Shown in pieces: positions 1-64,000 of a stretch of DNA of 64,000 nt. The notes beneath the pieces were generated by a model. That model was not told the origin of the DNA, ran no database searches, and saw nothing but the letters and a program-made list of their open reading frames with translations. This DNA is from an uncultured delta proteobacterium (GTDB taxonomy: Bacteria; Desulfobacterota; Binatia; UBA9968). The position numbers and the translations under genes are program-made. Within the stretch, counting starts at the first letter, position 1. Each line of letters begins with the position of its first letter. The stretch covers positions 96,001 through 160,000 of the forward strand of contig CAVSLC010000010.1 of assembly GCA_963728565.1 (NCBI GenBank), in the 5' to 3' direction.

Positions 1-194
1 GCGAGAGTGGGACCGGCGCGCCGCGCGCAAGCGTTCCGGCGCCGCCAAAATCAGCGCGCGCAGATCGACCGGCCGCAAAGCCGCTAACGCGCCTCGCGCA
101 GCCGGTGACGGTCGATCTGGACGTTGGCATCGGCCGTAGCCGTTATCGTTCCTAGGAACCACGCAGCAGCTGTGCTGCGGCAGAATGACGCGAA

Positions 195-740
195 ATGACA
201 ATTCGTTTTTCTCTGGAGCTAGAGCTGGAGATTCGCCAATGCGCGCGCCGCGATTTGCGGCAACTCGAATGGTTCGGTCTTCATACCGAATATCGCCAAT
301 TGATCGAGGAGGCTTTTCGACGTCAGCAAGCTGGCGAGGTGATGATGCTGGTGGCTGATCTCGACGATTTTCCGGTCGGTCAGGTATGGCTCGACCTGAG
401 CGTTCGAGAAACCGATTCAGTGGGCGTGATCTGGGCACTGCGGGTGTTTCCGCCGTTGCGCAATCACGGCATCGGCTCCCGTCTGATGATTGCCGCGGAA
501 CGATTACTGTTCGAGCGAGGTTATCGTTGGAGCGAGCTGACGGTGGATCAACGAGAGCCGCGCGCGCGCCGCCTTTATGAGCGCCTCGGTTATCGCTCGG
601 CGGGTTCCACCGAAGGGTTGCTCAGTTACACTACACCGGAAAGAAAATTCGTGGCGCTGAATCTCCAACTGTGGATTTTTCGCAAGCGCCTGCGCCCGAG
701 GGCAATGGAATGGGAGGTTTCTCAAACCAGCCGCGAATAG
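195..740 (+). CDS. GNAT family N-acetyltransferase
   Basis: 181 aa ORF with acetyl-CoA binding motif A (LRVFPPLRNHGIGSRLM) and ARRLYERLGY motif B. Confidence 0.85.
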   Translation: MTIRFSLELELEIRQCARRDLRQLEWFGLHTEYRQLIEEAFRRQQAGEVMMLVADLDDFPVGQVWLDLSVRETDSVGVIWALRVFPPLRNHGIGSRLMIAAERLLFERGYRWSELTVDQREPRARRLYERLGYRSAGSTEGLLSYTTPERKFVALNLQLWIFRKRLRPRAMEWEVSQTSRE

Positions 741-802
741 TCTAGCAGGAAAGCAGCGCGGCCTTCAGGGGCTCACTGGAATTAACGAAACCTTGCGCAG
801 CA

Positions 803-1496
803 ATGATGATCTTCTTCGATATCGATCAGACCCTGATTGACCAGCGGAAAGCCGAGGCCGCAGCGGCGCGCGAGTTGCTGGCGGTCTATCACGACTCACT
901 GGGTCGAAATTATTCGGTGGTCAGCTTCTGCCGGATTTGGGATTTCTTGCGCGACAAGCATGCGCGCGCGTTTTTCGCCGGCGTCATTACCAGCCAAGAG
1001 CAGCGCCGGTTGCGAGTGCGCGAGCTGTTCGGTCGCATCGGTTGGGAACTCTCCGATCGCGAAGCCGATGACTGCTTTGCGCTCTACGAGCGGCACTATC
1101 GCCGGCACTGGACTCTGTTTGACGACGTGCTGCCTTGCCTGCACGGCGTTATCGCAGCACCCGATCGGCATCATTTCCAACGGCAGCGCCGAGCACCAAA
1201 GGCGCAAGCTGGCAGAAACCGGCATCGCGGCTTTCTTTGCGGTGACCGTGGTGTCACAGGAAGTGGGCGCCGCTAAGCCACATCCTGATATTTTTCGCGC
1301 TGCCTGCCGAATCGCCGGCTGTGCGGCCGAACAATCGATCTATGTCGGCGATCGCCTCCATGTCGATGCGCTGGCGAGCCAGGCAGCGGGCATGCGGGGC
1401 GTTTGGCTCGATCGACGGCGCACGCAACGCCCGGCGGCAGTGCAGGTGGTCAGTTCATTGACCGAGCTCTGCGCCGAGTTATGTGACGCGCCATGA
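803..1496 (+). CDS. HAD-superfamily hydrolase (one frameshift near 1142)
   Basis: N-terminal motif I FFDIDQTL in ORF 803..1276. Motifs IISNG, KPHPDIF and YVGDRLHVD lie in overlapping frame 837..1496. Removing one C near 1142 restores LPCLTALSQHPIGIISNG. The stop overlaps the next ATG (ATGA). Confidence 0.8.
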
Positions 1497-2095
1497 CACG
1501 GTTGCTCTTTATCCGGCACGCTGCCACCGATTGCGTTGCAAGTCGTCTTGCCGGCCGGGACTCAAACGTGCATCTGAACGCTGCCGGCAAAGTTCAGGGC
1601 CAACGCCTGGCGCATTCCTTGAAGCAACTGCGGATCGGTAAAATCTACAGCAGTCCCCAACCAAGAGCGCGGCAGACCGCAGAGTTCTTGGCGGAGCTCA
1701 CTGGCGAGACTGTTACCATCGCACCGCAGCTCGACGAGATCGATTATGGCGAATGGACCGGGCAGAGCTTCGACGACTTGCGTGGCATCGCCCAATGGCG
1801 AAATTTTAATTCGCTGCGTAGCTGCACGCGCATTCCCGGTGGCGAGCTGATGATCGAGGTTCAAGCCCGGGTGCTTGCCCTGATGGAGATCCTGTGCCGG
1901 CGCCACCCGGCGATGACCATTGCGCTGGTCAGTCATGCCGACGTTATCCGCGGCGCGCTGGCGCATTGTTTGGGCATGCCGCTCGATCTTGTGCTTCGGC
2001 TCGAGGTCAGTCCGGCATCGATCAGCATCGTTGCCATGCAGCAGTACGGGCCGCGGGTTTTATGCATCAACAACACGGAAGAAATTAGTGACTAG
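1493..2095 (+). CDS. Histidine phosphatase (phosphoglycerate mutase) family protein
   Basis: RHAAT (RHG-like) motif, YSSPQPRARQTA, EIDYGEW, VSHADVIR. Confidence 0.88.
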   Translation: MTRLLFIRHAATDCVASRLAGRDSNVHLNAAGKVQGQRLAHSLKQLRIGKIYSSPQPRARQTAEFLAELTGETVTIAPQLDEIDYGEWTGQSFDDLRGIAQWRNFNSLRSCTRIPGGELMIEVQARVLALMEILCRRHPAMTIALVSHADVIRGALAHCLGMPLDLVLRLEVSPASISIVAMQQYGPRVLCINNTEEISD

Positions 2096-3140
2096 TCACT
2101 TCGATAAATCGGCCGAACCTTGCTCGCGCATTGCTGACGCGTCACTACGGCCGCGAGTGGGATTTCTCGGCGTCGGCTGGATCGGCCGTCATCGCCTGCA
2201 ATCGATTTGCGAAAGCGGCGCGGTCGAAATCGCGGCGGTGGCGGATTTTGATACCGCTGCCGCAAACGAGGTTGCGGCGCAAATTCCCGGTGCGGTGGCG
2301 GCGCCGTCACTGGATGCTTTGCTCGAATTGCAGCTCGATGGTGTGGTGATCGCCACGCCGACGGCGTTACATGCCGAGCAAGCTATCGCGGCCCTGCAGA
2401 GCGGCACGGCCGTTTTCTGCCAGAAGCCGCTGGGAAGAAGCGCCGATGAGACGGCGCGGGTGATTCGGGCTGCGCGGCTGGCGGACCGGCTCTTAGCTGT
2501 CGACCTATCCTATCGCTTGGTTCGCGCCGTTCAAAAAATCAAACAGATGATCAGCGCAGGGGAGATCGGCACAATCTATGTTGCTGATCTTGTATTTCAT
2601 AATGCGTATGGGCCGGACAAAGCCTGGTACTATGACCGCAAGTTTTCCGGCGGCGGTTGCATGATCGATCTCGGCATTCACCTGATTGATCTGGCGTTAT
2701 GGATGCTCGATTTCCCTGCAGTTGAGAAAGTTTCGAGCCGCTTGTTCAGCCAGGGCAGACCGGTGCAGCGGGCTGCAGGCGCTCTCGAAGATTATGCTCT
2801 GGCGCGCCTGGATCTGGCGACCGGCGCGACCGTCAACCTGGCCTGCTCCTGGGGACTGCCCGCGGGCCGCGATGCGATGATTGGCGCATCTTTCTTCGGC
2901 ACCGCAGGCGGTTTGTCCGTAAAAAATGTCGGCGGTTCTTTCTACGATTTTCGCGCCGAACGTTTTCAAGGCACCAGTCGGATGCTTCTCGACCAGCCTC
3001 CAGATCCGTGGGGTGGGCGCGCCGCGGTTGCCTGGGCCCAACAGCTGAGCGCCGATCCAACATTTGATGCGCGGATTGAACCCGCGCACCTGGTCGCTGA
3101 AGTAATCGACGAAATCTACCGGCAGAATGTCTCGGATTGA
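2088..3140 (+). CDS. Gfo/Idh/MocA family NAD(P)-dependent oxidoreductase
   Basis: GFLGVGWIG Rossmann motif, ATPTALH, VFCQKP, GGGCMIDLGIHLID. GTG start at 2088 overlaps the upstream gene end; the ORF track start at 1920 is too long. Confidence 0.88.
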   Translation: MTSHFDKSAEPCSRIADASLRPRVGFLGVGWIGRHRLQSICESGAVEIAAVADFDTAAANEVAAQIPGAVAAPSLDALLELQLDGVVIATPTALHAEQAIAALQSGTAVFCQKPLGRSADETARVIRAARLADRLLAVDLSYRLVRAVQKIKQMISAGEIGTIYVADLVFHNAYGPDKAWYYDRKFSGGGCMIDLGIHLIDLALWMLDFPAVEKVSSRLFSQGRPVQRAAGALEDYALARLDLATGATVNLACSWGLPAGRDAMIGASFFGTAGGLSVKNVGGSFYDFRAERFQGTSRMLLDQPPDPWGGRAAVAWAQQLSADPTFDARIEPAHLVAEVIDEIYRQNVSD

Positions 3141-3158
3141 ACGGGAGGAATACTGCGA

Positions 3159-4289
3159 GTGGTGTTACCGACGCGGCCGATACTGATGACCGCCGATCCC
3201 ATCGGCGGAGTCTGGCAATACTCGCTGGAGCTTTGCCGGGAACTGGCCAAGAGAGACGTCAACGTGGTGCTGGCAACCATGGGCAGGCAGCTCGAGCGCG
3301 GCGAGCGAGCTTTGATTTGCGATTTGCAGAACGTCGAGCTGCGCGAGAGCAGCTACAAGCTCGAGTGGATGAATGAGCCATGGAGCGATGTGGAAGCAGC
3401 CGGCCAATGGTTGCTCGAACTCGAAGCGCGCTTTCAACCAAGCCTGATCCATCTAAATCAATATAGCCAGGGCGCCATTGCCTGGAATGTTCCGGTTCTG
3501 GTGGTCGGCCACTCGTGTGTTTACTCGTGGTTCGAAGCCGTCAAAGGCGCGCCGCCCGGCCCGGAATGGCGATCTTACCGGAAAGCCGTGCGATTGGGTC
3601 TGCAAGGCGCGGATTTAGTGACGGCGCCTAGCCGCTCGATGCTGTCGTCCTTGGAAAAACACTATGGACGCTTTGCCGCAGCAGAGCCAATCTACAACGG
3701 CCGCAGCGGCGCGCGCTTCGCTCCGGGGAAAAAGGAGGACTACATCTTTACCGCCGGTCGGCTGTGGGACGAGGCCAAGAACATCGCGAGCCTGAACTCG
3801 ATCGTCGGAAAGGTTCCCTGGCCGATTTATGCCGCTGGGGAGAGCCGCGCGCCCGACGGAAAACAGGCGCTCGTTAAGGGTCCCAAATTACTGGGCCGCC
3901 TCGATCCGGAAATGCTCGGGCAGTGGCTTCGCCGCGCGGCGATTTTTATTTTGCCGGCGCGCTACGAGCCATTTGGCTTATCCGCGCTGGAGGCTGCGCT
4001 CTGCGGCTGCGCTCTGGTTCTGGGAGACACTGAAAGCTTGCGCGAAATCTGGGATGACGCCGCGCTTTTTGTTCGGCCGCAAGATGCCGAGCATATTCGC
4101 GCGACGCTTGTCGAATTGATTGCAAACCCATCCTTACGCGAGGATTTCTCCCGGCGCGGGAGAAAACGGGCGGATTCGTTTACACCGGAGCGGATGGCCC
4201 AGGCGTATTTGGAGATCTACGCCAAACTGCTGCGAGCGCAACGCGGCCTGTTCTCGGAACAAATGACCCACGGCGAGTACCCATCATGA
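3159..4289 (+). CDS. Glycosyltransferase family 4 protein
   Basis: ILMTADPIGGVWQY N-terminus, AGRLWDEAKN, PARYEPFGLSALEAA (GT-B Ex7E motif). Confidence 0.9.
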   Translation: MVLPTRPILMTADPIGGVWQYSLELCRELAKRDVNVVLATMGRQLERGERALICDLQNVELRESSYKLEWMNEPWSDVEAAGQWLLELEARFQPSLIHLNQYSQGAIAWNVPVLVVGHSCVYSWFEAVKGAPPGPEWRSYRKAVRLGLQGADLVTAPSRSMLSSLEKHYGRFAAAEPIYNGRSGARFAPGKKEDYIFTAGRLWDEAKNIASLNSIVGKVPWPIYAAGESRAPDGKQALVKGPKLLGRLDPEMLGQWLRRAAIFILPARYEPFGLSALEAALCGCALVLGDTESLREIWDDAALFVRPQDAEHIRATLVELIANPSLREDFSRRGRKRADSFTPERMAQAYLEIYAKLLRAQRGLFSEQMTHGEYPS

Positions 4290-5425
4290 ATATCGCTTTT
4301 TTTTATCATTCGCTGGTTTCGGATTGGAATCACGGCAACGCGCACTTCTTGCGCGGTGTCGCCTGGGAGGTTCAGCGGCGCGGCCACACGCTGCGGATCT
4401 TTGAACCGGCCGACGGATGGAGTCGTACAAATTTATTGCGAGAGCACGGCCAAGCGCCGATCGAGGCATTCCGAGAGATCTATCCCGGCTTGGGCAGCAC
4501 CTTTTACAATCCGGCAACTCTCGATCTGGATCGCGCGCTCGATCGGATCGATCTCGTCATCGTTCACGAATGGAATGACCCGGCGTTGGTCCGGCGAATC
4601 GGCGCGCACCATAGAATCAAGGGCGAATACCGCTTGCTGTTTCATGACACGCATCATCGGTCCGTTACCGAACCCGAGAAAATGGCGGGCTACGACTTGG
4701 CGGACTATGATGGTGTTCTCGTTTTCGGTAGAGCAATTGCGGAAATTTATCGTTCGCGCAATTGGGCCGAGCGCGTTTGGGTGTGGCATGAAGCCGCCGA
4801 CACGAGAGTTTTCATGCCGCTGCCCGATGAGAAAAAAGAGGGCGATCTGGTCTGGATCGGCAACTGGGGCGATGAAGAACGCACGGCGGAACTCCACGAG
4901 TTTCTTCTCGAGCCGGTAAGAGCGCTGGGTCTCAAAGCGCGCGTTTACGGCGTCCGTTATCCGGCAGAAGCATTGGCGGCGCTTTCAGACGCGGGTATCG
5001 AGTACGGCGGCTGGTTGCCCAACTTCCGAGTGCCCGTCACAATGGCCCGCTTCCGATTCACGGTTCACATCCCGCGCCGGCCCTACGTCAAAGCTTTGCC
5101 CGGTGTTCCGACCATTCGTCCATTTGAAGCGCTGGCCTGCGGCATTCCTCTGGTTTGCGCGCCCTGGGAAGACAGCGAACATCTATTCACCGCTGGCGAA
5201 GATTATCTGGTCGCCCGCGATGGTGCGGAGATGAAGCGGCAGCTGCAGCGTCTGCTCGCCGATCCTCAACTCGCCGGCCGATTGTCGGCGCATGGGCGCA
5301 AGACAATTCTGCAGCGTCATACCTGCGCCCACCGGCTCGACGAACTGATCGAGATCTACCAGCGCATCGATTCGCCGGTCCCATCAGATCACGCCATGGA
5401 GCAACCGCCCGAGAAGCACCTATGA
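4286..5425 (+). CDS. CgeB-family (GT-B, Glyco_trans_1_2) glycosyltransferase
   Basis: HSLVSDWNHGNAHFLRG N-terminus, PTIRPFEALACG, HTCAHR C-terminal motif; ATGA coupling. Confidence 0.85.
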   Translation: MNIAFFYHSLVSDWNHGNAHFLRGVAWEVQRRGHTLRIFEPADGWSRTNLLREHGQAPIEAFREIYPGLGSTFYNPATLDLDRALDRIDLVIVHEWNDPALVRRIGAHHRIKGEYRLLFHDTHHRSVTEPEKMAGYDLADYDGVLVFGRAIAEIYRSRNWAERVWVWHEAADTRVFMPLPDEKKEGDLVWIGNWGDEERTAELHEFLLEPVRALGLKARVYGVRYPAEALAALSDAGIEYGGWLPNFRVPVTMARFRFTVHIPRRPYVKALPGVPTIRPFEALACGIPLVCAPWEDSEHLFTAGEDYLVARDGAEMKRQLQRLLADPQLAGRLSAHGRKTILQRHTCAHRLDELIEIYQRIDSPVPSDHAMEQPPEKHL

Positions 5426-6495
5426 AGATTGCGTTTTTCGGATCGAGTTTGCTGTCGGCGTACTGGAACGGCGCGGCAACGTATTACCGGGGAATTTTGA
5501 GCGCGCTCTTTGAGCGGGGGCATCGGATCGTCTTTTATGAGCCTGATGCTTGGGACCGGCAGCGGCACCGGGATCTTACCGAAACGCCCTATGCGCAGAC
5601 GGTGGTGTATGCGGTTGATGGGGAGTCAGCCGTTATCGAGATGGTTCAGAAAGCCGCGCGCGAATCGGATTTGTTGGTGAAGGCCAGCGGCGTGGGTGTC
5701 TTCGATGCGCTTCTGGAACAGGCTGTTCTGGAGTTGCGCCGCGCTGACAGCATTGTTGCCTTTTGGGATGTCGATGCCGCGGCGACACTGGAACGAATCG
5801 CTCGGGACGAGGCCGATCCGTTTCGCTCGCTGATTCCGCTCTACGATCTGGTTCTTACCTATGGCGGCGGCGATGCGGTGGTGCAGAGCTATCAGCAACT
5901 TGGCGCGCGGCGATGCTTTCCGATATACAACGCCTTGGACCCGAGCACGCATCATCCGGCGCCCGCCGATCCGAGCTATGACGGCGCGCTGAGCTTTCTC
6001 GGCAATCGCCTGCCGGATCGCGAGGCGCGGGTCTTCGAATTTTTTTTCCGACCGGCCCAAGCCAATCGGCGCATGCGCTTTATTCTCGGCGGCAGCGGTT
6101 GGGACGATGCGGTGCCGGCTTATGCCAATGTCGCCTATCTTGGCCACGTCTATACCGCAGCACACAATGCCTTCAATTCAACGCCCATGGCCGTTCTGAA
6201 TGTCTGCCGGGAAAGCATGGCGCGCTGCGGCTACTCTCCGCCGACTCGCCTGTTCGAGGTCGCCGGCGCCGCGGGCTGTCTGATTACCGATGCCTGGGAT
6301 GGTATCGAAGATTTTCTCGAGCCGGGTCGCGAGTGTTTAGTTGCCAAGGATGGCGACGAGGTCGGCGAACAGCTGCGTCATTTAACGAGAGCTCAAGCTA
6401 AAGAGATCGGGCAAGCTGCTTTGCGCCGAGTCCTCGGCGAGCATACTTACGCGCACCGGGCCGCTGAGCTGGAATCGTTGCTGCAGAGTCTATGA
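5422..6495 (+). CDS. CgeB-family glycosyltransferase
   Basis: MKIAFFGSSLLSAYWNGAATYYRG, SPPTRLFEVAGAA, HTYAHR; ATG at 5422 overlaps the previous stop. Confidence 0.85.
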   Translation: MKIAFFGSSLLSAYWNGAATYYRGILSALFERGHRIVFYEPDAWDRQRHRDLTETPYAQTVVYAVDGESAVIEMVQKAARESDLLVKASGVGVFDALLEQAVLELRRADSIVAFWDVDAAATLERIARDEADPFRSLIPLYDLVLTYGGGDAVVQSYQQLGARRCFPIYNALDPSTHHPAPADPSYDGALSFLGNRLPDREARVFEFFFRPAQANRRMRFILGGSGWDDAVPAYANVAYLGHVYTAAHNAFNSTPMAVLNVCRESMARCGYSPPTRLFEVAGAAGCLITDAWDGIEDFLEPGRECLVAKDGDEVGEQLRHLTRAQAKEIGQAALRRVLGEHTYAHRAAELESLLQSL

Positions 6496-7571
6496 ATACT
6501 CAATCGCTCAACATCGTGATCCTCGGTCTTTCGATTACTTCGTCCTGGGGCAATGGACATGCGACCACTTACCGGGCTCTGGTGCGCGGACTCGAACAGC
6601 GCGGCCATCGGGTTTTATTTCTCGAACGCGATATGCCCTGGTATGCCGCCGCTCGCGATCAAACCCATGCCCGTCGGGGCCGAACGTTTCTCTACCGCAG
6701 CTTGGACCAACTCAGGAAACGTTTTTACGATACGGTGCGCGATGCCGATCTGGTGGTGGTGGGCTCGTATGTGCCCGACGGCATTGAACTCGGGCAATGG
6801 GTCGTGGAAACCGCCCGCGGCGTCACGGCCTTTTATGATATCGATACGCCGGTGACTCTGGCTTCTGTGGAGCGCGGCGATTCATTTTACCTCTCCGCCG
6901 ACCTAATCCGAAAATATCAACTGTATCTCTCGTTTACCGGAGGGCCGATTCTAGAGCGACTGGAACGGCAGTATGGAGCGACAATGGCCCGGGCGCTGTA
7001 TTGCGCTGTCGATGCCGATTTATACAGACCACTGGCGCTGCCCACGCGGTGGGACTTGGGCTACATGGGCACTTACAGCGCCGATCGCCAGCAGGTTCTG
7101 CAACAACTGCTGCTCGATCCGGCCAGCCGTCGCCCTGATGCGCGCATGGTGGTTGCCGGCCCGCAGTATCCCAGCTCCATCGAGTGGCCTGCAAATGTCG
7201 AGCGCATCGAGCATCTGGCGCCATGCGCGCATCCGGCTTTTTACAACCAACAAACTTTTACCCTCAATCTAACTCGGGCCACTATGGTTGACGCCGGTTA
7301 TTCACCAAGTATCCGGCTGTTTGAAGCGGCTGCCTGTGGATGCCCGATCATCAGCGATTGGTGGGAGGGGCTGGATGCTTTTTTCAAGGTGGGGGACGAG
7401 ATTCTGGTAGCCGACTCGGCGGAAAAGACACTCGAATACCTTTTCGAACTAAGCGCCCAAGAACGTAAACACATCGGGCAACGAGCCCGTGAGCGCGTTC
7501 TCTCTGAACACACGGCATTGCGCCGCGCCGCGGAGCTTGAAGGCTACGCTCGTCAGGCGCTTGATTTGTAA
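6492..7571 (+). CDS. CgeB-family glycosyltransferase
   Basis: GLSITSSWGNGHATTYR, SPSIRLFEAAACG, EHTALRR; ATGA coupling. Confidence 0.85.
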   Translation: MNTQSLNIVILGLSITSSWGNGHATTYRALVRGLEQRGHRVLFLERDMPWYAAARDQTHARRGRTFLYRSLDQLRKRFYDTVRDADLVVVGSYVPDGIELGQWVVETARGVTAFYDIDTPVTLASVERGDSFYLSADLIRKYQLYLSFTGGPILERLERQYGATMARALYCAVDADLYRPLALPTRWDLGYMGTYSADRQQVLQQLLLDPASRRPDARMVVAGPQYPSSIEWPANVERIEHLAPCAHPAFYNQQTFTLNLTRATMVDAGYSPSIRLFEAAACGCPIISDWWEGLDAFFKVGDEILVADSAEKTLEYLFELSAQERKHIGQRARERVLSEHTALRRAAELEGYARQALDL

Positions 7572-7609
7572 GCTCCTTGAATATCTCAGCGCTTCAGAGG
7601 TGCAAATGC

Positions 7610-7641
7610 CAAGCAGGGAAGCCTTGGCGCCTCCCTGCTTG
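7610..7641. terminator. Hairpin between convergent genes, possible terminator
   Basis: CAAGCAGGGA...TCCCTGCTTG perfect 10-bp stem, 39 bp after the GT operon stop; no clear U-tract. Confidence 0.45.
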
Positions 7642-7733
7642 TGTAGACTGATTGGTGCCGGTTAAGACCTGAGCCAAGTAGAGATAAACGCAACGCCACC
7701 GCGCTTATCACCTTATGACTTCGTACTCGACGA

Positions 7734-8615
7734 TCAGCTGCCGGAGGAACCACTGGATGAGCCACTTCCGGAGGAACCGCTCGATCCGTTGTTGGAACCG
7801 CTCTTGGACGAGCCGCCACTCGACGATCCGCCGCCGGAACCGCTTTTAGACGAGCCGCTGCCGGAAGCGTCGCTTCCCGATGAGCCGCCGGTGCCCAACG
7901 AGCTGCCTGACGAACCGCTGCTCGACGGGCTGGTAGAGGAGCCGCCGGAGGATGATTTGTCGCTGGACGAGCTACGCCCCGACGAGGAAGCTCCGCTTCC
8001 CGACGAGCTTTTGTCGCTGCTTGACGAAGCTCCGCTGGGCGATGAACTTTTTCCGCTCCCCGAAGCATCCACTCCAAGCGCGCTGGCGGTCTTATCGTCC
8101 AGGCGTCCAGTTGCCTGCATACCGCTCTCTTTTTGAAAGGCACGCAGAGCTTGCTGCGTTTTCGGTCCCATCACGCCGTCTGCCGGACCTGGATCGTGTC
8201 CTTTATTTTTTAGCGCTTCTTGAACCTGCTTGATGTTTTCGCTCGATTTTCCGCCCATTGCGCGCGCGCTGGATTGGCCGCTCATGCTGCCGCTGCCTCC
8301 TGCCCGATCCATTTGACTCCCGCTACCGGATCTGCTTGATCCTGTAGCAGAACTGCCAGCCGACCCACCAGAAGCGCTACCTGATCCTGTAGCAGAACCG
8401 CTCGATCCACCAGCCGAGCCGCTTTTATCCTGACTGCTTGAAGGCGACGAGGATGCGCCGCTTCCTTTTTGGCTCGTGGGCTTATCTGAACTTTCCTGTC
8501 CGGCAGCCCCTGGGGTCCCGCTCGAACTTTTTGTTTGTGACCATACCAGATTGCCGTTCAGTGCAATCGTGCCGCTAAAAACAATACCCGATAAAATCAA
8601 CAGTTTTCGATGCAT
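7734..8615 (-). CDS. Secreted peptidoglycan-binding domain protein with long Ser/Gly-rich low-complexity arms
   Basis: AAGGAG RBS then MHRKLLILSGIVFSG signal peptide; central PG_binding_1 signature IKQVQEALKNKGHDPGPADGVMGPKTQQALRAFQKESGMQATGRLD. Confidence 0.85.
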   Translation of the reverse strand: MHRKLLILSGIVFSGTIALNGNLVWSQTKSSSGTPGAAGQESSDKPTSQKGSGASSSPSSSQDKSGSAGGSSGSATGSGSASGGSAGSSATGSSRSGSGSQMDRAGGSGSMSGQSSARAMGGKSSENIKQVQEALKNKGHDPGPADGVMGPKTQQALRAFQKESGMQATGRLDDKTASALGVDASGSGKSSSPSGASSSSDKSSSGSGASSSGRSSSSDKSSSGGSSTSPSSSGSSGSSLGTGGSSGSDASGSGSSKSGSGGGSSSGGSSKSGSNNGSSGSSGSGSSSGSSGS

Positions 8616-8667
8616 CAGTTTTTTCTCCTTTTCTATGACCTTGTGGCGTTGCGTCCGTAAAGGATTG

Positions 8668-8683
8668 TGCAACCGATATGCCA
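8668..8683 (-). promoter_or_regulatory. sigma54 (-24/-12) promoter
   Basis: Minus strand TGGCATATCGGTTGCA = GG-N10-GC with TTGC, about 50 bp upstream of the ATG at 8615. Confidence 0.8.
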
Positions 8684-8753
8684 CGCATGTAGAGATTAAT
8701 CTGTTGCATTCTCGATGCTGCTCCCTGAGGATTCGATTGTTACCGCGATTTAT

Positions 8754-8801
8754 GTCCCAAACGCGGGTAAATCAGCAGCAAGTGCCTTGCGCAAATGGGA
8801 C
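8754..8801. promoter_or_regulatory. Putative paired enhancer (UAS) sites
   Basis: GTCCCA at 8754 and TGGGAC ending at 8801; same arrangement as 13490..13537. Confidence 0.55.
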
Positions 8802-9105
8802 GAGGTTCTCAAGTGGTTTGAACAAGGGAGTCAACAGGAATGTGGCTGATCCGGGTGTGCCGCGCTGCGCGCTTAGCATACCCGGGGTACGGTAGCGACA
8901 TCGGTCGGCAGTTTTTCAGGATCGGCAATTGGCGGAGACAAGGCTGCGCCAAACCTTGATGAGCTTGACGCTTTAGCTCGCGCGGGGGCGCGTGCCGAGT
9001 GGAACCGCGCAGATTAAACCCAACCTAGGAGTTGTGAAGTTCCTCGGTCGCAAGACCTTCTAGATCAAGGACGAGGATTGCAGACCGGTATTATGCTGGC
9101 ACGAA

Positions 9106-10059
9106 CTAGAGCCGCGGCAGAATCTTGCGCTCGTAGAATTGAAAAAAGCCTTCCTGATCAGCACCGACTTGATGGACAAAAACATGATCGTAACCCGCCC
9201 GCTCATACTCCTGAATCGCTTCCCAGTGACGTTCGGGATCGGGTCCGCAGATGACGGTTTTTGCCACTTCGGTCTTATCGATCATCGTGGCTGCTTGTTC
9301 GAAATAATTCGGCAGCGCCAACTCAGACATTAACGGCCCGCTCAGTCCTGAAATCGGCCACTGCTTGTAGGCGGTCGCCTCAGCTTGACTTTGGTTTTCG
9401 GCCCAGCAGACGGTGAGCTCGCCGTATCGTGGGTTTCCGCTGCCGCCCGAGCGATTGAAAGCATCGATGACCGCCGCGTCGGCGGTAGTGCCGACAAAAC
9501 CATCGCCGATTTCTGCCGCCAGCTTGGCCGCGTTTGAGCCACTGCCGGCCAATGCGATTGGCGGCAGCTCGTCCGGTAAGGTATAGAGGCGCGCGTTCTC
9601 TACTTGGTAATACGCGCCGGAGAAATTTTCCTGCTTGCCGCTCCAAAGCAAGCGGATGATTTCCACGGCTTCCTTAAGCATGGCATGGCGAATGCGCACC
9701 GGCGGCCACCGATCCCCGAAAATATGTTCATTGAGATTCTCGCCGGCTCCCAGACCAAGGATGAAGCGCCCCGGCATCATGGAAGCGGCGGTAGCCGCCG
9801 CTTGCGCAATGATGCCGGGATGTATTCTGATGGTCGGACAAGTCACCGCGGTGCCAAGCAGCAGTTTGCTGGTCGTTTGAGCGATGGCACCAATCACCGG
9901 CCATACGAAAGGGCTCTGACCTTGCGCATCGATCCATGGGTGAAAGTGATCGGAGATCATTGCGAAGCTGAATCCGCATTGTTCTGCTCGCCGTGCTTGA
10001 GCGACTAGATCCTGTGGCCGATGCTCCTCGCTCGACAGCTTGTATCCGATTTTGAGCAT
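9106..10059 (-). CDS. F420-dependent LLM-class oxidoreductase (G6PDH-like, TIGR03557 type)
   Basis: IGYKLSSEEH, ISDHFHPW, GTAVTCPTIR, GLGAGENLNEH motifs. Confidence 0.88.
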   Translation of the reverse strand: MLKIGYKLSSEEHRPQDLVAQARRAEQCGFSFAMISDHFHPWIDAQGQSPFVWPVIGAIAQTTSKLLLGTAVTCPTIRIHPGIIAQAAATAASMMPGRFILGLGAGENLNEHIFGDRWPPVRIRHAMLKEAVEIIRLLWSGKQENFSGAYYQVENARLYTLPDELPPIALAGSGSNAAKLAAEIGDGFVGTTADAAVIDAFNRSGGSGNPRYGELTVCWAENQSQAEATAYKQWPISGLSGPLMSELALPNYFEQAATMIDKTEVAKTVICGPDPERHWEAIQEYERAGYDHVFVHQVGADQEGFFQFYERKILPRL

Positions 10060-10123
10060 GCAATATTATCCGTTGGCCTGCCGGAGAAACGACTTGATGG
10101 AGGCCTGATTGAAAGCTATGCGC

Positions 10124-10205
10124 GTTGAACGTTAGAAGTTCAAGGCTCAAACGTCAGCCTTTTACAGGCCGCCACCGCTGGAGCCTTGAACCCGAACGCC
10201 GAACG
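10124..10205. repeat. Intergenic inverted repeat with degenerate 7-bp periodic arms
   Basis: GTTCAAGGCTC (10138-10148) and GAGCCTTGAAC (10181-10191) are perfect reverse complements, flanked by gttgaac/gttagaa and cgaacgc/cgaacga heptamers. Confidence 0.5.
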
Positions 10206-10231
10206 ATGAAGGGGTTAACGGTTGGCCGCGA

Positions 10232-10492
10232 TTAAACAGTGCGCCGTCGCCCGATTACGGCGCGATAGATCGCCAGCAAAATGATCGCGCCGATCACCGC
10301 CATGATGAAGCCGGCTGGCTCCCCTTCTTGATAAAACCCGAGAGCGCGCCCGACGAAGCCGCCCAGCAAGGCGCCGGCGATGCCTAGCAGAATTGTAACG
10401 ATAAATCCTCCGGGGTCGCGCCCCGGCATCAAGAACTTGCCGACGATTCCGACAATCAGTCCGAAGATAATCCATCCAATCCATCCAAGCAT
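10232..10492 (-). CDS. GlsB/YeaQ/YmgE (transglycosylase-associated) stress membrane protein
   Basis: WIIFGLIVGIVGKFLMPGRDPGG...LGIAGALLGG...AVIGAIILL; AAGGA RBS. Confidence 0.9.
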   Translation of the reverse strand: MLGWIGWIIFGLIVGIVGKFLMPGRDPGGFIVTILLGIAGALLGGFVGRALGFYQEGEPAGFIMAVIGAIILLAIYRAVIGRRRTV

Positions 10493-10537
10493 AGTAGTTC
10501 CTTTCTTCTGTTGAGTTTGTCTAGCCGATTGAATAGC

Positions 10538-11092
10538 TCAATGTTTATCTTGCTCCGTGCCCAATTCCTGTAACAAGGTGACGAGGTCGTCAGCGTGCTC
10601 TTCTTCCACCGCCAGGATTTCTTCCATCAAACGACGGCTGGTGGAGTCATTTTCGCCGAGATAATGCGCCATCTCCCGATAGCTGTCGATGGCAATGCGC
10701 TCGGCCACCAGATCCTCTTTAATCATGTCGAGGAGGGTTTCGCCTTCGACATACTCTGCGTGACTGCGGGTCATCAAGCCGTCGGGCGATAAGTCAGGAG
10801 CGCCGCCGAGCTGAACGATACGCTGGGCGATTTGATCGGCATGTCCCTGTTCTTGGTTGGCGTGCTCGAGAAACTCCTGAGCCACTGCCTGAGCATGGAT
10901 TCCCGAAGCCATGTAGTAGTGTCGCTTGTAGCGCAGTGTGCACACGATCTCCGTCGCCAGCGCTTCATTGAGTAGTTTAACCACGGTATCGCGGTCGGCT
11001 TTGTAACCCGGCGTGATGGCGCCTTGTTCGATATGTTGACGCGCCCGCTCTCGGAGCGTCTTGATATCGGTTAAAAAAGGCTTATCAGCCAT
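10538..11092 (-). CDS. Ferritin-like (bacterioferritin/Dps-like) protein
   Basis: LNEALATEIVCTLRYKRH, QEQGHAD, EDLVAERIAIDSY and EEEHADD diiron helices; AAAGGAGG RBS before the ATG at 11092. Confidence 0.85.
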   Translation of the reverse strand: MADKPFLTDIKTLRERARQHIEQGAITPGYKADRDTVVKLLNEALATEIVCTLRYKRHYYMASGIHAQAVAQEFLEHANQEQGHADQIAQRIVQLGGAPDLSPDGLMTRSHAEYVEGETLLDMIKEDLVAERIAIDSYREMAHYLGENDSTSRRLMEEILAVEEEHADDLVTLLQELGTEQDKH

Positions 11093-11218
11093 AACTCCTC
11101 CTTTCACAGTGAACTCATCACCGCTTATAGCCAGATTGTCGGCGGCGGCGCAAGTCGGATAATTGTTCGCTTTGGGCTCTATTATCGGCGGCAGTGCCAG
11201 CCCAATACGGCCTCTATG

Positions 11219-11845
11219 TTAAGCTCGCCGCCTGGAGCGGTTTCCTGATTTCTTAGTTGCCTTGCGCCCGCTGCTCTTTTTCGTGCTGCCGGTTTTACGC
11301 GCCGCAGTCTTGCTGCTTGCGGACTTTTTGCTGGCAGCCTTGCGCGCGCTGGATTTGGAGGCAGCGCTTTTGCGGCCGGCCGGGGCATTTGATGCCTTTT
11401 TAGTTGCCCGACCGCTGTTCTGCATTTGCTGCTTTCGTTGCGCCATCTGCTGACCCAGCGAGTTCAGGTCGAGCTGGCTCTCCTCAACCTTGGGCAGCAT
11501 CTCGTTCTCTTCTTCCTCAACGTGGTGCTGTACATTCTCCATTAGCTGGGAGAATTGCGATTCAAATTCTTGATTCGCTTCTTCCATCCGTTTAAGCTCG
11601 CTGATCAGTTGTTTGACGGTTTGGTGCTCCTCGATCGCCTCCTGGACCATCGAGCCGTCGTCGACTTCGGTTTTCACCGCAGGGTAGAAGATTTCCTCCT
11701 CGAGAGCGGCGTGAACTTCGAGCTCAGCCATGGCATTCTCAGCCAAGCGCCGCTTGGCTTGCGCGCCTTTCGTCTGCTCAAATTTTTTGAATAACCCTTC
11801 GACTTTTTTGTGGTCCTGACGGATCATCTGTGTTGCATTAGGCAT
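11219..11845 (-). CDS. Hemerythrin/HHE domain protein with basic histone-like C-terminal tail
   Basis: DH, HAALEEEIFYP, EEH and HHVEEEE motifs; about 60 aa Lys/Ala/Ser/Arg tail; GGAGGAG RBS. Confidence 0.85.
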   Translation of the reverse strand: MPNATQMIRQDHKKVEGLFKKFEQTKGAQAKRRLAENAMAELEVHAALEEEIFYPAVKTEVDDGSMVQEAIEEHQTVKQLISELKRMEEANQEFESQFSQLMENVQHHVEEEENEMLPKVEESQLDLNSLGQQMAQRKQQMQNSGRATKKASNAPAGRKSAASKSSARKAASKKSASSKTAARKTGSTKKSSGRKATKKSGNRSRRRA

Positions 11846-11881
11846 AATTGGCTCCTCCATCGTTTGGTGAAATTGGTTGCT

Positions 11882-12988
11882 TTACTGCGATGCGCCCTGT
11901 ACGTGTACCAGCTCGGGTTTGTCTACCGGCGGCCGGGTTATTTCTTGTTCCATTCCCGGTCTCTGCCGTTTGCTATAGGGTTCCAGTTGTACGACGCTGC
12001 CGATTTCCGCCGAACCGTAGAGTGCGCGGATAACGCGCACATCGGCCAATCCTTCCGCTCCGGATGGTTCCGGATCGACATTATCGATAATGCAGTTGGA
12101 AAAATAGATTAGCTCCGGGGCAAATTGATCCCGGCTGGAAAAAGTCCGTTCGCGGGTTTTGCCTTTAACCGTGAGGCGGTGCTTGAGCTCTCCAACATAC
12201 TCATAAGCCGGCTCAACGCGCAGGCTACCCTCGGTGCCGACCAGCTCATAGGCCGATACATCCGCGGCTCCAAAGCTGCAGGTGAATGATGCTAATCGCT
12301 CTTCGGGAAAACGCAAAACGGCGCCGGTCATCTCATCGACTTCCCCGAAGCGCGGGTCTTTACCGCTGATGCTGAACGCGTGGACTTCCGACGGCTCGGC
12401 CTGAAACAGGGAGCGCGCCGCATTGATGCAGTACACGCCGATATCGTAGAGCGTGCCGCCGCCGAGCTCTCGTTTCAGCCGAATGTTATCTTCCTTCACT
12501 TGCATCGCAAACACCGAAGAGAAGAATCGCGGCTCACCGAGTTTGCCGGAACGCGCAATCTCGACCGCTTCAAGGTTGGCCTTCTCGAAATGAAGCCGAT
12601 AGGCAATCATCAGCTTCACTCCGCCGTTTTGGGCGGCCGAAATCATCTTCTCGCAGTCATCTTCAGTCACCGCCATCGGCTTTTCACAGAGAACATGAAT
12701 GCCGGCTCGGGCGGCGCGCACGGTAAAGTCACGGTGGAGGTTATTAGGCAGCGCGATATAGACGGCATCGACAGCGCCGCTGCTCAGGCACTTGTCATAC
12801 TCCTCATACGAATAAGTATGTTGGACTTTGTATTTACTGCGGAGTTTCTCATGCTTGGCCGGATCATCCGACACCAAGGCGGTGAGCTGGGAATTCTGAC
12901 GGGCGTGAGCGAATGCAGGCAAGACGGCAACTTGCGCGATGTGCCCGAGGCCGACCACGGCATATCTGATTTTAGCTCGTTCAACCAT
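11882..12988 (-). CDS. Gfo/Idh/MocA family oxidoreductase (glucose-fructose oxidoreductase-like)
   Basis: YAVVGLGHIA, YIALPNNLH, HVLCEKPMA, GGGTLYDIGVYC. Confidence 0.9.
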   Translation of the reverse strand: MVERAKIRYAVVGLGHIAQVAVLPAFAHARQNSQLTALVSDDPAKHEKLRSKYKVQHTYSYEEYDKCLSSGAVDAVYIALPNNLHRDFTVRAARAGIHVLCEKPMAVTEDDCEKMISAAQNGGVKLMIAYRLHFEKANLEAVEIARSGKLGEPRFFSSVFAMQVKEDNIRLKRELGGGTLYDIGVYCINAARSLFQAEPSEVHAFSISGKDPRFGEVDEMTGAVLRFPEERLASFTCSFGAADVSAYELVGTEGSLRVEPAYEYVGELKHRLTVKGKTRERTFSSRDQFAPELIYFSNCIIDNVDPEPSGAEGLADVRVIRALYGSAEIGSVVQLEPYSKRQRPGMEQEITRPPVDKPELVHVQGASQ

Positions 12989-13364
12989 GGTGCTGCCGGC
13001 TTGGAAGAACGGTTGCGGTGCGGCCACTTGGTTTTACTTCAATTTGATCGTTCACCGTCAATCCTGAATCGACGCTCTTGGCCAGATCGATTGCTTTGGA
13101 ACGCAACTCCTCAGATTCTACTGACCCTGAGAGAGTAATCTCGCTGTTAGTCGAATCGGCGCTGACGCCGAGCTCCGCCGATCTCAACTGTTCGTCGGCT
13201 TTGAACTTCGCTTTAACTGCACTCTCGAGGTCCGCATTGCTTCGCGCCATGGCTGTCGTTTCGCTGAGCGAGGGTGCTTGGTTGTCGGAATTACCGGATC
13301 TGTTGCAGGCAACCGCTGCGATGGCCAGCAGGAACACAACCACTGCCAGTAATTTCTGGATCAT
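12981..13364 (-). CDS. BON domain lipoprotein
   Basis: Lipobox AVAC after a hydrophobic stretch; BON signature ITLSGSV...VNDQIEV. Confidence 0.8.
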   Translation of the reverse strand: MIQKLLAVVVFLLAIAAVACNRSGNSDNQAPSLSETTAMARSNADLESAVKAKFKADEQLRSAELGVSADSTNSEITLSGSVESEELRSKAIDLAKSVDSGLTVNDQIEVKPSGRTATVLPSRQHHG

Positions 13365-13402
13365 GAAACGCTCCGGGATCTCTCGTAATTTAGAATGATA
13401 GG

Positions 13403-13418
13403 GGCAAAAAATATGCCA
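13403..13418 (-). promoter_or_regulatory. sigma54 (-24/-12) promoter
   Basis: Minus strand TGGCATATTTTTTGCC (GG-N10-GC), about 40 bp upstream of the BON ATG. Confidence 0.8.
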
Positions 13419-13489
13419 CGAAGCGGGTGTTTTCACCCTCGATGTTTGCCCCACGTTATCCTTGAGTGTCGCGCCAGCGCGGATTTCTC

Positions 13490-13537
13490 GTCCCAAAGCC
13501 GGTACGAGCGCACGAAGCTCGCATGCAGAACTGGGAC
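13490..13537. promoter_or_regulatory. Putative paired enhancer (UAS) sites
   Basis: GTCCCA at 13490 and TGGGAC ending at 13537; same 48-bp span as 8754..8801. Confidence 0.55.
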
Positions 13538-13606
13538 GACAATCGTTGGTCAAGGATCATGGATGCGCATGAGTGCGCCCAGCGCAACCGGGCGATCTGC
13601 GGTGAG

Positions 13607-14341
13607 CTATTCTTTTCGATCAATGTCGATGCAGGCATGCAGCGGCAGATGATCTGATGCGACGCGAGTTAGCGGAGTGATGCAGCGGCGCACGCTGATC
13701 AGCGCTCGCTGCGGTTTGACCCAGATTCTATCGAGCGAAAAGATCGGCGCAGGCGAGGGGAAGGTTCGTAAGGCGGGTGCTCTGCCGAACTCTTCATTGA
13801 AGCGGAGAATGGGAAAGCCCCAGGGGAACCACTCATTGAAATCGAGCAGGACGATCACCGGCGTGGTGGCTTCTTTAGCGATACCGCCCAGGAGACGTTT
13901 GGTTTGGTAGATGCGCTCGCGTACCCGCAACCCCAGGTGAGAAACAATCACCCGCAGTACGCCATTGCCGGTATCGATATCGACGTCGATGGCGCCGCGC
14001 GCTTCTCTCCCGGGAACGCTCAAGTCGAGACGACGCGCGTTGATCACCGGATGACGCGACAGCAGTACGTTGCCGTACTCGCCGTTAGCTCGGGCGATCA
14101 TCGGTCCGGCGATGGCGATCCGTCCTGTAGCTTCGGCCAGATACTGCATCTGGTGCGACTCCCCGGTGCCATTGTTTTCAGAGTGGACTTCCTGCAGGCC
14201 GATCACATCGGCATCGAGTTCATTAAGAACTTGAGCAATCCTTGCCGGGCTGCGCTGGCGATCGATGCCGACGCACTGATGGATGTTGTAGCTAACCGCG
14301 GAAAATAGCGTGCTCGTTTCTTTGACTTTGTGCAGTTTCAA
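13607..14341 (-). CDS. Endonuclease/exonuclease/phosphatase family protein
   Basis: SYNIH, DVIGLQEV, GNVLLSR, DFNEW, LDRIW and SDHLP motifs; start uncertain. Confidence 0.88.
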   Translation of the reverse strand: MKLHKVKETSTLFSAVSYNIHQCVGIDRQRSPARIAQVLNELDADVIGLQEVHSENNGTGESHQMQYLAEATGRIAIAGPMIARANGEYGNVLLSRHPVINARRLDLSVPGREARGAIDVDIDTGNGVLRVIVSHLGLRVRERIYQTKRLLGGIAKEATTPVIVLLDFNEWFPWGFPILRFNEEFGRAPALRTFPSPAPIFSLDRIWVKPQRALISVRRCITPLTRVASDHLPLHACIDIDRKE

Positions 14342-14484
14342 CGGTGATCGAACCGACAGTTTAGAGCCAGCCCTCCGCGCAGTGACTGTCCGTGGGTGTC
14401 AGAATCAGACAAGCCAGATCCTTACAACTGCATCAAACCAACGAGAAATGGTAGCAGTACGCTCGCAAATGGCAAGGCGCCTCG

Positions 14485-14766
14485 TCAGCGGGTGAGATAA
14501 TCACTGAGAGTGAAGGTGATAAAATGCAGCAACCATATGAGGCCGGCTCCGGCAAATACACGGGCCAGAAAAGTGCTGTGTCTAAGATGCATGAAGTAGA
14601 TCATCACCAGCGCCGCTTTGGTCATGGCGATGGCCAGTGCAGCCGGCGTGTTAAGCGGCCCCAGATTGATGAAGGCCATTCCCGTGGTGATGAGGGTAAG
14701 AAGCAGGAGCGCGCCGAATACCAGGAGATAAGTTTTTCTTTGTGCTGCTGCGGCGTGCGGGTCCAT
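14485..14766 (-). CDS. ctaF: Cytochrome c oxidase (caa3) subunit IV
   Basis: Three TM helices, IAMTKAALVMIYFMHLR motif, last gene of the oxidase operon. Confidence 0.85.
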   Translation of the reverse strand: MDPHAAAAQRKTYLLVFGALLLLTLITTGMAFINLGPLNTPAALAIAMTKAALVMIYFMHLRHSTFLARVFAGAGLIWLLHFITFTLSDYLTR

Positions 14767-15413
14767 CAGTGCCGTCCAATCAGGTAAAGCAGGGGGAAGA
14801 GAAAAATCCATACGATATCAACGAAATGCCAGTAGAGGCCGACCATTTCCACGGGAGTATAATAGCTCGCGGAAAATTCTCCGCGCCAGGCGCGCAGTGC
14901 CGTCCAGATAATCAGCCCGGCGCCGATCACCATGTGAAGAGCATGCATGCCGGTCATAGCGAAATAGAGCGAGAAAAAAATCGCCGCGTGACGCGGATCG
15001 GCATCACTAAATTGAAAACCGGGGCCGGGAACCAGGTGCTCATGGAATTTGTGCTGGTACTCAACACCCTTGATGCCGAGGAAAACCAGACCCAGCGCTA
15101 ACGTTGCCGCAAGAAAGAGGATCTGGCCGCGCCGCCGGCCCAGCTGCGCGCTGTAAACCGCCAGGACCATTGTCAGGCTGCTGCCGATCAAAACTCCTGT
15201 GTTGATCGTGCCAAGAGTAACATCAAGATGGTGGCTGGCGGCGGCGAACGCCTGCGGAAAGGACAGGCGATAGACGATGTAAGCGACAAACAAGCCGCCA
15301 AAAAAAAGAACTTCGGTAGCCAGAAACGTCCACATGCCGAGGGTGGACGCTTCGACCTGCTGCTCGGGATCGTCGAATTGATGCGCCAGCGCGGCGCCAT
15401 GTATCTCAGCCAA
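14766..15413 (-). CDS. ctaE: Cytochrome c oxidase subunit III
   Basis: [41 protein letters not shown]; TTG start after GAGGAG. Confidence 0.92.
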
Positions 15414-17044
15414 CTTTCTGCTCCTCCTCGTAGGCGTACGCCGGTTGCGATACTCGCGGCTTATAGTCGAAGTTATCGGTTGGCGGCGGCGAAGCTGTGG
15501 TCCACTCCAAGCCTCTGGCGTCCCAAGGATTGGCGCCGGCGTACGGGCCATAGCGCATCGACCAGAAGAAATAGATCAACGGAATCAGGTAGCCCACGCC
15601 GAGGATCGAAGCGCCGGCCGATGACATGACGTTAAGCACTTGAAACTCGTCAGGATAGGCGGCATAGCGCCGCGGCATGCCGAGATAACCTAAAATAAAT
15701 TGCGGAAAAAACGTCAGGTTAAAGCCGACGAAGATAACCAGGGCGGAGAAGCGCGCCCATCCTTCCGGATAGAGCCTGCCGGTGATCTTCGGCCACCAGA
15801 AATGGAGGCCGCCGAGATACCCCATAATAGCTCCGCCGACCATGATGTAATGAAAGTGAGCGACTATGAAATAGGTATCATGCACATGCACGTCGATCGG
15901 CAGAGTAGCAACGAAGATCCCGGTCAACCCGCCAATTGTGAACAGACCGATAAATCCGAGCGCATAAAACAATGGCGTGCGATAAACGATCGAGCCTTTG
16001 TAAAGCGTCGCTGTCCAATTAAATACCTTGATCGCCGACGGAATTGCCACCAGCATACTGAGAAAGGAAAAGACCAACCCGGCGTAAACTGATTGGCTGC
16101 TGACGAACAGGTGGTGACCCCAGACAAAAAAGCCAAGGACTGCAATGGCAATGCTGGAGAAAGCGATAAACGTATAGCCAAAAATCCGCTTGCGCGAGAA
16201 GCACGGAACGATCTCGCTGACCACGCCCATGGCCGGCAGGATCATGATGTAAACCGCAGGATGGGAATAAAACCAAAATAGATGCTGGAACAGTACCGGA
16301 TCGCCGCCCTAAACGCGGATCGAAGATGCCTAAGTGAAACAACCGCTCCAGGGCAACCAGAACCAGGCTGATGGCCAAAACCGGAGTGCCCAGTACCATG
16401 ATCAGGCTGGTAGCATAGTGGGACCAAATGAAAAGCGGCAGGCGCAGCCAGGTCATTCCCGGCGCCCGCATTTTGTGAATCGTCACGATAAAGTTCAGGC
16501 CGGTCAGGATCGAGGAGAAGCCGGTAATGAAAGCTCCTGTCACGGTAAGAGCGACGTAACTATTAGCATAGGTGCTGCTGTACGGGGTGTAGAAGGTCCA
16601 GCCGGTATCGACTCCTCCCATGATGGCGGCCATCAACGTGAACAGACCGCCGATAATGAACACGTACCAACTCAAGAGATTCAACTTGGGGAACGCCAAA
16701 TCGCGCGCGCCGATCATCAACGGCACGAGAAAATTTCCCAGCACCGCGGGTATCGATGGAATCAGAAAAAAGAAGATCATCACCAATCCGTGCAGGGTGA
16801 AAAGCTTGTTGTAGGTTTCGGCTTCAAAAAGATCGGATTGCGGCGTGAGCAATTCCAGGCGAAACAGCACCGCCGCGGCGCCGCCCAGAAAAAAGAATAA
16901 AGTGATCGCAACCAGATACAGCAATGCGATGCGCTTGTGATCGACGGTCAATAGCCAGGAACGAACGCCGTAGTTGACGTTCAAGTAATGCCGTCGCGGC
17001 GGACGCGCCTGCGAGGCGACGGATCTTTCGGCTATCACACTCAT
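15406..17044 (-). CDS. ctaD: Cytochrome c oxidase subunit I, type A2 (one frameshift near 16308)
   Basis: [35 protein letters not shown]. Removing one G of the GGG at 16307-16309 restores [20 protein letters not shown], where the YS motif marks the A2 subfamily. Confidence 0.92.
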
Positions 17045-17994
17045 GATGGGTTCTTTTCCTCCGGCGCTCTGCCGAGCGTCCTTAGATAAACGAGGATCTG
17101 ATGCAGCGCATCTTCGCTGATCTGGCCTTGATAGGTCGGCATAATCGGCCGGTATCCGGAGACGAGCTTGCTGTTGGGATTGAGGATTGATTCACGGATG
17201 TACGCCTCATCGGCCACCACAGACTCGCCCGAATCGAGTTTGACCCGACGGCCGAACAGGCCAGTCAACGCCGGGCCCTGCGCCGTGGATGTGGTCTGGT
17301 GACAGTTTTCACACCCGAGTTGCTGAAATAGCCGCTCGCCGCTGACCGCGATCGGTTCCTCACCAGCTTGCGAGGTAAGCCACTTCTGGTAGTCCACGGG
17401 CTTCATGGCGACCACTCTGCCGATCATTCCGGAATGTTGCGTGCCGCAGTATTCGGCGCAGAACAGGTGAAACTCGCCTTCCCGGTTGGCTTCGAACCAA
17501 GTCGTGGTATATCGGCCCGGAACGACGTCCATCTTGATGCGAAAGGCCGGCACGTAAAAACTATGGATGACATCTTCCGAGGCGAGGATAACTTTGACCG
17601 GCTGGCCCACCGGAATATGCATTTGATTTATTTCCCGGGCTCCGCTTGGGTGTTGAAGCTTCCACATCCACTGGCGTCCCACCGCGCGCAACTCCAGGGC
17701 GTCCTGCGGCGCTTGGGACATATGGACGAACAGGCTGGCGCCCCAGCCGAAACTGATCATGACCAGGATCAACGGGACAATCGACCAGAGAATTTCCAGG
17801 CGCATGTCGATGTGGATCGGCGGCGGCCGCTCGGTCGCGGAGCGGCGGCGATACTTAGCCGTAAAGTAAATCACCGTGCCGAATATGAGAGCGACGAAAA
17901 AAGTGGCCATCGCCACTAAGAAGAAATAGAGCGCATCGACTTGGCCGGCGAAGGTCGAGGCTGGCACCGGGAACAGCGGAAGGTCTTCGAACAC
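17041..17994 (-). CDS. ctaC: Cytochrome c oxidase subunit II with fused cytochrome c (caa3 type)
   Basis: CuA motifs DVIHSF and [12 protein letters not shown]; C-terminal CENCH heme motif. Confidence 0.95.
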
Positions 17995-17996
17995 CG

Positions 17997-18860
17997 CTAA
18001 GCCTCCGCTTCCTCGTGTGAGCCGCGCCGCTCGCGCCGCAGCATGGTGATGATAAAGGTTGCCATCGCCAGCACAGTTGACACTCCGGCCAGCCGTAGAG
18101 CAGCCATGATGACGAATCCATACTTTCCGGTGAGCGGATTATAGTGATAGCAGTAGAGCAGCAGTTGATCGATGGCGCTGCCGATGGTGCCGTCGCCCGC
18201 TTCCACCAATGCCAGACGGATGTCGCGCGTCGTATAGTCGATGCCGTAGAGCACCCGGGCTATATTTCCCTGCGGCGTAAGAACGAAAATCCCGGATGCG
18301 TGCACGTACTGCTGGCTGGCCTCGTCCCAGGCATAAGTAAATCCGGCGCTTCGGGTCACTTCTTCGATGGCGCTTTTCTCTCCGGTGAGAAAGTGCCAGC
18401 CGATCTCGCTGTCATCCCGGCCATAGCGATTGATGATCTCGAGTTGTTTTTTTTGCGCCATCTCCGGACCATCCCGCTCATCGATGCTGACCACGATCAC
18501 GTCGAAATCGCGGCCCGCATTGAGCGACAAAGGTTTGAGGCTCCGCACCAATCCCTCAAGCACCAGAGGACAGAGCATGGGGCAATCGAAATAAGAAAAA
18601 ACCAGCACTGCGGGTTTACCGGATAAAGCTGATTGCAGCGAAACCGACGCGCCGGTTTGATCGCGAAAGCCTGTTTCTAGCGGCAGCCGGGTGCCGAGCT
18701 TTTGTTCAATCCCGACGTTCTTAAAGATCTCCGGTTGATTGTGCGAGGAAATCGGCGCGACTTTGTCGTCATGCGGGCGCGCAGCTTCCGGCGCCACGAT
18801 GTGGGTCATGGCGAGCGCAAAAATCGCCGCCGAAAATCCCCTCCAAAGATCAGACTTCAC
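17997..18860 (-). CDS. SCO1/SenC family copper chaperone
   Basis: YFDCPMLC (CxxxC) and YVHAS His ligand; position in the ACIII-oxidase operon. Confidence 0.9.
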   Translation of the reverse strand: MKSDLWRGFSAAIFALAMTHIVAPEAARPHDDKVAPISSHNQPEIFKNVGIEQKLGTRLPLETGFRDQTGASVSLQSALSGKPAVLVFSYFDCPMLCPLVLEGLVRSLKPLSLNAGRDFDVIVVSIDERDGPEMAQKKQLEIINRYGRDDSEIGWHFLTGEKSAIEEVTRSAGFTYAWDEASQQYVHASGIFVLTPQGNIARVLYGIDYTTRDIRLALVEAGDGTIGSAIDQLLLYCYHYNPLTGKYGFVIMAALRLAGVSTVLAMATFIITMLRRERRGSHEEAEA

Positions 18861-19264
18861 GGTTGCTCCTGTTTGCTTTGCGGCCTCTTTACCGGTGACT
18901 TTTGCGCCGGCAATCCGCGGCCGGCGAGAATTTCCATGGCACGTTCGATCGGTATCGCGGCAATGCCGGCCTCTCGATCGACCCAGCGGTAACTGTGCAA
19001 TTGCGCCTCTTCGGCGGCTCGTATCTCCTGATAATCACGGGAAGACGCCACCTGGAGGTCCGGCTCCGGCGACATATTGGGCGCGGGTACGCTGGGAGTG
19101 ACGACTCCTTGGCCGGGCAGCCGCCCACCGCTGAGAAACCACAACAGGGCGCCCATTGATACAAGAACCATCACCGCCAACACTGCCAGCCCGGCGCTGA
19201 ACCAGCGGACTCCACGCGGGCTGAAATCCTCGGTCTCGTACTTCACGTTATCGGCGTCAGCCAT
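18857..19264 (-). CDS. Single-TM protein of the ACIII cluster (ActG-like position)
   Basis: One TM helix, PEPDLQ and YRWVDR..G...IPIERAM motifs; lies between actF and sco. Confidence 0.65.
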   Translation of the reverse strand: MADADNVKYETEDFSPRGVRWFSAGLAVLAVMVLVSMGALLWFLSGGRLPGQGVVTPSVPAPNMSPEPDLQVASSRDYQEIRAAEEAQLHSYRWVDREAGIAAIPIERAMEILAGRGLPAQKSPVKRPQSKQEQP

Positions 19265-20426
19265 GGGCGTTTGTTTCCTCCGCGAGCAGCGCTACATGCA
19301 GCGGCAACAACGGCATCTTTTGCAATTGCCAGAGAAAGACTCCGAGCCATATTCCGCCCATACCGATCATCAGGGTAACATCCAGCCAGTGGATAGCGGA
19401 GTTTTCGAAGCCCGGCACAATCATCCAGTAAGTGTCCAAAAGCCGCATCACCAGCACGCCCGCAGCCACCCAAACCAGGACATTGGGGTTGCGCTTGATG
19501 TCCCTCATGAGAAGCAGGAACAGCGGCACAAAGAAATGAAAAATCACCAGCAGCGGCGGCAGCCAGCTCCACAGCCCCTCGGTGCGGGCAATGTACCAGG
19601 GAATTTCTTCGGCCAGGTTACCCGACCAGATAATCAGATATTGCGAAAACATCATGTAAGCCCAGAGCATGATGAACGCGAGCAACAGATTGCCCAAATC
19701 TTGAAAGTGGCTAGGACGCAGTCGCATTGCCAGCGGTTCGCGCGCCCCAAGCCATGCCAGTCCGACGATGGCGAAGGCCAGAGCGGCGACTCCTTGATTG
19801 ATGACCCAGATGACGCCGTATCCCGTCGAATACCAATGCGGTTCAATGGACATGATCCAGTCCACGGATGCGAAGCTCATCGTGAGAAGATAAATCAGCA
19901 ACCCGGGACCGCTAAGGCGGCGCATGCGTTTGCCGGCGGGCAGTTCCGCGGATGCATCTTGCTCCCGCGACCAGCGGTTTAGAAAATAACCCAATACTCC
20001 CCAGAGACCGAGGTACAAAATCGTTCTGGCGATAAAAAAGGGTACATTCAGGTACGCGGATTTTTGGCGCAGAATTTCATCCTCGGCGACATGCCCGGGA
20101 CTGGCCCAAGGGTAAACCGCTTGGAGTCCAAACAGCAGCGGCACAAACAACAGGGTCACAAGGGGCAAGGTGCGGGTTGCCGATTCGAGCAGGCGCCGGA
20201 TCATCACGCCCCATCTGCCGCCGACGAGAAAGTGCAGCATCAGAAAGGCCAAAGAGCCGAGCGGAATCGCCAGCCAAAAGATATAAGCCACGATGTACGA
20301 GCGAAAAAATTGCGCGCTATCGAAGAAGCCGCCGATGACCGAGATAGCCGCGCCGACGACGCCGGCGATAAAAGCCTGGCGCGCCAGGCCTTCGATTGTC
20401 CATTCGCTAGTGGCAGAGTTGGTCAC
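19257..20426 (-). CDS. actF: Alternative complex III subunit ActF
   Basis: Polytopic, DWIMSIEPHWYST, DLGNLLLAF, SQYLIIWSGNLAEE; GTG start overlaps the actE stop. Confidence 0.88.
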   Translation of the reverse strand: MTNSATSEWTIEGLARQAFIAGVVGAAISVIGGFFDSAQFFRSYIVAYIFWLAIPLGSLAFLMLHFLVGGRWGVMIRRLLESATRTLPLVTLLFVPLLFGLQAVYPWASPGHVAEDEILRQKSAYLNVPFFIARTILYLGLWGVLGYFLNRWSREQDASAELPAGKRMRRLSGPGLLIYLLTMSFASVDWIMSIEPHWYSTGYGVIWVINQGVAALAFAIVGLAWLGAREPLAMRLRPSHFQDLGNLLLAFIMLWAYMMFSQYLIIWSGNLAEEIPWYIARTEGLWSWLPPLLVIFHFFVPLFLLLMRDIKRNPNVLVWVAAGVLVMRLLDTYWMIVPGFENSAIHWLDVTLMIGMGGIWLGVFLWQLQKMPLLPLHVALLAEETNAHG

Positions 20427-21004
20427 TTGGTCTCTTTCATCTTTGCGCGATCTTCCGGCGGCAATTGATCCAGGCGCACATTTCGACTGAACTGAAGAGC
20501 GCGAATGTATGCGATGACAGCCCACCGGTCCCGCTCCGAGAGTTGATTTGCATACGAAGGCATCTGGCCAAAACCCTGCGTCATGATCTCGAAGAAATGG
20601 CCCGCCGGGGCATCGCGCAGCCTGGGGTCGTGAAACGATCGCGCCGGCGTAAAACCGCGCCGGACGATCATTCCCTGGCCGGTGCCGAGCCGATCGTGAC
20701 ACGGCGAGCAAAATATTTCATAGCGGTCCTGGCCGCGCCCCAGCACTTCCATGGTCACCTCGAATGGGAAAGCATCGACCAGCTTGCCGTCGACTTTGCT
20801 ATCGAAACGCGCGCCGTTCTGCTCTTTCCCGGCGCGCGCCACCGTGCCCGGCTCGACCGGCCGCGAAGCCATGCCGTCATCAAAAAAGTTGCTTGGCTCT
20901 AATGGTCGCTGGTGCGGCTGATCCGCCATTTGCTGCCGGCAACCGGCAATGGCGAATATCGCCACCGAGGTAAGCATCATCAACTTTTCGAGCAGTTTCA
21001 ACAT
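20423..21004 (-). CDS. actE: Alternative complex III monoheme lipoprotein ActE
   Basis: Lipobox IAGC-RQQM, CSPCH heme motif, DRWAVIAYIRALQ; start approximate. Confidence 0.88.
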   Translation of the reverse strand: MLKLLEKLMMLTSVAIFAIAGCRQQMADQPHQRPLEPSNFFDDGMASRPVEPGTVARAGKEQNGARFDSKVDGKLVDAFPFEVTMEVLGRGQDRYEIFCSPCHDRLGTGQGMIVRRGFTPARSFHDPRLRDAPAGHFFEIMTQGFGQMPSYANQLSERDRWAVIAYIRALQFSRNVRLDQLPPEDRAKMKETK

Positions 21005-21032
21005 AATCAACGATGAGCGCTCAATTTCTTCG

Positions 21033-21572
21033 TCATGGTTCCACTTCATGAATCGAGCTCGGGTTTAAGCTGCGCAAAAATTCCACAGTCTTATCGACAT
21101 CGAACTTCGGATCCGCCGCCTCGATGCATAGGAAAAAACGGTCGCGGCTCGCCAGTGCGAAACGCTCGACGTTGAATACCGGATGATACGGCATCGGCAA
21201 CCCGTTCAATCCGAGCATGCCCAAAACCGCGGCCAGGGCGGCGCCCAGAATTGTCGTCTCGAAAGTGACCGGAATAAAGGCGGGCCAGCTGTTATACGGC
21301 TTGCCCCCGACAATCAGCGGATAGTCGATCACCGATGTCCAATACTGCAGGTAGAAACCGCCGATGCCGCCGAGGAGGCCGCCGATCAGCACGATCAACG
21401 GTAGCTGTGTGCGTTTAAAGCCGATCACTTCGGCCAATCCTTCAACCGGAAACGGGCTGTACGCATCCATCCGCCGGTAGCCGGCGGCGTGGGCGCGCTC
21501 GGCGCCGACGCGGAGCATTTCCGGACTATCGAATTCGGCCATTAGGCCATAAATTAGCGGCGCCTGTTTCAC
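21033..21572 (-). CDS. actD: Alternative complex III subunit ActD (DUF3341)
   Basis: AEFDSPE, DAYSPFPV, GGKPYNSWPAFIPVTFE. Confidence 0.9.
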   Translation of the reverse strand: MKQAPLIYGLMAEFDSPEMLRVGAERAHAAGYRRMDAYSPFPVEGLAEVIGFKRTQLPLIVLIGGLLGGIGGFYLQYWTSVIDYPLIVGGKPYNSWPAFIPVTFETTILGAALAAVLGMLGLNGLPMPYHPVFNVERFALASRDRFFLCIEAADPKFDVDKTVEFLRSLNPSSIHEVEP

Positions 21573-22952
21573 TCAGCTCTCCTCCCGTTCCTCATGCACC
21601 AATTCGCGCATCTCGAAGATTGAGATCATCGGCAGCACCCGGATAAAAAGAAAAAGCAACGAAAGAAAAAGACCCACAGTGCCTATAAACGTGGCCCAGT
21701 CCCAGATGGTCCCCGAATACATGCCCCAGGACGAAGGCAGAAAATCGCGATGAAGGCTGGTGACAACGATGATGTAGCGTTCAAGCCACATACCCAGGCT
21801 GACCACCAGAGAAATGACAAAAAGCAGCGGCACCGATGCGCGCAGCCGTGGCGACCACAGCAGTTGCGGCACCAGGCCATTGCAAATCAGCAGGAGCCAA
21901 TACATAGGCGCATACGGTCCGGTGGCGCGATTGGACATCATGTAAGCCTCATTGGGGTTGGCGCTGTACCAGGCAAAGAATGCCTCCATGATGTAGCCAT
22001 AAAAGACAAACAGCCCGGTGGTCAGCATCACCTTGGCCATGTTGTCGAGGTGGTGCATGGTGATCAGATCTTCGAGCCGGTAGGCAGCGCGCAACGGGAT
22101 CGCCAGGGTCAGCACCATGGCAAAGCCGGCGTAGATCGCTCCGGCGACGAAGTAGGGCGGGAAGATCGTCGAATGCCAGCCCGGCAAAAGGCTCACGGCA
22201 AAATCCAGGCTGACGATGCTGTGAACCGAAATCACCAGCGGTGTCGCCAAGCCGGCGAGCAGCAGGTAAGCGGTTTCATAGCGATGCCAATGAACCGCCG
22301 AGCCGCGCCAGCCCATCGCCAGCATGCCATACGCCATTCGCGCGAAACGGTGCCGGGCGCGGTCGCGCAAGGTCGCCAAGTCCGGGATCAAGCCAATGTA
22401 CCAGAACAGGAAAGAAACGGTGGCGTAGGTCGATACCGCAAAAACATCCCAGACCAGCGGGCTGCGAAACTGCGGCCAGAGGCCCATCGTGTTGGGATAA
22501 GGGAAGAGCCAGTAGGCGAATCCCGGACGACCCAGATGGAGAATTGGATAGAGGCCCGCGCACGCCACGGCGAAAAGCGTCATCGCTTCGGCGAAACGGT
22601 TAATCGAAGTGCGCCAGCGCTGGCGCAGCAGCAGCAGGATCGCCGAGATCAAGGTCCCCGCATGACCGATACCAATCCACCAGACGAAGTTAATAATCGC
22701 AAAGCCCCACGCCACCGGGACATTGACCCCCCAGATGCCGATGCCGCTAATCAACAGATGCGCGACCGCGACAAACAGGAGATTCATCAAAAGAAACGAG
22801 ATGCCGAAACCAATCCACCAACCCTTGGGTGTTTTGCGCGTCAGAACGATCTCGCTGATTTTGTCGGTAATCGAACCGGGAGTATGACCAGGCCCGATCA
22901 CATCGTAGCGACGGTCGCGTGTTCCGGTGTCAGCTGCGGCGGGTTCGGTCAC
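21573..22952 (-). CDS. actC: Alternative complex III NrfD-like subunit ActC
   Basis: [41 protein letters not shown]. Confidence 0.93.
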
Positions 22953-25900
22953 TTTTTCTTGGCTCCGAGGTCCGGATTAGGATTTTTAAGCCGGGCCAGA
23001 TATGTTGTTCGCGGCCGGGTGTTGAGCTCGGCCAGCATTGCATAGTTGAGCGGATCCTTCTTCAGCTTTGACACCGCGGCGCCGGCATCGCTCATATCGC
23101 CGAAGATGATCGCTTCGGTTGGACAAGCCTGCGCGCAGGCGGTGACGACTTCGCCGTCGCGTATCGGTCGATTTTCCTTTTTCGCTTCGATGCGGCCATG
23201 GTTGATCCGTTGCACGCAATACGTACATTTTTCCATAACGCCCCGGCTTCTGACCGTGACGTCGGGGTTGTAACCCAGCTTGCGCACTTCGGTTCGGAAA
23301 TCGGCATACTGATAGAAATTGAAGCGTCGAACTTTATAAGGACAGTTGTTGGAACAATAGCGGGTGCCGACGCAGCGGTTGTAAACCATGTCGTTTAAGC
23401 CCTCGGTGCTGTGTGCCGTGGCGCCTACCGGACAAACCGGTTCACAGGGCGCGTTCTCGCAATGCATGCACGGCACCGGCTGGAACAGAACGTCGGGGTT
23501 TTCCGCGGGCCCTTCGTAGTAACGATCGACTCTCAACCAAAGCATCTCCCGGCCTCGGGCAACTTCCGCTTTGCCGACCACTGGAATGTTGTTTTCCGCT
23601 TGGCAGGCGACGACGCAGGCGTTGCAGCCGATGCATACACTGGTGTCAATCACCATGGCCCAAGCGCTGCCATCGAACTTGTGCTGGGGATAGAGCGACA
23701 AATCGGCCGGCGGTTCATGGGCCATCTCATGAACGAACTCCGGATGCTCACGGAACTGTTCCAAGGTGCCGCTGCGAACCAGGGGCCGTCCTACCATCGT
23801 ATGATGGCCCTGCGTGGTGACAAGATCGTGGCGTCGGCCGGTTTTGCTTATCTGCAAGCCGCCGGCAAACCACGGCTGGCCGGTGGTACGCAGAGGATAA
23901 GCGTTGAAGCCGAGTGCGCTGCCCACCTTGCCGGCGCGGGTGCGGCCATAGCCCAGATGCACGGTGACAGACTGATCAGCTTGGCCCGGGTTGATCCAAA
24001 CCGGCGCGGCGATCGCAGAATCGCCCAAGCGGAGTTCGACGACGTCGCCATTGTGCAATGTCAGACGTTGCGCCGTGCGCGGACTGATCAATGCCGCATT
24101 GTCCCAGGTCATCTTGCTCAACGGTTTCGGCAATTCCTGGAGCCAAGCGTTGTTGGCGAAACGGCCGTCCCAAATCGTCGGATCGGGCCGAAAAACCAGC
24201 TCCAAACCTTCCGCCGCATTTGCCCCAGCAGCGTCCGGCCTCGACGGCGCCGCAGTCTGCGCGCCAACGGCGGCGGTCCTGCGCCTTGCGCCGCTATCGG
24301 GAATAAACCCGTCATGCAAAGCGCGGCGCCACCATTCGTCAAAATCGGCGCCGCCGATGCGGCCGCGCCAGAATTGGCGCACGATGTCATGAGCGGATGT
24401 CTCCGCGCTACCGTTGAGCGCCGCGAATAACTCATGCGGCGATTTGCCGCCATAGAGCGGCGCGATCAACGGCTGCTGAATAGTTACGATGCCGTCGAAG
24501 CTTCGGGCATCGCCCCAGGTCTCCAAGAAATGAGCTTGCGGAACATGCCACTGGCACAGCGCCGAGGTCTCATCTTCATATTCGCCAAAATGCGTGCGAA
24601 ACCGAACTTTAGACAGCGATTCGGCAAAACGCAGATCCGCCGGCGCGCTGTAAACCGGGTTAGTTCCGATGATGAACAGCGCTTCGACAGCGCCTTGCGC
24701 CATGTCGCGCGCGAGCCCTTGGAGGGAGCTTGCGCCGCCGTCGAGTGATTCCTCGGCAGGCTCGGCATAAACCACCGTGGTCCCGACGTTGCCAAGCAGT
24801 TGGTTCATCGAGTGGGCTAGAGCGTGCACCCCGGGGGGCTGAAATTCGCCGGCGATAACCAGGCTCGAGCCGCGATGCTGTTGCAGGTCTGCGGCAACCG
24901 TGTCGATCCAGGCTTTGTACGGCGCAAGTTCTTGAGCATCCTCGGCGCCGGGCTGTTTGGCGCCCAGGCGGCGCGCCACCGCCTGCGCCAGCGATCCGAT
25001 CCGGCCCGCGGCTATGGCGAGGCGATGATCCGCGATTGACCCGGTTATCGACGGCGTCGGTTCGGCGACATAGAGCCGATTTATTTCCGCCTGCTCGCCG
25101 CGCACTTTTCTGCGATTGGAGAAATCACGCGCATAGCGAAGTGAGCCGGGCTCGCTGAAGAGAAAATCCGAGTCCAGTGAGAGAATTACATCGGCGCCAT
25201 CGAAACGGTAAAGGCTCTCGGCTTCCTGTCCCAGGGCGATCCGAGCGCCGTCGCGAGTGTTATCGCGCGACACCGGTTCGTAGGCATGCCACTTTGCCTG
25301 CGGGAATTGCTTTAACAGAGTCCTGATCTGTTCTCCCAGAGTCGGCGAGGTTACGGTGCCTGTGAGCAAGCGCAGCCCCGCTCCTCCTGACCGGGCGCAG
25401 GGAATCAAGTCGCGTGCGCGCCGTCCGGACGAAGTCCTCCCAGGTGGTGATGGCGCTGGAGTGGCGCACGACTTGAGAACGTTCCGGATCGTAAAGGCTT
25501 AGAATCGATGCCTGGATGAATGGGTTGGTGCCGCCCAAACTCGCCGGATGCTGCGGGTTGCCTTCAATCTTGATCGGCCTGCCTTCATAGCTCTTGACCA
25601 GAATCCCGGTCGCAACTCCTGCCAGTGTGAATGCGCTGGCGTAATCGAGAGTTTCACCGGCGGTGCGCTCCTCGGGAGACTGAACGTAGGGGACGATTTG
25701 CTCGGTGGGCCGCTCAGCGCATGCGCCGAGACCGGCCAGAGCCAGTGAAGCGCCCATGATCCGTAAAAACTCGCGCCGGCTCAGTCCATTGCTCAACAAC
25801 GAAGCGGCGCCGGGAAACTCTCCTTCGACAATTCGCTCGAATTCATCGCTTTGCGCCAGCTCTTCCAAGCTGCGCCAGTAGCGCCGGCCCTGCAGTCCGG

Positions 25901-25955
25901 ACAGCCGCTGGCGCCATTGCGTGGCGACTTGATTCGTGGTTCCGAGTTGACTCAC
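22949..25955 (-). CDS. actB: Alternative complex III subunit ActB (molybdopterin-fold plus Fe-S; one frameshift near 25390)
   Basis: YWRSLEE, Tat motif SRREFL and [10 protein letters not shown] in ORF 25260..25955. Continues in 22949..25408 with [44 protein letters not shown]. Confidence 0.9.
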
Positions 25956-25965
25956 CTGGTTATCC

Positions 25966-26622
25966 TCATCTATGGCAAACCGAGCAGTCGGTTAGCTGTT
26001 CAGTGCGAACGTTGTATTTTCGAACCAGCTCCATGCCGAGCTCCGACTGGTTCGCCGGCGCAGTCCAGGACATGTTGAAGACTTCCTCGCGGGGACGGAG
26101 GTATTGCTCGGGATTGCGATGACAATCCAGGCACCATTCCATCAGCAGCGATTTTTCCTGGGCAACCAGCGGCATCTGATCGACCGCTCCATGACAAGTC
26201 GCGCAGCCGACGCCCTTGTTCACATGGATGCTGTGATTGAAATAGGCAAACTCCGCCAGGTTGTGAACCCGGGTCCAGCGCAGCGGTCGACCGGTGCGGT
26301 AACTTTCGCGCACCGGTTCGAGCATCGGACTGTTAGTCCAAATCTGTGAATGGCAATTCATGCAGATCGACGTTGACGGAATCCCCGCGAATGCGCTTTG
26401 CTCCACTGCGGTGTGGCAATATCGGCAATCGATGCCGAGCCCGCTGACATGATGCTTGTGGCTGAACGGGACTGGTTGCGGGCGCACCACGTTTGCCTGA
26501 GTGACATAAGATGATCGGTTCAGCTCCGCGAGTAGCCATAAGAGCCCGCCGATCAGAAACACGGCGCCAAAAATAGTTAATTTGGAGACCGTGTTGGTGC
26601 TGGGATGAAATATTTGAGCCAT
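25966..26622 (-). CDS. actA: Alternative complex III pentaheme cytochrome c ActA
   Basis: Five CxxCH motifs (CRYCH, CMNCH, CATCH, CLDCH, CSVCH), QPVPFSHKHH, N-terminal TM. Confidence 0.93.
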   Translation of the reverse strand: MAQIFHPSTNTVSKLTIFGAVFLIGGLLWLLAELNRSSYVTQANVVRPQPVPFSHKHHVSGLGIDCRYCHTAVEQSAFAGIPSTSICMNCHSQIWTNSPMLEPVRESYRTGRPLRWTRVHNLAEFAYFNHSIHVNKGVGCATCHGAVDQMPLVAQEKSLLMEWCLDCHRNPEQYLRPREEVFNMSWTAPANQSELGMELVRKYNVRTEQLTDCSVCHR

Positions 26623-26635
26623 TCACCCGCTGTGA

Positions 26636-27139
26636 TTAAGGTTTGCGCCCGGTTGCGCTCCAGGCGATGTTGCGCTTTTCGTCGTACATAACGATCGCGG
26701 GAAGCTCGTCAGGATCAAGGCCGATGCCCATGCGCAGATTGCCTTGGCTGTCGGCCAATCCCATGTCCGGCGAACCGGCGTCCTTCAAACCCACAATCAG
26801 CCGCGGTTTTCCATTGGCATCGCCGAACGCAATGCCGGCGTTGCCGTCGTTGGCCACTTTGAATTCAGCGCGAATCTTGCCGCTCTGATCCGCCAAAACC
26901 AGAGTCGATGCTTCCGTCTTGCTGTCCACGGCGAGGGTGCCGCGCACATTGCCGCTCTTGTCTCGCAAAACGAAACTTTGCGCTTCGACGACGCTTGCCA
27001 CGTTGGGCTTGCTTTGACCCATAAGGAAGGCGGCCATAATCAAGACGGCGAGGCCCACGCTCGTGAGGCGATAACGAAAATTCTGCTGCTCGAGATTTGC
27101 CAGCCGCTGGAGAATTTCTGCGGTTTCTAAGTCAGCCAT
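26636..27139 (-). CDS. Hypothetical single-TM protein with repeated L-x-D-x-x-G-x-x-R beta-hairpins
   Basis: GAGGA RBS; 167 aa; 13-16 bp gaps to both neighbours. Confidence 0.7.
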   Translation of the reverse strand: MADLETAEILQRLANLEQQNFRYRLTSVGLAVLIMAAFLMGQSKPNVASVVEAQSFVLRDKSGNVRGTLAVDSKTEASTLVLADQSGKIRAEFKVANDGNAGIAFGDANGKPRLIVGLKDAGSPDMGLADSQGNLRMGIGLDPDELPAIVMYDEKRNIAWSATGRKP

Positions 27140-27155
27140 TTCTGATCCTCGGCGA

Positions 27156-28450
27156 TTAAAGTTCGAGTAACATCCGCACCGGATCCTCGACCGCTGTTTT
27201 TATCTGTTTTAAAAAGGTGACCGCCTCGCGCCCGTCGATGAGGCGATGATCGTAGCTCAAGGCCACATACATCATCGGCCGGATTACAACAGCGCCGTCA
27301 CGCGCCACCGGCCGCTCCTGCATCGCGTGCATTCCCAGGATAGCGCTCTGCGGCGGGTTGATAATCGGCGTTGACAGCAGCGATCCGTAAACGCCGCCGT
27401 TAGTGATCGTAAAAGTACCGCCTTGCAATTCGTCCGGCTTCAACTTGTTCTCCCGAGCGCGGCGGGCAAAGTCGCCGATGGCGATTTCGATTGCCGCAAA
27501 GCTCATGCTTTGGGCATCGCGCAGCACCGGCACGACCAGCCCGCGCCCGCCGCCCACGGCTACGCCAATGTCGAAATAGTTCCGGTACACGATACTACCG
27601 TCGCGTATTTCCGCGTTGACCTCCGGAATAAGCTTGAGCGCTTCAATTGCCGCTCTGACAAAAAAAGACATCAAGCCGAGTCTGACGTTGTATTTTTCCT
27701 TGAAAGCATCTTGATGGATCTGCCGCAGCTGATTGACGATCGACATGTCGATCTCGTTAAAAGTCGTCAGCAGGGCGGCAGTTTGCTGTGCCTGGACTAA
27801 CCGTTCGGCAAGTCGGCGGCGCAACTGGCTCATCGGCACGAGTTTTTCCTGCCGCTCGCTTCGGCTATCCCTGGCAATAGGCGATACTGAAATCTCGGCA
27901 GGCCGCGTCTGCTCTGACGGCGCCTCACGATCGGGAACCGATGGCCTGGCCTCTAGCTCAATTTCAGCGCCTTGGGTTGGTCGCGGCCGGCGCGCTCGTT
28001 TGGCCTTGTTGCGGCGGTTGCTCGATGAAAACTTGCAGTGGGCTCAGTAGCGCTGGGTCGCGCATCCGGCCCGTCCTCGGAATCCGCTTCGCCGGCGCTG
28101 ACCGGCTGTTCCGGCTTGGTTACTTTAGCCCGGCGGCCCTTTGGTTTTTTTGCTTCCGATGATTCAGCGACGCTCGTCTGATCTTCTCCAGCTCCATCGA
28201 CACTGGTATCTCCAGCCTGGTCCAGATGGCCGATAACTTCGCCGACTTGCGCGGTTTCTCCGCTGGCTTTTAAAATCTTGCTGAGCCTGCCTGCTTGCGG
28301 CGCAACAATTTCAACCGTCGCCTTGTCGGTTTCGATGACGACGAGATCCTCATCCTGCTGCACCGAGTCGCCGACGGCTTTGAGCCAATCACCAATTTCA
28401 ACCTCGGTGATTGATTCGCCGACCTCGGGAACCTTAACCTCAATGGTCAT
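27156..28450 (-). CDS. sucB: 2-oxoglutarate dehydrogenase E2 dihydrolipoyl succinyltransferase (frameshift in linker, about 27955-28046)
   Basis: Lipoyl domain [10 protein letters not shown]...ETDKA; catalytic domain [27 protein letters not shown]. Confidence 0.88.
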
Positions 28451-28502
28451 TGCCCACCTTATGGAATTGACCGGTCCTCAACAGCATTAAAGCTAGCGCT
28501 CG

Positions 28503-31292
28503 CTACTGGTTTCCGAAAGCGGCGGCCAGCAGCTCGGTTTGTTGCTGATGATGCCGGCTTGCCGAGCCGGTTGCCGGACTGGCGGAAGCGGCGCGCGCGA
28601 CCACCGAAAAAGGAAATCGATCGAAAAGCTTGTTGCCGAGCTGAAGGTGCCAAAAGCATGCGGCGCCCATGTTGCGAGGTTCTTCTTGAATCCACACTAC
28701 CGGCGTGCCGGCGCCGTAGCCTTGCAGAACCCCCCGCAGCCGCTCTTCCGGCACCGGATAAAATTGCTCGATGCGCACGATGGCGACGTCATCGCGGTTC
28801 ATCTCCGCGCGCCTTTTCTCCAGGTCGTAATAAACTTTGCCGCTGCACAAGAGAATTCTCCGACAATCCTGGCGCCCGCTAAGATCGCCGATGACGGTTT
28901 CAAACTCTCCATCAGCCAAGGCGTCGAGATCGGAGACTGCCCCCGGATGACGCAGCAAACTTTTGGGAGTCATAATCACCAACGGCTTACGCCATCTGCG
29001 CAGCACTTGTCGGCGCAGGCAATGAAAGTATTGCGCTGGCGTTGTCGGATAAACCACCTGGAGATTATCCTTGGAGCAAAGCTGCAGAAACCGTTCGATG
29101 CGCGCGCTCGAGTGCTCCGGTCCCATGCCTTCAAAGCCATGCGGGAGTAACAAAACCAAGCCGCTCAGCCTGCGCCATTTTTCTTCGGCGCTGGTGATGA
29201 ATTGGTCGATGATGACTTGCGCGGCATTGACGAAATCGCCGAACTGCGCTTCCCACAAAGTCAGAGCCTCGGGATAGTCAAGACTGTAGCCGTATTCGAA
29301 ACCCAATACGCCGGTTTCGGAAAGCGGGCTGTTGATGATCTCCACCGGAGCTTGCCCGCGCTGCAGGTGCTGCAGCGGAACATAGGCGTGCCCATCGTGG
29401 TAATCACGCAGCACCCCATGGCGATGGCTGAAAGTCCCGCGCGCGCTGTCCTGCCCGGACAAGCGTACCCTGATTCCTTGGACGGCCAAACTCGCAAACG
29501 CCAAGGCTTCTGCTGCGGACCAGTCGATGGGCCGTGTTCCACGGGCCATTTCCTGACGCAGCTCTAGCCCGCGTTTGATCTTTGGGTGCGGCTGAAAATC
29601 TTTAGGGATGCGCGCCAGAGCTTCAAGCAATGCCGAGAGCCGTTCTCGCTTCACCGCCGTGGGGACCGGTGCTGCTGCCGGTTCGAGTCCGCCGGAATAC
29701 CCGGCCCAGAAGCTGCCAAAACTCTGCGGCGTCGGAACGGCGCTGGTGCTGCGCGCCTGCGCCAATTCGTTCTCCAAATCGCTCCGGCGCTGCGCCACCA
29801 ACCGGTTTGCTTCACCGGCATCGATGATTTTTTCCCGCAGCAGTTTTTCCAAATAGAGATCGCGCACCGGCCGATGCTTCTTAATCGCTTGATAGAGTCT
29901 CGGTTGCGTAAACGTCGGTTCATCGCCCTCGTTGTGGCCCCAGCGGCGATAGCCATACATATCGATCACCGCATCGCGTTTGAACGTGCGCCGGAAATCC
30001 ATCGCCAGGCCGACGACCTGCGCGACCGCTTCGGGATCATCGCCGTTGACGTGAAAAATAGGCACCTGCAACATCTTGGCAATGTCGGTGGCGTAACGGC
30101 TGGAGCGCGCTTCTTTCGGGGATGTCGTGAAACCGATTTGGTTGTTTATCACCACGTGCAGCACACCGCCGATGCTATAGCCCTCCAGCTGACTCAGGTT
30201 GAGGGTTTCCTGAGTCACTCCTTCGCCGGCGAAAGCCGCGTCGCCATGAATCAGCAGCGCCATGCCACGGCCGTGTTGCTGGTCGCCCGTACGGTCCTGC
30301 TTGGCGCGCATACGTCCGATCGCTACCGGATTAACGAACTCGAGATGGCTCGGGTTGAAACAAAGGGAAAGATGTATTTTCTTCCCGGACGCGGTTTCGT
30401 AGTCATTGCTGTAGCCCAGGTGGTATTTCACATCGCCGCCGCCACTCTCGGCGGTGAGAGGATCGTCGAATTCACGAAAAATCTCCCACGCACTCTTGCC
30501 GATAATATTGGCGAGGACATTCAAGCGGCCGCGGTGGGCCATCGCCAGGACGATTTCCTGCAAACCGTCACGCGCCGCGTGATCGATGGCAAAATCCAGC
30601 AGCGGTATGAGGCTTTCGGCGCCTTCCAGTGAAAAGCTTTTGGCGCCAACGAATTTTTTTCTGACGAATTCTTCGAACGTCACCGCGTCGGTGAGACGCG
30701 CGAGAATCCTCAGCTTTTGCTTATGATCCAGCTCAAGGTGATTTTGGCTTTCTTCCATGCGCCGCTGCAGCCAATTTCGAATTGCCGGCTCGTCGATATG
30801 CATGAACTCGACACCGATGGCGCCGCAGTAAGTACGACGCAACCGTTCGACAATCTCGCCGATAGTCAACGGGCCGTTCCAGGGCAACCCAACGGCGGGA
30901 AAAAGCCGCTTCATGTCATCGACGGTGAGGCCGTAAAACTCCGGGTCGAGAGAAGGTTGCGGATCATTGGATAAGCCGAGCGGATCGATGCTGGCCGCTT
31001 TATGCCCAAGACTGCGAAACGCTCTGATCATCTCGTTGACTTGTTCTTGTAAGGTAGAGGCGCGGGACGCGACGCTGGTTGCCGAGCCGCTTGCATGCGC
31101 GACGCCGCCATTGCTTTCACTGCTCGGCGGCATCGGCGTGGTTTGGCCGTCGGAGCCATCGCCGTTGAGCGCGGCGAAGTAGGCGCGCCAGTCCTGATCT
31201 ACCGATGATGGATCGACAACGTAAGCGGCGTAAAGCGCTTCTATATAAGCCAGATTAGCTGAATTGGAGACCTGTTGGATCCTGCTGTTCAT
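28503..31292 (-). CDS. sucA: 2-oxoglutarate dehydrogenase E1 component
   Basis: MAHRGRLN, GDVKYH, NPSHLE, HGDAAFAGEG TPP motif, WEAQFGDF, GPEHSSAR. Confidence 0.96.
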   Translation of the reverse strand: MNSRIQQVSNSANLAYIEALYAAYVVDPSSVDQDWRAYFAALNGDGSDGQTTPMPPSSESNGGVAHASGSATSVASRASTLQEQVNEMIRAFRSLGHKAASIDPLGLSNDPQPSLDPEFYGLTVDDMKRLFPAVGLPWNGPLTIGEIVERLRRTYCGAIGVEFMHIDEPAIRNWLQRRMEESQNHLELDHKQKLRILARLTDAVTFEEFVRKKFVGAKSFSLEGAESLIPLLDFAIDHAARDGLQEIVLAMAHRGRLNVLANIIGKSAWEIFREFDDPLTAESGGGDVKYHLGYSNDYETASGKKIHLSLCFNPSHLEFVNPVAIGRMRAKQDRTGDQQHGRGMALLIHGDAAFAGEGVTQETLNLSQLEGYSIGGVLHVVINNQIGFTTSPKEARSSRYATDIAKMLQVPIFHVNGDDPEAVAQVVGLAMDFRRTFKRDAVIDMYGYRRWGHNEGDEPTFTQPRLYQAIKKHRPVRDLYLEKLLREKIIDAGEANRLVAQRRSDLENELAQARSTSAVPTPQSFGSFWAGYSGGLEPAAAPVPTAVKRERLSALLEALARIPKDFQPHPKIKRGLELRQEMARGTRPIDWSAAEALAFASLAVQGIRVRLSGQDSARGTFSHRHGVLRDYHDGHAYVPLQHLQRGQAPVEIINSPLSETGVLGFEYGYSLDYPEALTLWEAQFGDFVNAAQVIIDQFITSAEEKWRRLSGLVLLLPHGFEGMGPEHSSARIERFLQLCSKDNLQVVYPTTPAQYFHCLRRQVLRRWRKPLVIMTPKSLLRHPGAVSDLDALADGEFETVIGDLSGRQDCRRILLCSGKVYYDLEKRRAEMNRDDVAIVRIEQFYPVPEERLRGVLQGYGAGTPVVWIQEEPRNMGAACFWHLQLGNKLFDRFPFSVVARAASASPATGSASRHHQQQTELLAAAFGNQ

Positions 31293-31470
31293 GATCGCAT
31301 CAAATCAGAAAAAAAATTCCAATCAACAGACAAGATTCTTCCCGGAATAGAGTTGGGCAATTGGCGCCGAGGTATTCATGAGCCTCTATTTGGTTAGGGG
31401 AGCGATGGAGTATGTCAATATGAAGCGCCGGTCACCACGCCGGTGTTAACAGTTTGCTAATCAAAAATTC

Positions 31471-31486
31471 AGCAAGGTATATGCCA
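31471..31486 (-). promoter_or_regulatory. sigma54 promoter for the sucA-act-cta operon
   Basis: Minus strand TGGCATATACCTTGCT (GG-N10-GC, TTGC). Confidence 0.75.
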
Positions 31487-31623
31487 CGACCTGTGCGTCG
31501 CTTGTCGTATGACAACTTTTGGGTTGGCGATCATGCGTCCTGCTGCCGCTACAACGAGAGTGCTTCCTGTCCGATCCGCGCTACATGAGAATCACGGAGC
31601 TGCGTTCTGTCTCCTAAAGACAA

Positions 31624-31639
31624 TGGCATATTTGTTGCG
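31624..31639 (+). promoter_or_regulatory. sigma54 promoter for the sigma70-family gene
   Basis: TGGCATATTTGTTGCG (GG-N10-GC, TTGC), 60 bp upstream of the ATG at 31699. Confidence 0.78.
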
Positions 31640-31698
31640 CTCCTCAAACGCGTCTCATCCTGCCTGTGTGTTGTTGTTTTGCCGAGGAGTTGATTACG

Positions 31699-33261
31699 AT
31701 GGATTCAGAGTCCGCTCTGCGCGCGAACTGCGCTTCCGTTGCCAGTGCTCTGAAAAATTTTCGCACAGAAGATCAGCCCGAGGAGGATCGGCCGGAAGTC
31801 GATCTGGCTGACGGATTAGCGATCGACTCCGATAGCATCTCCGGTGACGGGCGGCGGGAGGCGGAGGAAACGGAAGCGAGCGTCGGCAAAGAGTCCTTGT
31901 CGATCTACTTGAACGAAATTCGCTCGTTTCAGTTGCTCACGCATCAGCAGGAGATTGACATTGCCAAACTCAGAGAAGACGGCGAATCCAAAATCCTCGA
32001 AAGCATCCTTTCTACGCCGGTAGCTTTCCAGCATGTGCTCGACTTGGCTGACAAAATACAAAACGACGAGATCCGCTTGTCTGACGTTATCGAGAGGCTG
32101 ACAAGAGAAGACGACACTGCTGGCGCGCCTGTCGAATTCCAACTGGATACGAGAGACGCATTTTTGAAATCCGTACGCTCGATCAAGAGGCGCCTGAGAA
32201 AAATCGAAGCGCTGCAGCGCAAAGCGCAGGCAAAAAAAACCTCCCAACGAGCGCGCCGATTGCTGCGGCGAACTATCACCAGGGAAGACCAAAAGATCGT
32301 CGGCATGCTCCGCGACCTCGGTTTAACACGGCTGCAACTCACGGCAATCGCCGAATCGTTGCGGCAATCGGCGCGGCGCACGGTCGCCTGCGAAAGGTTG
32401 CTGGCTGACTGTGCTGGAGTTCAGCGACAAGCTTGCTTGCGGGAAATAAAGGAGATCGAACAAACGACCGGTATGAGTTCCGAAGAGCTCAAACGTCGTG
32501 TCGACGCAATATCGGACGGTGAGCAACAAGCAGATACGGCGAAAAAGCTTTTCACCGAGGGTAACCTCCGCTTGGTGGTCAGCATCGCCAAACGTTTCCG
32601 CCGTTTCAATATGGATCTCGCAGACTTGATCCAGGAGGGAAACATCGGTTTGATGCGGGCGGCCGAGAAGTTCGACCACCGTCTAGGGTATCGTTTTTCC
32701 ACCTATGCCACCTGGTGGATACGCCAGTTTATCGCTCGCAGCATGGTTGATTCCGGACATATGATTCGGATTCCCGCTCACATCGTGGAAGCCAGGAGCA
32801 AGTTGCTGCGCAGCTTCGAGGATCTCGCGCAAAGGCTCGGTAGAACCCCTCGGCCGGAAGACATGGCCGCTGACACCGGCCTTAGCCTTCAAGAGATTCG
32901 AAGAATCGTCACACTGCCAAGTGAGCATCTGTCGCTGCAAGCGCCGCTTGGCGAGGGTTCCGAAGAAACACTGCAGCATTACGCCAGGGACCGACGCGCT
33001 CAGGACCCGGCGGACGAACTTTTAAAAACCGATCTCTATTCCGCTACTCGACAATCTTTATCGATTCTCAATCCGCGGCAACAAATCGTGTTGCGGCACC
33101 GGTTTGGCATCGACCTTACCCGGGAGCACACCTTGCAGGAGATTGGCGATATGTTTTTAATTACCCGTGAGCGCGTGCGCCAAATCGAGGTTAAGGCGTT
33201 GCGCCAGCTGCGGATCCCGGCAGCCAAGAAAAAAATCAAAAGGGCCGCCGGCGCGCTTTAA
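31699..33261 (+). CDS. RpoD/SigA-family RNA polymerase sigma factor paralog (no evident region 1.1)
   Basis: Region 1.2 [14 protein letters not shown], region 2 [32 protein letters not shown], region 4 [13 protein letters not shown]; GAGGAG RBS. Confidence 0.9.
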
Positions 33262-33425
33262 ACCTAACACGGATAACATCTTTCCCCCTCGACGAACCGA
33301 AATTCGGCTAAAAATGCGGTTTCATGTATCGAGAACTCCCTGGCAGACATCAATCCGATTCGGTACTCAGGTGCCATTACAAACCGCGGCCGTGAGCTCG
33401 ATAACAAGCAAAGGAGGATCTTTAG

Positions 33426-33731
33426 ATGTACGTATCGCGTCTGACCTTTCTTACGTTACCCGGTAAAACGGGGGAAGTAGAGCATGAGCTAAAAACTTTG
33501 CGTGATATCGTCAAGCAAGCAGGTGGCGAGAATACGAGAATACTGCGCACCCATTTTGCCTCATCCGACGCGCCCAATGTGGTGTTTACGCAGGACGCGC
33601 CTGAGTTGAAAACATTAGAAGAACAGATCCGCAAAGTGACGGCTGAGCCTGCCTTCCAACAATGGAGCAAGAAGGTTTCGCCGCTGTTACGTCAGTCGCC
33701 CAACCGTGAAATATACATGGTGGTCGATTGA
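33426..33731 (+). CDS. Small hypothetical protein, dimeric alpha-beta barrel-like
   Basis: GGAGG RBS; 101 aa pattern SRLTFLTLPGK...P.REIY typical of ABM/NIPSNAP-like folds. Confidence 0.65.
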   Translation: MYVSRLTFLTLPGKTGEVEHELKTLRDIVKQAGGENTRILRTHFASSDAPNVVFTQDAPELKTLEEQIRKVTAEPAFQQWSKKVSPLLRQSPNREIYMVVD

Positions 33732-33817
33732 AGCTCGTCATGATCCGGCGGAAATTTGAAAGAGAGCCGGCTGCTTCTTCTCGTCGGAAACGCTGCACAG
33801 AAAAATAGGTGCTGCGG

Positions 33818-34864
33818 CTAATCCGGAGATAGATAGGCCTCAACTTCGGCCCGTATCGAAGAATATACCGCTTCGGGCGCGAGATCCTTAGATTGTGGAT
33901 CGATTTCAGCCAACGAAGCTGCGTACCAGGAAGGGTGCACCTGGCTTTCCTCAAGGCGCATTCGGAATGTTTCGAACTGGCCCATTTCAATCAACGAGCG
34001 CAGGATACTGGCAACAGTCCCCCAATCGCTCCAGCCGACATTCGGTACCTCCAGAACGCGTAGCCTTTTGGCCAGAGGTGCGCAGATATCAGAGGAGAAA
34101 TTGACGTTGGGTATGGTCTGATAGATGTGTTGGATGAAGCCAGGCGCATGGATGCTGCCCAGCATCGATTGAATCAAGCCAAAGGCATTGTACAGCGACG
34201 GCACCGTATCCCGAACCATCTGCCATAAGGTAGTGCCTCTGACGGTGAAAACCATTGTGTTCCACAACGCGCCTTGGTTTATCAAACGCCGTGCAAGCGC
34301 CAGCGGAGGCTTTTCGACAAAGCCCGCCACCGGCCGCGTCAGGGTTGCGCGTATCGGCTTTTTCAGTTGGATATAGCCATATTCCGTTTCTTGGCCCTGC
34401 TCGGGGGTCATGCCTAACAGGATCATCTTGTCGGAATGCCGCTTTAGATCCGCAAGCGCGCTCGCGACGGCTTCCATGAAGCGGTTCTCATCGCGCACGA
34501 AGTGATCGGAAGGGGAGACGATAACGGTGGCCGACGGGTCGCGGTGGGTAATGTATGACAACGGCAGCATGATACCTGGCGCAGTGTCGCGATTAGCCGG
34601 TTGGTAGATAATGTTCTCTTGCGGCCAATGGGAGAGCTGGCGCGCTGCTTCCCCGCTTTGATGCGCGCCCACTACTATGACCGTACGTTCGGCCGGCACC
34701 AACTGCTGCATCCGATCAAGGGTGTGCTGCAGCATTGAGCGTCGGCCGATGATCGGCGAAAATTGCTTTAGTCCCGTTCCACCACAAAGCTGCTTGAGAA
34801 AACCACGAACTCTCGTGCCTTCACCGCCGGCCAAAACGATCGCCCATACATTATTGTGGCCCAC
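33818..34864 (-). CDS. Sugar-phosphate nucleotidyltransferase (mannose-1-phosphate guanylyltransferase-like)
   Basis: WAIVLAGGEGTR, QPANRDTAP, PSDH, EYGYI, FVEKP, WSDWG; AAAGGAG RBS then GTG at 34864. Confidence 0.88.
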   Translation of the reverse strand: MGHNNVWAIVLAGGEGTRVRGFLKQLCGGTGLKQFSPIIGRRSMLQHTLDRMQQLVPAERTVIVVGAHQSGEAARQLSHWPQENIIYQPANRDTAPGIMLPLSYITHRDPSATVIVSPSDHFVRDENRFMEAVASALADLKRHSDKMILLGMTPEQGQETEYGYIQLKKPIRATLTRPVAGFVEKPPLALARRLINQGALWNTMVFTVRGTTLWQMVRDTVPSLYNAFGLIQSMLGSIHAPGFIQHIYQTIPNVNFSSDICAPLAKRLRVLEVPNVGWSDWGTVASILRSLIEMGQFETFRMRLEESQVHPSWYAASLAEIDPQSKDLAPEAVYSSIRAEVEAYLSPD

Positions 34865-34910
34865 AGAAGCTCCTTTGCTGCGGATCGTTGATGAATGTAG
34901 CGGGGACAAC

Positions 34911-34926
34911 GGCAAGCTCCGTGCCA
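34911..34926 (-). promoter_or_regulatory. sigma54 promoter
   Basis: Minus strand TGGCACGGAGCTTGCC matches consensus TGGCAC-N5-TTGC, 47 bp above the GTG start. Confidence 0.82.
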
Positions 34927-35109
34927 CATGCCTTCGGGACAGAACCCCAGTTGTGTTTGGCCGATGCGGCACGACTCGTTTCGAACACGGGACACCGGCT
35001 GACCGACTTTCGCGTAAGCGACACAGGAGAAGCGATGCCTACGAGACATGGCGCATTGCCGGTATAGGCTGGATCGACGAAATTTGCGTCGAGCATCGCG
35101 CTTCTCCCA

Positions 35110-35398
35110 CTACACGACCTCACGGCGTTGAGCACGGTGGGATCTCCGTGCAGATGTCGCGCATGTTTCTTGGTTTCTTCATTAGCGTCACTGATCCGCT
35201 AAGCATCGATACTTTGTTGATCCCTCCACTCTGAATAGCAGATGAATTCTCCCGGCTCATCACTCGACCTGAGCAGTTTTTCCGAGAGATAACCAGGCTG
35301 TTGAATCATCAACGGCGCGCAGTGCTCTTTTCAGATCTGTGCTGCGTTCTTTGCTTCTCGGGCACTACCCTGACGGAAATTAATCTTACGATAGGCAT
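35110..35398 (-). pseudogene. Degraded antibiotic-biosynthesis-monooxygenase (ABM) family gene
   Basis: GAGGAG RBS plus MPIVRLISVRVVPEKQ. After a frameshift it reads AAQI*KEHCAPLMIQQPGYLSEKLLRSSDEPGEFICYSEWRDQQSIDA*RISDANEETKKH, with two in-frame stops plus indels. Confidence 0.65.
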
Positions 35399-35454
35399 GA
35401 TCAACTCCTCCGTGCTGTGTGACTCTAAAAACAACGAGCGCCTACAACTGTATT

Positions 35455-35470
35455 CGCCGCGCGCGTGCCA
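35455..35470 (-). promoter_or_regulatory. Degenerate sigma54 promoter upstream of the ABM pseudogene
   Basis: Minus strand TGGCACGCGCGCGGCG: perfect -24 box and GG-N10-GC but lacks TT before GC. Confidence 0.35.
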
Positions 35471-35532
35471 GAGCCTCGATGTTCTGCCGTGCCTCCGCAG
35501 CGTTTCGCTCCTCAATATCTCGACCGCCTTCC

Positions 35533-35577
35533 GTCCCACTGAAATGATTAGATCATGATCATCGTCCCACATCGGAG
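35533..35577. promoter_or_regulatory. Putative paired enhancer sites
   Basis: CGTCCCAC repeated, with the G at 35533 and 35564 (31 bp apart), between divergent sigma54 sites. Confidence 0.5.
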
Positions 35578-35621
35578 AAAGGCAAATAATCAAGCCGTGC
35601 AATTCCACCCAGTTGGACAAG

Positions 35622-35637
35622 TGGCATGTGCGTTGCT
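35622..35637 (+). promoter_or_regulatory. sigma54 promoter
   Basis: TGGCATGTGCGTTGCT (GG-N10-GC, TTGC), 44 bp above the ATG at 35681. Confidence 0.8.
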
Positions 35638-35680
35638 CATGATTTGAAGCGAGATCAAACTGGCTGTGGAGGATCAAGTA

Positions 35681-36163
35681 ATGAAACAGGCATTCGGAAG
35701 TGGCGATCGGGGGGAATTTTCCGGCAGCACTCGTTTTGAATCCAAGGATGCCGATTTTTCCGACGATATTTTGTCTCAAATCAGTAGTATGCCGCTGGGC
35801 ATTCATGCGGCGACTAATCAGAACCGTCGAATGGAAATCATGGGAGAGTTCATCTTGGTGCAGGCGATCCTTCGTGAAGCCATTCGGACGTATCAGAAGT
35901 ACGCGATAAAAAAAGGTACTCGCGCGACCCGGTTGTTTCGCGACGTGAACGAGTGGTTTTCATCCGATGACCGGCATTGGTTCTTTTCATTCGTCAACGT
36001 TTGCGACACCCTCGGGCTCGAGCCTACTTACATTCGCACCGGGCTCAAGCTATGGCGCGAGCGTAAGCTGCAAACAAATGGTGTGTCTTCGGCTATTCCG
36101 GATTATCAGCCGATTGCCAGGAATTCGCGGCAGCGACTGTTGGCGAATGAACTGAGAAGTTAA
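35681..36163 (+). CDS. Conserved-looking hypothetical protein
   Basis: GGAGGA RBS; helical core AILREAI...EWFSSDD..WFFSFVNVCDTLGLEPTYIR. Confidence 0.7.
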   Translation: MKQAFGSGDRGEFSGSTRFESKDADFSDDILSQISSMPLGIHAATNQNRRMEIMGEFILVQAILREAIRTYQKYAIKKGTRATRLFRDVNEWFSSDDRHWFFSFVNVCDTLGLEPTYIRTGLKLWRERKLQTNGVSSAIPDYQPIARNSRQRLLANELRS

Positions 36164-36229
36164 CGACGGCATTTGCCTTTACCCCGACCCATTAGCTAAA
36201 CGACTGGTCGCCGCCGGGGCGATTTCAGA

Positions 36230-36604
36230 ATGTCAACTACCGAACAAGAGATAGAGCGATTAGTCGAGGAAATCAGCCGCGCGATTCAACGGGGCCCGGC
36301 GGATCAGCGGGCCGAGCTCCGTTCGTATGCTTCATCCCTCGTCAACGATATCGCTACCGGGTCGCCGGTTCCGCCAAGCCAAACTTCAGGTCAAACTGAA
36401 CGCCGTCCATTTGGTTTAGTCGCCGCCGGATTGGCTTTACTAGTGATCGGCGCTGGATTCGCCTTGATGATTACACCCATCGGATTAACCCTTATGGCCC
36501 TTGGGTGTGGTTCTCGCTATCTGGGGTGGAATAGCTGGATGGTGGACGACTCGCGGAGATGTGCGAGCTGGCAATCAGGGAAGCCGATGAAGCAATTTCT
36601 CTAA
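36230..36604 (+). CDS. Hypothetical membrane protein
   Basis: Helical N-terminus plus a hydrophobic segment; the C-terminus may be frameshifted. Confidence 0.55.
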   Translation: MSTTEQEIERLVEEISRAIQRGPADQRAELRSYASSLVNDIATGSPVPPSQTSGQTERRPFGLVAAGLALLVIGAGFALMITPIGLTLMALGCGSRYLGWNSWMVDDSRRCASWQSGKPMKQFL

Positions 36605-36637
36605 TCCTCTTCGAGGGCCGCTAATTGAGTGTCGTCT

Positions 36638-36685
36638 GTGTTGTTTTCAGGACACGGCCGGAGTAGTGTGTCTCAACTGAGACAC
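36638..36685. promoter_or_regulatory. Tandem palindromic activator-binding sites
   Basis: Perfect GTGTCTCA-AC-TGAGACAC at 36668-36685 and imperfect GTGTTGTTTTCAGGACAC at 36638-36655, 30 bp apart; both TGT-N10-ACA. Confidence 0.65.
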
Positions 36686-36725
36686 GAATCTATTCACGGA
36701 AAAGGAAACCTCGCGGATATACAAC

Positions 36726-36741
36726 GGGCACGCATCTTGCG
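36726..36741 (+). promoter_or_regulatory. sigma54 promoter for the enhancer-binding protein gene
   Basis: GGGCACGCATCTTGCG (GG-N10-GC, GGCAC and TTGC). Confidence 0.72.
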
Positions 36742-36846
36742 CAAGCAAATGCGTTGCTAGCGTTTGTTCCTCATGCAGCTTTCCAGCGCTTCGGTTCCGC
36801 GCGTTGTGTGAGCCTGCAAACATAGAAAGAAAGAGTATCCACTGAG

Positions 36847-38199
36847 ATGAGCGCGACGATCTTAGTTTGTGACGACGATTCCGTACCTCGGCGAAATATT
36901 GCCAGCGTATTGGAAGAAGAGGGCTATACCGTTCACCAAGCTGAGGACGGCAAGGCTGCTATCGACGCGATTAACCAGATCGATTTCGATTTGGTCTTAA
37001 CCGATCTGAAGATGCCCGGTGTCGACGGTCTCAGCGTCTTGAAGCACGTGCGGAGTATTTCGCCCCAAACGTTAGTAATTCTTATGACCGCCTTCTCGTC
37101 GGTGGACACGGCGGTAGAAGCCTTTCGTCTTGGAGCGCAAGACTACATCCTGAAGCCGATCGTGATTGAAGATGTGATTAGGAAGGTCGGCCGGTTTCTC
37201 GAGCATAAGAATCTGGTCTGGGAAGTCGAGATGTTGCGCCGTGAGATTAACCGTTCGTCGGAGCCGACCAGTCTGGTAGGGAGCAGCAAGCCGATTCAAG
37301 ATATTTTTAAAATCGTTTCAAAAGTCGCGGCAACCAATTCCACGGTCTTGATCACCGGCGAGAGCGGCGTCGGCAAGGAAGTCGTCGCCCGAACCTTGCA
37401 TTTACAAAGCTTGTCAAAGGACAAAGTATTTTTACCGGTAAATTGCAGCGCGATTCCCGACACTCTGCTCGAAAGCCAGCTCTTTGGTCATGCCAAGGGC
37501 GCATTCACCGGCGCCATCAATGCCCAAGAGGGGCTATTTCAAAAGGCCCAGGGCGGAACCATCTTTCTCGACGAAATCGGCGAGATGCCGTTGACTCTCC
37601 AACCCAAGCTGTTGCGCGCCATCGAAACCAAGGAAGTTTTAGCTGTCGGCTCGACCCAGCCGGTCCGCTTAAACGTGCGAATCATCGCTTCGACCAATCG
37701 CGATCTTGAACGGGAGGCCAGCGAGGGTAAGTTTCGCGAAGATCTTTTTTACCGTTTGAATGTCGTGCATGTCTGGGTGCCGCCGCTGAGAGAACGGCGC
37801 GAAGATATTCCGTTGCTGGTCGATTATCTACTTTCACGTCACAACCGGGAGATGAAGAAGGCATACAAGGGCGCGGACAACTCGGCAATGAAAGTTCTGA
37901 TGTCGCTTCCGTGGAAGGGCAATATCCGCGAATTGGACAACGTGCTCGAGCGCGCGATGATTTTGGGCGACGGCGAATGGATTACGCCGGAGCATTTGCC
38001 TGAATCTGAGATTCCCGAGAACGACCGAAATGTCACGGCAAACAATTTGCGCGTCGCCGTCGAGTCCTATGAGAAAAGCCACATCGCCAATGTTCTAAGG
38101 GACACCGCCGGCGACCGGACTCGGGCAGCGGAGCTCCTCGGATTGAGCCGATCCTCGCTCTACCGAAAGATGGAGAAGCTTAACATCCGTGACGATTAG
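36847..38199 (+). CDS. sigma54-dependent response regulator (NtrC/AtoC family bEBP)
   Basis: REC domain (CDDD, TDLKMP, KP), Walker A GESGVGKE, intact GAFTGA, FLDEIGE, FREDLFYRL, Fis-type HTH. Confidence 0.95.
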   Translation: MSATILVCDDDSVPRRNIASVLEEEGYTVHQAEDGKAAIDAINQIDFDLVLTDLKMPGVDGLSVLKHVRSISPQTLVILMTAFSSVDTAVEAFRLGAQDYILKPIVIEDVIRKVGRFLEHKNLVWEVEMLRREINRSSEPTSLVGSSKPIQDIFKIVSKVAATNSTVLITGESGVGKEVVARTLHLQSLSKDKVFLPVNCSAIPDTLLESQLFGHAKGAFTGAINAQEGLFQKAQGGTIFLDEIGEMPLTLQPKLLRAIETKEVLAVGSTQPVRLNVRIIASTNRDLEREASEGKFREDLFYRLNVVHVWVPPLRERREDIPLLVDYLLSRHNREMKKAYKGADNSAMKVLMSLPWKGNIRELDNVLERAMILGDGEWITPEHLPESEIPENDRNVTANNLRVAVESYEKSHIANVLRDTAGDRTRAAELLGLSRSSLYRKMEKLNIRDD

Positions 38200-38407
38200 T
38201 CGAGTCCTGCCACTCTCCAGATTTCTTGCCTGGCCATCGGATGCATCAGTCAGCGCTTACAGCTTTTCCAATCACCTCTAATTTTATTTGGCCCCGTAAA
38301 GAAGTTCGCGGTTTGGTGATAATCTCGCCGGACGGTATTTTTCAACATCCTGCGGTGCGCCTAACCGTCGCCCCAATCGAATCTTAAAATCGAGCTATAG
38401 GAAAAGC

Positions 38408-40489
38408 ATGACCCGGAACATTCACGGCAGCCGCATTCGCCAAAAGCAAAATGACACGAGCGCCGTTCAGACCCGCAATCCTCCACCGGCCGCGACTACC
38501 TCAAGAAGTTCAACTGAGCACCGTATCCGTGCGGTGATCGAGGGAGTCAAGCCGGAAATCGACTGCGGCCGATTTCCGATCAAGCGAGTGGTCGGGGATC
38601 ATGTTACGGTCGAGGCCGATATCTTCACCGACGGGCACGATGCGTTGTCGGCGCGCCTGCTGTTTCGAGCGCAAGGGGATTCCGATTGGCGCGAAGCGCC
38701 GATGCAGCCGCTGGTGAATGATCGCTGGCGCGGCGGTTTTAACATCATGGCGCTGACGGATTATTTTTATACGTTGGAAGCATGGGTTGATCGGTTTAAA
38801 TCCTGGCGCGACGGTTTGAGCAAGAAAGCCGCCGCCAAACAGGACGTCGGGTTGGAATTGATCGAAGGGGCTGAACTGATTGAACTATCCGCCAAACGAG
38901 CTGGTGGCAACGATGCCGAGACACTGACAGCCTATGCGGCGGCGCTTCGCGCTAAAGAGGCCGGCGCGGTAGAGAAGGCGCTGGAGGAAGAGCTTGCTGA
39001 CCTGATGAGCAAGCATGCGGAGCGGCGTTGGGCGGCGCGTTACGACAAGGAGCTTCGTATCGTTGTCGATCGGCCGAAGGCCGAGTTCAGTAGCTGGTAT
39101 GAGATCTTTCCGCGCTCCTGCGCTGATCAGCCGCGAAAACACGGCACACTCAGGGATTGCGCGGCGCGGCTGCCGAGCATTGCCGAGTTGGGCTTCAGCG
39201 TGCTTTACCTGCCGCCGATTCATCCGATCGGACGCTCCTATCGAAAAGGCATGAACGGCACTCTTGCGGCCGGCCCGGATGATGTCGGCAGTCCCTGGGC
39301 CATCGGTTCGGAAGAGGGCGGTCATAAGTCGCTGCACCCGCTACTCGGCACCTTGGCGGATTTCAATCAGCTGGTGGAAAAAGCCCGAGAGCACGACATC
39401 GAGATTGCCTTGGACATCGCCTATCAATGCTCGCCCGACCATCCCTATGTCAGGGAACATCCGCAGTGGTTTCGCAAACGGCCTGACGGCACCATTCAGT
39501 ACGCGGAAAACCCGCCCAAGAAGTATCAAGACATCTATCCGATCGATTTTGAAAATGAAGACTGGCGCGCTCTATGGGACGAATTGAAGAGCGTTCTGTT
39601 GTTCTGGTGCCAACATGGGGTGCGAATCTTTCGCGTCGATAATCCTCACACCAAAGCCTTCCGCTTCTGGGAATGGGTCATTGCCGAGGTCAAAAAAGAT
39701 TACCCGGAAACGATATTTCTCGCCGAAGCGTTCACTCGCCCGAAAGTCATGTACCGGCTGGCCAAGCTCGGTTTCACTCAGTCGTACACGTATTTCACCT
39801 GGCGCAACACCAAGGCGGAGCTAACCCAGTATTTCACCGAGCTGACACGAACCGACGTCGTCGAATTTTTTCGTCCCAACCTGTGGCCAAACACTCCCGA
39901 TATCCTGCCGGAGTATCTGCAGGCGGGCGGCCGGCCGGCCTTCGTGTCGCGCCTGATTCTTGCCGCCACCTTGGGCGCCAACTATGGAATCTATGGCCCT
40001 GCGTTCGAGCTCTGCGTCAACGCGCCGCGTGAGCCCGGCAGCGAGGAATATTTGGATTCCGAAAAATACCAGATTAAAGATTGGAACAGCGAATCGTCCG
40101 ATAGCTTGCGCGAGTTGATCATGCGGGTGAACCAGATTCGCGCGGCAAACCCTGCGCTCCATCGTAATCGCAGCTTGTGCTTTTACACCGTGGACAATGA
40201 CGAGATTATCTGTTTCGTTAAACATACCGAAGACCGCAGTAACGTTATTGTCGTTGCTGTTAATCTCGATCCGCATCACACACAATCCGGTTGGGTGGAG
40301 CTGCCGTTGACGGAACTGGGTCTCGATCCGAGCAAGCCGTTTCAGATGCATGATCTATTAACCGACGCGCGCTATCTGTGGAACGGGCCTCGCAATTACT
40401 TGAGCCTCGATCCAGCGAGCGTGCCGGCGCATATCTTTCGGGTGCGGCATAATCTGCGCCGCGAGCAGGATTTTGATTATTTCATGTAG
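38408..40489 (+). CDS. glgE: Alpha-1,4-glucan:maltose-1-phosphate maltosyltransferase
   Basis: WYEIFPRS, YLPPIHPIG, YAENPPKKYQDIY, FRVDNPHTK, LAEAFTRP, NTPDIL. Confidence 0.95.
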   Translation: MTRNIHGSRIRQKQNDTSAVQTRNPPPAATTSRSSTEHRIRAVIEGVKPEIDCGRFPIKRVVGDHVTVEADIFTDGHDALSARLLFRAQGDSDWREAPMQPLVNDRWRGGFNIMALTDYFYTLEAWVDRFKSWRDGLSKKAAAKQDVGLELIEGAELIELSAKRAGGNDAETLTAYAAALRAKEAGAVEKALEEELADLMSKHAERRWAARYDKELRIVVDRPKAEFSSWYEIFPRSCADQPRKHGTLRDCAARLPSIAELGFSVLYLPPIHPIGRSYRKGMNGTLAAGPDDVGSPWAIGSEEGGHKSLHPLLGTLADFNQLVEKAREHDIEIALDIAYQCSPDHPYVREHPQWFRKRPDGTIQYAENPPKKYQDIYPIDFENEDWRALWDELKSVLLFWCQHGVRIFRVDNPHTKAFRFWEWVIAEVKKDYPETIFLAEAFTRPKVMYRLAKLGFTQSYTYFTWRNTKAELTQYFTELTRTDVVEFFRPNLWPNTPDILPEYLQAGGRPAFVSRLILAATLGANYGIYGPAFELCVNAPREPGSEEYLDSEKYQIKDWNSESSDSLRELIMRVNQIRAANPALHRNRSLCFYTVDNDEIICFVKHTEDRSNVIVVAVNLDPHHTQSGWVELPLTELGLDPSKPFQMHDLLTDARYLWNGPRNYLSLDPASVPAHIFRVRHNLRREQDFDYFM

Positions 40490-40540
40490 CAGCTGCTGAG
40501 AAGCAAGATTTTCAGCAAAACGAGAGAGCGTAGCAACAAG

Positions 40541-43500
40541 GTGAGCCGCAAATTCGCTAAATCCTCATCGATTCTTCTCGACGACAACCCGCTCTGGTAC
40601 CGGGATGCGGTTATTTACGAGGTGCACGTTCGCGCCTTTCACGACGGCAACGGCGACGGCATCGGTGATTTTCAGGGACTGAGCGAAAAGCTCGACTATC
40701 TCCAGGATTTGGGCGTGACGGCGCTATGGTTGCTGCCCTTCTATGTCTCGCCGCTCAAAGACGATGGTTACGACATCGCCGACTACACCCAGATCCATCC
40801 GGACTATGGAACGTTGCACGATTTTCGGCTGTTCTTGCGCGCCGCGCACGAACGTGGCCTTCGCGTCATCACCGAGCTGGTGATTAATCACACCTCCGAT
40901 CAGCATCCGTGGTTCCTCCGTGCGCGGGATGCCAAGCCCGGCACCAGCGCGCGCAATTTTTACGTCTGGAGCGACACGCAGGAGCGGTATCCCGAGGCGA
41001 GGATTATTTTCAAAGACTTCGAGCCGTCCAACTGGTCTTGGGATCCGATGGCCAAAGCCTATTACTGGCACCGTTTTTATTCGCACCAGCCGGACCTGAA
41101 CTTCGACAACCCGGAAGTACACAAGGCGATTTTCGATGCGCTCGATTTCTGGCTCGATATGGGCGTAGACGGGCTGCGCCTGGATGCCGTTCCTTATCTT
41201 TATGAGCGCGAGGGCACCAACTGCGAAAACCTTGCCGAGACCCATGCATTTCTCAAAAAGCTGCGCCAACATGTCGACAGCAAATACAAGAATCGCATGT
41301 TGTTGGCCGAGGCCAATCAGTGGCCCGAGGATGCAGTGGCTTATTTCGGCGATGGCGATGAATGCCATATGGCTTTTCATTTTCCGGTCATGCCGCGCCT
41401 TTTCATGTCCTTGTATATGGAGGATCGGTTTCCCATCATAGACATTCTCGATCAGACGCCCGCCATACCCGAATCCAGTCAATGGGCGTTGTTCCTGCGC
41501 AATCACGATGAGCTTACCCTTGAGATGGTGACAGATGAAGATCGCGACTACATGTATAAAGTGTATGCCAGCGATCCGCGGGCGCGGATCAATCTCGGGA
41601 TTCGGCGCCGGCTAGCGCCGCTTCTTGGCAACTAATCGCCGGCGCGTAGAGCTGCTCAATAGCCTGCTGTTCTCGCTGCCCGGCACCCCGGTGATCTATT
41701 ACGGCGATGAGATCGGCATGGGCGATAACATTTACCTTGGCGATCGCAACGGCGTGCGCACTCCAATGCAGTGGAGCGCGGATCGCAATGCTGGTTTCTC
41801 GCGCGCCAATCCGCAGCGCCTTTATCTGCCCGTGATCATCGATCCGGAACATCATTACGAGACCGTCAACGTCGATGCGCAGCAACAAAACCCGGCTTCG
41901 CTGCTTTGGTGGATGAAGCGGCTGGTGTTGTTGCGGAAAAATTATCAGGCATTTGGCCGGGGTAGCATCGAGTTTCTTTTGCCGGATAACCGCAAGGTAC
42001 TGGTGTTTGTCCGTCGTCTCGGCGATGAAATCATCCTGGTCGTGGCTAACCTTTCGCGTTTCGTCAACTACGTCGAGCTCGATCTGTCGGCGTACAAGGG
42101 CATGGTTCCGGTGGAGCTGTTCGGGCACACGCGCTTTCCCTCGATCGGTGAACTAACCTATTTTCTTACTCTGGGACCTCATGCATTTTATTGGTTCAAG
42201 CTCGAGCAGACGCGAGCTTCGGAAGCGCTCGCGGGAGTCGAGGGTTTCGAGCCGCCAACCTTGAAGGTGGAGGGTAGTTGGGAAGCTGTTCTTGCGGGCA
42301 GGCCGCGGACTATGCTCGAACGGAGCCTTCCCGCTTATCTTTTAACTTGTCGCTGGTTCGGTGGCAAAGCGCAGCAGATCCGGTCTGTGAAAAATGTCGA
42401 TGTCATTCCGTTTCCGGTGGACTCGGCAACTATTTACCTGACTACATGGGCGGTGGATTACATCGGCGGGACGCCGGAAACCTACCTGCTGCCGCTGGCC
42501 TACGCCAGCGGTGATCGCGCGTTCGAATTGCGCCAATCGGCGCCCCAGGCGCTCATCGCTCAGCTTAAGATCGAAGACGAATCGGGCGAAAGCGAAGGCA
42601 TCCTGTACGACGCGGTGCATGAGCCAGGTTTCCTCAAATCATTGCTGACCGCTCTGGCCGGGGGCGGCGATACAAAGACACCGGCGCCGAGCTTCTGGCG
42701 CAGCCGTCGAAAGTGTTTCGCAAACTGGTGGGAAACACCGAGAACCCGCTTGAACCATTGCTGATCAAACGTGATCAGAGCAACACTTCGGTAGCTTACG
42801 GCGATCGACTGATGTTTAAACTTTTTCGCCGGGTGACCGAGGGGCTGAATCCGGACGTTGAGATCGGCCGGTTTCTTACCGAACTGGAATTTGCCCATGT
42901 ACCGCCAATGGCCGGCCATCTGGAGCTGCGCAAGGGACGCGGCGAACCCGCCACCATCGGCATTCTGCAGGGGTTGGTAGCTAATGAAGGCGATGCCTGG
43001 CGCTACACTCAGGACAGCCTTGGCTATTACTTCGAAGAAGTTTTAACGCGTAAGGTCGAGGTCGGAGCCGCGAGTTTACCCAATCGTTCGCCGGTAGAAC
43101 TCGCCCAGCACGAGACTCCCGACTTGGCAAAAGAATTGATCGGTACTTACTTGGGATCGGCATGCCTGCTGGGCCAGCGCACTGGCGAGATGCACGTGGC
43201 GCTTGCGTCCGATAGCAAGGATCCGGCTTTTGCGCCGGAGCCGTTTACCCCTCTATATCGCCGTTCGCTTTATCAAAGCATGCGCAGTTTAGCCGACCAG
43301 TCTCTTGGGCTTATTGCAGAAGCGTTTGAAGCGGTTTCCGGAAGAAGTCCAGGAACATGCCGCAGAACTTTTAACTCTCGAGATCGAGATCTTCAACCGC
43401 TGCCGTCAACTGGTCGAACGAAAAATCGGCGGTATGCGAATTCGTTGTCACGGCGATTACCATCTCGGTCAGGTCTTATATACCGGCAAGGATTTCGTCA

Positions 43501-43910
43501 TCATCGATTTCGAAGGTGAGCCGGCCCGGTCAATAACCGAACGGCGTCTGAAACGCTCGCCGCTGCGCGACGTCGCTGGTATGCTGCGATCGTTCAATTA
43601 CGCGGTGCTGACCAAATTGCGCGGCGGCGCGCTGAGGCCTGAGGATGCGGTTCAGCTCAAGCCTTGGGGTCGCTACTGGGAGTTTTGGATTTCCGTCAGT
43701 TATCTGAACGGGTATTTCGACGTCACTCGACAATCCGGGTTACTTCCCAAAACCCGCGACGAGCTCAGCCTGTTGATGAATATTCTGTTGCTGGACAAGG
43801 CCATCTATGAATTGAGCTACGAGCTCGATAACCGTCCCGATTGGGTGGCGGTGCCGATCGAAGGGATTTTGGAATTGATTAAGACCAAGATGGCCGTCGG
43901 TTCGCAGTGA
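40541..43910 (+). CDS. treS: Trehalose synthase fused to maltokinase (TreS-Mak/Pep2); three frameshifts near 41633, 42662 and 43305
   Basis: GH13 motifs [34 protein letters not shown]. Continues via [57 protein letters not shown] across four ORFs. Confidence 0.9.
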
Positions 43911-43993
43911 TATCTCTACCTGTTATTGTACTTCGTGAATGTTGGCGGTCGAGCAGAGGCTCCCCGTCTGCTTGGTCAAGGAGCTAAGTAATA

Positions 43994-45901
43994 ATGTCTA
44001 ATCGCGGCTTCAGCCTGATCACCGCCGATGACAGCCATCTATTCAATGAGGGCAGCCATTTTCGTCTTTATGACAAGCTCGGCGCCCACGTGGTGCAGCA
44101 CGCCGGCGAAAGCGGCACTTACTTCGCCGTCTGGGCGCCCAATGCGGAACAGGTTTCGGTGATCGGCAACTTCAACGACTGGGACAAGAGCCGCCAGCCG
44201 CTTTCTCCGAAAGGCAGCACCGGGATCTGGGAAGGCTTCGTTCCCGGCATCGGTCAAGGCAGTCTTTATAAGTATCACATCCGCTCGCGCGTGAGCGGTT
44301 ACCGCGTCGATAAGGCCGACCCTTTTTCTTGCTTCAATGAGATTCCGCCCAAGACCGCATCGATTGTCTGGGACCTCGACTATCAGTGGAACGATCAGGA
44401 GTGGATGGCCAAGCGCCAGCAGCATAACCGCCTCGACAAACCTATGGCGATCTATGAAATGCACATCGGTTCCTGGCGCCGCGTGCTCGAGCAAGGCAAC
44501 CGCTCTTTATCCTATCGAGAGTTGGCCGCACCGCTGGCCGAGTACCTTCAGCATCTGGGCTATACCCATGTGGAGTTTCTGCCAATCATGGACCATCCGT
44601 TTTTTGGCTCGTGGGGATACCAGATCACCGGTTACTTTGCCCCCTCCGGGAACTACGGCACGCCGCAAGATTTGATGTACCTGATCGATTATCTGCACCA
44701 GCACGATATCGGGGTTATTTTTGATTGGGTGCCGTCGCATTTTCCCACCGACGAGCACGGCCTGGCATTCTTCGACGGCACGCATCTTTACGAGCATGCC
44801 GACCCGCGCCAGGGATATCATCCCGAATGGAAGAGCTACATTTTCAACTACGGCCGTTCGGAGGTGCAAAGCTTTCTGATCAGCAACGCCATGTTCTGGC
44901 TCGACCGTTATCATGTCGATGATTTGCGCGTCGACGCGGTAGCCTCCATGCTCTACCTCGATTACGGACGCCGGCAGGGCGAATGGATTCCAAACAAGTA
45001 CGGCGGTCATGAAAACTTGGAAGCGATTAATTTTATCAGACGCATGAACCAGGAGGTGTACCAGCATTACCCGGCGATCCAGACAATCGCCGAAGAGTCG
45101 ACTTCCTGGCCGATGGTTTCGCGTCCCATCTATCTCGGCGGTCTAGGTTTTGGGCTGAAGTGGGACATGGGCTGGATGCATGACACCTTGGAGTACATGA
45201 GCCGCGATCCGGTGCATCGGCGCTATCATCACAACAAGCTGACCTTTCGGATGATCTACGCATTCCATGAAAACTTTGTCTTGCCGCTTTCTCACGACGA
45301 GGTGGTCTATGGCAAAGGTTCCTTGCTGGGCAAGATGCCCGGCGACCGCTGGCAGAAGTTTGCCAACCTGCGCGCGCTCTATGGCTATATGTATGCGCAG
45401 CCGGGCAAGAAGATGCTTTTCATGGGCGGCGAGTTCGGCCAGCCCAGCGAATGGGCGCACGACGGCAGCTTACCCTGGGAATTGCTGAGCGATCCAATGC
45501 ATCGAGGATTAAAGGACTGGGTCAGCGATCTCAATCATTTGTATCGCAACGATCCCGCGCTTCATGAGCTCGACTGTGATCCCGGCGGTTTTGAGTGGAT
45601 CGATTGTGACGATGCCGAGCATAGTGTGATCAGTCTCATTCGCAAGGGAAAATCGACCCAGGATTTGATTCTAGTGGTCTGTAATTTCACCCCGGTGCCA
45701 CGTTACAGCTACCGATTAGGAGCGCCGCGGGCGGGGCACTGGGAAGAATTGTTGAACAGCGATTCTGCCCGTTACGGCGGCAGCAATATGGGCAACTTGG
45801 GCGGCGTCTCAACCGTGCCGATCCCGCTCCATGCGCGGCCGCACTCGTTGACCCTCACCTTACCGCCGCTGGCGGTTTCGCTGTTTAGAAATTCGGGATG
45901 A
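43994..45901 (+). CDS. glgB: 1,4-alpha-glucan branching enzyme
   Basis: FAVWAPNA, YEMHIGSW, DWVPSHF, RVDAVASM, IAEEST, LSHDEVV. Confidence 0.95.
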   Translation: MSNRGFSLITADDSHLFNEGSHFRLYDKLGAHVVQHAGESGTYFAVWAPNAEQVSVIGNFNDWDKSRQPLSPKGSTGIWEGFVPGIGQGSLYKYHIRSRVSGYRVDKADPFSCFNEIPPKTASIVWDLDYQWNDQEWMAKRQQHNRLDKPMAIYEMHIGSWRRVLEQGNRSLSYRELAAPLAEYLQHLGYTHVEFLPIMDHPFFGSWGYQITGYFAPSGNYGTPQDLMYLIDYLHQHDIGVIFDWVPSHFPTDEHGLAFFDGTHLYEHADPRQGYHPEWKSYIFNYGRSEVQSFLISNAMFWLDRYHVDDLRVDAVASMLYLDYGRRQGEWIPNKYGGHENLEAINFIRRMNQEVYQHYPAIQTIAEESTSWPMVSRPIYLGGLGFGLKWDMGWMHDTLEYMSRDPVHRRYHHNKLTFRMIYAFHENFVLPLSHDEVVYGKGSLLGKMPGDRWQKFANLRALYGYMYAQPGKKMLFMGGEFGQPSEWAHDGSLPWELLSDPMHRGLKDWVSDLNHLYRNDPALHELDCDPGGFEWIDCDDAEHSVISLIRKGKSTQDLILVVCNFTPVPRYSYRLGAPRAGHWEELLNSDSARYGGSNMGNLGGVSTVPIPLHARPHSLTLTLPPLAVSLFRNSG

Positions 45902-46025
45902 GTAGCGAGGCGATAAGAGAGTGACTTCGCCGCCAAGCAAATTCCACATCAAAGAGTTCGAAGATCGAAGATTTCTGTAGGAAATCGCCGACCGGTACCC
46001 GCCATGAACAAACTCGTCAGGGGAC

Positions 46026-46053
46026 AAAAAAAGGTCCCCTTGGGGGGACCTTT
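46026..46053 (-). terminator. Rho-independent terminator for hsp20 (possibly bidirectional)
   Basis: AAAGGTCCCC-TTGG-GGGGACCTTT stem; the plus-strand A7 run gives a U-tract on the minus strand. Confidence 0.8.
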
Positions 46054-46094
46054 GTAGCCGCCGGGAGAGGCGGGTTAAAAAGCCGGTTGCTAAA

Positions 46095-46565
46095 TTACGC
46101 GGCTTTGGATTCGAACTTCTTGTTCTCTTTGTGCTCGATCTGAACCGGGATCTTGCGTCCAGTAAGCTGCGCCGGAAGCGGCACATGGATCTCAAGAACA
46201 CCATGTTCATAGCGGGCGGCAATCTTGTCGGCTTCGATGCCTTGCGGCAGAGCTACCGTTCGTTCGAATTTGCCGTAAGAAGTCTCCTGATAACCCTCTC
46301 GCTTCTCTTCTGATTTTCGTTCCCCGGAGATGGACAGAACATTTCCTTCCGCCTGGACCTGCACGTCATTGGGATTTACGCCCGGGAGATCGAATCGTAA
46401 GACGTACTCATTGTCCTTGCGGTATGTCTCCATCCGAGGCACCCAGTTGCCCAAAGAAGAAGTAGCTTCAGAGCGTCCGAAGAACCGACTAAACAGGTCG
46501 TCAATATCACGGTGCCAGTTTGACAGTTCCTCCGACGGATTAAATCTCATCAGTTCACCGAACAT
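46095..46565 (-). CDS. Hsp20/alpha-crystallin small heat-shock protein
   Basis: DLPGV, LSISGERK, YGKFERTVALP, ARYEHGVLEIHVP; AAAGGAGG RBS. Confidence 0.93.
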   Translation of the reverse strand: MFGELMRFNPSEELSNWHRDIDDLFSRFFGRSEATSSLGNWVPRMETYRKDNEYVLRFDLPGVNPNDVQVQAEGNVLSISGERKSEEKREGYQETSYGKFERTVALPQGIEADKIAARYEHGVLEIHVPLPAQLTGRKIPVQIEHKENKKFESKAA

Positions 46566-46905
46566 ACCTAGTACCTCCTTTCGTCTTCGTTAATTTCTGA
46601 CTGAAATTTAATCGTGATAAGGAGCTAGTCAAGGTCTGCCAGCGCAAAATTTCCGGTCTTAATCCACATGATTGTAAGCAGGTGACGAGAGTCCATTCAG
46701 GGTCCTCGGGCGTAGCGCACTCGGAAGCGCTACACCACACAGGTGTTTCCAGTTGACACCCGAGTTTGTTCTTGGATAATCTCCGGCGGCAGTGCTGAGA
46801 ACGTTTAGACTTGATTGTTCGATGGCGAGCATGGGTGGTCGGAGGCGTTCGCAGATCTGCTGGATTGGTATTTTGATGCTTCGTGAACTGAAGGGAGCCG
46901 CTGGG

Positions 46906-49045
46906 ATGAGAAGGAAACAAAGTCTTTACCTGAGCATAATCGGCAGTACTCGTCGCCGCCGTTATCGCCGCTTGCGCTGCCCAAAAGAGCGACGAAGCAA
47001 GCGCGGTACGGATCGATAACGATGATATCGGAGGCGTAGTCACGAGCGCAAAGGGACCGGAGGCCGGTGTCTGGGTAATCGCCGAAACCAACGATTTTCC
47101 CACTCGATTTGCACGGATGGTGGTCACCGATGATCAGGGCCGATACCTGCTTCCCGATTTGCCGAAGGCCAATTACAACCTGTGGGTGCGCGGCTATGGC
47201 CTGGTCGATTCGGAGAAAGTCAAGGCGGCTCCCGGCAACATCGTCAATCTCACGGCGACGATCGCGCCCAACGAAGCGGCCGCGGCGCAATATTATCCCT
47301 CGGTCTATTGGTATTCGATGATGAAGGTTCCCGACAAAGGTGAGTTCGGCGGCAAAGGCAAGATTCCAGCGAAGCTGACACAGAATGAATATCTAAACTT
47401 GATAAAGAGCAACGGCTGCGCCAATTGCCATTCGATAGGCCAGCGCTCGATGCGCACGTTTCCTGCGGATGTGCCATTTCCTCTGGGCAAGTTCGCCAAT
47501 TCACAAGAGGCGTGGTTCCGACGACTCCAGTCGGGACAAGGCGGCCACACCATGTTTCGCGATGCCGTTAAAGAACTCGGCGGCGCCGTTATCCCTTATC
47601 TTGCTGACTGGACCGATCGCGTTGCTAAGGGCGAACTGCCGCACGCTAAACCGCAGCGGCCTCAAGGCGTCGAGCGCAATATCGTCGTCACTACCTGGGA
47701 CTGGCTTGATGACAAACATTATCTGCACGACCTGATCGCTTCCGATCGTCGTTTTCCAACTGTGAATGCCTACGGCCCGGTGTACGGCTCGACCGAGCTT
47801 AGCGTAGACGTTATCCCGATCCTTGATCCGAAGTCTCACACTACCAAAAACTTCCCAACTCCCGTGCGCGATCCGGATACGCCCCCTGCTACGGCAGATA
47901 AACCGATGCAGCCATCGCCTTATTGGGGCAACGAACAGGTATGGAAGAGCAAGGCTAACAATCACAACGGCATGTTCGACCGTAACGGACGAGTGTGGTT
48001 CGCGGCGGCGGTTCGCGGCCCCGATAATCCGGCGTTTTGTAAGAAGGGCTCTGACCACCCTTCGGCCAAAGTATTCCCGACGGAACGCGCGAACCGCCAC
48101 CTTTCCATGCTCGATCCCAAGACCATGAAGTACACGTTTATCGACACCTGCTTCGGGACGCATCATCTACAGTTTGACGCCGACGACAGACTGTGGACCA
48201 GCGGTGGGGGTCAGGTGGTGGGATGGCTTGACATGAAGGTATTTGATCAGACCGGCGATGCGGCCAAAGCGCAGGGATGGACGCCAATGATCCTGGACAC
48301 CAACGGCAACGGCAAGCGTGACGCGTACGTGGAGCCGAACCAGCCGGTGGATCCAACCAAGGACAAGCGAATCTCGGCCGGCTTTTATGCGGTAATGCCG
48401 AACCCGGCCGACGGCTCGGTGTGGGGCTCGTTCCGGAGTTTTCCGGGGGCAATCGTGCGCATCGCGCCGGGTCCAAATCCCTCGGAGACTGCGCTCGCGG
48501 AAATCTATAATGTGCCGCTGCCTGGCTTTGGCATTCGTGGCGCCGACATCGACAAGAAAGGCGTCGTTTGGGCATCCCTCGCGAGCGGACATCTCGCTAG
48601 TTTCGACCGCAGCAAATGCAAAGGACCTCTCAACGGTCCGAAAGCGACCGGCGATCACTGCGCCGAAGGCTGGTCATTCTACAAGTATCCTGGCCCCGGC
48701 TTCCAGGGCATCGGCGACAACAGCGCGGAGTCGAGCTACTACTCCTGGGTCGATCAGCACAACACCTTTGGGCTCGGCGAAGACGTGCCGATGTCCACCG
48801 CCAATTTGCAGCACGGTTTGGTCGCAATGAAGGACGGCAAGATGATCCTGTTGACCGTGCCGTATCCGATGGGGTTTTACGCAAAGGGCTTTGACGGGCG
48901 CATCGATGATCCCAAAGCCGGTTGGAAAGGGCGCGGCTTGTGGAGCTCGAGCGGCGACCGCACGCCATGGCTAATGGAGAACGGCAAGGGGTCCAAGCCG
49001 CTCGCGGTGCATTTCCAGCTCCGGCCTGACCCGTTGGCGAAGTAA
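46906..49045 (+). CDS. Exported (lipo)protein: carboxypeptidase-regulatory-like domain + monoheme c + putative beta-propeller; frameshift near 46939
   Basis: AAGGGAG RBS. MRRKQSLYLSI joins VLVAAVIAACAAQK (lipobox) after a 1-base correction. Then IGGVV..GPEAGVWVIAET, WVRGYGL, CANCH. Confidence 0.75.
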
Positions 49046-49072
49046 ACGACGCGAAGCACCCGATAAATCAGG

Positions 49073-49123
49073 ACGGGGCGGAGTCTCATGCCTATCTGTT
49101 GGACGCGCGAGACTTCTCCCCGT
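49073..49123. terminator. Long intergenic hairpin between the two paralogs
   Basis: ACGGGGCGGAGTCTC ... GAGACTTCTCCCCGT imperfect stem. Confidence 0.4.
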
Positions 49124-49259
49124 TCCCATTTTCATAGGTAAAGCTCACAGCTCGCGGAATGGGACGTCGAAGCGTAAGCGAGCACCGCAATCTGCCGCGC
49201 GCATCATTACTCAAGTGGTTTAATTAAGAGCTAACTGTGGAAGCGAAAGGAGCCGCCCC

Positions 49260-51424
49260 ATGAAGAGGACAAAGTTTCATTCAGGTGTGCTCTTGGTTGG
49301 CCTGATCGGTTTGCTGGCGGTCATGCCGGTTGAACTGGACGGTCAACAATCAAAGAATGTAACCGTGCGCATCGATGCCGACGACATCGGCGGCGTTGTA
49401 ACTGGTGCCAATGGACCGGAAGCCGGTGTTTGGGTCATCGCCGAGACCAATGATCTTCCCACCAAGTACGCCAAGATCGTCGTTACCGACGATTACGGAC
49501 GTTACGTAATCCCCGATCTTCCAAAAGCTGACTACACCGTGTGGGTGCGCGGCTATGGCCTGATCGATTCGCCGAAGGTTAAGGCTGCGCCCGGCAAAAC
49601 CATTAACTTGAGGGCTCTCGCGGCCCCGGATCAAGCCAGGGCTGCGGAATATTATCCGGCGATTTACTGGTACTCCATGCTGAAGATCCCGGAGAAAGCC
49701 GAGTTCCCCGGAACCGGCGAGAACGGCAATGGGATTGGAGAAATTATCAAAAGTCAGCACGAGTGGCTCAATATAGTTAAAACCAACGGCTGCATGTCGT
49801 GCCATCAACTGGGCAACAAAGCGACCCGGACGATTCCGAAAGAACTGGGCGAGTTTAAATCCTCCGCCGACGCATGGCAGCGCCGGCTTGTATCCGGACA
49901 GGCGATGACTACGATGCTCACCCGCGTTAAAGAACTTGGCCCCAAAAATCGGTGGGACTCTGGGCTGATTGGACGGATCGAATCGCCGCCGGTGAATTTC
50001 CGAAATCCAAGCCGGAGCGGCCACAGGGTGTAGAACGCAATGTTGTTATCACCATGTGGGACTGGAGCCGCGCGACAGCTTATCTTCACGATGAGATCTC
50101 CACCGATAAGCGCAATCCCACCGTTAACGCCAATGGCTTGATCTATGGTGCCACTGAATTGAGCACGGACTTCGTCCCGGTGTTGGACCCGGTTCGGCAT
50201 AAGGCGACGGAAATCAAGCACCCGGTGCGCGATCCCAACACGCCGTCGGCGAAAACCGATCCGATGACTCCATCTCCTTATTGGGGCGCGGAGCCGATAT
50301 GGGATAGCCAGTCCAATCATCACAATCCGATGATGGATGAAAAAGGTCGTGCATGGTTTACCGCGCGGGTACGTTCGCCGGAGAACCCGGAGTTTTGCAA
50401 GAAGGGCTCGGACCATCCATCGGCTAAGATATTCCCATTGAACAGCGCTAACCGGCACCTCTCGATGTATGATCCGAAAAGCAAAAAGTTTACTCTCATC
50501 AGCACCTGTTTTTCCACGCATCATCTGGTTTTCGCGGAAGACGCCAATCATACTTTATGGACGAGTGCGGGTGGTGCGGGCGGCGGCGCCATAGGCTGGC
50601 TCAACCGCAAGATGTTCGAGGAGACCGGCGATGAAGCCACATCCCAGGGCTGGTCACCGTTTATCCTGGATACTAACGGCAACGGTAAACGGGACGAGTA
50701 CGTCGAGCCCAAGGAGGCGGTAGATCCCGCAAAAGATAAGCGGGTTGTCATTGGCTATTACGGGGTCGCGGTGAACCCTAGAGACGGTTCTGTCTGGGGT
50801 AGCTCCCTGGGCTTTCCCGGCTATGTCGTCAGGTTCAACCCGGGGCCGAATCCAAACGAGACCGGTCTGACGGAAATCTACGAAGCTCCGGCCGAGGCTA
50901 ATGGTTACGGCGTGCGTGGCATGGACATCGACCGCAATGGCGTCGTTTGGGTTTCACTTTCGAGCGGGCATCTCGGAAGTTTCGATCGCCGCAAATGCAA
51001 AGTCCTCAACGGTCCTACCGCTACGGGGAAACATTGTCCAGAAGGATGGGCGCTTTATCAGTTTCCCGGACCACAGTTTCAAAACGTGACGGAATCCGGC
51101 AGCGTCGAGTCCAGCTACTATACATGGGTGGATCAATTCGATACCTTCGGTTTGGGCAAAGATGTGCCGATTGCAACGGGTAACATGAATGACTCGCTGT
51201 TAGCTTTGGTTGACGGCAAGTTCGTTACACTCCGCGTTCCCTATCCAATGGGCTTCTACGCCAAGTGGATGGATGGGCGCATCGATAATCCGAAAGCCGG
51301 CTGGAAAGGCAAAGGATTGTGGTCAACCTATGCATCTCGAGCGCCATTCCATATGGAAGGCGGCAAGGGCACACGGCCGAAGGTCTACAAATTTCAGCTT
51401 CGACCCGACCCTCTAGCGAAGTGA
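49260..51424 (+). CDS. Second paralog: signal peptide + carboxypeptidase-regulatory-like domain + monoheme c + putative beta-propeller; frameshift near 49946
   Basis: AAGGAG RBS; CMSCH; colinear with the upstream paralog to the shared C-terminus FQLRPDPLAK; adding one A to the A-run at 49944-49948 joins the two ORFs. Confidence 0.78.
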
Positions 51425-51619
51425 CAGCCAGACCCCTGTCATCCCGAGGAATGCGAGGGCTCTTAGAATGATTTCTCTTGGATGGCAGATGTAAAGCAGA
51501 GCGCGTCTTTGTCCTCCAGTCACTCGACCACGACGAACGTAAAATAGCTTTGAGTAGCGGAGATTGTTTAGCAATTGGGTGTGAAGCCTGGAACGAACTT
51601 CCCGAACAGGAGTGTACGC

Positions 51620-52627
51620 ATGAAGCGTAGTGTTTTGAGCGCAACCGTTTTGGGGTGCGCGCTCTCGGCTACCACATTGTCCGCGGCAGAAATCCAAAGT
51701 AGTGCCGCGCGCGCGAGCGGCTGGAGTGTGAAAACGCCTCTGCCGCGAACCAATTCCGAGTTCGGTGTCGTCGAACTAGACGGCAAGATTTACGTCATGG
51801 GTGGCTATCCGGCGGATCGTAAAACCGTCGCCGAAGTCCAGGTCTACGATTCGAAAACGGACAGATGGCAGATCATCGCGCCAATGCCCCAAGCGCTTAA
51901 TCACATCATGCCCGCGGCAGTGAACGGCAAGATCTATGTAATTGGCGGACAGACGACCGAAAGCAGCGAACCGGACAAGGCGGGATTCGTCAATACGGTT
52001 TACGAGCACGATCCGGCAACCGGCAAGTGGGCCGCTCGCGCGCCGATGCCGACGATGCGCGGCGGCGGCGTCGCGGCAGTTGTCGATGGAAGAATCTATG
52101 TCGCCGGGGGCCGCCCGCCGGGCGGACATGATTTCGCCGTTTATGATCCGAAGGCGGACAAATGGACGACGCTCGCGAATTTGCCAACGCAGCGAAACCA
52201 TCTCGCAGCCGGCGCTCATGACGGCAAAATCTATGTCTTCGGCGGGCGTTTCGAGGGCGGCTTTCGCAGCAAGACCACGGATGCGGTAGAGGTCTTCGAC
52301 CCCAAGACGAATTCATGGTCGGCGAAAAAATCGATGCCCAAACCGCGCGGCGGTGTCAACGGCATCTTCGCCAACGGGTGCTTTCATCTGTTTGGCGGCG
52401 AGGGCAACCCGAATCATCCTTACGGTGTTTTTCCAGATCACGACTACTATAATCCAGCTACGGATACCTGGCATGCCCTGGAGCCGATGCCGATTGCGGT
52501 GCATGGTGTGACCGGACTGGCATTCATCGATGGCAATATTCATTTGCCGGGCGGCGGCACGGCTCAAGGCGGGAGTAGCGGCTCAACGATCCACCAGGTT
52601 TACCGTCCCAGCATGAGTTGCCGCTGA
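51620..52627 (+). CDS. Secreted Kelch-repeat beta-propeller protein
   Basis: Signal peptide; six GKIYVxGG...YDP..xxW....MP repeats; AGGAG RBS. Confidence 0.88.
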   Translation: MKRSVLSATVLGCALSATTLSAAEIQSSAARASGWSVKTPLPRTNSEFGVVELDGKIYVMGGYPADRKTVAEVQVYDSKTDRWQIIAPMPQALNHIMPAAVNGKIYVIGGQTTESSEPDKAGFVNTVYEHDPATGKWAARAPMPTMRGGGVAAVVDGRIYVAGGRPPGGHDFAVYDPKADKWTTLANLPTQRNHLAAGAHDGKIYVFGGRFEGGFRSKTTDAVEVFDPKTNSWSAKKSMPKPRGGVNGIFANGCFHLFGGEGNPNHPYGVFPDHDYYNPATDTWHALEPMPIAVHGVTGLAFIDGNIHLPGGGTAQGGSSGSTIHQVYRPSMSCR

Positions 52628-52857
52628 CGAGAGACCCTGTCACTCATAGACGCGTCATTTGTCGGTCAATGATTCGCTCTCCTGCAGCAGGAACGGATAC
52701 GCCTTTCGTCGTCGGCAGCCTTGCGGCTTCAATCTTATAAGAACGAGCGCTCAATTTAAGACTTTTCTGTTGGTCATCTCGTCAAGAGAGCAAGCAAACG
52801 ATCCTGCATGGCAACGCAGAAGAGTTCTACCGCTTTGAAGTTCAAGGCGTGGACCCC

Positions 52858-53532
52858 TTACTGAATGAATTTCTTACCTATCCGATAAAACAGCAGGTAA
52901 AAGGACAGCATCGCGTAGTTATAGAAGAAATCCTCCAGCGGAATAGTCCCGATACGCAATCCCCAAATCGCCTTGCTGTTGTACTCAACCACAGGAAGCG
53001 CCGTCAGCACCGTATTGATGATTAGGAAGGGCACATAACAGATCGCCAACCAGATCCAATACTGTTTGCTTTCGAGGAGCGGCCGATCGAGCAAGAGTGC
53101 GATCATGAGAAAAAAACCGCAGGAGGCCAATGCCTTGGTGGTGTAGCCTTGCGGATAGAAGGCGAGGCTCGACGCAAGTAGAGCGAGCATCATCGCGATG
53201 ATTACACTCGCCGGCAGTCTGAATTTGCTGCTTTTCGTTGCATACAGCACAACCTCATAGATGAATAAGCAGCTATACGGAACAGTGATAAAAAACAGAA
53301 CTTCTTCGAGAGGAATGTTGAGAATCTGCACGCCGGTCAAGTATTTGGCGTTGAAGCTCCACTCGCCGCGTGCGGTAACCAGTATATCCCACAGCAAATA
53401 GCAGGTGCTCACCACGGCGATCGAAAAACCCAACGCCGCCAACCGACGATAATAGGCGGTACGCTTGTCCGGTGTGTACCATGCAGGTACGGCGATGATG
53501 CAGAGATTTAACACCAAATAGGTTAGTGACAT
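52858..53532 (-). CDS. Lycopene cyclase domain protein (fused CrtYc/CrtYd type)
   Basis: Hydrophobic, with two repeats of the cyclase motif (IPLEEVLFF and IPLEDFFY). Confidence 0.85.
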   Translation of the reverse strand: MSLTYLVLNLCIIAVPAWYTPDKRTAYYRRLAALGFSIAVVSTCYLLWDILVTARGEWSFNAKYLTGVQILNIPLEEVLFFITVPYSCLFIYEVVLYATKSSKFRLPASVIIAMMLALLASSLAFYPQGYTTKALASCGFFLMIALLLDRPLLESKQYWIWLAICYVPFLIINTVLTALPVVEYNSKAIWGLRIGTIPLEDFFYNYAMLSFYLLFYRIGKKFIQ

Positions 53533-53557
53533 TTAGGTTCCGAGATTAGCTGAAGCT

Positions 53558-55072
53558 CTAAGCGAAGATTCCCCGCGTCGGCACCGATCGTACCGGTTCC
53601 TCCTGGAGGCCGTGCTTGGTCAGAATGCTGTTGGCGCACATAATCCCGGACGTGTAAGCTCCTTCCATCAGCATTGCCGGAGTGCCCGTCTTTACCCAAT
53701 CGCCCGCGAGATAAAGGTTCGGTATTGCGGTTGTGAACTCCGGTCTGCTCTTGTTCAGGTTTGTATAGAATGCGGTAAAATCATGCCGGATTTGAAGATG
53801 ATCGTAGATTGTTTTGGCATCTCGAAGCTCAGGGAAATAGAAATGAAGTTCGGCCAGAAAAGCCGCCTTCACCTGCTTTTCCGACAGTGTGCCGGAGGGC
53901 AGCGCATAGCAGTGCAGCTCGTAAACGCCGCCGCCGGTACCCTGCGCCCACGCAGCCGAGCTTCCGTCGAATTGATGGTAGAAAGTAACCGAGTCGAGAA
54001 CGTCATGCTTCTCGGTAATGATAAATACCGGTAACTCGTCGGCGGTTCTTTTGTTTAGCCATATCCGGTACACGGCATAGCCGCCGGAAGCCTTCAACGA
54101 CATCAATTCCGAGTGGGTCTTTTCCGAAGCTGTCCGGATCCACGGAGAGTTTGCGCAGATGCTTTTTGTTCCGACCACATCGGATGCTAGAATCAGGTAA
54201 TCGAACGGCTCCGATTCGACGATGAACGTGTCATTGTCGAGCCGCGTTTCCTGCACACCCCGGTTTAGTTTGATCGAGACATTGTATTGATTTAGATGCC
54301 GGGTTGCCGGTTGGATTAATGCCTCTTGATAGTCGGTGTCGAAATAATCATAAAGCAGGCCATGATTGTGGCTGAGGTAGAAAAAATGAAAACTTTTCAT
54401 CAACTCGGCTGTACTCAGCTTGTCTGCCGGGGCGAAGAAAGCTCTGGCGAATGTATTAAAAATCAATTGCAGAGATTGCGGTAGACTCGCTTCCCTTGAG
54501 AACTCTGCGAAGCTGCTGGAGTCGTATTTGGCAAAAGTTTTTACTGCATCGTATTCCAGGAACTCGCCCATCCTCCAGCTTGGCGGGCTGAACAACACAT
54601 CGCGAAATTTGAAAAATTTATTTCTGCCCAAGGACAAGATATTCAGCACCGGCGTGGTCTCGACGTCCTTGAAACTAAAATGTCTTCCGTCTCTGGCCAA
54701 AACCAGGTAGTCGGCGATGGTTTTCAGATGTTCGGTTGCGCCGATCTTTTCCATGAACGAACGTAAGTTGTAGTAGTGCCGGAAAAATGCGTGAAAGCCG
54801 TGGTCGACCTTGGTAATATTGCCGTCTTGGAACGGAACATCCCAGCAGCCGACTTTGCCGCCGAGATAATGATTGCGCTCGAACAAGGTCACTTGGAATC
54901 CTCGCTCCCCGAGCAAGGATGCCGCGCCGATTCCAGCCAGCCCACCGCCCACGACAGCAACTTTTTTGGCTGACTGAACGGATTGGGGTTTAGTCGGATC
55001 GGGTTGGTTGATGACGATGCTATAACCGCTAAGTTTGCTTTTTATTTTCGACCGCAAAAAGCTTCTAAGCAT
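53558..55072 (-). CDS. crtU: Carotenoid aromatic-ring synthase (desaturase/methyltransferase, isorenieratene synthase-like)
   Basis: VVGGGLAG FAD motif, GFHAFFRHYYNLR, SAE-like STAELM..FHFF, ELHCYA, LAGDWV, LMEGA; adjacent lycopene cyclase. Confidence 0.75.
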   Translation of the reverse strand: MLRSFLRSKIKSKLSGYSIVINQPDPTKPQSVQSAKKVAVVGGGLAGIGAASLLGERGFQVTLFERNHYLGGKVGCWDVPFQDGNITKVDHGFHAFFRHYYNLRSFMEKIGATEHLKTIADYLVLARDGRHFSFKDVETTPVLNILSLGRNKFFKFRDVLFSPPSWRMGEFLEYDAVKTFAKYDSSSFAEFSREASLPQSLQLIFNTFARAFFAPADKLSTAELMKSFHFFYLSHNHGLLYDYFDTDYQEALIQPATRHLNQYNVSIKLNRGVQETRLDNDTFIVESEPFDYLILASDVVGTKSICANSPWIRTASEKTHSELMSLKASGGYAVYRIWLNKRTADELPVFIITEKHDVLDSVTFYHQFDGSSAAWAQGTGGGVYELHCYALPSGTLSEKQVKAAFLAELHFYFPELRDAKTIYDHLQIRHDFTAFYTNLNKSRPEFTTAIPNLYLAGDWVKTGTPAMLMEGAYTSGIMCANSILTKHGLQEEPVRSVPTRGIFA

Positions 55073-55107
55073 CGGTGTGAAATCCTGAGAGCGCGCCCGC
55101 CGATGTG

Positions 55108-56211
55108 CTAATTGAGCGGTTGGTCAGTTGCCTGGCGCCGAACTAGTTCCTGTACGCGGCGGATGGCGCGGTTGACTTCGAACGGCTGGCGCAGCGGCTC
55201 CTGGTCGAAGGCTGCCTGTTCGTCCTCGATCATTATGACATCCTGACGAACTAGATTCGCCAGCAATTTCTTAGCGACATTGCTAAGAGCGCGCTTCAAA
55301 AGGCGTCGAATGGCAACAGGCGCATGATTCAAGCCTTTGAACTTGGCCAGGGATGTGTAGTGAATAAGGTAGGCATGGGTTGAACGCTCGTTGACCGGGC
55401 AAATGAGACAGTAGATCTTGAAGTCCTCTCCAAGCGCCGATTTCCAGTTGGGATACTCATAGGTGACGGTTAGAGGAACCGGATGAAGCTTTCGGAGTGA
55501 CGGGATGAACAGCTGGAGAATGGAGCCGAGATCTTTTACCTCGTAGTACGTGGTGGCTTGGTAAGTTGCCGAAACCTGTTTTTCGTCTTCAACCACTTCC
55601 TTGAGCGATTCGGCGGTCCATACCTGGTACTGCGCATGCAAGCTGCCGTGGTACATGTCCATCAAATTTTCGATGAGGTAGGAAAAATGAGCTCGAGTCC
55701 TCAACGTCACAAAGCTGGAGATTTCATTGAGGTCATCCCATTCGTTCATTTCCATAGGGGCAGTCATATCAGACAACGCCGGGTTGCCCGGAAATATCCA
55801 GACGAAACCGTGTTTTTCCACTACCGGAAACGATCGAACTGCACAGTTTGGCAAAGTCGTTCTGGATCCCAGGTGCGGAATATGGACACAGCGACCGGCG
55901 CCGTTGAACTGCCAGCCATGATAGGCGCACTCGATCCTGTCGTCTTTCACCCGTCCGCGGCTTAATCTCACGAGCCGGTGCGCGCAGCGGTCTTCCAATG
56001 CGCGCATCTCGCCCTGTCGCGTTCTGAAGAGCACGACCGGCTGTTTCCAAATCTCCCGCCGCACCGGTCGTTGGTGAATCTCCGACGACATCGCGATCAT
56101 GTACCAAAGATTGCAATTGATTCCCGCTCGCCGGATCGGGCCGTTAAATTGCGCATGGGGCTCAACGTAGGTACTGATCTCTGGCTTCACGTGGTCGCGG
56201 CTCCGAAGCAT
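55108..56211 (-). CDS. Rieske non-heme iron oxygenase alpha subunit
   Basis: Rieske motif CAH...CAYH; mononuclear Fe motif ENLMDMYHGSLH and C-terminal QD. Confidence 0.9.
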   Translation of the reverse strand: MLRSRDHVKPEISTYVEPHAQFNGPIRRAGINCNLWYMIAMSSEIHQRPVRREIWKQPVVLFRTRQGEMRALEDRCAHRLVRLSRGRVKDDRIECAYHGWQFNGAGRCVHIPHLGSRTTLPNCAVRSFPVVEKHGFVWIFPGNPALSDMTAPMEMNEWDDLNEISSFVTLRTRAHFSYLIENLMDMYHGSLHAQYQVWTAESLKEVVEDEKQVSATYQATTYYEVKDLGSILQLFIPSLRKLHPVPLTVTYEYPNWKSALGEDFKIYCLICPVNERSTHAYLIHYTSLAKFKGLNHAPVAIRRLLKRALSNVAKKLLANLVRQDVIMIEDEQAAFDQEPLRQPFEVNRAIRRVQELVRRQATDQPLN

Positions 56212-56269
56212 GAAAGATAGACAGAATTGCTCTCCCGCACAAGTAACCGAGCCGAAGCGAAAATGAGAG

Positions 56270-57562
56270 TTACTTTGCCGGCGCTCTTAGGAAGAGGCTT
56301 AGGAACGCCGAGGCGAACAGCATGGCGATGAAGATGCTGAAGGAGAGGGAATAGCTCTGCGTGGCGTCGAACAGCAGACCGAAGAACGGCGGACCGCCGG
56401 CGGAAAATGCGCTGGTGATCAAAGAGCCCATGCCGCGGATTCGGCCCAGCGAGATGCGCCCGAAGTAATTGGCCCAAATCATCTCCGCCAAGATCGAGGT
56501 TCCACCCATGCCGATGCCGTAAAGAAAAAAGCCGGCATAGAGGGAAACAACTCCGGGATCGGAAAGCGCCAACAGAATGCCGAACGCTTGAATCAAAAAC
56601 TTCGCCATGATCAGCCTGGCGACGTTTGCGCGTTCGGCAAGCACTCCCCAGACCATGGGTGTGCTGAACTGCATCACAGCAATGATGCTCATTACCAGCG
56701 CTGCCACCATAGCCGGATGGCCTTGATCGCTGACATAGGAAAAGACGTGAAGGTTAAGGCCGGTCACGCCCACGTGGGCAACTCCGAAGGTGGTGACAAT
56801 GAGCCAGAAGGCGCGGGTGCGCAGTGCTTCACCACGGCTCCAGGTCACGTCCTCTGCCGGGCGCCGTCGCGATTTCAACTTGTTTGATTGCTCGGCGGGC
56901 ACGCTGTCGCTTTCACCGGTGGATCTGCCATCCGGCAAAAGACCCATGTCTTCCGGGCGCCGCCGCATGAGCAGTAACGAAGGAGCGACCACCAGCGCGA
57001 GCGTTATCACGCCGAAGACGACCCATGCGCCGCGCCAGCCGACGTAGAGGATGAGCGAGGCCGCCAGCAACGGCATACAGACTTTGGCTAAGCCGTGCCC
57101 CATGCCGGCAAGGGCGAGAGCGCGGCCGCGCATGCGCACGAACCATTGGGAGATTGAAACATTCACGACCATGGAGCCCATGAGCGTGTCGCCCGGACTG
57201 ATAAGGATCCAGCGAACGATTGCAAACTGCCAAAAATCCCGCGCCTGACCCAGCAGTAAAAAGCCCGCTCCCGACACCAACCCGCCCGCGGCTATAAGCC
57301 ACCTTCCGCCATGCCGATCCAATAGAGAACCGACCAACGGCGCTGCCACCGCGCCAATGAGTATTTCTCCGGATCGGATCAGGGAGAACACGCCCCGGGA
57401 AATCCCTAGGTCCTGCGACAGTGGCTTAAGAAAAACGCTCAGGGTGCTCGATATCGAAAACGCGGATGCGATGTGCGCGAGGAAGCCGACGGCGACAATC
57501 ACCCAGCCATAAAAGATTTTTGCCTCGTTAGGTGCGAGCTTCGCGAGCTTGGACAGTGGCAC
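56270..57562 (-). CDS. MFS transporter (OFA/MCT-like)
   Basis: FYGWVIV N-terminus, GSLLDRHGGR motif A, WFVRMRGRA, about 12 TM. Confidence 0.9.
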   Translation of the reverse strand: MPLSKLAKLAPNEAKIFYGWVIVAVGFLAHIASAFSISSTLSVFLKPLSQDLGISRGVFSLIRSGEILIGAVAAPLVGSLLDRHGGRWLIAAGGLVSGAGFLLLGQARDFWQFAIVRWILISPGDTLMGSMVVNVSISQWFVRMRGRALALAGMGHGLAKVCMPLLAASLILYVGWRGAWVVFGVITLALVVAPSLLLMRRRPEDMGLLPDGRSTGESDSVPAEQSNKLKSRRRPAEDVTWSRGEALRTRAFWLIVTTFGVAHVGVTGLNLHVFSYVSDQGHPAMVAALVMSIIAVMQFSTPMVWGVLAERANVARLIMAKFLIQAFGILLALSDPGVVSLYAGFFLYGIGMGGTSILAEMIWANYFGRISLGRIRGMGSLITSAFSAGGPPFFGLLFDATQSYSLSFSIFIAMLFASAFLSLFLRAPAK

Positions 57563-57739
57563 CCCCTGCTTGTATCAAGGTTCGCAGCGAAACTCCAAAG
57601 AACCGGCTTGTTAGACATGGGGCACCAGGAAAGCAGAAGACAAATTGTTGTTAATGAAAATACCCTTCGCGCTATTCGACTGATCGAGGGCCAGGGTTTG
57701 CCGGCCGATGGTCGGGCGTCCAGGTGAGCTGAAATATAC

Positions 57740-57777
57740 TGCACTTAAATAACTATAATATGTATTGTCTTATAGTT
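57740..57777. promoter_or_regulatory. AT-rich operator-like inverted repeat
   Basis: AACTATAA-N11-TTATAGTT (57751-57777) preceded by TGCAC; contains TATAAT. Confidence 0.55.
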
Positions 57778-57859
57778 CGCTTTTGCTAGAATGAAACTAT
57801 CAGCAAATGGAGGTGAATAGTGTTCAACGACAAAGTGACTGAGAAAGGATGTGGTAAAA

Positions 57860-58537
57860 ATGGATCCGGAATTTCAGGATTTGCTCAAGCGGGTCCTGGC
57901 GATTCAGGCCGATTGCGAGATCGGTGGGCCGCACCTGTATGTGAAAGATATTCTACCGAACGCGCCGACCAAGGCGGATCAAATCATGGTGGCGAAAACG
58001 GCTGCTGAGGAAATGGATCACTTTCGGAAGATTGCCAGGTTGGCGGGTGATATTGGGCACGACGTGTCGTATGTGCTCAGCTGGCCGAATCAGAAACGCT
58101 ATGTGGAAGCGTTTCGCGGGAAGATCAACACCTGGGAGGATTTCGCCATATTCGGCTATCTCATCGATCGCGTCGGCCGTTACCAGCTCGAGGAATTCGT
58201 TGGCTGCAGTTATCAACCGTTGGCCCAGATTCTGCCTCACATTATAAAAGAGGAGATCGGCCATGTAGGTTACGGAGGAAGTAAGGCGGCAGAACTGGCG
58301 GCCAAGGGGGATGAGAGCAGGGAGCGATTGCAAAAAGCCGTCGACTTCTGGTACCCCAAAGCGCTGGATATGTTTGGCCGCTCCGACTCGAAGCGTTCCG
58401 AGCGGTACCGGTATTGGGGACTCAAGCGCCGCAGTAACGAGCAGGCGCGCAACGAGTACATCAAAGAAGTGAATCCATTAATCGTAAAGCTGGGACTCCA
58501 GATACCTGGTGTGGAGAAAAACCGATTGCATCGATAA
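57860..58537 (+). CDS. PaaA/PaaC-family ferritin-like diiron protein
   Basis: QADCEIGG, EEMDH, LIDRVG, SYQPLA, EEIGH, WYPKALDMFG, GLKRRSNE resemble aryl-CoA epoxidase PaaA. Confidence 0.8.
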   Translation: MDPEFQDLLKRVLAIQADCEIGGPHLYVKDILPNAPTKADQIMVAKTAAEEMDHFRKIARLAGDIGHDVSYVLSWPNQKRYVEAFRGKINTWEDFAIFGYLIDRVGRYQLEEFVGCSYQPLAQILPHIIKEEIGHVGYGGSKAAELAAKGDESRERLQKAVDFWYPKALDMFGRSDSKRSERYRYWGLKRRSNEQARNEYIKEVNPLIVKLGLQIPGVEKNRLHR

Positions 58538-58590
58538 AAGCGAAACAGAGCGCCGGCGAATCAAATACCGCGGATCCTAGTCGGCCTTAC

Positions 58591-59454
58591 TTGGCAAAGC
58601 TCGGCCAGGAGGTCCGCAGGTTGCGCCAACTACGCGGTATAACTCTCAAACGGGTGGCGCAGCTCTCCGGGCTGAGCGATCGCTTCCTTATCGAAGTGGA
58701 GAAAGGCAAGGCCAATCCGTCTTTAGCAAGCGTGATTAACCTAGCCGATGCCCTGCAGACTTCGCTGACGGATCTTCTGCCCAGTGATAATCAAACCAAC
58801 AGGGACGATTCAAGCACGTCCGTGAGGCAGGTTTTGGCTCTTTTGAAAAACCGGCCGGATGAGCAAATCTCTCGAATCCTGAGCTGTTTGTCATCCTATT
58901 TGGACGGCTCGGAGGGCCTGCACATCTCACTTGTCGGAATGCGCGGCGCCGGGAAAACTACTGTCGGCAATATCCTGGCCCGGCGCCTAAAAGCGCCGTT
59001 TTACGAACTGGATGCGCTGATCGTTAAAGACACAGGACTTTCGCTCCGCGAGATTTTCGATTTGGAAGGGGAAAATTATTACCGGGCGGTCGAGGAAAGG
59101 ATCCTCGAGCGAGTACTGAAAAAAACTCCAGGAGTGATCGCGGCCGGCGGCGGGCTGGTGATGAATCCAAACAGCTTGCTTCGTCTGAAGCTGCATACTT
59201 TTGTGGTCTGGCTTCAGGCCGCGCCCGAGACGTTGATCGATCGCGTTCAGACCGGAAAAGACAAACGGCGCCTGAGCGCTCATCCCGATGTCCGCAAGCA
59301 GCTGCAGGCAATTCTGGATCGCAGAACGCCTCGCTACGCTCAAGCCGATTTGGTGGTGAATACTACTGACAAGTCAGCGGAGGCAATCAGCAAGACCATT
59401 CTCAACGCGTTTAGAAGCGCGGCAAGTTCCAAAGCAACTCAATCAACGAAATAA
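58591..59454 (+). CDS. BzdR/BoxR-type transcriptional regulator (XRE HTH + shikimate-kinase-like domain)
   Basis: LGQEVRRLR..SGLSDRFLIEVEKGKANPS HTH; LVGMRGAGKTT P-loop; YYRAVE, AAGGGLV. Confidence 0.85.
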   Translation: MAKLGQEVRRLRQLRGITLKRVAQLSGLSDRFLIEVEKGKANPSLASVINLADALQTSLTDLLPSDNQTNRDDSSTSVRQVLALLKNRPDEQISRILSCLSSYLDGSEGLHISLVGMRGAGKTTVGNILARRLKAPFYELDALIVKDTGLSLREIFDLEGENYYRAVEERILERVLKKTPGVIAAGGGLVMNPNSLLRLKLHTFVVWLQAAPETLIDRVQTGKDKRRLSAHPDVRKQLQAILDRRTPRYAQADLVVNTTDKSAEAISKTILNAFRSAASSKATQSTK

Positions 59455-59602
59455 GATTCGCGGCAAATACGCTCTCTCACAGCGGCCCGCAGCTATACAC
59501 TTGATTAAATCGGTTAGCCAACCCATGGGGTCAGCGATGTTATCGGTTTGAGCGAAGACTTCGCCCCTTTTCTTGCAAGTCGTTTTCCGCTAACCCTGGC
59601 CA

Positions 59603-60273
59603 ATGGCAGAAAAATTCAGCGCGGTATTAAGACATCGCAGCCAGCGAATCTGGCAGCGATTGAGCGTCATCCGTTTCTGCGTGAATTGCACGCCGGGACC
59701 TTGCCGATGGATCGGTTCACCTATTTTATCCTTCAGGATTACGTTTACCTGCTCGACTTCGCTCAAGTTCTTTGCCAGGGCGCGGCCAAGTCGCCCGACC
59801 TCGAGACGCTCGAGTTGTTTGCCCGCCATGCATTGGGGGCGGTCGAAGTTGAGCGCAGTTTTCACGCGAGTTTCGGAAAAACGCTGGGCCTATCGCGCGA
59901 ACAGCTGGACAGGGTGCGGAAGGGGCCAATCACGCAAGCGTATATCGGTCATCTACAATCGATCGCGCGTAGCGGCAGTCTCAGCGAAGTCGTCGCGGCT
60001 GTTCTTCCTTGCTACTGGATCTATGGGGAAGCCGGCCGGCGCCTGCAAAAGGGAGCGCCAAGCAAGCCAAAGATTTACCGGGAGTGGATCGAAACCTATG
60101 CTTCGGAAGATTTTTGGACGCCCGTACGGGAGCAAATTCAATTGATGGACGCACTGGGCGGCGCGGCAAAACCCGGAGAAAAAAAACTTCTCGCGAATCA
60201 TTTCATCCTCAGCAGTCGATATGAGTTTATGTTCTGGGAGCAGGCGTATCGATTGGAGCAGTGGCCGATCTAG
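59603..60273 (+). CDS. tenA: Thiaminase II / TenA family protein (frameshift near 59656)
   Basis: MAEKFSAVLRHRSQRIWQ joins AIERHPFLRELHAGTL with a 1-base insertion; QDYVYL, LPCYWIY catalytic Cys, EWIETY, YEFMFW. Confidence 0.85.
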
Positions 60274-60400
60274 CAGACTGCTGAAAAAGCCTCATAAGCT
60301 TCGTTGCGCTTCAATCGCCTCGCGTCAACGTGCTGAGCGAGTACTCCTCCGCTCGTCGATTTGTCGCGCGCCTCGCTTCTGAGCCTTTCTGAGCAGCCTG
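60274..60400. mobile_element. MITE-like non-autonomous element
   Basis: Imperfect terminal inverted repeats CAGACTGCTGAAAAAGCCTCA / TGAGCCTTTCTGAGCAGCCTG; starts right after the tenA TAG; no ORF. Confidence 0.6.
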
Positions 60401-60413
60401 TTACGCATTCTTG

Positions 60414-60806
60414 TTAATGACGTTGGGACGTTGACTGTTCGCCAATGGAGGCTTTCCGATAGCGCGCAGCGGCCATGTGGCCCGTCCCGATTGTCAGGAG
60501 CCCGAGTGCCAAGTGGATTACTTGAATGATCCAGTGAAACTCACCGGGTAATAGTGATGACTGCATCATGCCGAAGACGATCATGACCGCCCCAACGATC
60601 AACGCGCCGGCTGCGATAACCCAACTGCCGCGCGGAGCAAAGGCCTGCGCGACTCCAACTATCCAGAGCGCACCCACGGCCAAGAAGCCGAGCAGCATGT
60701 GCAAAGCCATCAGATTCAAAGCGGTCCCGGTCCAGAACAGCACCCCGGTAATCAGAGCGAGCACCCCCGCCAATGTCAGAACGGCCGATGCGATGCGAAT
60801 CATCAT
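60414..60806 (-). CDS. Hypothetical four-TM membrane protein
   Basis: Four hydrophobic helices with His in TM2 and TM4 (LHMLLG, IHLALG). Confidence 0.7.
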   Translation of the reverse strand: MMIRIASAVLTLAGVLALITGVLFWTGTALNLMALHMLLGFLAVGALWIVGVAQAFAPRGSWVIAAGALIVGAVMIVFGMMQSSLLPGEFHWIIQVIHLALGLLTIGTGHMAAARYRKASIGEQSTSQRH

Positions 60807-61073
60807 GCTAAGACTTTTTCCTTTCGGCCCGTACTCAGATAACAATGTTTGTACGACATGAGGCGTCAATGCTCAAGAACGGGAACGCAATACTGAGTAG
60901 CTTCATTCTTCTGTCTCAGAAGTTTGAATCCTATAGTGCAGCCGGTGACTACCCAGCTAGCGGATTTCTGGCAACATGTGTGCCGCAGCGTCTGCGAGGA
61001 TCTAAAACTCGAGAAGCCCCGTTTAGCGGGGCTTCTCATGTGGGTCGGCGCTCGATCCAGGATCTTTTTACTG

Positions 61074-61769
61074 CTAATCGTTTCTGCCGCGATTGTCCCT
61101 TATCTGTCCGCGGATTTCCCCGGCGCCGAATTTTTCAGAGTGAACGTTGGCGTAAGCCGCTCCATTGCGGATGGCGCGAACGAGCTCGTCAAAGTCGCCG
61201 GCCGCAAATCCCTGCGCATCTTGGGCAAGGACGTGCGCAGGAGTAATGGTTCCGGTCACGATCCCTTCTGAGGGGCATGATGGCGTTAAGGAACGCACAG
61301 CTTCCGGGGCCTGGGTTCCGGCGGTTTGGCACAGCCAGACTATGATGCCGCCAACCGTATGGCGCTGGCCGAAATGGATGTGCGCCTGAGTCACCGGCGC
61401 TACGAGCCCCTCGTAGCTGAGCTCGTACTCAATCATGTCCGCAGGGTTATCGAGGATTGCGGTGAACCGCCCCTTGGCGGGTGTTGAAATTGCACCGCGC
61501 AGGGCAGGTGCTACCAACGGTGGTCCTGCTTGTCCGGCAACAAAAATAACCTCGTTGAAGCCGGAAAGCCTGGCTGAAAAAATTGGTTGTTTTTTTAGCG
61601 CGTCGTTCTCAGAGTAATTGCCTGTTGGCTTGTTTGAAGACATGATTTGGGCCGCCGCTATTCCAGCAAACATTACGACGGCCGCCATGATCATCGGTAT
61701 TGTTCTCACACGGCTGAAGGAGTCGCGAGTTGCGCCGAAAAAGACTTCTCTGAAGCTTCTTAACGTCAT
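61074..61769 (-). CDS. CHRD domain-containing secreted protein
   Basis: ARLSGFNEV, TQAHIHFG, AYANVHS..F..GEIRGQ; start uncertain. Confidence 0.88.
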   Translation of the reverse strand: MTLRSFREVFFGATRDSFSRVRTIPMIMAAVVMFAGIAAAQIMSSNKPTGNYSENDALKKQPIFSARLSGFNEVIFVAGQAGPPLVAPALRGAISTPAKGRFTAILDNPADMIEYELSYEGLVAPVTQAHIHFGQRHTVGGIIVWLCQTAGTQAPEAVRSLTPSCPSEGIVTGTITPAHVLAQDAQGFAAGDFDELVRAIRNGAAYANVHSEKFGAGEIRGQIRDNRGRND

Positions 61770-62134
61770 CGTTCTTATAATTTATTTATGTTTTTAAGAA
61801 TTTGAGTGTTGTTCCCTCCTCAGGATTGTTACGAGAGCTTTAGGTCGCTCTCACCTATGGTTTTGCCCAACCCGAGCGACGGCCCCTTTCTCCGGAAATA
61901 ACCACTAACCTTTAACCTTCCCACTTAACCCTCGTCAATCCTCCCTGAGAAGTATTTGGAAGTATTTGGCTTGGTAAGAAGTTTTTGGAGACATTTTCGT
62001 TGATGCCATTAACTTCACCGACCACGGATTTAAACCCAGGAGTCTTGTATGCGTTCGGTTCGTTATGATCATCAATTCTGGGTTTGCCTTTTCAAATGTC
62101 TGGCATTGATATAAGCAACCAGCAGGAGGACGCT

Positions 62135-63223
62135 ATGTTGCTCATTAACAACCAGGAAGTGGAAAAGCTCTTCGATATGAAGGCGTGTCTTGCGGCTCTG
62201 GAAGACGCCTACGACGATCTGCTCATCGGTGACGCGGTTTATCGCCCGCGCTTGGATCTCTGGATGCCGTGCGATCGGCCGGACGGTTATTGGCGTTGGG
62301 GAACGATGGAAGGCGCCAGCCGGAAGATCGGCGTGTTCGCGATTCGGATGAAGTCCGATGTGGTTTACTGGCCCAACGGCGACACCGAAGAAAAATACTG
62401 TATGCAGCCGGGGACATGGTGCGGGTTGGTCATGGTTTTCAGCGTGCGCAACGGCGAGCCGCTGGCGATTATCAATGACGGTTTGATGCAGCATATGCGG
62501 GTGGGCGGCTGCGCCGGGCTGGGCGTGAAGTATTTAGCTCGCGAGGATGCCTGCGATGTCGGCATGTTCGGTTCGGGCGGTATGGCGCGCAGCTACCTGG
62601 AGGCGTTTTATGAAGTACGTAAACTAAGAACAGTCAGGGTCTACAGTCCGACGAAAGCCAATCGAGAAAGCTTTGCTCGGGAGATGACCGGCAAATTGGA
62701 TTTAGAAGTGGTTGCCGTGGACTCGCCGGAAAAGGTCGTGCGCGGCGCCGATATCGTCGCCACCTGCACCGATTCGACCCGAACAGTTTTCGATGAGCCG
62801 GAGTGGCTGAAAGCAGGAGCGCATATCACATGCGTGCGCGCTTGCGAGATCGGCCCCCAGGTGATCAAAAAATGTGATCTGTCGGTCAAGCTTGGCAAGA
62901 ACACGATCGAAGCGATGGACGAAGGCATGATCCGCCTGCATGGCAATGTCGGCTACATCGCCGGACAACCCGAAGAGCGGAGTCGCATCCCCAATCCGAC
63001 AGTAGACAATTACAAAGGCGATTACTTCAAGTACTTTATGGATGTTCGCGGCGGAAAGGCGCCTGGACGAACCAGTAGCGATCAGGTGACCTTTTTCATC
63101 AATGCCGGCACGCAAGGACTTCAGTTCGCCGCCTGCGCCGGCAGGGTCGTCGAATTAGCCAAGCAAAAGAAAGTCGGCCGCGAGCTACCGACCGAATGGT
63201 TTTTACAGGATATTCGTGACTGA
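62135..63223 (+). CDS. Ornithine cyclodeaminase/mu-crystallin family protein
   Basis: GGAGG RBS; GEPLAII, MRVG, FGSGGMA, VYSPT, ADIVATCT, GLQFAA. Confidence 0.88.
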   Translation: MLLINNQEVEKLFDMKACLAALEDAYDDLLIGDAVYRPRLDLWMPCDRPDGYWRWGTMEGASRKIGVFAIRMKSDVVYWPNGDTEEKYCMQPGTWCGLVMVFSVRNGEPLAIINDGLMQHMRVGGCAGLGVKYLAREDACDVGMFGSGGMARSYLEAFYEVRKLRTVRVYSPTKANRESFAREMTGKLDLEVVAVDSPEKVVRGADIVATCTDSTRTVFDEPEWLKAGAHITCVRACEIGPQVIKKCDLSVKLGKNTIEAMDEGMIRLHGNVGYIAGQPEERSRIPNPTVDNYKGDYFKYFMDVRGGKAPGRTSSDQVTFFINAGTQGLQFAACAGRVVELAKQKKVGRELPTEWFLQDIRD

Positions 63224-63428
63224 GTGAGAATGTGCATCGGAATTTGCCGGTCAGATCTCCTGCTGTCGGCAGCGCGAAAACACTTAAGGCAGGTGCCAAA
63301 TTCAATCGCTCCCACATCCGCTTCGATGATCTTACCGTGAGATGTCTGTTGGGTTGGCAAACCAACCCCGCCATTCGTTTGCTCATTGAGGGAAAATCAG
63401 ACATCTTCCATCACCAGAATATATAGCC

Positions 63429-64000
63429 ATGGAAAACGCCGAATTTTTCAATCTATACAATCATGGGCTCATCCGGGTCGCCGTCGGCATTCCGGAAGTG
63501 CAAGTCGCGGATCCGGCGTTCAACGGGAGCCGCACCATCGAGCTTATGGAAAAGGCGGAGCGTGACAAGGCGGTTCTAGCGCTGTTTCCGGAACTGGGGC
63601 TCTCGGCCTACTCCTGCGACGATTTGTTTCACCAGCAGGCCCTGCTGGACGGATCGTTGGATTCCCTGCGGATGATCTTGAAAGCGTCGGAGGCTTTGAG
63701 CCTCATAGCCGTAGTCGGCATGCCGTTGCAAGTCGATCACCTCTTGTTCAATTGCGCCGTTGTCCTCTCTCGCGGGAAGATTCTCGGCATCATTCCTAAG
63801 TCGTTCCTGCCCAATTATCGGGAATATTACGAGTACCGACAGTTTGCTCCCGCGGCCGCAGCTTGCAGTACCGAAGTGGAAATCTTCGACCACAGCGCCA
63901 TTCCGTTTGGGTCGCACCTGCTTTTCCAGGCTGACAAGCAGCGCGAGTTTACGTTCTGCGTGGAAATTTGTGAAGATCTTTGGGTACCGGTTCCGCCTTC
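63429..64000 (+). CDS. nadE: Glutamine-dependent NAD+ synthetase, N-terminal nitrilase domain (runs off window)
   Basis: Manual translation MENAEFFNLYNHGLIRVAVG...FPELGLSAYSCDDLF...PKSFLPNYREYYE...EICEDLW (E-K-C triad); absent from the ORF track because there is no stop. Confidence 0.92.
   Translation, partial: MENAEFFNLYNHGLIRVAVGIPEVQVADPAFNGSRTIELMEKAERDKAVLALFPELGLSAYSCDDLFHQQALLDGSLDSLRMILKASEALSLIAVVGMPLQVDHLLFNCAVVLSRGKILGIIPKSFLPNYREYYEYRQFAPAAAACSTEVEIFDHSAIPFGSHLLFQADKQREFTFCVEICEDLWVPVPP

Follow-up and report, generated by a model that had tools for sequence, protein, structure and literature searches.

Predicted sigma-54 promoters and an NtrC-family activator gene in a block of protective, respiratory and regulatory genes of a Binatia bacterium

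The DNA analyzed here is a 64,000-nt stretch of contig CAVSLC010000010.1 from an uncultured Binatia bacterium of soil (the window). A first-pass annotation had proposed that seven or eight sigma-54 promoters under a single activator form a hidden regulon on a 28-kb island of this stretch. The functions it named (envelope, iron and oxidative protection, a second oxidase, and an RpoD-like sigma factor) match the gene annotation, and almost every transcription unit from 7.7 to 38.2 kb has one of the promoters at its head. The features are as follows; promoter distances are counted from the last base of TTGC to the probable start codon, and G numbers denote related genomes.

7734..8615, minus strand: gene for a secreted protein with a peptidoglycan-binding domain (PG_binding_1)
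8669..8683, minus strand: predicted sigma-54 promoter TGGCATATCGGTTGC, with the ATG (8615) of the peptidoglycan-binding protein gene 53 nt downstream; kept in G004 and G006
8754..8801, no strand: GTCCCA-N36-TGGGAC, a predicted activator site that precedes the 8669 promoter by 70 nt
9106..13364, minus strand: putative six-gene stress operon, from domain and family matches
13404..13418, minus strand: predicted sigma-54 promoter TGGCATATTTTTTGC, with the BON gene 39 nt downstream; kept in G004, G006, G007, and G002
13490..13537, no strand: GTCCCA-N36-TGGGAC, a predicted activator site upstream of the BON operon, present in 5/5 congeners examined
14485..31292, minus strand: tightly packed same-strand gene run with 2-oxoglutarate dehydrogenase E1 and E2, alternative complex III, SCO1, and a caa3-type oxidase
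31472..31486, minus strand: predicted sigma-54 promoter TGGCATATACCTTGC, 179 nt before sucA; kept in G005, G001, G006, and G002
31624..31638, plus strand: predicted sigma-54 promoter TGGCATATTTGTTGC, pointing away from the 31472 promoter and 60 nt before the sigma factor gene; kept in G006 and G002
31699..33261, plus strand: gene for an RpoD-like sigma-70-family factor with regions 1.2, 2, 3, and 4
34912..34926, minus strand: predicted sigma-54 promoter TGGCACGGAGCTTGC, 47 nt before a sugar-1-phosphate nucleotidyltransferase gene (33818-34864); kept in G006 and G002
35533..35569, no strand: two direct GTCCCA(C) repeats ahead of the 35622 promoter, their starts 31 nt apart; G006 and G002 have both
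35622..35636, plus strand: predicted sigma-54 promoter TGGCATGTGCGTTGC, 44 nt before a 160-aa gene; kept in G006 and G002
36669..36684, no strand: palindrome TGTCTCAACTGAGACA, 42 nt upstream of the bEBP promoter; kept in G006 and G002
36726..36740, plus strand: predicted near-consensus sigma-54 promoter GGGCACGCATCTTGC, with the bEBP gene 106 nt downstream
36847..38199, plus strand: gene for an NtrC-family response-regulator bEBP with receiver (REC), AAA+, and Fis-type HTH domains (PF00072, PF00158, PF25601, PF02954)
60971..60985, minus strand: candidate sigma-54 promoter CGGCACACATGTTGC, preceding a 130-151-aa gene without a family match

The genes at 9106..13364 encode a BON/OsmY-like protein, a GFO/IDH/MocA oxidoreductase, a hemerythrin-domain protein (PA2171-like), a Dps/ferritin-like protein, an 86-aa protein, and an F420-type LLM oxidoreductase; because the intergenic gaps are small, they probably form a single operon. 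The 86-aa protein scored below threshold against NCBIfam PRK10457 (71 bits, cut-off 129) and may be of the GlsB/YmgE type. The run at 14485..31292 is possibly one long unit, with internal promoters as an alternative; sigma-70 and terminator scans across it stayed at chance level. The sigma factor matched RpoD best (357 bits, cut-off 555), ahead of two RpoS models (239 bits, cut-off 378.7; 228 bits, cut-off 394), and is not the housekeeping copy, which probably lies at C23:190415. The 160-aa gene (35681-36163) is Binatota-specific and is followed by a gene for a 124-aa membrane protein (36230-36604).

The pattern TGGCAY-N5-TTGC occurred six times in the window (8669-, 13404-, 31472-, 31624+, 34912-, and 35622+), compared with a mean of 0.44 and a maximum of 3 in 100 dinucleotide shuffles, none of which reached six. 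The loose patterns GG-N10-GC (842 vs 852 expected) and GG-N8-TTGC (40 vs 51.7 expected) were not enriched in the window, and the signal thus resides in the extended consensus, where GG and GC stand 10 nt apart within TGGCAC/T-N5-TTGC in six exact matches and one with a single mismatch. This seventh site, 36726+, lacks the T at -26. All seven sites are intergenic and correctly oriented toward a gene, as had been claimed, and lie 39-179 nt before its likely start codon; four of them do have an extended sequence in common, TGGCATAT. The proposed eighth promoter, at 35455..35468 on the minus strand (GGCACGCGCGCGGC), did not hold up: it lacks TTGC, sites with both T's of TTGC changed showed no intergenic excess in the genome (24 vs 34 expected), and neither G006 nor G002 has a consensus site at its place. 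In the last 18 kb, where none had been found by eye, one candidate is present, at 60971-.

On the genome scale, 83 of 95 strict sites were intergenic, vs 2.4 expected from the density in coding DNA, and intergenic sites exceeded chance by approximately 136. These values depend on crude gene calls made for this analysis, which missed some genes and put the intergenic share of the genome at 17%. We counted 18 bEBP genes in the genome. In the island, seven likely sites were found against 1.04 expected (Poisson 1e-4); however, a 30-kb window with at least seven sites appeared somewhere in 19% of 1000 permutations (P 0.19), and four other windows equal or exceed the island in density. By a scan statistic over the whole genome, the 28-kb cluster does not stand out when taken alone. 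The firm clustering is on a larger scale, that of a 125-kb sigma-54-dense region (C10:8-133 kb; 27 sites vs 4.37 expected, P 3e-13), of which the island is one patch. The island would be one section of a sigma-54 network that extends over the genome, with roughly 136-156 promoters and 18 activators.

The sites were also conserved. All seven keep their places in congeners whose DNA is just 70-82% identical. At the five places compared in both G006 and G002 (31472-, 31624+, 34912-, 35622+, and 36726+), each genome has the site (5/5), and the intergenic flanks have diverged. The counterpart of 36726+ reads CGGCACG-N4-TTTGC in these two genomes and CGGCATG-N4-TTTGC in G007. The BON promoter and its upstream site were found together in 4/5 congeners, the fifth (G003) having TTGT as its -12 element, and those of the peptidoglycan-binding protein gene in 2/2 congeners compared, G004 and G006, where the half-sites at 8754..8801 are conserved and the spacer varies. 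From these comparisons, together with the motif counts, we regard the seven sites as real sigma-54-type promoters. Contigs from soil RNA libraries (four runs from four studies) map on island genes, some with 0-1 differences, and DNA carry-over is possible. Such contigs start, adapter first, at 35667 and 35676, 20-29 nt past the transcript start of the 35622+ promoter, predicted about 12 nt beyond its GC, which gives a weak hint of transcription.

As proposed, the bEBP encoded at 36847 has an intact GAFTGA motif, at residue 218. Its protein sequence is 96-100% identical across the genus, vs 70-93% for the local DNA, and no kinase gene was seen among its neighboring genes. The first-pass annotation had taken a genome lacking rpoN as grounds for abandoning the regulon. 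No match to PF04552 or PF04963 was found in the 80.55%-complete assembly (G000), an absence probably due to its incompleteness: rpoN is present in 20/20 relatives (19/19 without the unpublished G012), and blastn with the 20-kb rpoN region of G005 matches nothing in G000, the whole neighborhood being unassembled.

Upstream of the 156 likely sites in the genome, GTCCCA/TGGGAC was the most enriched of 2080 hexamers (24 vs 6.7 expected, P 1.8e-7), and pairs of the half-site GTCYCA, only 6 nt long, occurred at 7/156 sigma-54 sites vs 25/2596 control segments (Fisher P 0.0017). Four of these seven paired sites are in the island, at the promoters of the peptidoglycan-binding gene, the BON operon, the 160-aa gene (35622+), and the bEBP itself; this count of 4/7 island promoters is post hoc because the half-site was partly defined on them. 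The 31472-, 31624+, and 34912- promoters have only degenerate GTCC elements in this genome. An EM motif search upstream ended in a T-rich motif with little information and did not yield an independent model. The pairs take three geometries: inverted copies N36 apart, direct copies N25 apart, and a tight palindrome with N2. Such a range is unusual for a single dimeric HTH protein. In G007, one palindrome half at the activator promoter reads GGGACA, which links GTCTCA with GTCCCA. The N36 site, GTCCCA-N36-TGGGAC, has 2-4 copies in its own genome and in 6/7 congeners, with 0 for the control pattern. Beyond the genus, the sole exact match among 20 relatives was in coding sequence of G014, and when spacings of N33-39 were allowed, the pairs were no commoner than the control. 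G010, from another genus, encodes a 65%-identical bEBP, which may be a paralogue rather than an orthologue, approximately 3 kb from a divergent sigma-54 promoter pair with GTCCCA-N35-TGGGAC between the promoters, in front of sucA.

We consider it fairly probable that the seven sites are working promoters, that at least four belong to one regulon under the island's own autoregulated bEBP, and that the output is protective, respiratory, and sigma-factor expression. Sigma-54 RNA polymerase would wait on these sites as a closed complex until the NtrC-family activator, its receiver domain phosphorylated in response to some signal, bound 50-120 bp upstream and opened the complex with ATP. The likeliest reader of the paired GTCYCA elements would be the bEBP at 36847-38199, and the regulon would comprise the peptidoglycan-binding gene, the BON-Dps-hemerythrin operon, the 160/124-aa gene pair, and the activator gene. 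The predicted products are protective proteins, a second oxidase set with alternative complex III and 2-oxoglutarate dehydrogenase, and an RpoD-like sigma factor that may launch a second wave of transcription, in a sigma-54 to sigma-70-family cascade. In gene content the island resembles a general-stress or dormancy set with such a cascade. The suggested dormancy, desiccation, or cyst-like program may be read from this content; no sporulation or cyst genes were seen. The regulon would be real but of a fairly ordinary kind, with stress-protection, respiration, and regulator genes in a 30-kb block.

The claim of a single activator finds partial support. The promoters may be real and the island served by two or more of the 18 bEBPs, an arrangement that we hold possible but rather unlikely. 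The local bEBP would then only autoregulate, via the tight palindrome TGTsTC-N6-GAGACA, GTCCCA would be read by another bEBP, and the sucA, sigma, and nucleotidyltransferase promoters would take yet other inputs. The number of bEBP genes and the three geometries suit this arrangement, as do similar palindromes with 6-nt spacers that are no more than 300 nt from the sigma-54 sites C20:89136, C10:171035, and C13:384686. One possible reader of GTCCCA is the bEBP at C10:9915-11333, encoded with an RsbR-RsbS-RsbT module and a hybrid kinase. This second bEBP adjoins a stressosome operon (C10:8-17 kb) whose promoter has a GTCCC element; the RsbRST module, outside the window at C10:11744-14418, comprises, by domain matches, an RsbR N-terminal domain with STAS, an RsbS STAS, an RsbT HATPase_c_2 kinase, and a PP2C phosphatase. 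The operon promoter is kept in 3/3 congeners examined (G007, G003, and G002), with GTCCC in its own genome, G007 (three), and G002 and none in G003. Among the 20 relatives the RsbR-like protein is limited to the genus (6/7 congeners), as is the exact N36 site (6/7) apart from the coding match in G014; however, G002 has the N36 site without an RsbR match and G001 the reverse. GTCTCA and GTCCCA, moreover, are one base apart and interchange at the same position in G007, and the G010 relative of the bEBP adjoins the GTCCCA-N35-TGGGAC promoter pair, both of which count against this arrangement. One activator for at least four promoters, its own included, remains our preferred reading, the other three promoters being less well covered by it.

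What such an activator responds to could also be nutritional. Its top NCBIfam matches are AtoC (449 bits) and NtrC (410 bits), which would fit an orthologue heading a nitrogen or carbon-source regulon. However, both scores are below the curated cut-offs (714 and 558.6), as are those for ZraR (388, cut-off 760) and PrsR (378, cut-off 502.6), the annotated island genes include no glnA, amtB, glnK, or ato, and the targets are BON, Dps-like, hemerythrin, oxidase, and sigma-factor genes and genes without a known family, which makes a nutrient-responsive regulon very unlikely. To chance or compositional matches that are not promoters at all we give hardly any credence: loose patterns at or under chance and an assembly without rpoN would fit them, but the shuffles, the intergenic bias of strict sites, and retention at orthologous places despite diverged flanks do not.

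The general-stress regulons of sigma-B in Bacillus and RpoS in Escherichia coli form a natural comparison set. Similar are the OsmY/BON and Dps genes and the possible (sub-threshold) YmgE/GlsB-type small protein, the Hsp20 and trehalose/glycogen enzymes close to the island, and CsbD and RsbRST in the extended region. Here, however, control would lie with sigma-54 and ATP-dependent activators rather than with a sigma-70-family stress sigma, and no anti-sigma partner-switching output was seen.

In Borrelia burgdorferi, the activator is not known to need a classical enhancer. Two reports describe an Rrp2-RpoN-RpoS pathway in which a sigma-54 promoter and an NtrC-like response-regulator activator directly drive the gene for a second sigma-70-family factor (PMC2940757, PMC3037356). 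On that description, the 31624+ promoter directly upstream of a sigma-70-family gene is similar, whereas the downstream sigma here is RpoD-like rather than RpoS (357 vs 239 bits, both sub-cut-off) and the promoters have upstream elements and stand among dozens of sigma-54 promoters.

Another comparison is NmpR of Myxococcus xanthus, an NtrC-like response regulator that binds paired sites ahead of several sigma-54 promoters, among them the promoter of the operon that encodes it; its regulon has 7 promoters and 23 genes with roles in oxygen use (PMC11841059). Here, too, an NtrC-like response regulator is predicted to use paired elements at several sigma-54 promoters including its own. The NmpR site is GCGCA-N5-TGCGC, unlike the half-site GTCYCA at 31- or 42-nt spacing, and the bEBP here, unlike NmpR, has no adjoining kinase genes. 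GCGCA-N5-TGCGC did not occur exactly anywhere in 7000-39000, and the six upstream regions together held a single GCA-N5-TGC core. We found no sigma-54 study of Binatia; the six papers that mention both Binatota and sigma use the latter word once each, and none has it in title or abstract. In Geobacter and other bacteria, according to two papers, genomes hold many sigma-54 promoters and activators with a bias toward envelope functions (PMC2725144, PMC3162934), and this genome, with its many sigma-54 promoters and many activators, appears to be of the same type.

Six exact matches to the strict sigma-54 motif TGGCAY-N5-TTGC were found in the window, at 8669 (-), 13404 (-), 31472 (-), 31624 (+), 34912 (-) and 35622 (+). 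In 100 dinucleotide-preserving shuffles the mean was 0.44 and none reached six, which places the motif density of the window above that of every shuffle. The looser description in the first-pass annotation carried no signal: GG-N10-GC occurred at chance (842 vs 852 expected), and GG-N8-TTGC was not enriched (40 vs 51.7 expected). Therefore, the evidence lies in the extended motif. TGGCATAT is indeed common to four sites, as had been stated. At a seventh site, 36726 (+), the sequence is GGGCACGCATCTTGC, which departs from the consensus by one base. Each of the seven accepted sites points toward a gene, with 39 to 179 nt between the TTGC end and a start codon that follows a Shine-Dalgarno-like sequence. 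A proposed eighth promoter at 35455 (-), GGCACGCGCGCGGC, was dropped: it has no TTGC and no consensus counterpart in two congeners, and the class with both T's of TTGC changed showed no intergenic excess (24 vs 34 expected). In the last 18 kb, where no site had been seen, a candidate at 60971 (-), CGGCACACATGTTGC, had been overlooked. The observation of sigma-54-type sites is confirmed, and the interpretation first placed on them is partly right. The accepted promoters precede the following genes.

8669 (-): secreted protein with a PG-binding domain
13404 (-): six-gene run encoding a BON/OsmY-like protein, a GFO-family oxidoreductase, a hemerythrin-domain protein, a Dps/ferritin-like protein, an 86-aa protein and an F420-type LLM oxidoreductase
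31472 (-): sucA, then a very closely spaced same-strand series of E2, alternative complex III, SCO1 and a caa3-type oxidase
31624 (+): RpoD-like sigma factor
34912 (-): sugar-1-phosphate nucleotidyltransferase
35622 (+): two genes without family, the first in Binatota-specific clusters
36726 (+): the island's NtrC-family activator (bEBP), then GlgE, TreS-Mak, GlgB and Hsp20

Two congeners, G005 and G001, are 93 to 94% identical to the window and too close to inform on conservation. In the more distant G006 (about 80% DNA identity) and G002 (about 70 to 81%), a consensus site was present at five of five compared places (31472-, 31624+, 34912-, 35622+ and 36726+), while the surrounding intergenic DNA had diverged. 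The BON promoter (13404-) is kept in G004, G006, G007 and G002; in G003 its -24 element is intact and its -12 element is TTGT. G004 and G006 also retain the promoter of the PG-binding gene (8669-). The BON and PG-binding domains, which occupy two genes with two promoters in the source genome, form one open frame with a single promoter in G002 (C144:3952-4617) and G007 (C186:17549-18139).

Some island products could be described further. Sub-threshold matches linked the hemerythrin-domain protein to the PA2171 persister family and the 86-aa protein to NCBIfam PRK10457; the latter is possibly of the GlsB/YmgE type. In an Atlas search, the nearest clusters of the 160-aa product of the first gene behind 35622+ were mostly Candidatus Binatota, in agreement with a placement in class Binatia. 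Since an intact second COX1 is encoded on contig C5, the island oxidase is an extra copy; a single copy of sucA was found in the assembly. With the first 200 residues of E1 (window 28503-31292) as query at E <= 1e-30, matches among 20 relatives were confined to all seven congeners and G010, a member of another genus, and E1 may be part of the island rather than of core metabolism. The bEBP is 96 to 100% identical across the genus (99 to 100% where congener DNA is 80 to 93% identical, and 96% in G002 and G007), whereas the RpoD-like sigma factor is only 53 to 92% identical; judged from these alignments, the constraint on the two is very unequal. A protein search with the sigma factor yielded distant RpoD relatives alone, none above 46% identity, and recovered no orthologous locus.

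Counts from consensus scans, for sigma-70 promoters as well as for terminators, were at chance (7 vs 9.4, 27 vs 24.4, 11 vs 10.7 and 24 vs 24.4), and operon limits were therefore inferred from gene spacing only. Terminator-like hairpins of 9 and 10 pairs lie past the bEBP gene (38311-38333) and past Hsp20 (46030-46053); the former suggests that GlgE-TreS-GlgB may not share a transcript with the bEBP. Relative to the 93%-identical G005, single-base indels occur at 16307, 35357, 41633, 42658 and 43305, splitting COX1, TreS-Mak and an ABM-like gene; the 2-OGDH E2 is likewise split, with several indels at 27911-28033. The extra base at 43305 is also absent from RNA-library contigs of two runs. These indels are probably assembly errors, which may also depress the completeness figure.

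Genome-wide, the assembly (4.53 Mb, 28 contigs, 80.55% complete), in which the window occupies C10:96001-160000, contains 95 strict sites. Of these, 83 are intergenic, against 2.4 expected from coding-DNA density, although intergenic DNA makes up only 17% of the genome according to our own hexamer-based gene calls, which missed the PG-binding gene and the N-terminal half of COX1. Three one-mismatch classes were also enriched (first T, 31 vs 8.7; C of GGC, 20 vs 6.7; first T of TTGC, 22 vs 7.7), and two-mismatch classes showed no enrichment genome-wide. The summed excess over chance was about 136 sites; the strict class and the three enriched classes together define a likely set of 156 intergenic sites. 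No rpoN match was obtained in the incomplete assembly with either Pfam model. One copy was present in 20 of 20 relatives searched (19 of 19 if the unpublished G012 is left out). The window and G005 share 93% identity across 46.7 kb, yet the 20 kb around rpoN of G005 had no blastn match in the source assembly; therefore, to judge from these comparisons, rpoN is most probably unassembled rather than lost. The genome encodes 18 bEBPs, with the sigma-54-interaction domain intact in 16 and split in two.

The clustering of promoters on a 28-kb island was borne out as a local excess, but the dense region proved to be wider. The island (C10:104-133 kb) holds 7 likely sites vs 1.04 expected from its intergenic length (Poisson 1e-4); when the 156 sites were placed at random on intergenic positions, a 30-kb window with at least 7 sites arose somewhere in the genome in 19% of 1000 trials. 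Five non-overlapping windows of this density occur in the genome, the richest with 13 sites; the null maximum was 10. For C10:8-133 kb, 27 sites were counted vs 4.37 expected (P 3e-13), and 22 of 75 intergenic gaps carried a site, vs 4.7% genome-wide. Other dense patches, with 7 to 13 likely sites per 30-kb window, are C10:22-54 kb, C23:254-290 kb, C23:197-228 kb and C9:83-113 kb. The C23:197-228 kb patch holds a 61%-identical paralogue of the island bEBP and tblastn matches to a small ORF found near the bEBP relative of G010. On the same contig, TATTTTCTCAAA is repeated about 80 to 100 nt upstream of several sigma-54 sites (e.g., 260747, 260915 and 64299) and could represent either the binding site of a different activator or an IHF-like element. 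On C18, two outward-facing sigma-54 promoters, 41052 (-) and 43403 (+), have more than 100 nt of nearly identical upstream sequence, an inverted duplication that flanks a bEBP gene (C18:42024-42521).

Shared upstream elements bear on the claim that a single activator switches on the island. GTCCCA-N36-TGGGAC lies 70 to 71 nt upstream of TGG at both the BON and the PG-binding promoters, with conserved half-sites and a spacer of varying sequence. The exact pattern occurs in 2 to 4 copies each in the source genome and six of seven congeners, where a control pattern scored 0. A third exact copy, at C5:148151-148198, precedes TGGCACGTGATTCGC by 51 nt, ahead of a small gene of stress type that begins MAGKNTAAFGIY; the copy is conserved in G004 and G005. 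When all 2080 hexamers were counted without bias upstream of the 156 likely sites, with other intergenic DNA as reference, GTCCCA/TGGGAC ranked top (24 vs 6.7, P 1.8e-7), and TGTCCC, CGTCCC, TGTCTC and TCCCAC ranked second, seventh, eighth and tenth. The 35622+ promoter carries two direct GTCCCA repeats 31 nt apart, and the bEBP's own promoter carries the palindrome TGTCTCAACTGAGACA; all are conserved in G006 and G002. Since one palindrome half is GGGACA in G007, GTCTCA appears to be a variant of the GTCCCA half-site. In the source genome, only GTCC(T/C/G) elements are found at the sucA/sigma promoter pair and at 34912-. In G010, GTCCCA-N35-TGGGAC lies between two divergent sigma-54 promoters before sucA, about 3 kb from a 65%-identical bEBP; this arrangement appears to link the sucA promoter with that element, and the element with the bEBP neighborhood. 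No informative sites were found near the bEBP relatives in G011, G003, G004b and the G010:C163 copy or near the C23 paralogue.

The view that one activator serves all island promoters is only partly supported. In its favor, GTCYCA pairs occur upstream of 7 of the 156 sites vs 25 of 2596 control segments (Fisher P 0.0017); island promoters make up four of these 7. The count is partly post hoc. Against it, three half-site geometries are odd for a single dimeric HTH protein, and exact GTCCC pairs were not enriched genome-wide (4 of 156 sites vs 2.1% of controls). With the spacing relaxed to N33-39, the pattern fell to control level outside the genus, where the sole N36 match among 20 relatives was coding sequence in G014. 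An EM motif search gave no usable model; from each of five seeds it drifted to a T-rich motif of low information, found in all 156 sequences, and this motif was discarded. Moreover, a second REC-AAA+-HTH bEBP is encoded at C10:9915-11333 with RsbR-, RsbS- and RsbT-like proteins, a kinase-PP2C fusion and a hybrid histidine kinase, and the promoter of this operon has a conserved sigma-54 site and GTCCC elements in the source genome, G007 and G002. Across the 20 relatives, six of seven congeners have an RsbR-like protein and six of seven the N36 element, but the two sets differ, and the RsbR-like protein had no match in other genera.

The second bEBP belongs to a locus outside the window, C10:8352-16787, in the order sigma-54 promoter (conserved in G007, G003 and G002), zinc-ribbon-like small ORF, PAS protein, bEBP, RsbR-like, RsbS-like and RsbT-like proteins, HATPase_c_2-PP2C fusion and HATPase_c_2-HisKA-HATPase-REC hybrid kinase. 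By its gene content this is a stressosome module, and its output would be two-component signaling and sigma-54. C10:8-96 kb further encodes CsbD, REC-BON, two YihY/BrkB, an M48 peptidase, TamA/TamB, ASRT, DksA-like, PLD, PRC-barrel, a TreS-like amylase, topoisomerase IB and single receiver proteins, and several of these genes, by our own gene calls, are directly downstream of likely sigma-54 sites. In the programme we propose, the stressosome (RsbR-S-T and PP2C) and hybrid kinase at C10:8-17 kb, with their bEBP, would feed one or two NtrC-type activators. Via GTCYCA enhancer half-sites, these would fire at least 25 sigma-54 promoters across a 125-kb stress region that includes the island, where respiration would be rewired through 2-OGDH, ACIII and the second caa3 oxidase, and the island programme would launch the RpoD-like sigma factor for a second wave. 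That the general stress response of the genus runs in this way, on sigma-54 and stressosome-fed activators rather than on a stress sigma, is a speculative proposal and, in our judgment, unlikely.

Contigs from four soil RNA libraries (four studies) matched the island at 93 to 100% identity, including pieces with 0 or 1 differences on the sigma gene; another piece, of 503 nt and with 4 differences, covers both family-less genes behind 35622+. Two contigs start, adapter first, at 35667 and 35676, 20 to 29 nt past the predicted start site (35648). This is a weak hint and is silent on sigma-54 dependence. Bins just upstream of 35622+ had almost no contig cover, and contig gaps prove nothing.

Binatia are widespread and uncultured. 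If the promoters work as read, sigma-54 would exert ATP-dependent, all-or-none control over a second sigma factor, a respiratory chain and much of the lineage's stress protection. Such an off/on survival programme could be recognizable in soil metatranscriptomes, and GTCYCA pairs would offer a short testable enhancer for DAP-seq or reporter work with no need for culture.

Our literature search found no paper on sigma-54 or gene regulation in Binatota/Binatia and none tying a stressosome to sigma-54; the stressosome/sigma-54 matches all concerned Listeria or Bacillus. The island bEBP scored below every NCBIfam equivalog cut-off. Myxococcus NmpR, an NtrC-like response regulator, uses paired sites and controls a multi-promoter regulon (PMC11841059). 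The island is likewise multi-promoter with paired sites, but the NmpR site is absent here: its consensus was looked for in the island and not found. A sigma-54-to-sigma cascade has a precedent in Borrelia. The mechanism is standard textbook bEBP/sigma-54 and not new, and the system is of a known kind.
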